Shown: positions 1-42,080 of the stretch, piece after piece
How positions within the stretch are numbered: position 1 is the stretch's first letter
Layout of the letters: each line of letters begins with the position of its first letter
NCBI GenBank assembly: GCA_905235355.1
Contig: CAJOLM010000004.1
Location: forward strand, 1-42,080
Length of the DNA: 42,080 nt
Reading direction: 5' to 3'
DNA from: an uncultured Elusimicrobiales bacterium
GTDB lineage: Bacteria > Elusimicrobiota > Elusimicrobia > Elusimicrobiales > Elusimicrobiaceae
Notes under the pieces: model-generated
The model's input: the letters and a program-made list of their open reading frames with translations, nothing else
Told to the model about the DNA's origin: nothing
Databases searched by the model: none
Program-made: the position numbers and the translations under genes

Positions 1-141
1 AGAAAGAACAATATCAAGATGTACGAAGACGGCTCTCATTTCGAGATCGGCAAAGGGATTGTCACGAAGGACAATGGCAGCGACGCCGTCATCTTCGCCA
101 CCGGCATTATGGTCGCTATGGCCATGAAGGCAGCGGCATAG
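1..141 (+). pseudogene. Transketolase C-terminal subunit, internal fragment cut by a chimeric junction
   Basis: Frame +1 reads RKNNIKMYEDGSHFEIGKGIVTKDNGSDAVIFATGIMVAMAMKAAA*, matching the transketolase C-domain pattern FEIGKG...GxDxxIxATGIMV. It stops where the opposite-strand acyl-CoA ligase fragment begins. Confidence 0.7.
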
Positions 142-281
142 ATGTATGCCTCTTCGCGGGTCTTGTTGAAAGATGTCTCGGTCCAGACGTCGCCCGACTT
201 CTCACGAAGGAAGGTATCTTCACCATACTGAGCCGTATATGTGTTTACGAAATCAATTATCGAAGGTCTTTGTTCGGACAT
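115..281 (-). pseudogene. 5' fragment of a long-chain fatty acid-CoA ligase (AMP-binding family), truncated at the junction
   Basis: MSEQRPSIIDFVNTYTAQYGEDTFLREKSGDVWTETSFNKTREEAYIYAAAFMA resembles the N-terminus of Bacteroidales acyl-CoA synthetases and starts immediately after the kinase stop. The rest of the ORF is the antisense of the transketolase fragment. Confidence 0.55.
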
Positions 282-282
282 T

Positions 283-918
283 TTACAGTTCCTGTTGTTT
301 TTTGGGAGTGAAGAGGCCGAACATCTGGGCCTCGATCATATTTGTGACTTTCTCGAAATCTTCCGGGTTGTTGCCGAATTTGATGTGGTCCGAATCCACT
401 ATGAGCAGGTTTCCTTCATAGTCCTTGATCCAGTTTTCATATTTTTCATTCAGTCCGGTGAGATAGTCGATGCGTATGCTTTTCTCGTATTCGCGGCCCC
501 TCTTCTGTATCTGGGAGATGAGGTTGGGAATGGAAGAGCGGAGATAGATAAGCAGGTCGGGATTTCCGACGAGGGACATCATGAGGTCAAACAGATCTGA
601 GTAGTTCTCGAAGTCCCTGGTGCTCATAAGCCCCATATCGTGCAGGTTGGGGGCAAATATGTTGGCATCTTCGTATATGGTGCGGTCCTGTACAATTACA
701 TCGTCGCTACGGCTGATCTCAACTATGTCGCGGAAGCGCTTGTTCAGGAAATATATCTGCAGGTTGAACGACCATCGCTCCATATCTTCGTAAAAATCTG
801 CGAGATAGGGGTTGTGGTCAACAGGTTCAAACCGGGGCGTCCATTTGAAGTGTTGGCATAGTAGGCGGGTGAGAGTGGTCTTGCCGCTGCCTATGTTGCC
901 TGCTATCGCGATATGCAT
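283..918 (-). CDS. Deoxynucleoside kinase (dAK/dGK/dCK family)
   Basis: MHIAIAGNIGSGKTT P-loop, EPV..NPYL.DFY, FNLQIYFL, QDRTIYED and RGREYE lid motifs. Start placed at ATG 918. Confidence 0.93.
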   Translation of the reverse strand: MHIAIAGNIGSGKTTLTRLLCQHFKWTPRFEPVDHNPYLADFYEDMERWSFNLQIYFLNKRFRDIVEISRSDDVIVQDRTIYEDANIFAPNLHDMGLMSTRDFENYSDLFDLMMSLVGNPDLLIYLRSSIPNLISQIQKRGREYEKSIRIDYLTGLNEKYENWIKDYEGNLLIVDSDHIKFGNNPEDFEKVTNMIEAQMFGLFTPKKQQEL

Positions 919-945
919 AATGCACCTTGATTTTTGATTACCATA

Positions 946-974
946 CAAATTTAGCAAAAGAGTTTGTAATTTTG
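946..974. promoter_or_regulatory. Divergent Bacteroidota-type -7 promoter elements (TAnnTTTG)
   Basis: TAAATTTG on the minus strand (946-953) upstream of the kinase, and TAATTTTG on the plus strand (967-974) just upstream of ATG 979. Confidence 0.6.
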
Positions 975-978
975 TCGT

Positions 979-1170
979 ATGTACAAGGTTTTTTACTTCA
1001 ACCCGTTGAGGGAGTGTACGTATGTCGTTTGGAACGGCAACCGGCAGTGCGTGATAATAGATCCGGGTGCAATTACTTCCCGCGAGCAGGAGCGCCTGGC
1101 CGGTTTTATCGGGCAGGAGGGGCTTACGGTAGAGGCGATATTGCTAACACACGGCCATTTTGACCACGTA
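979..1170 (+). pseudogene. MBL-fold metallo-hydrolase (glyoxalase II-like), 5' fragment cut by a chimeric junction
   Basis: FNPLRECTYVV...IIDPG...ILLTHGHFDHV contains the HxHxDH motif. Similarity stops right after it, and the ORF continues into the antisense of the next gene. Confidence 0.8.
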
Positions 1171-2631
1171 ATCGCCCACACTGCGCGCACCCAAATTGCC
1201 GGACAGTTGCGCAAATTCATAAATGAAATACCCCGCCAGCCACACCAGGGACGCGCCTAATAAAACACGCAGCGTCCACAATACCCACGGCCGCGCCGGA
1301 CGCGGCAGCGGCACTTCGGCGGGGGCGTCTGTTTCCGGCGGCATATTAAGCCGTACCACCAGCGCGGCAAACACCGCAAAAAATAATCCGGTAGATACAA
1401 AGCGCATACTGATATCAAAACTGTTGTGCACGCAAATACCGAAAAATGCCGTCGTGTAGCCAAGCGTCAGCCACGCGCGTTCATCCCACGCGCCGTCTTT
1501 GCTCTTTAGCCCGCGCCACCCAGTGTATAACACAAAGAAAATCAGCCATAAAAATACCGCCAGCCCTACCGTGCCCGCCGTTGCCCATTGTTCCAAATAT
1601 TCATTTTCCGCGTGTTGCGTTTCGGTGTTGTGAAATTTTTCAATGTAAAAAATTTGCGGCTTGCGGTACGCCGGATAAATGGTTTTAAAGCTGCCCACCC
1701 CCGTGCCTAACACCGGGCTGTCCTGCACCATGTCAAATGCCGCGGCCCACGTGTATGCGCGAAAGCTGACCGACTGGAAACGCTTGGCGGCATACACGCC
1801 CGCCAGCACGCCTACTGCTATTAAAAATATCCCGGCAGCCGCGGTAATGCGGCGCGCGTATTTTTTTATACCGCTGCGGCAAGCCGCATACGCCCCCGCA
1901 AAAAATACCGCAGACGCTGCAAAGCCCAGCCACGCGCCCTTACTTTCCGTAAAGAATAAATCCACCAGCACCACGCCCAAGAGCACCAGCAAGCGTTTAG
2001 CTTTCGTGCGCAAATATTCCGCTGCGATGATAAAGGAAGAAAAAACTAAAAAATCCGCAAAAAAATTCGGGTTGGCATGCGTGGAAAAAATGCGCGCGCC
2101 GAAAAACCCGCGCCACGGCATAATGTCCACCCCCGGCAGCCAATGGTCCGCCACTTGCACCAGCCCATACACGCCGCTAATCCACACCGCCGCCAGCAGG
2201 CAGCGCGTCAGCGTGCGGGTGCTGCTTACGGTAAAGCGGTCCACAACCGCCAGACTCAACCCGAAATATAAAACGTAGCGCAAAAATTCTTCAAACGCGT
2301 CCAGTTTATAAGGAGCCAGCGCGTAACCCAAAAAATTCCACCCGAAATAAATTAAAAACGGCAATAGATATAGCCAATTTTTCCGCGTGACCGGGCAGCG
2401 TTTTTGCACCAGCAGTAGCGCAATCCACAGTGCCAAAAGCCCTGTCCCGCCCAGTTGTAAAAGCGTAATTTTCACAAAGGCCGTATCATACGTGCCTGTA
2501 TAAAAACTAATGGAAACAAACAAGCACAACAGCCCCAGCCCCCACGCTAGTGCGCGGTCTATCCACGCGGCAAAAGCGTCATGCGGACGGCTGGCAGATG
2601 TGACGGTCTTTTTTAGATTGCTCTTGGCCAT
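1144..2631 (-). CDS. O-antigen ligase / PglL-like O-oligosaccharyltransferase membrane protein, probably 3'-truncated
   Basis: Multi-TM protein with RIFSTHANPNFFA, TESKGAWLG, R..TW..A.DM..DSPVLGTGVGSF and HAENEYLE (Wzy_C) motifs. Its stop falls inside the junction with the MBL gene. The paralog at 34737-37382 continues with TPRs. Confidence 0.85.
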   Translation of the reverse strand: MAKSNLKKTVTSASRPHDAFAAWIDRALAWGLGLLCLFVSISFYTGTYDTAFVKITLLQLGGTGLLALWIALLLVQKRCPVTRKNWLYLLPFLIYFGWNFLGYALAPYKLDAFEEFLRYVLYFGLSLAVVDRFTVSSTRTLTRCLLAAVWISGVYGLVQVADHWLPGVDIMPWRGFFGARIFSTHANPNFFADFLVFSSFIIAAEYLRTKAKRLLVLLGVVLVDLFFTESKGAWLGFAASAVFFAGAYAACRSGIKKYARRITAAAGIFLIAVGVLAGVYAAKRFQSVSFRAYTWAAAFDMVQDSPVLGTGVGSFKTIYPAYRKPQIFYIEKFHNTETQHAENEYLEQWATAGTVGLAVFLWLIFFVLYTGWRGLKSKDGAWDERAWLTLGYTTAFFGICVHNSFDISMRFVSTGLFFAVFAALVVRLNMPPETDAPAEVPLPRPARPWVLWTLRVLLGASLVWLAGYFIYEFAQLSGNLGARSVGDYVVKMAVC

Positions 2632-2656
2632 AGTTATATGGTATCAAAAAACCCCC

Positions 2657-2685
2657 TTGTCTTTTGACAAAATTTATTTTATACT
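2657..2685 (+). promoter_or_regulatory. Putative sigma70 promoter of the first pilin
   Basis: TTGTCT (2657-2662), 17 bp spacer, TATACT (2680-2685). AGGAG RBS before ATG 2744. Confidence 0.45.
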
Positions 2686-2743
2686 ATGTTGTACGCTAGG
2701 ATATAGCGCTACGAATTAAGAGGAGATTAAGGAGATTAGGAAC

Positions 2744-3256
2744 ATGAAGAAAGGTTTCACCTTGATTGAATTGCTGGTAGTGGTACTCATTATCGGCATT
2801 TTGTCTGCTATTGCCTTGCCGCAATACACGACCGCGGTTGAAAAATCCCGCGCTACTGAAGCTGTTACCCTGTTGGGTACGTTGCGCTATTCCGCAGAAC
2901 GCACTCGCTTGCAAACGGGTTGCTGGCCGACGGATTTCTCCGTCTTGGATATTGAAGTTCCGGGCACAATGACCTCTACTGGAGACAACGCAAACAAACA
3001 ATTCTATACCAAGAAATTCTTATTTACTGCTACTGGTTGGAGCACAGCCTCCACCTGTTCCACTGGTACTTTTACCTTGAGCGCTGCACGCGCAGAAGAC
3101 GGTACTGCTAATGCCACCGGCTCCGCCTATGCCATCACTAACGAGATTACTGCGGATGGCACTTTCACCCGCAAATGTACAGGTACCGCTAGCACAGATG
3201 GTGTTAAAATCTGTAACGCCGTTACTAGTGGCCATCCTACCGATGGTAAGTGGTAA
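2744..3256 (+). CDS. Type IV pilin (PilE/PilA-like)
   Basis: Class III signal MKKG|[24 protein letters not shown] and a C-terminal Cys pair. Confidence 0.95.
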   Translation: MKKGFTLIELLVVVLIIGILSAIALPQYTTAVEKSRATEAVTLLGTLRYSAERTRLQTGCWPTDFSVLDIEVPGTMTSTGDNANKQFYTKKFLFTATGWSTASTCSTGTFTLSAARAEDGTANATGSAYAITNEITADGTFTRKCTGTASTDGVKICNAVTSGHPTDGKW

Positions 3257-3274
3257 GCTTATAGCTAATGTTTT

Positions 3275-3307
3275 AAAAACCGCCCTTTACCGGGCGGTTT
3301 TTTATTT
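3275..3307 (+). terminator. Rho-independent terminator of pilin 1
   Basis: AAAAACCGCCC-TTTACC-GGGCGGTTTTTT. The same hairpin follows pilin 2. Confidence 0.85.
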
Positions 3308-3382
3308 CCCCTTTCGCGGTGTGCCAGAGGGTATACATAAGTGTCATTCCCTGGCACCTTGTCGTCCTGGGTCGCCACACTC

Positions 3383-3462
3383 TGTCGTCCTGAGTCGCCG
3401 TTGCTCAGGACCTCGTTGTTTCCAAACGCCGAGGCCCTGAACAAAAACCTTTCAGGGCGACA
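3383..3462. repeat. REP-like palindromic element, family A, copy 1 (80 bp)
   Basis: TGTCGTCCTGAG..CTCAGGACCTCG..CGAGGCCCTGAA..TTCAGGGCGACA with terminal inverted repeats and two internal hairpins. Near-identical copies at 4396 and 4862. Confidence 0.9.
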
Positions 3463-3570
3463 AATGACTTTTCCCCTTACCCCAAAATTGGGTCTTGTTT
3501 TTTGCGCCATTATTGACTATACTATTAATAGTACCACTGTGTACTACTTTATTTGTAAAGGAGATAAATT

Positions 3571-4072
3571 ATGAAGAAAGGTTTCACCTTGATTGAATTG
3601 CTGGTAGTCGTGTTGATTATCGGCATTTTGTCCGCTATTGCGTTGCCGCAATACACGACCGCGGTTGAAAAAGCCCGCGCTACTGAAGCATTGACCCTCA
3701 TGGGCACCATCCGCTACGCGGGTGAACGCTATCTTGCAAACGGGCAGCTGGCCGGGTGCCGACTTGACGGTGTTGGACATTGAAGTGCCCGATACATCCA
3801 GCGCAACCGGAGCACAGACCAAGAACTTTTCAATCACCACCGCCAATGGTACTGGGGATGACGCAAATAACTGGATTATTACTGCCAAACGCGGTAGTTC
3901 TACTTCTAGTGCTTTTACAAACGGTACTGGCAGCGCGGGTTATACGTTAACAACCGTTGTAAAACCCGATGGCACTGCCACCCGCTCTTGCGCTAAGACA
4001 GCCACCAGCGCTGATGCTGATGCTGAAAAATCTTGCAAGGCTATTACCAGCGGTAATACTACCAACTTCTAA
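3571..4072 (+). pseudogene. Type IV pilin with a frameshift at ~3733
   Basis: The N-terminus matches pilin 1. GAACGCTATCTTGCAAACG aligns to pilin 1 GAACGCACTCGCTTGCAAACG with 2 nt missing. The second frame (ORF 3722-4072) continues LQTGSWP...LDIEVP and ends with the Cys pair. Confidence 0.88.
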
Positions 4073-4091
4073 TAGTTGGTGCTAAGGTTTT

Positions 4092-4123
4092 AAAAACCGC
4101 CCTTTACCGGGCGGTTTTTATTT
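4092..4123 (+). terminator. Rho-independent terminator of pilin 2
   Basis: AAAAACCGCCCTTTACCGGGCGGTTTTT, a duplicate of the hairpin at 3275. Confidence 0.85.
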
Positions 4124-4146
4124 CCCCTTTCGCCGTTTTATAAGAT

Positions 4147-4267
4147 GTCATTCCCGAGGTTTTAGTCGGGAATCTTCCGCTGATTATGTTGTGTTAAATA
4201 AGGGAAAAACCTTTTTACAATACGGCTAAATCAGTCGAAGATCCCCGACAGAGACACTCGGGGATGG
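4147..4267. repeat. REP-like palindromic element, family B (long)
   Basis: GTCATTCCCGAG..TCGGGAATCTTCCGCTGATT ... AATCAGTCGAAGATCCCCGA..CTCGGGGATGG, nested inverted repeats. Confidence 0.8.
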
Positions 4268-4298
4268 TATTGTGTGCACTCGGGGGTCGTATATATCC

Positions 4299-4377
4299 CA
4301 TTCCCGAGGCCGTAATCGGGAACCTCAACCTTAGAGAAAAAGCGGCCGAGACCCCCGATAAAAACACTCGGGGGTGG
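4299..4377. repeat. REP-like palindromic element, family C
   Basis: CATTCCCGAGGCCGTAATCGGGAACCTCAACCTTAGA...GAGACCCCCGATAAAAACACTCGGGGGTGG. Its 5' part recurs at ~4494-4525 and a homolog lies inside the pilin at 37796-37860. Confidence 0.82.
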
Positions 4378-4392
4378 TATATTTTTCTAGTT

Positions 4393-4501
4393 CCCTGTCG
4401 TCCTGAGTCGCCGTTGCTCAGGACCTCGTTGTTTCCAAACGCCGAGGCCCTGAATAAAAACCTTTCAGGGCGACATCATGATTAAAACAAATGCCGAGGC
4501 C
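4393..4501. repeat. Left ~109 bp direct repeat flanking the GIY-YIG gene (contains family A copy 2)
   Basis: Matches 4859-4967 with about 5 substitutions by manual alignment. Confidence 0.9.
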
Positions 4502-4546
4502 GTAATCGGGAACCTCAACCTTAGAATTTGTTACAATACAAATATC

Positions 4547-4831
4547 ATGTATTACATATACATCCTTTCTAATAAGACTAACACCACCCTGTATATTGGC
4601 GTTACAAATAATCTTGTACGCCGAGTATGGGAACACAAAAATAAATTTGTTAAAGGTTTTACAAAAGAGTATAACTTACAAAAACTTGTATATTTTGAAC
4701 AATGCGGAGACGTTACACGTGCCATTGAAAGAGAAAAACAACTAAAAGCATGGCACCGTTCTTGGAAAAATAGACTGATTGCAAACCAAAACCCCTCTTG
4801 GAAAGATTTATATCCCATTATTTGTAAATAA
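4547..4831 (+). CDS. Small GIY-YIG nuclease (YhbQ/UPF0213-like)
   Basis: MYYIYIL...LYIGVTNNLVRRVWEHK...GFTKEY...LVYFE...AIEREKQLK.W.R.WK..LI...NP.W.DL. Start placed at ATG 4547 because the upstream extension is repeat-derived. TGTTACAAT extended -10 lies just upstream. Confidence 0.93.
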   Translation: MYYIYILSNKTNTTLYIGVTNNLVRRVWEHKNKFVKGFTKEYNLQKLVYFEQCGDVTRAIEREKQLKAWHRSWKNRLIANQNPSWKDLYPIICK

Positions 4832-4858
4832 CTCTGTCGTCCCCGAGGGTCGCCACCA

Positions 4859-4993
4859 CCCTGTCGTCCTGAGTCGCCGTTGCTCAGGACCTCGTTGTTC
4901 CCAAATGCCGAGGCCCTGAACAAAAACCCTTCAGGGCGACATCATGACTAAAACAAATGCCGAGGCCCTGAACAAAAACCTTTCAGGGCGACA
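4859..4993. repeat. Right direct repeat (family A copy 3) plus an extra half copy
   Basis: Full unit 4862-4941, then a duplicated right half ending TTCAGGGCGACA at 4993, 5 bp from the last gene of the phage-like module. Confidence 0.9.
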
Positions 4994-4998
4994 AGTGG

Positions 4999-5193
4999 TT
5001 ATTTCTCTTCGCGTGAGCCAATAAAACTGCCGTCGGCATTACACAAAGAAAATGCACTTAATACCTTAATCAGCTTGCCCAACAACAGGTCGTCCTTGTC
5101 GGTGGGCGTCAGTTTGACAATCAGCGTGGCCACCGATACGGCCCCGCCAATAATTTGTAATACATCTGCTGCGTGTTTCGTAAATACACTCAT
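4999..5193 (-). CDS. Small holin-like membrane protein (64 aa)
   Basis: AGGAG RBS, then MSVFTKHAADVLQIIGGAVSVATLIVKLTPTDKDD... The hydrophobic helix plus TPT.KDD pattern is typical of small phage lysis-region proteins, and it is the last gene of the module. Confidence 0.55.
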   Translation of the reverse strand: MSVFTKHAADVLQIIGGAVSVATLIVKLTPTDKDDLLLGKLIKVLSAFSLCNADGSFIGSREEK

Positions 5194-5206
5194 GTTACTC
5201 TCCTTT

Positions 5207-5395
5207 TTAATAGCGCTCTTGCTCGTCGCGCCAAATCTCCAACCGGTGGGTGCGCTCTTGCAAGTTATTGTATTTATCTTGCTTTTTCTCCAGGCGGGCA
5301 ATATCTTTGCGTATGGCTTTTAGCTCCGCATACAAGCCCCCCACCACAAAGGCCGCCAGGATAATTTCCTTCCACGTAAGCCCCAGCTCTATCAT
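5207..5395 (-). CDS. Small single-TM coiled-coil phage protein (holin/XhlA-like)
   Basis: N-terminal TM followed by IARLEKKQDKYNNLQERTHRLE. ATGA overlap with the upstream gene. Confidence 0.6.
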   Translation of the reverse strand: MIELGLTWKEIILAAFVVGGLYAELKAIRKDIARLEKKQDKYNNLQERTHRLEIWRDEQERY

Positions 5396-5745
5396 ACCGC
5401 CAGCTCCCGTATTTCCGCGCGGATAGTGTCTGCGGCGGACTCCAGCTGCTCCAGCTTATCTTTGTCCGCTTCCGTGCCTGTTCCGGCGCTGAGCGCGCGC
5501 AAGGCGCGTATGGCCTTTAGGTCCAGCTCGTCCAGCTGCGCCTGCAGGTCCGCCAGATGCGCGGCTTTTTCGTCGGCTGCCTGGCGCGCGGCAGCGGCCA
5601 GGGCGGTAAGATATTCGCCCTTGTAAAGCACGTACTCTTCCGCGCTTTCTTCTATGCGGTCAAACGTCATGCACGGCGCATTTTCCAATTCCGCGCGCGT
5701 ATTAGCCGCTAAAACAATTTTTCCATTTTGATATCCCAAAAACAT
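5392..5745 (-). CDS. Putative tail fibre assembly/chaperone protein
   Basis: Follows the fibre gene with an AGGAG RBS. C-terminal L..LD.KAIRALR....L..LE..A..IR.EI pattern is seen in fibre-associated proteins. Confidence 0.55.
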   Translation of the reverse strand: MFLGYQNGKIVLAANTRAELENAPCMTFDRIEESAEEYVLYKGEYLTALAAAARQAADEKAAHLADLQAQLDELDLKAIRALRALSAGTGTEADKDKLEQLESAADTIRAEIRELAV

Positions 5746-5757
5746 ATTTATTCTCCT

Positions 5758-6810
5758 TTAATTAGCTTCTGATACACTTCCCTGCGCATACACAAATTTA
5801 AAAGAATTATATTGCGTTCCAGTGGCATTATATGCAACAGAAAGCACATCCCCTTTCTTAACTGGTACGGTAAAACCAAGAGCCTCACTATTTCTGCTTG
5901 ATGTGGAAATTACATATGTTAGAAAATTATTTCTGCTTGCATTTATATAGGCCCCACTAATACCAGATGTTTTTATAAGCACAAAATAACCATCCGCTGG
6001 CGCCGTATAAGAAGCATTGGTGGCACCTAATGTTAGTTCAATATACCTATCAGACGGCATAGCCAAGCTTGCACCTACTATTTTTCCAGTGTCGGTCAGA
6101 TTGGATAAAGACGTATCAGATTTGGCGTTTAACGCATTTTGTAAATCCGTCTGCTGCGCCAGCGTGCCGCTGATATTTCCCCAAGAGGGTGCTGCTGAAA
6201 TGACATTATTGTTCAGCGTGATATCCGTCCCGGCGGTCAGTGCGTCTTGTTTCGCGGCTAAAGCGGCATCTATATTATCCAAAACACTTTGCACACCGTC
6301 GGCAGCGGCCTGCGCGCTTTGTTGCGCTTGAGCCGCCGCAGTAGCGGCATTTTCCGCCAGCAGCACATCTTCTTCTAACTCCCGGAAATATTCATCAGCT
6401 GTTTTGTCCGCGGAAGTTTCCGTCGGCGATATTTTCAAAGTGCGGCCCAGTTGTTCCGCAAACTCTTGCGCGATAAGCATGGCTTTATCATAGCCTTTTT
6501 CCAATACATCCGGGTCCAAGGCATCCTGTGCGTCAAATGCCGTCTCTTGCACCAGCGGTGTATCACGCATAATCAGCAATCTTTGATTACTCGTCAAGGG
6601 CTCCACCCCGTTGGTCTGCAACGGATAGGTAAGCTTGGACAAATGTGTATCTACACTGTAATCTGTGTTCAGCAATAAGGTGCTGCCATCCTCCTCCACC
6701 AGATATACTTTTAAGTCCTCTTTATCCAAAAATGGAAATGGGATATCCCATTGGGTAGTTTCGCCGTTTCCGGTATACAATACTTTGGTTTGTGTAATAG
6801 ACACCGTCAT
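5758..6810 (-). CDS. Short tail fibre / receptor-binding protein
   Basis: T7 gp17-like N-terminal anchor (YTGNGETTQWDIPFPF...R.TP..Q...LE...DK...IAQE), Ala-rich coil, WGNISGTL..QTDLQNAL linker and a beta-rich tip. Confidence 0.85.
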   Translation of the reverse strand: MTVSITQTKVLYTGNGETTQWDIPFPFLDKEDLKVYLVEEDGSTLLLNTDYSVDTHLSKLTYPLQTNGVEPLTSNQRLLIMRDTPLVQETAFDAQDALDPDVLEKGYDKAMLIAQEFAEQLGRTLKISPTETSADKTADEYFRELEEDVLLAENAATAAAQAQQSAQAAADGVQSVLDNIDAALAAKQDALTAGTDITLNNNVISAAPSWGNISGTLAQQTDLQNALNAKSDTSLSNLTDTGKIVGASLAMPSDRYIELTLGATNASYTAPADGYFVLIKTSGISGAYINASRNNFLTYVISTSSRNSEALGFTVPVKKGDVLSVAYNATGTQYNSFKFVYAQGSVSEAN

Positions 6811-8306
6811 TTTTTATTCTCCTGTAAAGTAAGCAGGCGTTTGAGCTCCTGCGCTGCGTGCAGGCGCGTTTGCATATCCGCCCCCGCAGAAAAAATAAAA
6901 TACTTCGCTTGTTGCATTTCCGCATCAGACAAGTTGTAACTGCGGCATAATTTATCTACGGAGATATCCAGTAAATTATCCCGCAAGTCCCACTGCCCGG
7001 CTTGCCGCAAACAGTATTGCTGCTGCAAATGCAAGTAGTCCCGAGCGGAAATTTTATGCTGCTCCTGCGCCGCGTCAAGTTCCGCACGCGCCAGCCGGCC
7101 TGTTTCTAATTTTTGATACAGCTCATTAAAGGCAGCCGCCGTGTCAGCAGGTTGGGGCGCGGCTTGCATTTCTTGCCATACTTTCTGAGTGTGGGCAAAT
7201 TCTTTTTCAGACGTAAAATTTTGTCTGATAAGCACTTGCGCGCCTGAAAAATCATCCGCTGCTTTGTCTTGCAAAAGCTGTCCAAACATATCCGCCTGCT
7301 GTTTCAAATCCGCCCGGCGCTGCGCCGCCACTTGCATTTGCAAGGCCGCATATAAAGGCTGGCTGTCTGCTTGGTGTGTTTGGGCGGCTTCTTGTGCAAA
7401 CTGCTGCAAGGCAGTGGGATTGATTTCTCCTTTTTCATCCCGGCACTTTTCATAAGCAGACGCGCTTAATTGCCGGGCCAAATGGTCCGCCGTACAAGCC
7501 GTAATTTTCCCTTGCAACAAGCTCTTTTCTTCTTCAGAAAATTGCGCTTGGAAATGATTTAACACCGCCTGTGCCTGAGCCGGCTCCCCGTTCGTTAGCG
7601 AGGTTTCCATATTATGCTGCAAAGCTTGTTTCTGCAGTAATTGTTTTTGCTGCTGCCATTGGATAGCGGTCAAGCCATTGGCTTGTGCCTCGGTTTGCGC
7701 CGCTGCTAAATTGGCCTGCATATATTGTTCCAACACGGACGGAGAGGAAATTAAAGCAGCGGTTTGCACAAAACTGCCCGCTCCCTGATTAAACTGCTCT
7801 TGCCGTGCCGCCTGCTGCTGGCGCGCTTGCACGTCCGCTACTTCCCGACGGATTGCCGCATAATCTTGCGCCAGCAGAGACTGATCTGCCTGCTCCGGAT
7901 GAAGTGCAAGCTGCCTGGCTTGCTGACCAAAAAAATCATCTAATTTCCCCACCGCATCTGACGGAACATCCGGCGCAGCCGGGTTTGTCTCAAATGCTTG
8001 GTCGCGGCTAAAAGCTAGCAACTGCTGACGCGCCGGAGAAGAAAAATTTTCCGACAAAAACACCGCTTCGTCCGTCTGTGCAGCTTTGCTTTGCATGGGC
8101 ACGCTCTCTTTTCCGGACGCTTTGCCGGCAAATTGTTCTTCTATGGCATTTTTTACGTCAACGGCTCCTTGCAATACCTGACCTGCCGTCTCTAAATCAG
8201 TCAAGCGTTTGCTGCGCGAAGATTCCAGCGTAGGCACCGCCAGCTGCACCGTCCGCGCAGTAGGGGCTTGATAAGATACTTGCTGTTGATATGTCGGCAC
8301 TCTCAT
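6807..8306 (-). CDS. Putative internal virion (ejection) protein
   Basis: MRVPTYQQQV N-terminus typical of podoviral gp15-like ejection proteins, Q/A-rich helical composition, and position between the gp14-like and fibre genes. Confidence 0.6.
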   Translation of the reverse strand: MRVPTYQQQVSYQAPTARTVQLAVPTLESSRSKRLTDLETAGQVLQGAVDVKNAIEEQFAGKASGKESVPMQSKAAQTDEAVFLSENFSSPARQQLLAFSRDQAFETNPAAPDVPSDAVGKLDDFFGQQARQLALHPEQADQSLLAQDYAAIRREVADVQARQQQAARQEQFNQGAGSFVQTAALISSPSVLEQYMQANLAAAQTEAQANGLTAIQWQQQKQLLQKQALQHNMETSLTNGEPAQAQAVLNHFQAQFSEEEKSLLQGKITACTADHLARQLSASAYEKCRDEKGEINPTALQQFAQEAAQTHQADSQPLYAALQMQVAAQRRADLKQQADMFGQLLQDKAADDFSGAQVLIRQNFTSEKEFAHTQKVWQEMQAAPQPADTAAAFNELYQKLETGRLARAELDAAQEQHKISARDYLHLQQQYCLRQAGQWDLRDNLLDISVDKLCRSYNLSDAEMQQAKYFIFSAGADMQTRLHAAQELKRLLTLQENKK

Positions 8307-8833
8307 TTATTCCCCCCGAAGACGCTTCCTAATCCCCCCACAAAACCACTGAGCATGGACCCCGCTTGGGCCCATAAGGAACCGCGGGTGCGGCTTGCTT
8401 TTTTATATTGCTTGGCCTGCTGGCGATACTGCGCTGCCTGCGCATTACCCTGCGTACTGATTTCATAAATAGACCGCTGCAAATTACTGGCCAGCATTTC
8501 CTGGTCCAATTGCGCATTCAGACGGCTATTTTTCAAAATTAACTGCGCCGTGGCCGAATTATGCCCCACACCGTTTGAAGCCAACCTGGTTTTTTGTTGG
8601 CCCAAAAGTTGCGAAGCATCTTGCGCCAGCTGGCGGCTTTGGTATGCCGCATCTTGGGCCGTATATTCTATGTTACGGGCCGTAGTTTCTTCCACCTGTT
8701 TGGCTTGTGCTTCCGCCGTGGCCGCCATAGAACGGTAATAATCTCGTTCCGCCCGGTCTGCCCCTAAAGCAGAGGCAGCTGATGAAATAACCGCTCCGCC
8801 TAAGGATATTAATCCTCCTGCTACTCCTCCCAT
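8303..8833 (-). CDS. Internal virion protein, T7 gp14-like
   Basis: Gly/Ala-rich hydrophobic ends, G.Q.T.LASNGV...S.TA motif, and expected position. Confidence 0.75.
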   Translation of the reverse strand: MGGVAGGLISLGGAVISSAASALGADRAERDYYRSMAATAEAQAKQVEETTARNIEYTAQDAAYQSRQLAQDASQLLGQQKTRLASNGVGHNSATAQLILKNSRLNAQLDQEMLASNLQRSIYEISTQGNAQAAQYRQQAKQYKKASRTRGSLWAQAGSMLSGFVGGLGSVFGGNK

Positions 8834-8853
8834 GCTATTCTCCTTTTCAATTC

Positions 8854-9297
8854 TTAAAATATGTACAACTTAAATCGGGTTTCTTTGCCCGCCAAATAAA
8901 ACGGCTCTGCGTGGCATTGGGCCCCTAAATGCCGCAAATAACGTTGCGCGGCTATATACCGTTCATCACATACCGCATACAGTTTGGGATATAAGGTTTT
9001 AAAATATGCCAGCACTTGATGAGAAATCTGATAAAAAACGCGTGGATATTGCGCTACTGCGTTCCCTGTCCATAGCCATACACACGCTTGTTCTCCTAAT
9101 AAACTATCCGGTGCAACCCCCGCAACCGCACACAATTTTCCCTCAATAGATAGCGCAAAAGCTACGCTGCTGCGTTGCAGACATTTGTCTAAACCTTCCG
9201 TGGCAGATAACCGGTAAAATGCCCATAACTCCTGCCCATCTTCTTTCCGCAAATGCGGCACCAGTGCAGATAGATGTTCTTTACAAAGCGGCTCCAA
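8854..9297 (-). CDS. Phage acetyltransferase-like protein (T7 gp13-like), start uncertain
   Basis: L..LVPHLR.ED..EL, AVAGV, VWLWTG, L.AV.D.R..AA.R.L..LG and position after the nozzle. The frame stays open to 9375 but would overlap the divergent gene, so TTG 9297 was used. Confidence 0.7.
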   Translation of the reverse strand: MEPLCKEHLSALVPHLRKEDGQELWAFYRLSATEGLDKCLQRSSVAFALSIEGKLCAVAGVAPDSLLGEQACVWLWTGNAVAQYPRVFYQISHQVLAYFKTLYPKLYAVCDERYIAAQRYLRHLGAQCHAEPFYLAGKETRFKLYIF

Positions 9298-9340
9298 ACT
9301 AATATCATAAGAGGTAGAAGCTCTCTTTACGGAGGTATTT

Positions 9341-10090
9341 ATGTTAATGTTTATTTTGCTGTGTCTATTAGTCATTGCAGTACTCTATGGAGTATTTTTT
9401 CTGTTATTTAAATTGTTGTTTTTATTGTGTAAGAGTAAACGCAATTTCTGGCCGCTTATTTTGTCGGGTATTTGCACGTTATTACTACTGCTCTTGATGG
9501 CAATCGCCGCTTACCAAACGTATCAGCATTTTGCTAAACCCATTATGCCCATTGTGCAAGCCGCCACCGAACGGACGGAACCCATCTATGGAGAAACACT
9601 TTACACGGATCCTCTTTATGGTTTTACCATGACCTTACATGATGGCATGACGGTAGGTGATTGGATCACATTACCTACATCCTCTGTATTGATTGGAATC
9701 GACGTTAACATATTCCTATTGCAAGATAAAACACAACAGGATCAACTACCTGTGTCCGGATTTGCCTTGGTACGTATACCACAAACGACCCCCATGACCG
9801 CGCGCCAGGCAGCAGATGCCTTATTACAACGCTTGCAGCAAATTCCTGCCGAACAGGGACAATTTATCTTAACGCAGGATCCGAAGCCGATTAACGTAGG
9901 TTATCAAGCCGATGGACTACTCGTAACAGGAACGCTGAAAACTGCTACCAGCGACCAAGATTGGCCTGTCACGCTAATTATAGCGACCCACGATCAAGCC
10001 ATGTATGCTTTGGTTGGTCTGAGCAAAAGTGCAGAACAGGCTCTATCAGACACATTATTAAGTTTCCGTTTCGTACAACCCAAGCACTAA
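9341..10090 (+). CDS. Membrane protein (two N-terminal TMs plus extracytoplasmic domain), antisense within the tail genes
   Basis: GGAGG RBS at 9331-9335, 249 aa, own terminator. YTDP.YGF..T...LSFRF pattern is reminiscent of PsbP/DcrB-like folds (weak). Confidence 0.75.
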   Translation: MLMFILLCLLVIAVLYGVFFLLFKLLFLLCKSKRNFWPLILSGICTLLLLLLMAIAAYQTYQHFAKPIMPIVQAATERTEPIYGETLYTDPLYGFTMTLHDGMTVGDWITLPTSSVLIGIDVNIFLLQDKTQQDQLPVSGFALVRIPQTTPMTARQAADALLQRLQQIPAEQGQFILTQDPKPINVGYQADGLLVTGTLKTATSDQDWPVTLIIATHDQAMYALVGLSKSAEQALSDTLLSFRFVQPKH

Positions 10091-10110
10091 ACAGAAGGTT
10101 GCTTTTCTTC

Positions 10111-10141
10111 GCCCGCGCCCAGAAATGGCGCGGGCTTTTTA
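10111..10141 (+). terminator. Rho-independent terminator
   Basis: GCCCGCGCC-CAGAAAT-GGCGCGGGC-TTTTT between convergent genes. Confidence 0.8.
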
Positions 10142-10149
10142 TAGGCTCA

Positions 10150-12753
10150 TTAATCCAACTGCGTCAGAATAGCCAGCACCGTTACAGGCAAGGGTTCTTG
10201 CTGTTTAAACGTCACCGATGGAAAGGTGGAATGAGCAGAAGATACGACCTTGCGCACATCCCGCGTTTGCAAGCTGGCCGCCGTGCCATAGATGCTGATT
10301 GGGGCATAGATTAATTCGTCTAATTTTCCATCTTCTGCACCCACTAAACCGCCGCGGCTGTCTAACATTTTAAGCGTGACTTCTACCAAACGTCGCTTGC
10401 GCCCTTGGCTGCTGCCGTCGTTTAAATCATATTCCACCGGCAGCGTCTGCAAGGTAGACGTATAAGGTAACCCTACATGCGCAGTATAAACCGCACGCGG
10501 TAACGTCACCGAGCCATTGTTTACCGTAAGTCCGTGCACGGGTGTACCGTCCGCAAGAGCGACTACTTCTTGTCCTTCCAAATATTCCAATCCCTCCACT
10601 TGTGTAAAAGGTTCCGTTCTTTTTTTAGATATACTGGCATCTAAAAATACCTGGTCCTCAGGTAATTTGCTGATCAAGCGCGGTAATAATCGTTCAATGT
10701 AACGCGCCCCATTTCGCTCTATTAAGAACCAAGTTTCATCATAGCCGCGCGCCGGGATACTGCATACACTTAAGAAAGTGCCTTGCGTTTCATGACGCGT
10801 CCAGGCGCAAATATCTTCTTGCACCATATAAGTCAAAGACAGCAAACTTCCGTCGTCTAATACACACCAGACTAAATTATCCGGCTCTTGTTGATAACAG
10901 ATGTCACAAATTTCCCGGTTAAAAAATAGGTGCTTGGCACGCAGGGTTAAATCACGCCCGGTATATGATGCGCTGTTATATTCATAATAAAAATCCCGCA
11001 GTACGCCGCCACGCGCTTGGACATATAAAGTGCGGTTGCCGACCACTAGCGGCGGCAACTGGTTGGCTCCGCGTTCCCCTTCTTGCGCCACTTGTACATT
11101 AAACGGAGTGATCGCGCCGGACGCCCCCACACTCCACTCACTTCCCGCCGTAAATACCAGTAATTTTGACCCGACCGCCACGGAATTAATCGCATTTAAT
11201 TTTTTGCTGGACAGCGTCACGCTAATAGCGTCTGAATCTTCCAACGTGCGGTTATAACCGAAGTCTTCATATTCGCCTGTTTTAGAAAACCATAAGGATT
11301 GGGCTTCCCGCCGCGTTCCGGCAAAACCCAGACGGTCTTGATAGAAGAACACGCAACCGGGATATCCGGCATCCGCACTAAAAGAACCTTCTGCCCAATC
11401 TGTCGTCCACGTTTCTTCTGTTCCCAGTTCACGTTCCAGGGTAACTTGCATTTTTCGCGCATTGACATAATGGTCCAATTTCACAATCCCTTCTTGGCTA
11501 AAGGAGTCGGCCTGTAAAATGTATCCCATTTCGCCCGAAATTCCCAAGCAGCGCACACGCAAATAACGCATTTTAGCCGACGGTGCTAAATTGCCCAAAG
11601 TGTTTAAATTATCCTCACTTTGCGCCTTGGTAAAATGTTTTACTTTTTCCCACGTGCTATTATCTTCGGACACTTCCAGTGCAATTTGTCCATACCAAGT
11701 GCCCGTCGTACGCAGACGCCAATCGCCACCCGTTTGAATGACCTTAGAAATCCCTTCATATCCCAAGGTGCCACTTTCATAAGGGCTTTCTATTCGGTGA
11801 TTTAAGGACCACAACGCGCCCACATGACCGGGACGGAACACATCAAAATCGGCTTCCAAGTAAATTTTTTCCGTACCTGGGCTGATGATTTCTCCGGCAT
11901 TTTGTCCGCCACTCATGGTTTGCGTCACAACTAATTTTGGTCCAGACGTTAAACTGGAATAGTAATTAATAACCAGCTGCGCTCCATTGTAGTCGCCCCC
12001 GGTCGCTTGTGGGGATTCAATACGCAGCACACCGCCCTGATTATACGCCACACAGCCCGTAGAACTATACCGCGCATTAAAATACTGCACCACTTCGCTG
12101 ACGTTAAAGCCATATCCGCTGGGATCGTAAAAGCGTTCGCCCCGCCAATATGCCTGAATAAAATAATTGGAATAACTAATCGGCAAGAAAGAAATAGATG
12201 CTTTTACTCCTTCCGATACAACGGTCTCACTGCTGCGCACCACACGCATCTTTTTAGTTTCGTCGGTATTAGCGGGCATAAATGGGCCGTCTTTAATGGT
12301 AGCTGTCTGCAAGGTAAAATATCCGTCGCTGCCGCGCGTTAAAGTACGCGGGGCATAACCGCTATGCACCAAGTACAAGGTCTGCTCATACTGGACATAA
12401 TTGAGCACAGCCAAATCACTTTCATCATAGGGAGACTCAATTTCATAAATATCGCCATTCTGCAACAAAGTCCCCGCGGGGGCATGCACCCGGATATATT
12501 GATGGCCCACTTCTAGGACATAGGCCTCAGACTCACTAATAATAAACGGAATCAGACGGCACTTTTTATCCGCATATTTAGCTGTATTTACATAAGCTGT
12601 ACCCGGACGATTAGAAGCCCCACCTTGTGCATGTATCCAGAAATTGCAGGCAGTTTTAAGCCAACTGCCGTAGCCCTGTACGTCCATGCGGGCATATAAA
12701 TGCGGGCTGACTTCCCCGCCCGAAAAAGTAGGTTGCGTGGTATGTATAGGCAT
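10150..12753 (-). CDS. Tail tubular protein B / nozzle (T7 gp12-like)
   Basis: Q..FSGGEVSP.L.AR.D, N......GGA..RPGT, RLIPF, GYP..V.FYQDRL.FAG, SKTG.Y.DF, AW.RHET.G, GL.YLEG..V..LADG, VGLPY, Q..PLP.TVL. Confidence 0.92.
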   Translation of the reverse strand: MPIHTTQPTFSGGEVSPHLYARMDVQGYGSWLKTACNFWIHAQGGASNRPGTAYVNTAKYADKKCRLIPFIISESEAYVLEVGHQYIRVHAPAGTLLQNGDIYEIESPYDESDLAVLNYVQYEQTLYLVHSGYAPRTLTRGSDGYFTLQTATIKDGPFMPANTDETKKMRVVRSSETVVSEGVKASISFLPISYSNYFIQAYWRGERFYDPSGYGFNVSEVVQYFNARYSSTGCVAYNQGGVLRIESPQATGGDYNGAQLVINYYSSLTSGPKLVVTQTMSGGQNAGEIISPGTEKIYLEADFDVFRPGHVGALWSLNHRIESPYESGTLGYEGISKVIQTGGDWRLRTTGTWYGQIALEVSEDNSTWEKVKHFTKAQSEDNLNTLGNLAPSAKMRYLRVRCLGISGEMGYILQADSFSQEGIVKLDHYVNARKMQVTLERELGTEETWTTDWAEGSFSADAGYPGCVFFYQDRLGFAGTRREAQSLWFSKTGEYEDFGYNRTLEDSDAISVTLSSKKLNAINSVAVGSKLLVFTAGSEWSVGASGAITPFNVQVAQEGERGANQLPPLVVGNRTLYVQARGGVLRDFYYEYNSASYTGRDLTLRAKHLFFNREICDICYQQEPDNLVWCVLDDGSLLSLTYMVQEDICAWTRHETQGTFLSVCSIPARGYDETWFLIERNGARYIERLLPRLISKLPEDQVFLDASISKKRTEPFTQVEGLEYLEGQEVVALADGTPVHGLTVNNGSVTLPRAVYTAHVGLPYTSTLQTLPVEYDLNDGSSQGRKRRLVEVTLKMLDSRGGLVGAEDGKLDELIYAPISIYGTAASLQTRDVRKVVSSAHSTFPSVTFKQQEPLPVTVLAILTQLD

Positions 12754-13340
12754 TAGCGGCTCTCCACAAAAGCACTTTCCCCTTGGTGCAGTGCAAATTC
12801 TTCTGACATATTACTGCGGCGTGCTTCATCCAAGGCCAGCGTATATTTTTGCAAGATCCGCTGGGCAAGTGCGGTATCTGCCGTAAGCGTTTGGGCTAAA
12901 TCGGTGGCCAGAGCCAGCGAAAAGGCTTTGACAAAAGCCGGGTCAAAGAGCGACTCGTCCCGTACGTCCCGCGTATATTCTATTTGGGCCTGCGGCACGG
13001 CACACTGAATAGTACGCGCTTGCAAATCCTGGCGATACACCTCTTTAAAAGGCACCGGGCGTTGTCCGCGGCCCTTTTCGTACACCTTGCGCACAAACAA
13101 GCAATCTTGCGGATAGGCATACTGATATGGCTCCGCTGTCTGCTCCGGATCTACCAAAACTGCCAGCGCAGCTTGCCCGCAAGCAAAGGCCCAATAGTGA
13201 GTGCGCAACACTTCCTGCCGAACCGAATCATAGAACAAATGACAACGGCGCGCCGCTTCATTATCTTGTTCTAAAGAGGCTATAGGCTCTTGTCCAATCT
13301 GCGCTAAAGCCATATTGCAAATGTCTATCTTTGATATCAT
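12753..13340 (-). CDS. Tail tubular protein A / head-tail adaptor (T7 gp11-like)
   Basis: S.IDICN.AL..IG...I.SL....A..C...YD..R..VLR...W.FA, Y.YP.DCL, FDP.FV.A....LA. Confidence 0.9.
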   Translation of the reverse strand: MISKIDICNMALAQIGQEPIASLEQDNEAARRCHLFYDSVRQEVLRTHYWAFACGQAALAVLVDPEQTAEPYQYAYPQDCLFVRKVYEKGRGQRPVPFKEVYRQDLQARTIQCAVPQAQIEYTRDVRDESLFDPAFVKAFSLALATDLAQTLTADTALAQRILQKYTLALDEARRSNMSEEFALHQGESAFVESR

Positions 13341-13710
13341 TTTTTATCTCCAATTTTAATTTATATTAAAATTTAATAATTTTTTATTTTTAAATTAAAT
13401 TTTATTTTTATATATAATTTTAAAAATATTTATATTTTAATTATTTTTTATTTTAATATTATTTTTTAAAACAACTTATTTCTAATATTTTGACTTAAAT
13501 ATAAAAATCATACTAATTTTAAAAATACTTGTATTTTAAATATTTTTAAAATTACATATTATTTTAATATTTTTAATACAAGTACTTTTCATATCACAAA
13601 AGTTTCCGTATTAAATCTCTTGAGCTATAACAAAACATGAAAGATAAAATAAAAATAAATAATAAATAAAGATTATTTTTTACTATTTTCTAATCTATTT
13701 TTATTTAAAA
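13341..13710. other. Extremely AT-rich non-coding island
   Basis: Manual count gives about 36 G+C in 370 bp (~10%), with no G or C from 13352 to 13471. Confidence 0.9.
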
Positions 13711-13846
13711 AAGCGGGGTATTTTGGCATTTTGGGGCCTTATTGCGTTTTTCCCCCCACAAGCCGTGTCTAAATGAGGTGTTTTTGGCCTAAAACAACCC
13801 TATTTTTCCACATCACAGCTATGGGCCAAGGATTGTGGGGGAGCGT

Positions 13847-13935
13847 GCAAAGCCGCGGGAGCGCGGGACACTAGCAAGGATTGGAAACGCAGTGCACTGG
13901 GCAAAGAGCGGGAGCGCGGTGACACTGGCAAGGAT
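13847..13935. repeat. Imperfect ~35 bp direct repeat, two copies
   Basis: GCAAAGCCGCGGGAGCGCGGGACACTAGCAAGGAT (13847-13881) versus GCAAAGAGCGGGAGCGCGGTGACACTGGCAAGGAT (13901-13935). Confidence 0.75.
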
Positions 13936-13963
13936 GCGCAGTGGCTGGAAACGCGCCTCTAGT

Positions 13964-13993
13964 AAAGGGTGGGGGCGCGGCAGAGGCGCCCCC
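13964..13993 (-). terminator. Hairpin after the decoration gene, possible terminator of the head operon
   Basis: GGGGGCGC/GCGCCCCC stem just after the stop, with only a weak U-tract. Confidence 0.5.
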
Positions 13994-14001
13994 TGGTGCA
14001 A

Positions 14002-14379
14002 CTACAGATCCACCATTTCGGTGATAAACATAGACAGTTTACCTGCCGTTCCTGTGCCGGTTACGGTGTAATAACCGCGCAGGTAGCGTAACATGCCAGC
14101 AGGCAAAACGGCTTTGACCAAGGTTTTGCCAGCTTTTAAGTCAGCTACTGCAAACGAAGCGGAAAACAATTCCTTTGAGGAAGAGAAATTGCTCGTCTCT
14201 GCTGTTTGCAAGCTTATTTTGACACTAGTGGCTCCGGCAAAGTCCTGGTCTACACGCACCATAAAACCCGCGTGCGTATGGGCATTGCCTTCGGCTTGTT
14301 GATCCACGATATTGGTAGAAGCCGCCGTGGAAGTAACGGTTTGTTCTTCAGACAGCACTAATGTATTATCTAATAACAT
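14002..14379 (-). CDS. Capsid decoration/cement protein (Bbp16-like)
   Basis: MLLD..L.LSE.Q.VT.TAASTN.VD...L.AG......P....RYLR..YTV.G...AGK, directly after the capsid gene. Confidence 0.85.
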   Translation of the reverse strand: MLLDNTLVLSEEQTVTSTAASTNIVDQQAEGNAHTHAGFMVRVDQDFAGATSVKISLQTAETSNFSSSKELFSASFAVADLKAGKTLVKAVLPAGMLRYLRGYYTVTGTGTAGKLSMFITEMVDL

Positions 14380-14396
14380 ATTTCTTTTACCTCCTC

Positions 14397-15374
14397 TTAA
14401 GCGACCACATCTTCGGTGTCTTCAATTGCGTCACAGACGTGCACCGGGATTTCGTTAAACGTCATCATCGGGCGGCTGGTGATTTGGTCCGGCGTGTACT
14501 GGACGTTTTGCTTATTGCTGGTCAGTTTGCGCAACGCCGCTTTGACGGTGCGGTTCATGTACCAGACCGGTCTGCCCAAGTTCAAGCTTTGGATGCGTTC
14601 TTCCAGCTCACACATTTGGTCAATCAAGGTGCTGGGTACGTCGGTCACATCAATGTTGCAAATGCGGCCCGCATAGCGCCAATCTTGCACGGCCAGTCCC
14701 AATTTCCACTCAAAATATTCCTTGTAAGCCGGATATTCATTCCCGTCGTTATCCACGTGGTTGACTAAGCCGTGGTCCACGCGTTGGATACCTGCTTTAG
14801 AGCCTTTGGGGAAAAAGGTAAAGATTTTATCGGTGTCCCATACCACGAGGTAAATGGAAGAGTTTTGCCCGTCGGTTTTGCCGCCCGCATCAATGACGTT
14901 GGCGGAGCTTTTGGCGCCGGACAAGGTGTTGTAACGGGCAGCTAGTCCGGTAAAGCGTTCCGGTGTTTCGCCCGCGTTGCCATAAATTAAATTGTGGGCC
15001 ATGGTGTTAGACATACCCGCAATAATGGCTTTGCTCTGCCCGGTGCGGACAGCTTGCAAATTGCCGCCTTTTTCGGCGATTAATTTGTCCACTACAGAAT
15101 AAGCAGACAAGGTGCCATAACCTTCCACCACTACTTTGGTGGTCGCTTTGGCGGGTTCAATGCCTTGATAGGCGCGGCGCCAGGTCCCTTCCGGGATGCC
15201 GGTACGTACGGCATATTCGTGGCCGCTGTCTAAGTTACTTTCCACGACCATGGCATCACCAATAATGTCATTGGATTTGCTCAGCACTTCTGCAATAGCC
15301 AGTTCTTGGCCGGATTCGTCAAATTGTTTGGCATAATCCAGCAAGTTATAATATTTATCTGCAATAATTGCCAT
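14397..15374 (-). CDS. Major capsid protein (BPP-1 Bbp17-like, HK97 fold)
   Basis: L.D.AK..D, I.E.L...N.I..D, VRTG.P...WR...QG, YG.....PE.FTGLA.RY, SIYLV.W, FPKGSKAG, W.LGL.V.DWRY..RI.NID, CDAI..TE.VV. Confidence 0.92.
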   Translation of the reverse strand: MAIIADKYYNLLDYAKQFDESGQELAIAEVLSKSNDIIGDAMVVESNLDSGHEYAVRTGIPEGTWRRAYQGIEPAKATTKVVVEGYGTLSAYSVVDKLIAEKGGNLQAVRTGQSKAIIAGMSNTMAHNLIYGNAGETPERFTGLAARYNTLSGAKSSANVIDAGGKTDGQNSSIYLVVWDTDKIFTFFPKGSKAGIQRVDHGLVNHVDNDGNEYPAYKEYFEWKLGLAVQDWRYAGRICNIDVTDVPSTLIDQMCELEERIQSLNLGRPVWYMNRTVKAALRKLTSNKQNVQYTPDQITSRPMMTFNEIPVHVCDAIEDTEDVVA

Positions 15375-15421
15375 AAAGTTTCATTCCTTTTAGTGTCGGT
15401 CCTGTTCGGACGAGGAAGACA

Positions 15422-16042
15422 CTACTGCGCCTTCCCGTACAACGCTTCAGCGAAGGTTTTATCGCCGGAAGATTTGCTCTGTCCGCCAATGGATTGGTCC
15501 TCACTGATTTGTTGGCTAATTTGATGAAACGTCTTGACGATAACCGGATGGCTGCCAAGCCCTGTTAGTTCTAACAGTTCCCGCAGCTCCGCCCCGCCGA
15601 AACGGTCTGCCGCGTTCAGCGCGCGGGCAATTTCCCGCCCGTAATTCACGCCGAACATTGATTTGGTTTTCTCCGTCCATTTTTGCACGATATCAGCGCG
15701 CGCAGCCTCTTGCGTGTGGTGGTGATCCGCCGCGGCGGAAGCCTCCCATTCCACTAGTTTTTTCACCGTTTCGGCGGGTAATTTCAGCGTAGCTGCCAGT
15801 TGTTTAAAAGAAGCGAAATTCTCCTCGCATCCTTTCAAACTTTCCGGCAGCGTAAGGGCCTTATATTCATCAGACGTTTGCGTATTTTGTTGCAGCCGAT
15901 CTTGGGCGGTATTTTTCTCCCCCTCGCTCGGCCGGCCGGATACTTCGTCAGCCTTTGTCTGTTGTAAATCGTTTGTGGGACTGGAGTTATTTGCCGCCTG
16001 TACGTCTGCGGTTGTTTCTCCGTTAGTGTTGGTATCAAACAT
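15422..16042 (-). CDS. Capsid scaffolding/assembly protein
   Basis: Low-complexity N-terminus, Y..L.LPE, L..TGLG.HP..VK.F..I...ISED, A..LYG C-terminus. Start MFDT after a GAGG RBS. Confidence 0.8.
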   Translation of the reverse strand: MFDTNTNGETTADVQAANNSSPTNDLQQTKADEVSGRPSEGEKNTAQDRLQQNTQTSDEYKALTLPESLKGCEENFASFKQLAATLKLPAETVKKLVEWEASAAADHHHTQEAARADIVQKWTEKTKSMFGVNYGREIARALNAADRFGGAELRELLELTGLGSHPVIVKTFHQISQQISEDQSIGGQSKSSGDKTFAEALYGKAQ

Positions 16043-16343
16043 TGTGCATTTCCTCACTTTCTTGATTAATTTCGTTTTGACCGGAAGTTACTTCTGATAA
16101 ATATTCTGCGTGCATTTGGGACAGCAGATGCGGCGACACTTGGGCAATTTGCTGCAGCAAAAACAGCCCGATACTTTTTTGTCCGCAATGAAATGCGGTG
16201 GCCAACCCGTCGCCGGGAACGAAGCCGTGCTCCTCAATTTGCGCGGCTTGCAAAATCCGCCAGAGTAAACGGCGGCCTTGCGGTAATTTCAGTACGCAAG
16301 CCAAATCAGCTGCGTTGCGTTTTTCTACAAGTCTTTTTTTCAT
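16035..16343 (-). CDS. Conserved podophage protein (Bbp19-like)
   Basis: DL..VL..PQGRR.LWR.L......T.F..G..SIGL, between portal and scaffold. Confidence 0.75.
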   Translation of the reverse strand: MKKRLVEKRNAADLACVLKLPQGRRLLWRILQAAQIEEHGFVPGDGLATAFHCGQKSIGLFLLQQIAQVSPHLLSQMHAEYLSEVTSGQNEINQESEEMHNV

Positions 16344-16439
16344 AAAGTTGCTTTGTACGAGGAGAGGAAGCCTTCCCGGTTACCCCCTCTCCCCCCCGGC
16401 AGGGTGTTCGTTAATTTTAGACAACCCTGTCCCACAGAA

Positions 16440-18026
16440 TTAGTGCGCGTCCGGGATGGCGGCGCCGCCTTGCGCCTCTTGTGCGGCCTGCAGTGCTTGC
16501 GCGCGCTGCTGGCGGATACGTTGCGTTTCTTCTTCGGAGCGGAGCATCACGGGCGGCACGCCCAGCAGCCCCAATCCTTCCTCCAGCGCAGCATCAAAAT
16601 CCACTTTGTCTAACACTTCCGGATTTCCCTGCGCCAGGCTGGCGGTAAAAGCAACGCCTTGTGAAATAGCCGCCATGCCGCTTTGTTTTTGTGCCTGCGC
16701 AATCATAGAAACGTATTGGATTTTAAGCTCCTCTCCTTCAATGGATTGCGGCGGCATCGGGATCACTCCGCGGCGCAGCATAATAGCGAAGGTGCGCTCT
16801 ACCAGCGGGTCTAATAATTCATTTTTAAGCCGCTCCAGCACCGGGCCTAACACGAGCATTTTTTCCTGGTGACGCTCGGCCACTTCGGCAGCGGTCATGC
16901 GGCTAAAGTTTTGGCTGCTGAGCATCAAAAACACATCTGCAAAAAATTGCCCGCGAATGGTTTGTTTGACGCGCTCAATACTGGCTTCCAGCGCATTTAA
17001 ATCCACCGGTACTTGATAGGCCGGCTTGACAGCAGCATCCGTCGTGCCGTTGTAGCGTGTTAAACCGCCGGGCAGCAAATTGACTTCGCCCTGCACATTA
17101 GAAGAAACCATCATGGGCGGATTGGTATTTTTATCAAGGGCGACCAGTTTTGTCTTTTGCATTTTCTGCAACATTTTTACGTCGCCCAAAGCCTTCCAAC
17201 CCGGTCCGCGTCCGTAAATGTCAGACGAGTTGCGCACTTCCCACCGCGCCGCAATAACCGGAAATTCCTGATATCCGCCGCGTTTAAGCAGCTGCCCTTG
17301 CGGGGTGAAATAGGCTGACACATATGGCATATGTCCGACGTCTGCCTTACTGTCATCACGCTGCGGATTAGGCATAATTACGTGGCGCACTTTGTACCAA
17401 CCGTTGCGTTTTTCTTTGGCAGCACGCAGCACCTGATCCGGCAAATGCGCCGCGCCAAAACGCTCCAGCAGTTGCTGCGCGGTTAAATCAAATTCACGTC
17501 CAAATGCGTTGATATTGCCTTGGTCGTCCGTACCCAGCACATATTCCCCCGCCGTAAACAAGCGGCAAGAGATGACCTTGTCAAAATCTTCTTCCAACAA
17601 AAAGGCCGCCGTGCCAAACACAGAAATTTCTTGATAAAACCCATGCAATGCATAGTACAGATTAGAGCGCGAAAAAACCTCTTCCATGCGGCGGCGCACT
17701 TCATAAAGCCAATCTTGCACGCCGCTTTGTTTCATCAGTTTTTCGTCAGGCAAACTGAGTTCAAACCAGCTGCGGCTGGGGCTTGTCAGGCCCGATACCA
17801 TACCGGCACTTAATACTTCTACTGCCAGCAGCGGATCGGAATCAATCAGGCTGCGGTGGTCAATTTTGCGCCCGTCGCTGGGGCGGTCCCCTTCAAAAAA
17901 ACCGCGCGTCGGTGCGATATAGCGCGAAAGCTCCTTCCAGCTTTTTTGCCAATCTTGCGCGTCGGTTTTCATACTGTCATATTGCCGGCGAAATGCGTCG
18001 GCAGCGAGTGGATTATTTGTGTTCAT
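16440..18026 (-). CDS. Portal / head-to-tail connector (T7-like, Bbp21-type)
   Basis: W.EL..YI.P.RG.F, L.AG..SGLTSPSR.WF.L, F..SN.Y, FGTA, RW......YGRGPG..ALGD.K.LQ, MTA.EV.ER..EK...LGPVLERL. Confidence 0.95.
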   Translation of the reverse strand: MNTNNPLAADAFRRQYDSMKTDAQDWQKSWKELSRYIAPTRGFFEGDRPSDGRKIDHRSLIDSDPLLAVEVLSAGMVSGLTSPSRSWFELSLPDEKLMKQSGVQDWLYEVRRRMEEVFSRSNLYYALHGFYQEISVFGTAAFLLEEDFDKVISCRLFTAGEYVLGTDDQGNINAFGREFDLTAQQLLERFGAAHLPDQVLRAAKEKRNGWYKVRHVIMPNPQRDDSKADVGHMPYVSAYFTPQGQLLKRGGYQEFPVIAARWEVRNSSDIYGRGPGWKALGDVKMLQKMQKTKLVALDKNTNPPMMVSSNVQGEVNLLPGGLTRYNGTTDAAVKPAYQVPVDLNALEASIERVKQTIRGQFFADVFLMLSSQNFSRMTAAEVAERHQEKMLVLGPVLERLKNELLDPLVERTFAIMLRRGVIPMPPQSIEGEELKIQYVSMIAQAQKQSGMAAISQGVAFTASLAQGNPEVLDKVDFDAALEEGLGLLGVPPVMLRSEEETQRIRQQRAQALQAAQEAQGGAAIPDAH

Positions 18027-18116
18027 ACATCCCCTTTGTGAAATAAACTAAAATTGTACTAACCGGGTAGGACCAAAATTTATTACTATATAAGAAACTA
18101 CATCTGGAGGCACACC

Positions 18117-18293
18117 ATGGGTGGCATGATTTTGATTTTGATATTTGCGGCGTTGCTGGCTTTTCCGGGATTTTACATCATTACGCACGGACTATTTCCG
18201 CGCGGCAGCAAAAAGAAAGCCGCTTGGATTTCCGCCATACTGACGGTGATTTTACTGGTACTGCTGACTACGCTTATGTTAGGCACGCTGTAA
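18117..18293 (+). CDS. 58 aa two-TM membrane protein antisense to the module (below the ORF-track cutoff)
   Basis: GGAGG RBS at 18106-18110. Translation: MGGMILILIFAALLAFPGFYIITHGLFPRGSKKKAAWISAILTVILLVLLTTLMLGTL*. Confidence 0.75.
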   Translation: MGGMILILIFAALLAFPGFYIITHGLFPRGSKKKAAWISAILTVILLVLLTTLMLGTL

Positions 18294-18387
18294 GCGTGCG
18301 CGGGGCCGTGTACCGGTCCACGGGAAGAACTGCTTTTCGGGAAGTGTACGTCTAGAGTACGGCTGCTACTTTTCTACTGACAAGCTA

Positions 18388-18416
18388 ATTATAGCATAAT
18401 TTGTTAGCATTGTCAA
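18388..18416 (-). promoter_or_regulatory. Perfect sigma70 promoter facing the portal-capsid genes
   Basis: Minus strand TTGACA (18416-18411), 17 bp spacer, TATAAT (18393-18388), with extended -10 TG. Confidence 0.8.
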
Positions 18417-18503
18417 GTATTTTTGTTAGTAAAACATATATTTTACGTCGTAAAAATATTTTATAAAAGTTAGTATTTTTTATCAATCCAGATAAAAATA
18501 ATA

Positions 18504-19826
18504 TTAAATCACATCATATTCCGTGCGTGCAAAATGTGGTTGCACAGCGCGCCTTTGCACCGGCAGGGCAAATGTCAGCGCCAGCGCATCTGCCAAATCC
18601 GGGCTGCGCCCACTGCGTGCTTTTAGTGCGTCTTTGCTCTCCAAACGCAAGCGGCCCGCCGGGTCAAAATCATAGCGCAGCCCGCACAAATCCGCCTTCA
18701 GTTCCGGTAATGCCGGCAGTGCGCCGCCCGCTTGCAGCCACTCTTTCAAATTTCCCCACATCTCCGCGCGCTTGTTAGCATATTGCCCGGCTTTAAGCGG
18801 CGACGCTCCAAAATTGATTTCCGTCACTTCAAACCCTAATTGATGCAGCCTATCAATCACGCCGCCGCCGCAACCCGCGTCAATAAATACCGCATCCGGG
18901 CGAAACTCCTCTATGGCTGCTGCCACACGCGCAGCCAGTGTCATGTGATCTATTTTTTGAAACACTTCCGGCGCATACGCCTGCAAACCGCGCCGCTTAA
19001 AAATCACGCTGCGGTCCGCCCCAAAGCGCGCCGGATCTACCCCGATAATTTTAGGCGCGTGCGCCACCTCCGCAGATGCATACGCGCGCCCGCACGCCTC
19101 TGACACTAAACTCATGGGAATAAAAACATCTTCGGCATCAGCGGTAAAATCGCACAAATATTCTTGGCGGAACAAATGCTCCGGCGTACGGCGGCGTATT
19201 TCTTCCAACTCTTGCGCTGCAATCACGCCCGTTTCATCAGCGGGAAAAACCCCGCACCACCAATGCGCCGGGTCTGTTTGCGCAGCTTTGCACGCCTCGT
19301 TATACAGCTCGTAAAATTGATTTTGCCCCTTCGGTGTGCCCATAAACACCACCCAGCCGCCGCGCGAAAGCAACATAGGGCGCACAATTTCGTCATACAC
19401 ATCTTTTTTAATTTGCGCGTACTCGTCCAGGATTACTCCGTCGGCATACGTGCCGCGCAAGGCATCGGGATTATCCGCCCCCAGCAGCCAAATCTTGGCC
19501 CCCGTCGGCAAACTGACGCACAGCTCCGCTTCAGACAGTTTAATCCCGGGCAGCGGCGCCGCAAAGCGTTTGACATAATCCCACGCAATCAACTTTGCCT
19601 GTTTTAAAAAAGGCGCAATATAAAAATACCGCCCCGCAGGACGTGTATTTTGCAGCGCACTTTTCAACAGATGATTGACCGCACACACGGTTTTACCCAT
19701 TTGGCGATGCGTTACCAGTACGCAAAAGCGGTGACTTTCTAGTGCCTCATGGATAAGAGGCTGCGGCGGGCGCGGCTTGTACGGGATAGTCACGGCAGCA
19801 GAGGCGGATTTTTGGGTACGCGGCAT
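18504..19826 (-). CDS. terL: Terminase large subunit
   Basis: IPYKPR..Q, HRQMGKT (Walker A), LLGADNPDALRG...DGVILDEYA (Walker B), GTPKG.N.FY, QEY.CDF, GVDPARFG.D and SPD.ADALALTFA nuclease motifs. Confidence 0.95.
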   Translation of the reverse strand: MPRTQKSASAAVTIPYKPRPPQPLIHEALESHRFCVLVTHRQMGKTVCAVNHLLKSALQNTRPAGRYFYIAPFLKQAKLIAWDYVKRFAAPLPGIKLSEAELCVSLPTGAKIWLLGADNPDALRGTYADGVILDEYAQIKKDVYDEIVRPMLLSRGGWVVFMGTPKGQNQFYELYNEACKAAQTDPAHWWCGVFPADETGVIAAQELEEIRRRTPEHLFRQEYLCDFTADAEDVFIPMSLVSEACGRAYASAEVAHAPKIIGVDPARFGADRSVIFKRRGLQAYAPEVFQKIDHMTLAARVAAAIEEFRPDAVFIDAGCGGGVIDRLHQLGFEVTEINFGASPLKAGQYANKRAEMWGNLKEWLQAGGALPALPELKADLCGLRYDFDPAGRLRLESKDALKARSGRSPDLADALALTFALPVQRRAVQPHFARTEYDVI

Positions 19827-20345
19827 TTATTTCTCCCACCGCACGGAAATAATTTGCGGCGCGGAAAGAGCTTCCTTTCCGTCGGTCCAACCTAAAATAT
19901 TTTTAGCCGTAAACACCGCAAAAGACGACGAATAATTACCGCGCAAACTATTTTGAATTAAAATATCGCCCTGCAAATCGCGCGCTTTTTTGGCAGCTTG
20001 CGCAAAGTCCGGATATGCTTCTTCCCACTGCATCAGCTGCACTTGCGTCACGCCTAAACTGCGCGCAAACGCCGCAAAGGTGGGCAGTTCCGAGGCGGTT
20101 TCCACCAAGGAAATAGAGCCGTCCTTTTTTTGCACTTCCGTCACTCTAAAAGGCGGCACGTCAAAAAACGCCAATAGGCGCGCGGCAAATTCCGGCTGGT
20201 ACGCAAGCTCGCCCACGGCCTTTGCGCGGCGTTTGGCGGGCTTTTTGCGCGTTTTACGCACTGTAGGTACTTTGGACGCACGCTTGGCAGCGTCCGACAC
20301 AGTTTCCTCTACAGGAAACAGTAAATTTTCATTAGACTCACTCAC
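19827..20345 (-). CDS. terS: Terminase small subunit (P22 gp3-like) with a basic N-terminal extension
   Basis: LPTF..FA..LGV....L..W...YP.F..A...A...Q...L....L.G.Y...FAVF.AKN..GW.D. Abuts TerL. GTG start with AGGAG RBS. Confidence 0.8.
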   Translation of the reverse strand: MSESNENLLFPVEETVSDAAKRASKVPTVRKTRKKPAKRRAKAVGELAYQPEFAARLLAFFDVPPFRVTEVQKKDGSISLVETASELPTFAAFARSLGVTQVQLMQWEEAYPDFAQAAKKARDLQGDILIQNSLRGNYSSSFAVFTAKNILGWTDGKEALSAPQIISVRWEK

Positions 20346-20422
20346 GACTACTCCTGCGGGAAGCTATAGTGGCACCGGGCGGTGCACATATAGAAAACGA
20401 AGAAAATAAGGACAAAAAAATA

Positions 20423-20479
20423 TACAAACCGGGAACGTTTGTACAAATATATTATAGCAGATTTTACGGATTTTGTCAA
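20423..20479 (-). promoter_or_regulatory. Perfect sigma70 promoter for terS-terL with a downstream operator-like palindrome
   Basis: Minus strand TTGACA (20479-20474), 17 bp spacer, TATAAT (20456-20451), extended -10 TG. TACAAAC-N7-GTTTGTA at 20423-20443, just after the predicted start site. Confidence 0.78.
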
Positions 20480-20540
20480 ATTTCAGACGAAGAAACGGCG
20501 CATTTTATGCGTTTTTCGCGTTTTATGAGTTGCGGGAAGT

Positions 20541-22031
20541 TTATTTCAGACCGTCCAGCCATTGCCAAAACTTTTCTTCAAAGTCTGACAGGCTGTTGTA
20601 ATAATAGACTTTTTTGAGGGCTTTTTCCAAGCTGTACGGCTGATAGACAGAATTGCCAGCCTTGTCTTTAAGCGGATATCCGGTGACCGGGTCGCGTTTC
20701 AATTCCCCTTGCGCCAGCAGCTTGGTAAGCTGTTCAAACTGCATACGGTTAGACGGAGAGCTGCCACCGCTGCGGTTAAGCAAAAAGCGCACCATGGCAT
20801 AGGCTTGTAAATACCAATCCTGCGTGCGGCCTTGTTTCTCCATAGCAGCGAGGGAGCCTTCTTGGATAAATTTGTCAAAGGATACAAATACAACCCGGCG
20901 GCCTCTGCGCCGCGCTCCGGCAGGTTTAGGGGTGCGGCCCAAAATGCCCGCACTGCGCGTTTGTATTTTATGGTCGGGGACAATATTGAATTTACGCAAA
21001 TCCTGCGACCATTGCCCACCCTGCGACCCATTGTAGGCTTGGTCTTCCATATAAACCGCCAGACCTTCGTCTAACCAAACCGGCGTCATCAGTTTTGTGC
21101 TGCCCTTGGGAGCAAAAAATTGCTGCGTAAACACGTGTACTAATTCATGCGTAAACACTTCTTGCAATTCTTTTTGCTTGCCCGGTTCGTCATACACAAC
21201 CAGTTCGTCACGTGTAGGATAAGACAAAGCGCGCGTCCATGCTTTGGCACGCGGCTCGTATTTTAAATAATTGTCATGGTCTTGATAAACAAACACGCGC
21301 ACTTTCCCCGACATCATCCATGGAATATTGCGCCGCAATGTCTCATAAGCTGCTTCAAAAGTCATTTGCATATTAGACGAGCCAATGCCGCTACTACGCG
21401 CCTGCGTATAGATATTAAAATGTGTGCTTTGGCTGGGTTTCCAGGTAACACCCGGGCGATATTCATTGGGGTCAAACGCGGCTTTAGTTTTGGCGGGCGC
21501 AGCAACCGCAACAGACGCAGCAGCGGACGTTTGCCCGGCAGAAACAGCAGATGCGGCGGATGAAGAAGCAGCGGGTTGTGCTTGTCCATCTGCCAAATGT
21601 GAATATTTATCAATAAAAGCTTTTTGTTTATCCGATAAGCTGGCAGCCGGGACGGCAGCATTTCCGGACGGAACAGCCGCAGCAGAGGAAGATTTTGGCT
21701 GCTTTTCCCCTTCGGCCAGTGCATTGTTCTGGTCAATAGCTTGCTCCGTAGCGGTCACACGCGGAGCAGACGCAGCCGAAACAGCAACACTTTCTGGCAC
21801 CGGAACGGTTGGGGTATCGTATAAAGCGGCTTGTTTAAGAAGGGTAAGGCTTGTAGAGGCGGGCGCCTCTTGTATTGCTTCGGCAGGGGCTGCAGCAACC
21901 TTGTCAGCTGTTTGTGCAAACGCACTTGTCCAACAACCCACACAGCAAACAATTATCAAACAGCGCAGCAAAGTGTTACAGATAATCCCCGCCTTGAGTA
22001 ATTGCATATTGCAGTTTCCAATCATCCCCAT
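20541..22031 (-). CDS. Exported zinc metallopeptidase (peptidase MA/gluzincin-like) with an Ala-rich N-terminal region; start uncertain
   Basis: Signal-like LIIVCCVGCWTSAFA|Q, THELVH...PVWLDEGLAVY.E, and Y..AY..V.FL. Confidence 0.75.
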   Translation of the reverse strand: MGMIGNCNMQLLKAGIICNTLLRCLIIVCCVGCWTSAFAQTADKVAAAPAEAIQEAPASTSLTLLKQAALYDTPTVPVPESVAVSAASAPRVTATEQAIDQNNALAEGEKQPKSSSAAAVPSGNAAVPAASLSDKQKAFIDKYSHLADGQAQPAASSSAASAVSAGQTSAAASVAVAAPAKTKAAFDPNEYRPGVTWKPSQSTHFNIYTQARSSGIGSSNMQMTFEAAYETLRRNIPWMMSGKVRVFVYQDHDNYLKYEPRAKAWTRALSYPTRDELVVYDEPGKQKELQEVFTHELVHVFTQQFFAPKGSTKLMTPVWLDEGLAVYMEDQAYNGSQGGQWSQDLRKFNIVPDHKIQTRSAGILGRTPKPAGARRRGRRVVFVSFDKFIQEGSLAAMEKQGRTQDWYLQAYAMVRFLLNRSGGSSPSNRMQFEQLTKLLAQGELKRDPVTGYPLKDKAGNSVYQPYSLEKALKKVYYYNSLSDFEEKFWQWLDGLK

Positions 22032-22398
22032 CCTTCACAAAAGAAGCTACCACTTTAAAATCAGTAGAGGCGTATGGGTTGTCAATGGTACAAGTATACG
22101 TAGGTTCGGCAGCATCACAACCACCATTCGCATTTACCGTTTTACAATACATGTAAGGGCCGTTGCTATCTCCTTGCATATCCCGGTAATAGGCCTCCGG
22201 TGTTTTGGCTCCCCACAAGGCATTTACTTCTGCCATACAGGTTTGGATGAGCACTTGCGCAGACACCGTACGGCGGGTTTTTCGTGCGGACGTCGTGCGC
22301 GATAAACTGGCGCGCAAGAGCATAGTAGCAATACCCGATAGGATTAATGCGACTAGCAACACTTGCATCAAAGCGGCACCTTTTTTATTGAGTTTCAT
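21976..22398 (-). CDS. Minor pilin, PilX/GspK-like
   Basis: MKLNKKG|AALMQVLLVALIL lacks Glu5, as PilX does. Last pilin of the cluster. Confidence 0.7.
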   Translation of the reverse strand: MKLNKKGAALMQVLLVALILSGIATMLLRASLSRTTSARKTRRTVSAQVLIQTCMAEVNALWGAKTPEAYYRDMQGDSNGPYMYCKTVNANGGCDAAEPTYTCTIDNPYASTDFKVVASFVKDGDDWKLQYAITQGGDYL

Positions 22399-22406
22399 AG
22401 CTCCCC

Positions 22407-23111
22407 CTAATATCCCATTGGCATGGCAAAGGTCTCTTCTATCACATCATTGACTACCGGATTACTGCGCAGTTCTACAATCAGTTTCACATCAAGCAAA
22501 CTGTTCATATTACGGCTAAATCCATTGCGTGTAAACAGCGGCACAGGATAGTAAACTGACGAGGATATCTGTGTAGTAGGCGAAATATATTTCACATTGT
22601 TTAACACCAAATTTGTATCGTCTCCAGTGGTATCGTCATCACATTCAGCAAAGTCACTGCTACTAACCACCCGGTAAATAGCTCCTCCGCGGTACGCAGC
22701 AGATGGCACAATCGGGCTAGCATTGTCCGTTCCGCGTTTGAAGCAATATGTGACATATTCTGGAGTGTAAGAAGAACTTAAACGGGCTCCTTGGGAATCT
22801 ACATTTTTGGCTAACTTTAGTAAAGCAACAGGACTGGCATTATTCAATGTCAATTCTCCTGCGATTCCATCTGACGGAATATAGGAAGCTTCTGCCATAT
22901 CCTGACGCAAAGTACGTACAAAGATAGATAAATTATTACGCAGCATAATTTTGCTACGACCCACGCTCCCTTCCCGAGAGGCAGCCCGCGTTAGTGCCGC
23001 TAGCGAAATACCAATCAATCCAATGATCATGACAGCCAGCAACACCTCTGTCAAGGTAAAACCGCGAGAGGTACGGCCCAATTGGTGAAAGAAGTGATAT
23101 GTATGTCTCAT
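22407..23111 (-). CDS. Minor pilin, PilW/GspJ-like
   Basis: SRG|FTLTEVLLAVMIIGLIG...LRQDMAEA. ATGA overlap with the upstream gene. Confidence 0.8.
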   Translation of the reverse strand: MRHTYHFFHQLGRTSRGFTLTEVLLAVMIIGLIGISLAALTRAASREGSVGRSKIMLRNNLSIFVRTLRQDMAEASYIPSDGIAGELTLNNASPVALLKLAKNVDSQGARLSSSYTPEYVTYCFKRGTDNASPIVPSAAYRGGAIYRVVSSSDFAECDDDTTGDDTNLVLNNVKYISPTTQISSSVYYPVPLFTRNGFSRNMNSLLDVKLIVELRSNPVVNDVIEETFAMPMGY

Positions 23112-23602
23112 AAAGTAAATCCATTGCAAGTAATGTTAAATGTTACTGAATAAGACAGCTTGGCTGTAGTTCCTAACTGCAAACTATCTTTATCAGAGTT
23201 CTTAAGCTTATTGCGCACATCCGTGTTAGCCCCAACTACCGTATATGAAAACGAAGACCCATTAGACGTATCGCACATAGGCGGTAATAAACAATTAATA
23301 TAATGAGGATTTCCTGTAGCGACTGGATCCGTTTCATCTTGATACCCACACAATCCATGTTGATATAACGTACTTCCAGTAATTGCCGCGCTTGCGCTAT
23401 CAGGGACGGTATACACTTGCAACATTTGAGCTGCCCGGTCCACTGCCAGTGCCATTTCTTCGCGGATATCCGGCTGCGCCGTTTTGCGCGAAGTAGAAAG
23501 CAACACGCCAAAAGTACCGGTTGCTACTACTGCTAGCAACATCAAAGCGATCAACCCTTCTAGTAAGGTAACGCCTTTGTTATTCTTTAAAATTTTTCTC
23601 AT
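23108..23602 (-). CDS. Minor pilin, PilV/GspI-like
   Basis: MRKILKNNKG|VTLLEGLIALMLLAVV. Confidence 0.8.
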   Translation of the reverse strand: MRKILKNNKGVTLLEGLIALMLLAVVATGTFGVLLSTSRKTAQPDIREEMALAVDRAAQMLQVYTVPDSASAAITGSTLYQHGLCGYQDETDPVATGNPHYINCLLPPMCDTSNGSSFSYTVVGANTDVRNKLKNSDKDSLQLGTTAKLSYSVTFNITCNGFTL

Positions 23603-23612
23603 ATCGTCCCTC

Positions 23613-24197
23613 TTATTTAGCGTTATCCTGCACGACCATGTCTCGTAATACGAACATGTGATACGGATCAGCTGCGGTGCTGTCGTAAGCATATTTTTTC
23701 CCGGCTTGATTGGTACCTAAAGCACCCACATATACCGGTCCGTCGGATTCCATACTGCCATCTGACGATCCACGGCAAGGGCTATCGGTGCCTGACCACG
23801 AGTTTGTATCGCAGATATAAAACCTATAAGGCAAGTCCGAAAAATCACGCCAATTTAAATATCCGCACGCAAATAATTGCCCAAAACTGATACCGGCAGA
23901 AACATGAGGCACGCCGCTGGCTATGACATTAGAACACGTCGGAGTTTGCTCCATAAGAGAAAGAATTTCTGAACCGGCAAAAGACCCCGCTGCCACATCA
24001 GACCCCTTGCTGATTTGATAATAATGCCGCCGCGCTTCGGCCAGTTTTTTCAGGGCCGCTTGGGCGCGTGCATTTTTAACATCATAACGCACAGAACGGA
24101 AAATCGGCATAGCAAAACTCATTACTAGTGCTACTAGTGCGATAACTAGTAATACAAATAAAATTTCCATGAGGGTAAAACCTTTTTTGTGCGTCAT
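23613..24197 (-). CDS. Type IV pilin-like protein
   Basis: MTHKKG|FTLMEILFVLLVIALVALV, with L.ACGYL motif shared with its neighbour. Confidence 0.85.
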   Translation of the reverse strand: MTHKKGFTLMEILFVLLVIALVALVMSFAMPIFRSVRYDVKNARAQAALKKLAEARRHYYQISKGSDVAAGSFAGSEILSLMEQTPTCSNVIASGVPHVSAGISFGQLFACGYLNWRDFSDLPYRFYICDTNSWSGTDSPCRGSSDGSMESDGPVYVGALGTNQAGKKYAYDSTAADPYHMFVLRDMVVQDNAK

Positions 24198-24215
24198 ATT
24201 TATCTGTCCTTAAAA

Positions 24216-24696
24216 TTAAAGTGCTAATTCTATCCCTATTCCGTCTTGGCTTACACAGTATCTTTTATTTTTATATGAGGCAGGTACACGCGCTGTTGAT
24301 TTGGCACTCATACAAGCAAGATAATCGGCACTACACCCAGCCCCAGCTGCACGAATAGAAAGTGAAATATGTACCAGACCAGTCTGAATTGTCCAAATAT
24401 CCGCACGCAATCAGCTGATTGATAGGTACGGAAGTCTGCATGCCTAAACGAAATATACAATCGGTATCACGAGACACATTCGTCATTTGACCGGCGGCAG
24501 AAAAAGTTAGATTTGGATAATCTATCCAAGCACGCTCTAAGGCATTTGCCAATTGGTCCGTCTGGGCTTTCGCCTGGGTCCAACGCCCCTCTGCCACAGA
24601 ATTACGATATTGTGTGGTCGCAAAGGCTGCCAGCAGCCCGATAATGGTGGCTGCTACCAATAATTCTACCAATGTAAATCCTTTTTTATTTATCAT
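24216..24696 (-). pseudogene. Type IV pilin-like gene with an apparent frameshift near 24341-24350
   Basis: MINKKG|FTLVELLV... stops at 24331, but the shifted frame continues AGCSADYLACMSAK...YCVSQDG and ends at 24216, just before the next RBS. This matches the C..CM...C tail of the upstream pilin. Confidence 0.7.
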
Positions 24697-24700
24697 ACGT

Positions 24701-25177
24701 TTACTGTATAAACTGTCCATATTTATCAATGGCCGCACACGGATATTGGCTGCCGCTGCGGGTATCTTTCATACAAACTATTCCTGCGCACGATCCACAT
24801 ATATTTTTCGTTCCGCTAGTGTTAAAAACAAATTGATAATCCATATACTTGTCCGACGTAAGCGGAAGTTTATTTAAATAATTATGACTTTGTAACCAGC
24901 CTACAAATTGTTTTTCATCGGTTGGCGGAGTAGTGCTAGTCGTATCAGCCGGAGTTCTAACCGTGCCCGAACGGGACAGAGTCGGATAATCTTCCGAAAA
25001 CATACGCATGGCATTACCTATATCAATCAGCACTCCCGAGGCGGCGCGGAAGCGGTTTTTTTCTTGTGCTTTTTTATACGCAGGTACTGCAAACATAGTC
25101 ACAATCACTGCAATCAGCACCACAATCAATACTTCCAGCAATGTAAAACCGCTACGCGCATTTTTATGCATATGCAC
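24701..25177 (-). CDS. Type IV pilin-like protein
   Basis: ARSG|FTLLEVLIVVLIAVIV..FAVPAY and a C-terminal Cys cluster. Confidence 0.88.
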   Translation of the reverse strand: MHMHKNARSGFTLLEVLIVVLIAVIVTMFAVPAYKKAQEKNRFRAASGVLIDIGNAMRMFSEDYPTLSRSGTVRTPADTTSTTPPTDEKQFVGWLQSHNYLNKLPLTSDKYMDYQFVFNTSGTKNICGSCAGIVCMKDTRSGSQYPCAAIDKYGQFIQ

Positions 25178-25183
25178 CTCTTA

Positions 25184-26407
25184 TTATTGTCCACCGATTT
25201 GAGACAACTTGAAAATCGGCAAGAAGATAGATGCCACAATAATACCAATCAGCGAACCGACGCCCACAATCAAAATCGGGTCAATAACCGCCGAGAAACG
25301 GGCAATAAACTGGTCCACATGGTCAGAATAAAATCTAGATAGCGTGCCAATAATGCTAGGCAGTTTACCAGATTCTTCACCCATTAACATCATTTCAGTC
25401 ATCAGCCCCGGGAACACACCTGCTGCCCGGAACGAATCAGAAATAGACCGCCCGGCCGCCACTTCTGTCTTAGCTTGGCGCAGTGCATTTTGAATAATGA
25501 CGTTTGTATTGAAGGAATCTTCCAATACCACGATAGCGTTCAAAATCGTCACACCGCTGCGCAACAAGGTGGACAGAGTCGTCAACATACGAGAATAATA
25601 AATATTACGCAAGAAATTGCCGAAAATGGGCATAGAGATAAGGAAGGCATGCCAGCGTTTTCTTCCTTCCGGCGTTTTAATATAAAAACGGAACACTAAA
25701 ACAGCCACAATAAATGACACGATAATTAGCACACCGTGATTGATTAAAAATCCGGAAACGGCAAGCACTACCACGGTAATCATGGGCAGTTCAATATTAA
25801 AATCTTTAAAGATTTGAGCAAATGTCGGTACAATACCCAAGATAAAGTAAATCAGCACGCCCACAGATGCCACACACAAAATAGCCGGATAGGTGATGGC
25901 AGTAATAATTTTACTCTTCATGCCTTCTTGCATCTTAATATAGGCTGAAATTTGCTCCAATGTATCCGCTAGATTACCACCGACTTCGCCCGCCTCTACC
26001 AGAGAAAGCCAAATTGTGTCAAACGTTTTGGGGTGATGGCTTAAGGCAGAATGTAAGGAGTTTCCCCCCGCAATATCTTTAGCCACCTGGCTCAGTACTA
26101 ATCCTAAACGCGGACTAGAGGAATATTCACTGAGCAGCGCAATAGCACGCACAAGCGGCACACCGCCAGCAATTAGGGTAGATAACTGTTCGGCGAAGAA
26201 GGCCAACACGTAACCGGGTACTTTCCCGCCAACTTTTCGGCTTGAGTTCTTGTTGCCGAATAAAGAATGCCCGCCTTCTCTTACTTCCAGAATAATATAT
26301 CCTTTATTTTGCAAGGCATAAATGACACGATCCCGGCTCTCGGCATTAATACTGCCCTTGCGGGTTTTTCCGGCCGCGTCTTTAACGACATAAATATACT
26401 TTTGCAT
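25184..26407 (-). CDS. pilC: Inner-membrane platform protein PilC/GspF
   Basis: QLSTLI.GGVPL, HPK.F....SLV.AGE.GG.L, A.TYP, L.TLL.SGV, GEESG.L, I.LPIF. Confidence 0.93.
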   Translation of the reverse strand: MQKYIYVVKDAAGKTRKGSINAESRDRVIYALQNKGYIILEVREGGHSLFGNKNSSRKVGGKVPGYVLAFFAEQLSTLIAGGVPLVRAIALLSEYSSSPRLGLVLSQVAKDIAGGNSLHSALSHHPKTFDTIWLSLVEAGEVGGNLADTLEQISAYIKMQEGMKSKIITAITYPAILCVASVGVLIYFILGIVPTFAQIFKDFNIELPMITVVVLAVSGFLINHGVLIIVSFIVAVLVFRFYIKTPEGRKRWHAFLISMPIFGNFLRNIYYSRMLTTLSTLLRSGVTILNAIVVLEDSFNTNVIIQNALRQAKTEVAAGRSISDSFRAAGVFPGLMTEMMLMGEESGKLPSIIGTLSRFYSDHVDQFIARFSAVIDPILIVGVGSLIGIIVASIFLPIFKLSQIGGQ

Positions 26408-26414
26408 AAAACCC

Positions 26415-28148
26415 TTAATCCTCCGTTGTGACATTTAGAATTTCGTCAACGGTCGTAAGACCTTTGACTACTTTTCGCCAACCGTTTGCGCGCAAATTCA
26501 GTGTACCGGTTTTCGTAGCCGCTTTGCGCAGTTCAATCAAATCTTGCGATTTATAAATAACATTACGCATTTCTTCATTAATGCGGTATACCTCATAAAT
26601 AGCGCGGCGGCCTAAAAAGCCGGTTCCTACGCATTTCGGGCAGCCCACTGCTTTATAGAACGTCCATGTATTTACGTCCTTGGGATTAAAATGTCCTTCG
26701 GTAATAATTTTTGCCACCTGGCTTGCTTCTGGCTGATACGGTACTTTACAATACGGACACAAAATACGCACCAAACGCTGGGCAGCCACCAGAGCCAAAG
26801 AGCTAGAAAGTAAGAACGGCTCCATACCCATATCAATCAAGCGGGGAATAGCACCCAACGCGTCATTGGTGTGCAAAGTAGAAAGCACTAAGTGACCTGT
26901 TAAAGCAGCTTTCAAACACGCTTCCGCTGTTTCGTTATCGCGGACCTCACCTACCAGGATTACGTCCGGGTCCTGACGTAAGAAGGAACGCAAGCCCGCC
27001 GCGAAGGTAAGGCCAATCTGCGGTTTCACCTGCACTTGGCTGATACCAGCCAGCTTATATTCTACCGGGTCTTCCAGTGTCATAAAGTTTAATTCCGGTG
27101 TGCGAATAGTGGTCAACACCGCGTTTAAGGTGGTAGATTTACCAGACCCTGTTGGCCCGGTCAAGAAAATTAATCCGTGAGGCAAATGAGACGCTTCCAA
27201 AAAGGCTTTTTTCTGTTCCGGCTCAAAACCCAATTTGTCTACGTTCATTTCCCCAGTACCGCGGTCCAAAATACGAAGCACGAGCTTTTCCCCGTACACG
27301 GCCGGACACACAGATACACGGACCTCAATGACACGGTTTTGATATTTCATACCAAAACTGCCGTCCTGCGGCAAACGCTTTTCGGCAATATCTAGTTTAG
27401 ACAAAATTTTAATACGGGAAATAATAGCGGCTACAGAATCTTTTGTCGGCGGTGTGCGTTCATATAAAGAACCATCAATACGGAAACGCAAACTCACGCG
27501 CTCGTCAAATAACTCTAAGTGAATATCAGACGCACGCTCCGAAACTGCTTGTTTCAAAATAGCGTTTACCAGTTTAATATATTGGGAAGAATTAGCCGAA
27601 TCACGGTCTAAATCCAAATTACCGGAATCAATTTGCACATCTTCATCAGAAGCTGTACTAGTAGTACTCGAGCCCTTTTCGGCCTCGTTTACCACTTCTT
27701 CCAATAGATTTTTATGCCCATAAAACGCATCAATAGCAGATAAAATTTGGCTCTTACTGGCAATAAACGGCTGCACTTCTTTACCTGCCATCATGCGGAT
27801 ATTATCCATCAAGAACAAGTTGGAAGGGTCATAGAAGGCGGCGGCCAGTTCATTATTTTCAATAAACAAAGGAATGACCAAATTTTCACGAGCAAATTTT
27901 TCCGGAACCAATTTGTGCAATTCTTGTTCTCGTTCCGGATTTAAAATACCATTTTCTTTGGAAGCATAAGGGAGAGAAAGATGTTTGGCCCGGGCAGAAG
28001 TCACTTGTTCTTCGGTTGCAAAGCCGAACAACACCAATGCATCTGCCACAGAAGTATTATTTTGACGGGCATAAGTATCTGCACGTTTAATTTGTTCTTC
28101 ATTAATCGTGCCTTGTTCTAATAAAATATCAGTTAATTCTTTTGCCAT
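26415..28148 (-). CDS. pilB: Pilus assembly ATPase PilB/GspE
   Basis: ASDIH, RFRIDG, LDIAEKRLPQDG, GPTGSGKSTTL, EDPVE, LRQDPD.I.VGE.RD, TGHLV.STLHTN, and CxxC...GCxxC zinc site. Confidence 0.95.
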   Translation of the reverse strand: MAKELTDILLEQGTINEEQIKRADTYARQNNTSVADALVLFGFATEEQVTSARAKHLSLPYASKENGILNPEREQELHKLVPEKFARENLVIPLFIENNELAAAFYDPSNLFLMDNIRMMAGKEVQPFIASKSQILSAIDAFYGHKNLLEEVVNEAEKGSSTTSTASDEDVQIDSGNLDLDRDSANSSQYIKLVNAILKQAVSERASDIHLELFDERVSLRFRIDGSLYERTPPTKDSVAAIISRIKILSKLDIAEKRLPQDGSFGMKYQNRVIEVRVSVCPAVYGEKLVLRILDRGTGEMNVDKLGFEPEQKKAFLEASHLPHGLIFLTGPTGSGKSTTLNAVLTTIRTPELNFMTLEDPVEYKLAGISQVQVKPQIGLTFAAGLRSFLRQDPDVILVGEVRDNETAEACLKAALTGHLVLSTLHTNDALGAIPRLIDMGMEPFLLSSSLALVAAQRLVRILCPYCKVPYQPEASQVAKIITEGHFNPKDVNTWTFYKAVGCPKCVGTGFLGRRAIYEVYRINEEMRNVIYKSQDLIELRKAATKTGTLNLRANGWRKVVKGLTTVDEILNVTTED

Positions 28149-28189
28149 TTTGCTTTCCTTTATGCTCTCATACAAATGTCATTCTTTGC

Positions 28190-28222
28190 ACTTGCCCCCT
28201 TTTGATAGCAAAGGGGGCAAGT
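28190..28222 (-). terminator. Hairpin between the secretin gene and pilB
   Basis: ACTTGCCCCCTT / AAGGGGGCAAGT 12 bp stem. Confidence 0.65.
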
Positions 28223-28247
28223 AAATAAGTCACAAATACCCCGACGT

Positions 28248-29810
28248 TTACTCCGCCAAAATCGTCGGTGTGATGAAAATAACCAAGTCAGTTGTCGTTT
28301 TAGACGTGCTGCGGCTGGTAAAGAGCCATCCCAATATGGGGATGTCACCCAAGAGAGGCACTTTACGAGTTTGGTCCGTTTCACGAGAAGTGAGCAAACC
28401 ACCGATAACAACTGTTTGACCATTTTTCACACGCACCAGCGTGGAAGTGGCACGAGTCGTTGTATCTTTGGTATTGTCAAAACCGGAGCTGACCAGGTCC
28501 GAATAAGACGGTTGCACATAGAGCGTTACATACCCTTCGCGGTTGACCTGCGGAGTAACCTGCAAGGTTAAACCTACCCGTTTTCTTTCCGCAGAAGAGG
28601 TGGCCATTTCAGTGCTGCCGCTACCTGATAAGGACTGCGTAAAACCTACAGTTGCGTCAGTAGAAGTGGTAATCGTCGCTGTTTTGTTGTTAAGCGTGAC
28701 CACTTTCGGTTTACCTAAGTATTTAGCTTCACCGCGGGTTAACAAGCTTCTCAATACAATTTTGAAAGCACTGAAATCCAAGATACCGGCAGAACTATCA
28801 CCGCTATCACCCCCCTCACCGCTATCGCCGCCAGAGGAGCCACTGCTTGTATCATTAGCACTGGGGAAGATCCAGTCCCACCCGTGTAATTTGCTAGTAT
28901 GATCACTGTTCCAGCCACGCATATATTCAGAGTTTACTTCACGTTTCGGCCCAGTGAAACTGACGAGTGTACCATCAGAACCACCATATTCAAAACCCAA
29001 AGTCAAACCGCTTGTCTTACTGACTTCTACGATTTGCGCTTCAATCAAAATTTGGGGCGGTTTAATATCCAACTCAGCCAAAATGTTTTCAATCTGAGGA
29101 AATACCTCTGCCACATCTGTAATGATGAGCTTATTGGTACGCGGATCTACTGCAATGCGGCCTACAGGGGAAAGCATACTCTTGATAATGCCGATAATCT
29201 CCGCAGAACCTGAGTAAGCATCTCCATTAGAAGAAGAGGAAGAGCTATTACCGTTGCTATAGCTAGAGCTCATATAGCCAGAGCTAGGCGAAGAAACATC
29301 CTGTGGCATGATGCTGGCTAACTCGCTAGATGCAGAACCGATGGACTGCAGCGAAATATAGCTTAGCGTATAAATTTTCGTAATAGTATCCGGAGCGTCA
29401 TTAGAACGCTTGGTAACCACATAACTATCACTTTTACCAATACGCTGATAGGTTAGCCCATGCACGCGTAACAGCGTGTCCAAAGCTTCACGTACGGTTA
29501 CCTTCGTCAAGGAAGCAGTCACCTTTTTATTGGCAAACTCTTCACTCATGATGAAGTTAATCTGGGCCTGAGTGGTAATACTGTTTAAAAAGGCCGATAT
29601 AGGTACGTTTGACACACGAATGGACACTTTACGGTCCAACGGAGAAGCGACCTCTGTTTCCTTATACAAATCCGGCTCACCAGAAAGTCTTACCGTTTCG
29701 TCAGCCGAGATGACAGTAGCATCTGCTACCGTGTTTTGTGCGCTTACCGTCAGTGGCAAACTAACAGCTACCATCAGCACGGCTAGCACGACTACTAAGC
29801 TATTTTTCAT
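28248..29810 (-). CDS. pilQ: Secretin PilQ/GspD
   Basis: Signal peptide, STN/N domains, D.RTN.LII.D, LD..P.QILIEA.IVEV, GL.L.VTPQ, V.NGQT.VIGGL, KVPLLGDIP.LG.LF, L.IFITP.I. Confidence 0.93.
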   Translation of the reverse strand: MKNSLVVVLAVLMVAVSLPLTVSAQNTVADATVISADETVRLSGEPDLYKETEVASPLDRKVSIRVSNVPISAFLNSITTQAQINFIMSEEFANKKVTASLTKVTVREALDTLLRVHGLTYQRIGKSDSYVVTKRSNDAPDTITKIYTLSYISLQSIGSASSELASIMPQDVSSPSSGYMSSSYSNGNSSSSSSNGDAYSGSAEIIGIIKSMLSPVGRIAVDPRTNKLIITDVAEVFPQIENILAELDIKPPQILIEAQIVEVSKTSGLTLGFEYGGSDGTLVSFTGPKREVNSEYMRGWNSDHTSKLHGWDWIFPSANDTSSGSSGGDSGEGGDSGDSSAGILDFSAFKIVLRSLLTRGEAKYLGKPKVVTLNNKTATITTSTDATVGFTQSLSGSGSTEMATSSAERKRVGLTLQVTPQVNREGYVTLYVQPSYSDLVSSGFDNTKDTTTRATSTLVRVKNGQTVVIGGLLTSRETDQTRKVPLLGDIPILGWLFTSRSTSKTTTDLVIFITPTILAE

Positions 29811-29830
29811 CTATCCTCCTGTAATTTCCT

Positions 29831-30655
29831 TTACTTCAATGTAACCTTCTTTGTAAATTTTTGGCCTTTATATGTGAATACGACGGCATCCGGTTGTATA
29901 CTTACAATCTTCGCCCCCAACACACTTTGGCCCACAGTATATACCCTCTCTCCAATAAACACTTCTTGACCAATGATACCATTGATATGGATTTTACCAC
30001 GGATTTCTTTAGAGGGGTCACGCAAGCGCTCCAACTCCAACTGACGCTGCCGCTCTAGCTCGGTCAGACGCTTCTTCTCTGCATCTAATCTGCGCTGTTT
30101 TTCTAACTCAATGGCCCGCAAACGTTCTTCTTCTCTATGTTTAAGCAGCAAAACATCGTCCGGAGACAAGGTAGGATCACGATCTGTAACCGGTTTATAT
30201 GAAACCCGTAAAGGGGTGTTGGCTGGGGACGCTTGGGTAGAGGTATCCCGTACCGTAGCGGCTTGCTCCCCTACAGGAGCACCGGCTTCTATTGGCTGGG
30301 CATCAGAGCCCCCCTTTCTAGCCTTTTCTTCCGCATCTAATTCTGCCCGAACTTTTTCAATAGATACTGGCGGCAAGGTGGGATTCATTTTCTGCACCAT
30401 TACTTCTTCATTGGAAACATTGGAATTTGTAATAGCAATAACTCCCTTGTTAGCAGGAGCAGCAGGTCTGGCCGTTTGCGCCGCTTTGCGACGGGCCGGC
30501 GCAGGAACCGGTTTTGGCGCAGGAGCCGGTGCCGCTTGTTCTTCTGTTTCCGAGGGTAAATTCAAATCCGGCACGGCAGGTGCAAAATCCGAAGCTGCCC
30601 AAACAGACGCCCCGCTTAAACACAAGACTGCGATAAGAGAATATTTTATTTTCAT
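29831..30655 (-). CDS. PilP-like exported protein
   Basis: Located between PilO and the secretin, with a signal peptide, Pro/Ala linker, RDP motif and C-terminal I.GI.....Y.VG..V.G..I..I....V beta domain. Confidence 0.6.
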   Translation of the reverse strand: MKIKYSLIAVLCLSGASVWAASDFAPAVPDLNLPSETEEQAAPAPAPKPVPAPARRKAAQTARPAAPANKGVIAITNSNVSNEEVMVQKMNPTLPPVSIEKVRAELDAEEKARKGGSDAQPIEAGAPVGEQAATVRDTSTQASPANTPLRVSYKPVTDRDPTLSPDDVLLLKHREEERLRAIELEKQRRLDAEKKRLTELERQRQLELERLRDPSKEIRGKIHINGIIGQEVFIGERVYTVGQSVLGAKIVSIQPDAVVFTYKGQKFTKKVTLK

Positions 30656-31287
30656 TTTTTGCCCCCTGCCTGCTGCGGATTATCTTTAAATATTACCGGA
30701 GCAATTTTCTCTTTGAGAAACACCGTACTAATACGCATTTTAATCGTATTTTGCCCTAAATTTTCTTTCTGTTTATCAATGGAGAAATCCGTAACGCGCA
30801 AATATTCGGAACGATTTTCAATATCTGCCATTAAGCGGCCAAAGCTGTCATAAGAAATGTTTAAATCTACCGGAATTGTAGCTACCGTGTAGGCGCTATT
30901 GCTGGCGTCTTCCGCCTGAGCGGCCCCTACTTTGGGCAGCAAATTAGAATCTTTAAACACCGCCACGATTTGCCGTAACAGCCAGTCATTTTTTACAGAA
31001 ATGTCCGGGAAACGGGGCTCCAATTCCAGCAATTTCTTTTTATTGGCCAAATATTCTTTTTCGTTTTGTTGCTGCGCATGAACAGCATCTATACGCCCCA
31101 CCACCGTAGTTTGCTTGTTAAGAATAGAGGTGTTAACGTAACGGAAAAGGAAATACAAAATAATTACTGCAGAAAGCTGCTTCACAAACAGTTTATAATT
31201 ATTATCTTGCAGTACCGTTTTCATATCGCGAAATCCCGCTTTAAGAGATTCCAGCCATTTATTCGGATTTTTTATAGGGTTGTTCAT
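30652..31287 (-). CDS. pilO: PilO/GspM-like protein
   Basis: Single TM, coiled coil, and a ferredoxin-like P..L...Y..FGR....IE....LRV segment, in the expected operon position. Confidence 0.7.
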   Translation of the reverse strand: MNNPIKNPNKWLESLKAGFRDMKTVLQDNNYKLFVKQLSAVIILYFLFRYVNTSILNKQTTVVGRIDAVHAQQQNEKEYLANKKKLLELEPRFPDISVKNDWLLRQIVAVFKDSNLLPKVGAAQAEDASNSAYTVATIPVDLNISYDSFGRLMADIENRSEYLRVTDFSIDKQKENLGQNTIKMRISTVFLKEKIAPVIFKDNPQQAGGKK

Positions 31288-32885
31288 TTGGCAGATCCTC
31301 CTTTATCACAAGTAAACACAAAGGAAGTTTCTTTATTTTTACCATTGCTACCGGAGCCTGTCGTATTTCCTTCTCCGAGCAGAGCCAAATCACGATACTT
31401 AATTTCCCCTTTTGTTCCACACATAGATTTAATAGAGGGGGTTTGAATTAACTTATCATAAAACGTCTTCCCTAAAGTTAAATCCTGGTCCGAATTACCT
31501 GTTTTAATAAAACCTTCCAAAATCAAGGAGCGATTGCCTCCTTTCTTTGATGGAAATTCTTCCTTATAACTGATTTTGGCTAGCCACACATCCGTCGGAA
31601 TTGCTTTCACAATATCTACCAACACAGGCGTTACATAAGCGTTGGAAACCAAGTTATCCAGATTGGTATTTTGGGTTTTAATACGGTTTAAATTGCTTTC
31701 AATTTGTTGAGCAGTTAAACCTTCAAAGTCCGCCAACACATTAGATGTGTTTTTGCGCAATTTTTTCAAGCGTTGCTCATCTGTATACAGCCCGAACCAG
31801 GTTTTCACTAACAAGCCGATAAATACCAAGGCAATCAATATCACGATCTTCCAAGCCATCAACCCGGCATTATACTCGTAATCACTCAAGCGGCTACGTT
31901 TAATAAAATCTAAATCTGGCCCTTTTTCGTCATAAAACTTCATGCTGGCACCGATGGAGGCCATCTCTCCAGCCGATTTAGTTTCTATACCGTACACTTC
32001 ACTTAAATTCCATTTTCGTACCGGCTTTTTGGAATCAGCCTCTAATACAGGAGTCCAGTTATCTGTATCTACTCCCATGATAACCGCTTCCTCAAACGGA
32101 TCACGTTCTAACTGTTTGCCGATAAATTCAGTACAGTTAGTAATTTCAAAACGACGACGCTCTACCGGTAGAGCTCCCGCTATTTCCACTTCCCGAAGCA
32201 ATACAGGAGCGTTTCCATTAGTAAACACAAAGCTAGCCACGTCCGTTCCAAAGAAGGAATAGATGCGACCGGCATCGTCCACCGCTTCTTTATCATTCTC
32301 ACTAAAGGCACGGCTTAAAGAAAGAGGCGAAGGCTCAATAACAATCGGCTCTAAGCCCAAACTTTTCAATCCCTTCTCTAGTTTTTCCACTACTTTCTTA
32401 GGTGTCATGGTAAATATGACGCCCAAACGCTTTTGTTTAGTAGCGGCAGACTCAAATTCATACACATAATAGGAATATAAGGTTTTTTCAAACGGGAAAT
32501 GAATATATTTGCGCGCCTGCAGCGGGATAGCTTCCTTCCAATGTTTACGCTCAATCATGGTAGGAACAACGAAGTGACGCAACAAAGAAAATGAAGAAGA
32601 CAAAGACACTACAACTTTTTTGTTAGTCCATTTCTTTTTGGCGGCCACTTTCGTCAATGCATCTAACCAATTATCTTCATCAAAAAATCCATCATTCAAC
32701 TCCAAGGGTTTTAACTTGGCGTGATCCACTTCAGATATAGGCACACGTAACAACGATTCCAACGTAATACTACCGTCCTTACGTACGCTTTGGGCAATGT
32801 ACATTTCATTTAGTCCAATATAAAGCCCCAATGCCTCTGGGTGGGCTTTCATATTGACACCAATTAACGTGTTAGCAATATTCAT
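31284..32885 (-). CDS. PilM-PilN fusion (GspL-like architecture)
   Basis: Actin-like PilM region (LGLYIG, A.KY..FP, GL.P..IE..P.SL.RA), then a TM, coiled coil and PilN signature I...IP.DVWL..I....L.LEG. Confidence 0.75.
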   Translation of the reverse strand: MNIANTLIGVNMKAHPEALGLYIGLNEMYIAQSVRKDGSITLESLLRVPISEVDHAKLKPLELNDGFFDEDNWLDALTKVAAKKKWTNKKVVVSLSSSFSLLRHFVVPTMIERKHWKEAIPLQARKYIHFPFEKTLYSYYVYEFESAATKQKRLGVIFTMTPKKVVEKLEKGLKSLGLEPIVIEPSPLSLSRAFSENDKEAVDDAGRIYSFFGTDVASFVFTNGNAPVLLREVEIAGALPVERRRFEITNCTEFIGKQLERDPFEEAVIMGVDTDNWTPVLEADSKKPVRKWNLSEVYGIETKSAGEMASIGASMKFYDEKGPDLDFIKRSRLSDYEYNAGLMAWKIVILIALVFIGLLVKTWFGLYTDEQRLKKLRKNTSNVLADFEGLTAQQIESNLNRIKTQNTNLDNLVSNAYVTPVLVDIVKAIPTDVWLAKISYKEEFPSKKGGNRSLILEGFIKTGNSDQDLTLGKTFYDKLIQTPSIKSMCGTKGEIKYRDLALLGEGNTTGSGSNGKNKETSFVFTCDKGGSAK

Positions 32886-32891
32886 AAAATT

Positions 32892-34580
32892 TTAGTTCCC
32901 ATAATCTTCATACGGCATATCATACGGATTGCTTACCCCCTGCGTCGCGACAGGAGCCGGGGTCGGTTGTAACAATTGCTGATCATTGTTAGACGTACTC
33001 GGGTAGGTGACTGCGTCTAACGGATCAACAACTTCCGGTTCTGTATAAACAACAGGTTGTACGTCCATCTTCATGGTGCGACCCGGTTTAGTCCACAAAC
33101 GGGCTGTTTTATAATTCAATTTTGAATTATTAGCTGTAGTTGCGGCTGTAGCTGTTTTGGTAGCAGCTTTTTTGTTCGCAGTACAAGCTACTTCTACTTG
33201 ACGGCGCAGCGTATGTTTTCCGCCTTGCACATCCGCAGCTGTTAAGACGAAGGTATACTTACCACATTCCAATTCAGGGCCGATAATCCCTTTGCGTCCG
33301 TTCCACATTAACTGATGATATACCGGTGCAAATCCTTCCAATTGACGGACAACATAATAGGTATCATTAGCTCCTTGTTGCACCACTTGAAACAGCCAGT
33401 TATCAATCGCATTTACGGTTTCAATAACAGAAAAATCAATCACAAAGGTTTCTCCGGCAGACGGATCAATTTTATTGCTTACGGGAACAACCGCCATGCT
33501 AAGCATAGGCAGCTTGCTGACACTGGCTGCATCTGGCAAAGCAGCCGGCAAATCAGCATCAAAATCAAACACAACGGACAAACCGTCTAAATTAGCAAAT
33601 TTGGCAGGAGGTTCTTGATCAAACAAACCCATATTGTAACTTAATTTACCGGAAGACAAACCTTTATGTACTAAGAAAGAATTTAACGCCATCGCCTGGC
33701 GGATGCCGGACAGTGTGATATTGTCTGTATAAGATCCCGGCGGTAAAATAATGTAACCCGCACCTTGAGTGAGAGCCATTAAAGTATATAATTCATCTAA
33801 TACAGGTTGTGCATCTGTACGAAATTTTGTACCGTCAAACAGCACATCACTATCAATATCTATGGCATCCGGTAATCCGTTGCGGAAATAGACACGCACG
33901 CCTTTTGTTTTTTCCAGCTTTGCAATAGCCGCTTCTTTCATGCTATCCAATTTTTGGCTGGTATAAAGCTGGCGTGCTTTTAAGGCAGACGGACTGGTTA
34001 AATCCATAAATGTAGAAGAGGCAGCGGATGTTTTTTCGGCAGCAGCTTGTGTGGCAGCTTCTTGCGCTTCTTTTGCTTTTTGTTCGGCTTGTTGCTGCAT
34101 TTCCAAAGCACGTTGTTGGGCTTGCTGTTCCAAAAGAGCTTGCTGACGAGCGATCTCTTCTTCATCAATTTCTACTTTTGCCGGAGCAATCAACCCTTCT
34201 TCTTCCAATTCTTTTTCTAAAGAAGAGGCCTCTGCGGACAATTGCTCTTGCAATACTGCCGGATCTTGGGCCGGCTGCAAACGGCGTTCAGTACCTTCTT
34301 TAAAATTAACATCTACTTCCACCGGGTTTTGAATACCACCAACGCGGCTGTGGATCAAATTGATGTATTTATTCGCTTCCTCTACTTCTGCGCGAGAGCC
34401 ATTGACCAACACATCAATAAAAGCGTCCATAGCTTCATCATCTTTATTGGCGGCATACAGCTGTTTACCTTTTTCCAATTGTTTGCTTGCGGAAGTAGCC
34501 GCAAACAAAGGGCTGCAGGCCAAGCACAACGCCAACAGCGCAAATAAAAATTTACCCTTCTGCATAAATAGTTTGTTCAT
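32892..34580 (-). CDS. Exported protein heading the pilus operon (TPR-like N-terminus, degenerate OmpA-like domain, Ig-like domain)
   Basis: Signal peptide, GK.LY....A...F.DVL helix pair, I.SDVLFD......L..L...YTDN...A..L..FL...G, W.....L.WNG......G.Y...L.A.D. Confidence 0.6.
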   Translation of the reverse strand: MNKLFMQKGKFLFALLALCLACSPLFAATSASKQLEKGKQLYAANKDDEAMDAFIDVLVNGSRAEVEEANKYINLIHSRVGGIQNPVEVDVNFKEGTERRLQPAQDPAVLQEQLSAEASSLEKELEEEGLIAPAKVEIDEEEIARQQALLEQQAQQRALEMQQQAEQKAKEAQEAATQAAAEKTSAASSTFMDLTSPSALKARQLYTSQKLDSMKEAAIAKLEKTKGVRVYFRNGLPDAIDIDSDVLFDGTKFRTDAQPVLDELYTLMALTQGAGYIILPPGSYTDNITLSGIRQAMALNSFLVHKGLSSGKLSYNMGLFDQEPPAKFANLDGLSVVFDFDADLPAALPDAASVSKLPMLSMAVVPVSNKIDPSAGETFVIDFSVIETVNAIDNWLFQVVQQGANDTYYVVRQLEGFAPVYHQLMWNGRKGIIGPELECGKYTFVLTAADVQGGKHTLRRQVEVACTANKKAATKTATAATTANNSKLNYKTARLWTKPGRTMKMDVQPVVYTEPEVVDPLDAVTYPSTSNNDQQLLQPTPAPVATQGVSNPYDMPYEDYGN

Positions 34581-34624
34581 AGATTTTTATTTTCCCTTTC
34601 TGCAATTAAAACGACACACAAATC

Positions 34625-34652
34625 ATTATAGCAATTTACGCTCATTTGTAAA
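34625..34652 (-). promoter_or_regulatory. Sigma70-type promoter of the pilus operon
   Basis: Minus strand TTTACA, 16 bp spacer, TATAAT with extended -10 TG, about 45 bp upstream of ATG 34580. Confidence 0.6.
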
Positions 34653-34736
34653 GCTATTTTATACTCGGAACACAAATAGCCCTTTGATTATTCAAGCAAA
34701 TAAATAGCTTCTCGTGCAAGTCCCTTTTTATATCTT

Positions 34737-37382
34737 TTAATTATTTTCCCCCGTCAAACGCTCCAGCCGTCGGCGGGCAGTTTGGTTTTGCGGATAATAA
34801 AACAACACGTTTTGCAAATACTCTGTGGCACTTTCTTTATCCTCTGCTTTTTGCAAAAGGGAAGCCAGGGCCAAATTAGCAGACAAATCATCTGGATATT
34901 TATCCAACACCATTTCAAGCAGTTCTTTTGATTTAATATCATTTCCGGTTAATGAAAAATAACGCGCCAGCAAAATAGGTCCGTTGGTATCGTCCCGATA
35001 TGTTTTGATATATTCTTCCAAGTTGCTGCGCAATTTTTTTAGTGCTGTTTTAGAAGTGCCGCGCAAGTTTTGGATTTGGTCATAATATTTTTGTAACTCT
35101 TCGGCCTGCGCAATCACAGCAGGTATTTCTTCGTCACCAGTAGATATTTTTTTCAAACTGCGCAACAAGGATTTGTCCAGCGTATCCATAGTTAACGCTT
35201 GTACATAAATTGCTTCGGCATATTCCTTTTCACCGCGTTTTAAATAAATGGTACCCACCGCATGCCACAAGTTGGTGTCATACGGAAATAATTTAAGCCC
35301 TTGCTCCAGCAGGCTCATAGTTTCCGCTTCGGCGTAAATGATATCTTTTTTCACCAGTTCGGCCAGCGTTTCATAAGCTTCTAAATTAAATGGATTTAAT
35401 TGCAGCGTAGAACGGAAATACCGCACCGCTTTGGCAATATCTTTTTGGCCCAAGGCCGACACCGCTGCGTGCTCATACACTTCATCCCGATAAGCAGCAG
35501 CGGACAAGGTTTTTTCAAATGCTTCCAATGCCTGGGCATATTTTTCTTCTGATAAAAATAAATTACCCAAAATAAAACCCGCTTCGCTGTTAGCGCGGTA
35601 CATATGCAGTGCTGCGGATAAATCCTTTTGCGCGGCTGCGATATTTTTCCGTGCAATTTCTTTTTGTCCGCGGAAGGATAAAAATTGGCTGCCAATTACT
35701 AACCCCTGCCACACGATAATTAATGCACTGCCTGCCAGCACCACAAAGGCCACCGCTTTGGTGACAGGGTTCGTGGAAACTTCTATATTGGTTTCGGCAC
35801 GGCCCACACCGCTCACCTCGGCCCCAACTAACCACCAGAAAATAAAGGCCGGCACCACCGTATGCAGCGAAATGTTAAGCATATTGTCTGCCAGCATAGC
35901 CAAAATGCCGCAGAACAACGCTTGCAGCAGCTGCTTTTTATCCCCCTCTTTTTTTCGCGCAGCGAAATCGTGCACCTCTAAAAACAGCACCATAAACATA
36001 AACAGGAAAAGCCCCAGCCCCACAATGCCGCCTTGCGCCAGCTGGAAAAACAATTCATTGTGCGGCGATTGCGTAAGTGTTTTCATTTCCCGCAAATTCG
36101 GATATGCAAGCAAGGTTTGCGCTTGCGTGCGCGCAAAACCCGTCTGGAAATTGCCTAGTCCTATCCCGGTGACCGGACGTTTCAAAAATATATTTTTGGA
36201 CACGTCCCACATGTACAAGCGCTGGTGCAACGCCGGGAAAATATCTTCCCGCGCTACGTTTAAGGTAATGTTGGCGGGCGTCACTTGCGCCGTTTCGCTC
36301 ACACGGTTCACTACCGCGGTGCGGGTGCTTTGCACCAAAACAGGCAAATACGTCACCGCAAGCCCCAGCACGAGCAACCAAAACACGCGGCCTTTACGTT
36401 TCCAAATCAGCGCGCGCAAAGTACCAAACATCCACATCATCAGCAACCCCACACAGGCGGCTATCCAGCAAGAGCGGCACAAACTAAAGGACAAATAGAA
36501 AAGATACACCAGCACCAAAAATCCGTACACGCAAATATCGCGGCGGCTTTCCGTATGCATATAATAGGTTAGCAGCGCGGGCAGCAGCATGACTACGAAG
36601 GAAGATAAAAAGTTCGGATTGCCAAAAGTGGAAAAAGCTTTGCTGGCAAATTGCTGCATATCAAACGGCCACAGCACGTCTAGCCCAAAGCCTTGAAAGA
36701 CGCCATACATACACGCCAGCGCACACGCAATAAAACTAAGCACCAACACATTTTCCTGCGTGAGTTTACGCAAAATGCGCGTGCCCAGCCAAATGCCGGT
36801 CACCCATAGCACCAAGCCATACACGTCAAAAATATGCGCGAAAAATCCGCTTCCTGTCAGATGTGTTTTCAGCCACGGCAGCAGCAGCCACATCGCCCCC
36901 CATACAATAAATAACATAATGTAATGGGTTTTACTTTCAATGATGCCGCTAAACACAATATTTTTACTAAACACATACGCGCCCACCGCCACCAGTAGTA
37001 GCAGCGAGCCAAATTCCAACAAATTAAAAAATAAAGTTTGGCGCAAATATTGCGGCGCGGCCGATAAGGAAGACAGCCACCCCACAATGCAGGCCAAGAT
37101 ATACATCAGAAAAGCCAAATCAAAAAAGGTACGCGTGAAATTCAAGTGTCCGGCTTTCAAAAAGCGCACCGCAGACACACCGCACATACACGCCAGTAAT
37201 ATATAAAGGAGTACGCTCTGCACGGCAAAGGGATTGGCGGTCAAATCCGTAAAGAACAAGAGTGGCACCATCAAAAAACACATAGACAGCAGCACACGCA
37301 TTATTTTTATAAACACATCTTCGTTTGCAATTTTCGTCAACGGAAGCATGGCGCACCCCACCGGCTGTTTGCGCAGCCGCAA
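34737..37382 (-). CDS. O-antigen ligase / PglL-like membrane protein with C-terminal TPRs; start uncertain
   Basis: STFGNPNFLS, CRSCWIA, R.Y.W......KRP.TG.GLG.F, SPHNE..QLA.GG..G, then TPR-like helices. Confidence 0.88.
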   Translation of the reverse strand: MRLRKQPVGCAMLPLTKIANEDVFIKIMRVLLSMCFLMVPLLFFTDLTANPFAVQSVLLYILLACMCGVSAVRFLKAGHLNFTRTFFDLAFLMYILACIVGWLSSLSAAPQYLRQTLFFNLLEFGSLLLLVAVGAYVFSKNIVFSGIIESKTHYIMLFIVWGAMWLLLPWLKTHLTGSGFFAHIFDVYGLVLWVTGIWLGTRILRKLTQENVLVLSFIACALACMYGVFQGFGLDVLWPFDMQQFASKAFSTFGNPNFLSSFVVMLLPALLTYYMHTESRRDICVYGFLVLVYLFYLSFSLCRSCWIAACVGLLMMWMFGTLRALIWKRKGRVFWLLVLGLAVTYLPVLVQSTRTAVVNRVSETAQVTPANITLNVAREDIFPALHQRLYMWDVSKNIFLKRPVTGIGLGNFQTGFARTQAQTLLAYPNLREMKTLTQSPHNELFFQLAQGGIVGLGLFLFMFMVLFLEVHDFAARKKEGDKKQLLQALFCGILAMLADNMLNISLHTVVPAFIFWWLVGAEVSGVGRAETNIEVSTNPVTKAVAFVVLAGSALIIVWQGLVIGSQFLSFRGQKEIARKNIAAAQKDLSAALHMYRANSEAGFILGNLFLSEEKYAQALEAFEKTLSAAAYRDEVYEHAAVSALGQKDIAKAVRYFRSTLQLNPFNLEAYETLAELVKKDIIYAEAETMSLLEQGLKLFPYDTNLWHAVGTIYLKRGEKEYAEAIYVQALTMDTLDKSLLRSLKKISTGDEEIPAVIAQAEELQKYYDQIQNLRGTSKTALKKLRSNLEEYIKTYRDDTNGPILLARYFSLTGNDIKSKELLEMVLDKYPDDLSANLALASLLQKAEDKESATEYLQNVLFYYPQNQTARRRLERLTGENN

Positions 37383-37393
37383 ATCAGATCTGT

Positions 37394-37984
37394 TTATATT
37401 GTATTTTTTTTAAGACGGAAAGAAAAGATTTTTTTATTGGCTCCTTGAGAAACAAATAGGGTAGCTCCAATAGTCGCCCGTAGAATTAAGAACAGCATAA
37501 AAGGCATACTTCCATGGTCCGGCTCTGAGGCCAAATCAAAACGCCAACCATTTTTAACAAACCGATTTTCTGTCCCATTAGAAAAACTTAAATCCAATTC
37601 TTCTTGATTAGTGGCATACGTACCATTGGCTAAATAATAAGCCTCTTCCGCCATTTTGACCGAGCGCGCTAATTGCAAAGCGCCCATCACTTTTGTTTTA
37701 TCCACTGCGGCTTGATATTGCGGCAACGCAATGGCGGAGAGTATGCTGATAACGAGAACGGCCCCTAACAATTCTATGAGTGTAAATGCGTGATGCCACC
37801 CCCGAAGGTCGGTATCGGGGGTTTCAGCCGCTTTGTTTTTTATAAGGTTGAGATTCCCGAGTCCTGCGGCCCGCAGAGTATCCGCGCTCTGGGTGTTATA
37901 AAAGTTTTTCCTTATTAACAGCCTGGATTGCGGGACCAAGCCCGCAATGACGGCACTCCCATAGCCGCTCTTAATCTGTCTCAT
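37394..37984 (-). CDS. Type IV pilin with a 66 aa repeat-derived leader; C-terminus probably degenerate
   Basis: A|[30 protein letters not shown]...AEE.YYLANG.Y. No C-terminal Cys pair. Confidence 0.7.
   Translation of the reverse strand: MRQIKSGYGSAVIAGLVPQSRLLIRKNFYNTQSADTLRAAGLGNLNLIKNKAAETPDTDLRGWHHAFTLIELLGAVLVISILSAIALPQYQAAVDKTKVMGALQLARSVKMAEEAYYLANGTYATNQEELDLSFSNGTENRFVKNGWRFDLASEPDHGSMPFMLFLILRATIGATLFVSQGANKKIFSFRLKKNTI
37796..37952 (-). repeat. Composite REP-like element (family B and C relatives) in frame in the pilin leader
   Basis: CGGGAATCTCAACCTTATAAAAAACAAAGCGGCTGAAACCCCCGATA..TCGGGGGTGG matches 4317-4377. GTCATTGCGGG..CCCGCAATCC..TGTTAATAAGGAAAAAC resembles 4147-4220. 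Confidence 0.85.
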
Positions 37985-38013
37985 ATGTACTAAACCCTAA
38001 CACCGGGTAGTAC

Positions 38014-38042
38014 AAAAATCCGCTGCTAACCAGCGGATTTTT
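38014..38042. terminator. Bidirectional terminator-like hairpin
   Basis: AAAAATCCGCTG-CTAAC-CAGCGGATTTTT. Confidence 0.7.
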
Positions 38043-38103
38043 ATTGCTTATGTGAGCAAAGTCCCAATGCCAACAGACCCATTTTTTGCGTATCGTCGGG
38101 GGT

Positions 38104-38133
38104 TTGCCTAACTTAAGAGCGAATAGCTATAAT
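38104..38133 (+). promoter_or_regulatory. Putative sigma70 promoter of nrdAB
   Basis: TTGCCT, 18 bp spacer, TATAAT (38128-38133). Confidence 0.5.
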
Positions 38134-38174
38134 AAAAGGACATACCTATTTTTATCGTAAGTAAGGACGTTTGT

Positions 38175-40466
38175 ATGCAAACAATAACTAAACCCCAAAC
38201 GGACAACACAGCCGTGGCTGCCGCGCCCGAAACCCCCGCAGTTACCCCCGTAACCGGCACCATTCTAGAGCAATTTATTGAGAAAGCTACTGCCGGGCTT
38301 GACGTGAAATCTGCCGCCCTGCGTGAGAAAATTTTGCCGCTGTTAAAGGCCGATACCACCGCTCAGGAAGCGCTCAAACACTTAATCTCGGTCGCGGTCA
38401 GCTTAACCTCAGCCCAGGCACCCGATTGGAAATATGTGGCCGGACGGCTGAAAATGCTGGAAATTTACCGTCAAAGCGGCCGCAACCCGCTGTATGACTA
38501 CCCAAAAACGCTGGCCCAAAATATCGCTAACGGCGTATATACAGATAATATTACCGCTAAATACACCGCCCAGGAAATTGCCGAGGCTGCCAGCTGGCAA
38601 AACCCGGCCTGGGATATGGAGTATGACTATGCGGGCGCTAACTTGCTGGTCAAACGCTATTTATGTGAGTGGCACGACAACGTGGCCGAGCTGCCGCAAG
38701 ACGTGTTCCTCACGATTGCGCTGCTGATTCATCAGGATTCCCCCAAAAACAAGCGCATGGCCTGGGCCAAAGAAACCTATGAGCTGCTGGCTAAACGCAA
38801 AATTTCTTTAGGCACCCCGCTACTGATGAATTTGCGCCGCCCGCATGGCAATTTAAGCTCTTGTTTTATTACAGTGATGGACGACAGCCGCGACAGTATT
38901 TTTTATGTCATTGACCAAATTTCCGCCATTTCCAAATTCGGTGGCGGCGTGGGCTGCAACCTCTCCCGCGTGCGCTGCAAAGGCGCGCGTATTAAAGGGG
39001 TCAAAAATGCGTCCGGCGGCGTAATCCCGTGGATTCGCATTATTAACGATACCGCCGTGGCCGTCAACCAACAAGGCAAACGCAAAGGCGCTGTCACCGT
39101 ATCGCTGGATATTTGGCATTTAGACATTGAGGACTTTTTGGAGCTGCGTACCGAAAACGGCGACCAGCGCATGAAAGCGTACGACGTTTTCCCGCAAGTG
39201 ATTATCCCCGATGCTTTTATGAAGCGTATGCTCGCCGGGCAAGATTGGCTGCTGGTGGACCCGAGCGAAATCAAACGCACGTACGGCAAAGAATTAGGCG
39301 CGTTGTGGGGCGCGGAATTTGACGCGCTGTATGAGCAAATTTACGCCGACGCAAAAGCCGGCAAGCTGGAGCTTTTCAAATTTGTAAACGCTAAAGAAAT
39401 GATGAAGAAAATTATGCGTTCGCAAATTGAAACCGGCATGCCGTATTTGGCTTTCAAAGATACTTTAAACCGCTACAACCCCAACAAGCACGACGGGTTG
39501 ATTGTGGGCACGAACCTGTGCACAGAATCGCATAGCAATGTTCGTCCGACAGTGCTGGGCGATAAGAAAATTGTGGACGGAAAAATTGTGTCCGAAGCCA
39601 ACGAGGGCTTAATCCACGTCTGCAATTTAATTTCGGTCAATTTAGCCAATATCGCTGACGACGAAGAATTACAAAAAGTCTGCCGCGCGTCCGTGCGTTT
39701 GTTAGACAACGCTATTGACCTGACCGACGTGCCCGTGCCGGAAGGGTCGCTACATAACCGCCGCTACCGCACCATTGGCGTGGGAGCTATGGGGTTGGCC
39801 GATTGGCTGGCTAAACGCGACATTACCTATATGAAGTCAGCCCAAGCGGTAGATGAGCTGTTTGAAAAATTTGCCGCATACTGCACGCAAGCGTCCATTG
39901 ACCTGGCCGCCGAAAAAGGAACCTTTGAAGCGTATCAAGGCTCGGACTGGAGCAAAGGCATTATCCTCGGGCGTGACCGCGCCTGGTTTACCGCCAACGG
40001 AAAATTGCAAAAAGAGTGGAACAAAATTTTTGACGATTTAGCCAAACACGGCATCCGCAATAGCCAAATCACGGCTATTGCGCCCAATACCAGCTCGTCA
40101 CTGCTGCAAGGATGCACAGCATCTGTACTGCCCATTTATAGCAAATTCTTTGTAGAAACACACGGCAAAGGCAGCGTTCCCAATTGTCCGCCGTTTATCA
40201 AAGAAAAATTTTGGACGTATCAGGAAAACCGCAATATCCCCCAAACCACCGTTATTGACGTGTTGTCGCACCTCAACAAGTGGATTGATACCGGCGTGTC
40301 CATTGAGTTGGTGTATAACCTGAATATGGACGTGCGCGCCAAGGACATTTACGACACGATCGTCAGTGCCTGGCAAAAAGAAATCAAAACGCTGTACTAT
40401 ACCAGAACGATTCAAAAAGACGGCAGCTCCGCCACCAAAGAAGAGTGCGTCAGCTGCGCCAGTTAA
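38175..40466 (+). CDS. nrdA: Class I ribonucleoside-diphosphate reductase alpha subunit
   Basis: TP.LMN...NLSSCF, GGGVG, NQQGKRKGA, TNLCTE, VCNL.S.NL, IAPNTSSS, KTLYY and C-terminal CVSC. Confidence 0.96.
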   Translation: MQTITKPQTDNTAVAAAPETPAVTPVTGTILEQFIEKATAGLDVKSAALREKILPLLKADTTAQEALKHLISVAVSLTSAQAPDWKYVAGRLKMLEIYRQSGRNPLYDYPKTLAQNIANGVYTDNITAKYTAQEIAEAASWQNPAWDMEYDYAGANLLVKRYLCEWHDNVAELPQDVFLTIALLIHQDSPKNKRMAWAKETYELLAKRKISLGTPLLMNLRRPHGNLSSCFITVMDDSRDSIFYVIDQISAISKFGGGVGCNLSRVRCKGARIKGVKNASGGVIPWIRIINDTAVAVNQQGKRKGAVTVSLDIWHLDIEDFLELRTENGDQRMKAYDVFPQVIIPDAFMKRMLAGQDWLLVDPSEIKRTYGKELGALWGAEFDALYEQIYADAKAGKLELFKFVNAKEMMKKIMRSQIETGMPYLAFKDTLNRYNPNKHDGLIVGTNLCTESHSNVRPTVLGDKKIVDGKIVSEANEGLIHVCNLISVNLANIADDEELQKVCRASVRLLDNAIDLTDVPVPEGSLHNRRYRTIGVGAMGLADWLAKRDITYMKSAQAVDELFEKFAAYCTQASIDLAAEKGTFEAYQGSDWSKGIILGRDRAWFTANGKLQKEWNKIFDDLAKHGIRNSQITAIAPNTSSSLLQGCTASVLPIYSKFFVETHGKGSVPNCPPFIKEKFWTYQENRNIPQTTVIDVLSHLNKWIDTGVSIELVYNLNMDVRAKDIYDTIVSAWQKEIKTLYYTRTIQKDGSSATKEECVSCAS

Positions 40467-40474
40467 GAGGAACT

Positions 40475-41509
40475 ATGAAAGAAAAAAGATTATTTAACAT
40501 TTTTGGTGATGACACGATTCAGCACCGCCAAATGGTCGGCGGTAACGTGACCAATTTGTTCAACCTCAACAATGTAAAATACTCGTGGGGTAACAAAATT
40601 TACCGCGTGATGATGGAGAACTTTTGGATTCCGGAAAAAGTATCTCTCTTTGACGATAAGCGCACCTATGGCGAGCTAACCGAAGCCGAACGCAAAGCCT
40701 ATGACGGCATTTTGTCCTTCCTCGTGTTTTTGGACTCTATTCAAACCAACAATTTGCCGCACATCAGCGATTATATTACCGCACCGGAAGTAAACCTCGT
40801 GCTTGCGCTGCAAACGTATCAAGAGGCCGTACACTCCCAAAGTTATGCCTACATCATTGAAAGCATTATCCCGACGGAAAAACGCAATGAAATTTATGAT
40901 AAATGGCGTGAGGACCCCGTGCTGTTAGAGCGCAACCAATACATCGCTAACATTTATCAAAAATTTTTAGATGACCGCACCGAGAAAAACTTTGCACGCG
41001 TGCTGATTGCTAACTTCCTGCTGGAAGGCATTTACTTCTATAACGGGTTTAATTTCTTCTACAATTTAGCCTCGCGCAGCCTGATGATTGGCACCGCCGA
41101 CGAAATTAAATACATCAACCGCGACGAGCTGGTGCATTGTGCCTTATTCTCCCGCATGATTAAAGAGATTTGGAGCGAAAACCCGGATTTCTTTGACAAA
41201 GACGAAGTGTATAAAATGTTTGAAACCGCCGCCGAACAGGAAATGGCGTGGAGCAATCACATCATTGGCGACGGCGTGGTGGGCATCAACAATGAAACCA
41301 CCGAGCAATACACCAAGTTTATCACTAACCAACGCTTGCAGGAAATCGGCCTAAACCCGATTTACAGTGGCTTTGATAAAACGCCCTATCCGCACTTGGA
41401 AAAAATTGCCGACACCAATGGCGACGGAAATGTAAAAAGCAATTTCTTTGAAGCCAATGTATCCTCTTACAATCAAAGCTCTGCCGTGGACGGCTGGGAA
41501 GATCTGTAA
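40475..41509 (+). CDS. nrdB: Class I ribonucleotide reductase beta subunit
   Basis: NFW.PE, FLDSIQ, EAVHSQSY (radical Tyr), LEGIYFY.GF, INRDE.VH and NFFE..V..Y. Confidence 0.96.
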   Translation: MKEKRLFNIFGDDTIQHRQMVGGNVTNLFNLNNVKYSWGNKIYRVMMENFWIPEKVSLFDDKRTYGELTEAERKAYDGILSFLVFLDSIQTNNLPHISDYITAPEVNLVLALQTYQEAVHSQSYAYIIESIIPTEKRNEIYDKWREDPVLLERNQYIANIYQKFLDDRTEKNFARVLIANFLLEGIYFYNGFNFFYNLASRSLMIGTADEIKYINRDELVHCALFSRMIKEIWSENPDFFDKDEVYKMFETAAEQEMAWSNHIIGDGVVGINNETTEQYTKFITNQRLQEIGLNPIYSGFDKTPYPHLEKIADTNGDGNVKSNFFEANVSSYNQSSAVDGWEDL

Positions 41510-41538
41510 GACGTAAGTATAAAATTAATATACAATAC

Positions 41539-41565
41539 AACCCCCGCTTGACGGCGGGGGTTTTT
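41539..41565 (+). terminator. Rho-independent terminator between nrdB and the convergent pilin
   Basis: AACCCCCGC-TTGACG-GCGGGGGTTTTT. Confidence 0.85.
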
Positions 41566-41569
41566 GTCA

Positions 41570-42079
41570 CTAGAACTTGTATAAATTCCAGCCGCCGTTT
41601 GTATCTGATACAGTGGTCCGGTCAGTGATGCGTTTGCATAAATCATTTTGGTCGCTCCGAGTTTGTTCAGCCATACAAGTTCTACTCCCGGTGTACCAAT
41701 GACCATATCCGGCCACTCCCCAGCAAAAAACCCCGCTTCCTACTTCACCATGATGAAGTCCGGAGGCAAAATAACACTCCATTTTAGAATTAGCCATATA
41801 ATATACTTTTCCGTCTTGTGTTGTTTTTTTAGCGGTAAAATCTCCCGGTAAATTTACATCTAAACTATTAAAATCAAAGCTGTAGCTGCCATTGGCCATT
41901 CTGTACGCTTTTTGGGCGGTAAAAATACTTTCTGCCAGCACCATTAAATTGGTATAGCGCGCCTTGGAAACAGCTGTTTGATATTGCGGCAACGCAATGG
42001 CAGCTAGGATACCGATTATAAGGACAACAACGAGTAATTCAATAAGCGTAAATGCGCGCTTGCTGTCATCAAACCAGGG
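41570..42079 (-). CDS. Type IV pilin, 5'-partial (start lies beyond the window)
   Basis: The frame is open to the window edge: PWFDDSKRA|[28 protein letters not shown]..., with C-terminal cysteines. Confidence 0.92.
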   Translation of the reverse strand, partial: PWFDDSKRAFTLIELLVVVLIIGILAAIALPQYQTAVSKARYTNLMVLAESIFTAQKAYRMANGSYSFDFNSLDVNLPGDFTAKKTTQDGKVYYMANSKMECYFASGLHHGEVGSGVFCWGVAGYGHWYTGSRTCMAEQTRSDQNDLCKRITDRTTVSDTNGGWNLYKF

Positions 42080-42080
42080 A

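What the first reader, a model, noticed from the sequence alone, without database searches (positions are those of the whole stretch)
4999..20479. Candidate podovirus-derived gene transfer agent (domesticated structural-only phage module) in an Elusimicrobiota-like chromosome
Seen in sequence: a compact ~15.3 kb set of uninterrupted packaging, head and short-tail ORFs in BPP-1/T7-like order. It is bounded directly by host loci (REP/pilin cluster on the left, pilus operon on the right) and has no integrase, att-like repeat, replication gene, repressor or endolysin. It is split into sub-operons by consensus host promoters, two antisense genes and an AT island, yet the long ORFs (nozzle 867 aa, portal 528 aa, TerL 440 aa) are intact. 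Established knowledge: GTAs such as RcGTA are ~15 kb structural clusters under host control that lack replication and integration genes; well-characterised ones are mostly siphoviral, and Desulfovibrio Dd1 is a short-tailed exception. Inference: this is a host-maintained podoviral GTA-like particle rather than an inducible prophage.
Basis: partly seen in the sequence, partly recalled or inferred. Interest (0 to 1): 0.9.

Follow-up and report, generated by a model that had tools for sequence, protein, structure and literature searches.

The report
Genus-wide tamed podovirus particle genes
A 15.5-kb set of short-tailed-phage head, tail and DNA-packaging genes, with no integration or replication genes, has been inherited intact under selection by about nine in ten species of the gut genus Ca. 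Avelusimicrobium, and it likely makes gene-transfer-agent-like particles, though no particle or DNA transfer has been shown.

Summary
The epsilon15/BPP-1-type module is almost always single-copy and is syntenic. The capsid gene occurs in 90 of 95 same-genus genomes (83-94% identical), against 2 distant copies in 49 other family members. Its tree follows gyrB/gyrA/dnaN (29 of 43 splits shared; shuffled mean 0.2), dN/dS is 0.02-0.18, and the terminase catalytic residues are invariant in 46 of 46. True prophages of this type in the genus keep an integrase, a putative replication gene and a 1,900-2,900-aa ejection protein; the module has none of these. A CI-like repressor occurs in 92 of 95 relatives, beside terS in 44, and probably falls in an assembly gap here. 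The pilus-operon neighbour is clade-specific. The AT island is conserved rather than decayed. The gp16-like ejection gene is missing in all 46 modules examined and the gp15-like gene in 13, so DNA would need the host ComEC route. GTA function is inferred (about 0.6), and TerS is not truncated as in known GTAs. This scan found the same system earlier in another genome, apparently of this genus.

The parts
20451..20479 (-). perfect sigma-70 promoter upstream of terS
   Evidence: 12/12 match; a similar promoter found upstream of terS in 34 of 48 genomes
19827..20345 (-). small terminase, P22 gp3-like; conserved core about 125-130 aa, N-terminal region with HTH retained
   Evidence: phrog_3064 E 2e-18 over profile positions 12-150 of 175; PF16677 E 1e-4, below its cutoff; top fold hit P22 TerS 3p9a, E 0.06, prob 0.96; dN/dS 0.10
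18504..19826 (-). large terminase
   Evidence: phrog_2 E 2e-55; 10 ATPase and nuclease residues invariant in 46 of 46; nearest named phage TerLs are HTVC010P-type and epsilon15; dN/dS 0.070
18388..18416 (-). perfect sigma-70 promoter of the head operon, with CTAACAA in its spacer (candidate operator shared with the repressor's promoter)
   Evidence: promoter found in 48 of 49 genomes; motif in 18 of 48 portal promoters, 14 of 20 repressor promoters, 0 of 34 terS promoters, and 1 of 70 strong promoters of this assembly (this one)
18117..18293 (+). antisense 58-aa hydrophobic protein, kept even where the phage genes were deleted
   Evidence: translation; aligned in 42 of 46 genomes; retained in module-less G022
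16440..18026 (-). portal
   Evidence: PF12236 E 2e-158; 33 of 36 same-genus genomes, 0 of 24 in other families; dN/dS 0.067
16035..16343 (-). Bbp19-like head protein
   Evidence: PF25181
15422..16042 (-). scaffold / endoprotease-like head gene (epsilon15 gp6 position)
   Evidence: phrog_458 E 3e-31; dN/dS 0.18
14397..15374 (-). major capsid protein, BPP-1/epsilon15 type
   Evidence: PF20911; PDB 3j4u and 3j40, E 6e-66 and 5e-62; 90 of 95 genus genomes; dN/dS 0.017; codon usage rank 24 of 1050
14002..14379 (-). Bbp16-like cement protein
   Evidence: PF21190 E 7e-22
13341..14001 (.). conserved AT island before the tail operon, with a conserved AAAATACTT-type motif; likely cis-regulatory
   Evidence: under 25% GC in 45 of 46 genomes; 10-mer AAAATACTTA in 39 of 46 versus 1.0 in block shuffles; roughly the same interval is 51-55% GC in 4 prophages
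12753..13340 (-). tail adaptor (tubular protein A)
   Evidence: phrog_394 E 4e-51; dN/dS 0.078
10150..12753 (-). tail nozzle (tubular protein B)
   Evidence: phrog_376, PF25675; matches in 92 of 95 genus genomes, no internal stops listed; dN/dS 0.075
9341..10090 (+). antisense membrane-anchored protein with a PsbP/DUF1795-like fold (lead only); kept in module-less G022
   Evidence: Atlas features and structure; found in 40 genomes
8854..9375 (-). gp13-like GNAT internal virion protein
   Evidence: phrog_308 E 5e-23; position of epsilon15 gp13
8303..8833 (-). gp14-like internal virion (ejection) protein
   Evidence: phrog_418 E 6e-9
6807..8306 (-). C-terminally shortened gp15-like ejection protein; the giant gp16-like gene that follows it in prophages is absent
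   Evidence: HHalign to residues 1-495 of the prophage's 660-aa protein, prob 100, E 4e-46; 5 of the top 6 PDB fold hits are T7/PhiM1 ejectosome or core proteins but weak, E 0.6-0.9
5758..6810 (-). tail fibre, conserved N-terminus, variable length in relatives (up to 850 aa)
   Evidence: phrog_1640 E 6e-23
5392..5745 (-). 117-aa fibre-accessory-like protein
   Evidence: cluster c7, 14 genomes; no family match
5207..5395 (-). 62-aa hydrophobic holin-like protein
   Evidence: same position as cluster c3 of relatives, one of which hits phrog_689 holin weakly (E 0.002); this copy itself had no PHROG hit
4999..5193 (-). 64-aa holin-like membrane protein, last module gene in this genome
   Evidence: cluster c0 in 40 genomes; phrog_9685 of unknown function; the holin label is inferred from position and hydrophobicity
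3341..4998 (.). left flank: REP-like repeat array, broken pilin copy and GIY-YIG gene, where 39 of 39 relatives have one more small gene after the holin-like gene
20541..32885 (-). right flank: peptidase MA gene and type IV pilus/T2SS operon (neighbour only in this genome's clade)

Best explanation
This is a temperate epsilon15/BPP-1-type podovirus tamed in the ancestor of Ca. Avelusimicrobium and inherited vertically under purifying selection, and it likely builds short-tailed particles that package host DNA and pass it to kin cells as a gene transfer agent. Shown: it lacks the integrase, the putative replication gene and the giant ejection gene of its prophage relatives; head, motor and tail genes are intact and constrained; terS and the head operon have consensus sigma-70 promoters; a CI-like repressor gene is retained, mostly next to terS; most relatives have an endolysin. 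Inferred: the repressor keeps the head promoter off through a shared CTAACAA site; on de-repression, TerS/TerL fill the heads by a P22-like headful mechanism with chromosomal DNA, because the locus can neither excise nor amplify; holin and endolysin release the particles; the variable fibre binds kin cells; without the gp16-like protein (and in 13 of 46 genomes also without gp15) the particle would deliver DNA only to the periplasm or cell surface, and host ComEC/DprA would finish uptake, as in RcGTA.
For: Prevalence: capsid 90 of 95; TerL 89 of 95; nozzle 92 of 95; GP7 family 59 of 62 genus genomes at least 90% complete, versus 0 of 57 in other families. Congruence on 46 genomes: 29 of 43 splits shared, shuffled mean 0.23 (max 3), patristic r 0.86. 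The module is monophyletic against prophage copies in 4 of 4 gene trees, support 0.94-0.999. dN/dS 0.017-0.18, versus gyrB 0.027. TerL active sites are invariant in 46 of 46. Capsid codon usage ranks 24 of 1050. No hit to prophage integrase, replication or giant ejection proteins in 164 module and flank loci, while 13 of 13 control loci hit. The nozzle-to-fibre interval is 0.5-3.6 kb in 46 modules versus 8.0-11.6 kb in 4 prophages. Depth is not raised over the module. The 7 IMG/VR hits are only 64-67% identical in the capsid. Where the module was lost it decayed by deletion (G022, G064). ComEC and DprA are present in 5 of 5 genomes. RcGTA DNA needs ComEC/ComF to pass from the periplasm (PMC12378983, passage). 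A podovirus-like GTA is already known in a gut anaerobe (FpGTA; PMC12946183, section 9).
Against: No particle, packaged DNA, transcript or transfer was observed. [quoted passage not shown] The capsid belongs to a family that packages about 40 kb (epsilon15 is 39.7 kb), enough to hold the whole 15.5-kb module unless the heads have shrunk. ComEC and DprA are widespread (10 and 11 of 14 controls) and also present in module-less G022, so they discriminate little. This genome and 9 of 39 relatives lack an endolysin in the locus. Four strongly supported module splits conflict with the host tree. The candidate operator is absent from 30 of 48 portal promoters.
Confidence: 0.6

Rival explanations
1. 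Domesticated DNA-filled particles that do not transfer genes: PBSX-like killer particles or decoys (PBSX recalled, not tested). The variable fibres would pick competitor strains, and the antisense membrane genes would give immunity.
For: Fibre length varies widely. The endolysin has been swapped among three families. The ejection genes have been lost stepwise, down to a single ~160-aa gene in 10 genomes, which is hard to square with injection. Six of 28 repressors keep an Ala-Gly site and Ser/Lys dyad, suggesting SOS induction.
Against: The gp16-like protein that would reach the inner membrane is missing in 46 of 46, leaving no evident killing device. No toxin-like gene was annotated in the module. 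The antisense genes survive in G022 without the particle genes, so they look host-useful on their own.
Confidence: 0.2
2. A fixed lateral-transduction device: the untruncated P22-like TerS starts at a pac site in or near the module, and successive ~40-kb headfuls carry the module and downstream chromosome preferentially, so packaging is biased rather than random.
For: P22-like TerS with an intact N-terminal region. P22 packages headfuls from a pac site (PMC11260489, abstract start in listing). The capsid family is large enough for the module. The conserved AT island could be a DNA signal.
Against: No block of conserved third codon positions in terS that would mark a conserved pac site. The module tree follows the host, so it has not spread between species.
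Confidence: 0.12
3. An ordinary or decaying defective prophage, fixed by chance or by linkage to useful antisense genes.
For: Related complete prophages with integrase exist in the genus, two of them beside tRNA-Ser and one beside tRNA-Leu. Antisense genes and repressor sites before terS and the portal also occur in epsilon15. The module is lost in G022 and G078, its head is deleted in G064, TerL is frameshifted in G017 and the capsid is split in G118.
Against: Genes are intact in about 90 species although synonymous divergence between sister pairs already reaches or exceeds 1; dN/dS is 0.02-0.18. G022 shows that the phage genes can be deleted while the antisense genes stay, so linkage does not explain retention. 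No integrase or replication gene lies nearby.
Confidence: 0.04
4. Only the shell matters: an encapsulin-like nanocompartment built from the capsid protein.
For: The capsid is as conserved as GyrB (median pairwise identity 88% for both) while the portal (64%) and nozzle (51%) drift faster; it has highly-expressed-gene codon usage.
Against: Terminase, portal, adaptor and nozzle are all retained with dN/dS at most 0.10 and invariant motor residues. Prophage capsids score similarly in codon usage.
Confidence: 0.04

Closest known systems
FpGTA of Faecalibacterium prausnitzii (PMC12946183; passages and section 9 read)
   Same: Genus-wide chromosomal terS-terL-portal-scaffold-capsid operon with short-tail homologues and lysis genes in a gut anaerobe; the paper calls it the first podovirus-like GTA-like element.
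   Different: FpGTA is in a Gram-positive host, has two operons 125 kb apart and a TerS without an obvious DNA-binding domain, and its 40-nm particles with ~9-kb DNA were shown. This module is epsilon15/BPP-1-type, in Elusimicrobiota, nested among that family's own prophages, and is untested. Sequence homology to FpGTA was not tested.
RcGTA and RcGTA-like viriforms (PMC9662315, PMC6854486, PMC12378983; passages)
   Same: About 15-kb structural cluster without replication or integration genes, vertical co-divergence with the host, probable reliance on ComEC-type uptake.
   Different: RcGTA is siphovirus-derived (recalled), with a truncated TerS and CtrA control. Here the tail is podoviral, TerS is not truncated, and the likely switch is the ancestor's own CI-like repressor.
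Temperate podoviruses epsilon15 (AY150271) and BPP-1 (PDB 3j4u), and the Elusimicrobiaceae prophages G010:C9, G105:C2 and G110:C4
   Same: Same head and tail gene order and homologous capsid, cement, portal, adaptor, nozzle, gp13 and gp14; the G105:C2 prophage capsid is 74% identical.
   Different: The prophages carry an integrase, a putative replication gene and large ejection proteins (1,898-2,882 aa in four prophages), and occur patchily at other sites. The module lacks these, sits at one site, and has gained consensus promoters and a conserved AT island.
Desulfovibrio Dd1 (short tail recalled; its predicted TerS Ddes_0720 seen in the table of PMC6854486)
   Same: GTA outside Alphaproteobacteria with a 125-aa TerS, similar in size to this TerS core.
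   Different: No sequence comparison was made; different phylum.

Membership tests
Gene transfer agent (six features of PMC9662315) | Caudoviricete-derived particle proteins | tested here: met
   PHROG, Pfam and PDB matches for TerS, TerL, portal, capsid, adaptor, nozzle and fibre
Gene transfer agent (six features of PMC9662315) | Mostly encapsidates random host DNA (experimental) | not testable with these tools
   No particle data; the motor is intact; no elevated depth
Gene transfer agent (six features of PMC9662315) | Fully endogenised in the host genome, often across several loci | tested here: met
   No integrase or replication homologue in 164 loci; host flanks on both sides; terS-terL and the head genes on different contigs in G036 and G069, and the repressor about 71-74 kb away in four genomes. 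The genomic part is met; the experimental part was not done.
Gene transfer agent (six features of PMC9662315) | Genome cannot be fully packaged because the head is too small | tested here: inconclusive
   The capsid family packages about 40 kb in epsilon15, more than the 15.5-kb module. Scaffold ORFs are mostly shorter (about 170-220 aa) than in the close prophage and IMG/VR relatives (238-263 aa, one 313), a weak hint of smaller heads.
Gene transfer agent (six features of PMC9662315) | Vertical inheritance and co-diversification with the host | tested here: met
   29 of 43 splits shared, 21 of 28 strong host splits recovered, r 0.86, 4 local conflicts; monophyly against prophages
Gene transfer agent (six features of PMC9662315) | Packaged DNA is delivered to other cells (experimental) | not testable with these tools
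   Ejection genes reduced; ComEC and DprA present in 5 of 5
GTA-type small terminase (PMC6854486) | Lacks the N-terminal DNA-binding (HTH) domain | tested here: not met
   Matches profile positions 12-150 of 175 of phrog_3064; helices 90-97 and 101-110 of the model resemble an HTH; aligns over about 120-130 columns to P22 TerS
Rhodogtaviriformidae (RcGTA-like) | Homology to the RcGTA structural cluster (long-tail genes) | tested here: not met
   All structural matches are to epsilon15/BPP-1-type podoviral families; no direct comparison with RcGTA proteins was made
Inducible temperate prophage (epsilon15/BPP-1-like) | Integrase and att sites | tested here: not met
   present in true prophages of the genus
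Inducible temperate prophage (epsilon15/BPP-1-like) | Replication genes and a full ejection gene set | tested here: not met
   longest ORF between nozzle and fibre is 538 aa in 46 modules versus 1,898-2,882 aa in 4 prophages; no hit to the prophages' putative replication proteins
Inducible temperate prophage (epsilon15/BPP-1-like) | CI-like repressor | tested here: met
   92 of 95 relatives; cleavage motifs intact in 6 of 28; not found in this assembly, where its usual neighbour ends contig C78
PBSX-like defective killer phage (features recalled) | Kills related strains; packages host DNA without injecting it | not testable with these tools
   No assay possible

The most novel reading that the evidence does not exclude
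This is the first gene transfer agent of the phylum Elusimicrobiota and an independent taming of an epsilon15/BPP-1-type podovirus. It shed its trans-envelope ejection machine step by step (gp16 everywhere, then gp15 and gp13 in some clades) and handed DNA entry to the host's pilus/ComEC competence system. It is run by the ancestor's own repressor, which lost RecA cleavage in most lineages, and by a newly gained AT-rich control element. Its wild prophage cousins still live in the same genus, so every step of the domestication can be reconstructed.
Probability: 0.4. Interest if true: 0.87.

Novelty: new variant of a known kind. Interest (0 to 1): 0.72.

Why it matters
New GTAs are hard to tell from dead prophages by sequence alone (PMC12946183, passage). 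Here about 90 species and co-resident wild relatives give an unusually clean case of phage domestication in a phylum with no GTA report in my searches. It shows which podoviral parts a host keeps (head, motor, tail, lysis, repressor) and which it drops (integrase, replication, ejection machine). If the particles transfer DNA, small-genome gut bacteria of this genus have a heritable gene-exchange device. The loss of gp16 and gp15 makes a long-open question testable: how can a short-tailed particle deliver DNA without an ejectosome? If they do not transfer DNA, a DNA-packaging virion kept for another host purpose would be as surprising.

Tried and rejected
Expression: no RNA holder was listed, so nothing is concluded. 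Read depth: examined only for 14000-30000 and only from contigs; X1 may be the source sample; runs X3 and X4 cover the stretch too thinly to use. pac site: no synonymous-site conservation block in terS. Small ~100-aa gene beside the repressor: no Pfam or PHROG family, and the Atlas look-up returned no result; its role is open. Repressor as host LexA: rejected, because a separate 203-263-aa S24 protein exists in 5 of 5 genomes, including both module-less ones; recA follows directly on another gene, so no SOS box could be derived. Giant ejection gene relocated elsewhere: not found with one prophage query in 5 genomes, one marginal hit at E 2e-4. Endolysin in this genome: the apparent hit is an overlapping-frame artefact, and three family searches were blank. 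Fold search of the 499-aa protein gave no PDB hit at E<=0.001. One search compared the wrong protein and is not used. Headful packaging of epsilon15 could not be confirmed in the library. Literature: searches found no paper describing this element (0 papers with Elusimicrobiota + phage + GTA since 2020); most subscription journals are not covered and no supplements were read. The host tree rests on three adjacent genes because motif searches did not find full rpoB/rpoC in this assembly.

Full report
OBSERVATION. The window is the whole contig C4 of an 84%-complete, 1.26-Mb assembly. On the minus strand, 20345-4999 reads terS, terL, portal, Bbp19, scaffold, capsid, Bbp16 cement, adaptor, nozzle, gp13-like, gp14-like, a 499-aa gene, fibre, a 117-aa gene and two small holin-like genes, all open. 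The capsid's solved relatives are 3j4u and 3j40, labelled BPP-1 and epsilon15 in the epsilon15 record, whose gp1-gp14 order is the same. The contig has no tRNA, none of the assembly's 4 integrase hits, and no endolysin by three families. The terS and portal promoters are 2 of the 3 perfect TTGACA-N17-TATAAT sites in the assembly. The AT island is its most AT-rich 350-nt window.

DISTRIBUTION. Records carrying this capsid at 83-94% identity are mostly titled Elusimicrobiales, Elusimicrobiaceae, Elusimicrobium or Ca. Avelusimicrobium. The portal is in 33 of 36 same-genus genomes and 0 of 24 genomes of other families. The capsid is in 90 of 95 same-genus genomes and 2 of 49 other family members, those two at 31-34%. 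TerL matches 89 of 95 and the nozzle 92 of 95; these counts include a few contig-edge fragments, and no internal stops are listed. With the Pfam model and genomes at least 90% complete, 59 of 62 genus genomes score, against 0 of 57 in other families. Gene order is constant in the roughly 50 loci I fetched. At the lysis end a pilin-like gene follows within 3 kb in 28 of 34 loci with enough flank, and the O-antigen-ligase gene follows in 15 of 22. A tRNA-Thr lies in the same locus in 14 of 18, a possible old att site (inferred). The pilus operon is upstream only in the clade of this genome.

INHERITANCE AND SELECTION. I used the 46 genomes for which I held TerL, capsid, adaptor, nozzle and gyrB. 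The five-gene module tree shares 29 of 43 splits with the dnaN+gyrB+gyrA tree (shuffled labels: mean 0.23, max 3), recovers 21 of 28 strong host splits, and has patristic r 0.86; 4 strong splits conflict, all local. Nei-Gojobori dN/dS, taken over those of 13 sister pairs with 0.05<dS<1.5 (5-13 pairs per gene), was: capsid 0.017, portal 0.067, TerL 0.070, nozzle 0.075, adaptor 0.078, TerS 0.10, scaffold 0.18, gyrB 0.027. Ten TerL ATPase and nuclease residues are invariant in 46 of 46. Capsid codon usage ranks 24 of 1050 genes against 7 highly expressed references, though prophage capsids score similarly. The losses fall in different clades. G022 has the same site with the phage genes removed and both antisense genes kept; G064 has an in-contig deletion from portal residue 54 to cement residue 79; G017 has a frameshifted TerL and its head genes fall in a contig gap; in G078 none of the queries matched. 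So the module decays when released, and linkage to the antisense genes does not explain why about 90 species keep it. Depth over the module is not raised (X1 10-18 versus 19-34 on the flank; X2 4-9 versus 1-8; per-contig figures, X1 possibly the source).

COMPARISON WITH WILD RELATIVES. The genus also holds ordinary prophages of the same family at other sites. Five tested have an integrase, beside tRNA-Ser in two and tRNA-Leu in one. They carry a putative replication gene (weak HTH match only) and a giant ejection protein. They fall outside the module clade in 4 of 4 gene trees. Their integrases, putative replication proteins and giant proteins hit none of 164 module and flank loci (2.8 Mb, overlapping) but 13 of 13 control loci. 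The 7 IMG/VR hits are 64-67% identical in the capsid; five of the six inspected run into a large ORF after the ~600-660-aa gene. The nozzle-to-fibre interval is 8.0-11.6 kb in 4 prophages and 0.5-3.6 kb in 46 modules. No module ORF there exceeds 538 aa, 13 of 46 lack the ~400-540-aa gene, and 10 keep only one ~160-190-aa ORF. The 499-aa protein is a shortened orthologue of the prophage's 660-aa protein (prob 100), and its best, weak, fold hits are T7 and PhiM1 ejectosome or core proteins. T7 gp16 is described as degrading peptidoglycan to allow complete wall penetration (PMC11440229, one passage); equating the lost giant with gp16 rests on position and size.

REGULATION AND LYSIS. An HTH-S24 CI-like repressor occurs in 92 of 95 relatives and is missing from G022, G078 and G032 and from this assembly. 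By my count it lies within about 4 kb upstream of terL in 44. With a small ~100-aa gene it moved about 71-74 kb away in four close relatives, where it sits next to the gene whose homologue ends contig C78 here, so its absence here is probably an assembly gap. It is not the host LexA. Six of 28 full-length copies keep the Ala-Gly site and Ser/Lys dyad, all in the clade that lost gp15. A CT(A/T)ACAA motif sits in the spacer of 14 of 20 repressor promoters and 18 of 48 portal promoters, 0 of 34 terS promoters, and 1 of 70 strong promoters of this assembly. Epsilon15 likewise has annotated repressor sites before terS and the portal. The AT island is conserved (45 of 46 under 25% GC; AAAATACTTA in 39 of 46 versus 1.0 expected) and absent from 4 prophages checked roughly. 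An endolysin of one of three families lies beside the holin-like genes in 30 of 39 relatives; two of the families were confirmed by PHROG. This genome lacks both the endolysin and the last small gene, with a repeat/GIY-YIG insertion at that place.

MECHANISM AND RIVALS. Domestication I put at about 0.95. For function I commit to a gene transfer agent (0.6). An intact, constrained DNA motor in a locus that can neither excise nor amplify should package chromosome, and a tail without the large ejection proteins should need host uptake. ComEC and DprA are present in 5 of 5 genomes but are common; RcGTA uses that route (PMC12378983, passage). Against this: TerS resembles full-length P22 gp3, unlike truncated GTA TerS proteins (PMC6854486 and PMC11841831, passages), and the head may be large enough for the module itself. 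The rivals are non-transferring killer or decoy particles (0.2), pac-biased lateral transduction (0.12; no pac signature), a decaying prophage (0.04) and a capsid-only compartment (0.04).

KNOWN SYSTEMS AND NOVELTY. Of the six GTA features in PMC9662315 (passages), three are met, one is inconclusive and two need experiments, so it is filed as a GTA candidate and not a member. A podovirus-like GTA is already in print (FpGTA, PMC12946183, passages and section 9), and PMC7947584 (passages) ties RcGTA to headful packagers. Searches found no description in Elusimicrobiota. This scan's own notes report the same system in another gut Elusimicrobiaceae genome (e1-5235008) and analogous podoviral clusters in Alphaproteobacteria, Clostridia and a sulfate reducer; these are unchecked AI notes, and I did not test homology to those clusters. 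Verdict: a new variant of a known kind, interest 0.72.

Noticed in passing
L043:2784-17572, L037:11115-17936, L066:9836-18998 (between terL and portal in relatives): Tandem arrays of 1-11 paralogous ~360-500-aa proteins with signal-peptide-like N-termini and no Pfam or PHROG family for the one copy scanned sit between terL and the portal in 13 genomes; one copy also survives in module-less G022.
   Followed up: partly
window 3341-4998 and 37793-37867: REP-like palindromic repeat array with a GIY-YIG gene (4478-4831) and a broken pilin copy; the same repeat recurs beside another pilin gene 33 kb away.
   Followed up: no
L293:5322-10140 (G022:C13): Clean deletion of all phage genes, leaving the two antisense membrane genes and a trace of the repressor C-terminus, which suggests these two genes serve the host on their own.
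   Followed up: partly
L079:17560-17856 and homologues: Conserved ~100-aa gene (motif LEN.IF.RAA) that travels with the repressor and directly precedes terS in several genomes; no family match; a candidate activator or antirepressor.
   Followed up: partly
L272:15481, L274:14868, L276:3058, L280:10319: A 462-463-aa gene is inserted between the repressor and the small gene in many genomes; not annotated here.
   Followed up: no
L050:10157-18682; L095:1711-10359: The giant virion proteins of the genus's prophages carry polyvalent-protein domains (PBECR5, LPD22; LPD5, LPD1).
   Followed up: no
L049 and L091-L094 (G010:C9, G105:C2, G110:C4): Prophage mosaicism: the module's capsid is closest to the G105 prophage (74%) but its TerL to the G110 prophage (60%), and the prophage TerS proteins align poorly (15-19%) with the module's.
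   Followed up: partly
L187, L188, L200, L216: Contigs with this capsid at 86-91% sit in records titled Eggerthellaceae, Duodenibacillus, Muribaculaceae or Spirochaetes; probably mislabelled titles rather than transfer, as at least two share contig length and position with genus members.
   Followed up: no
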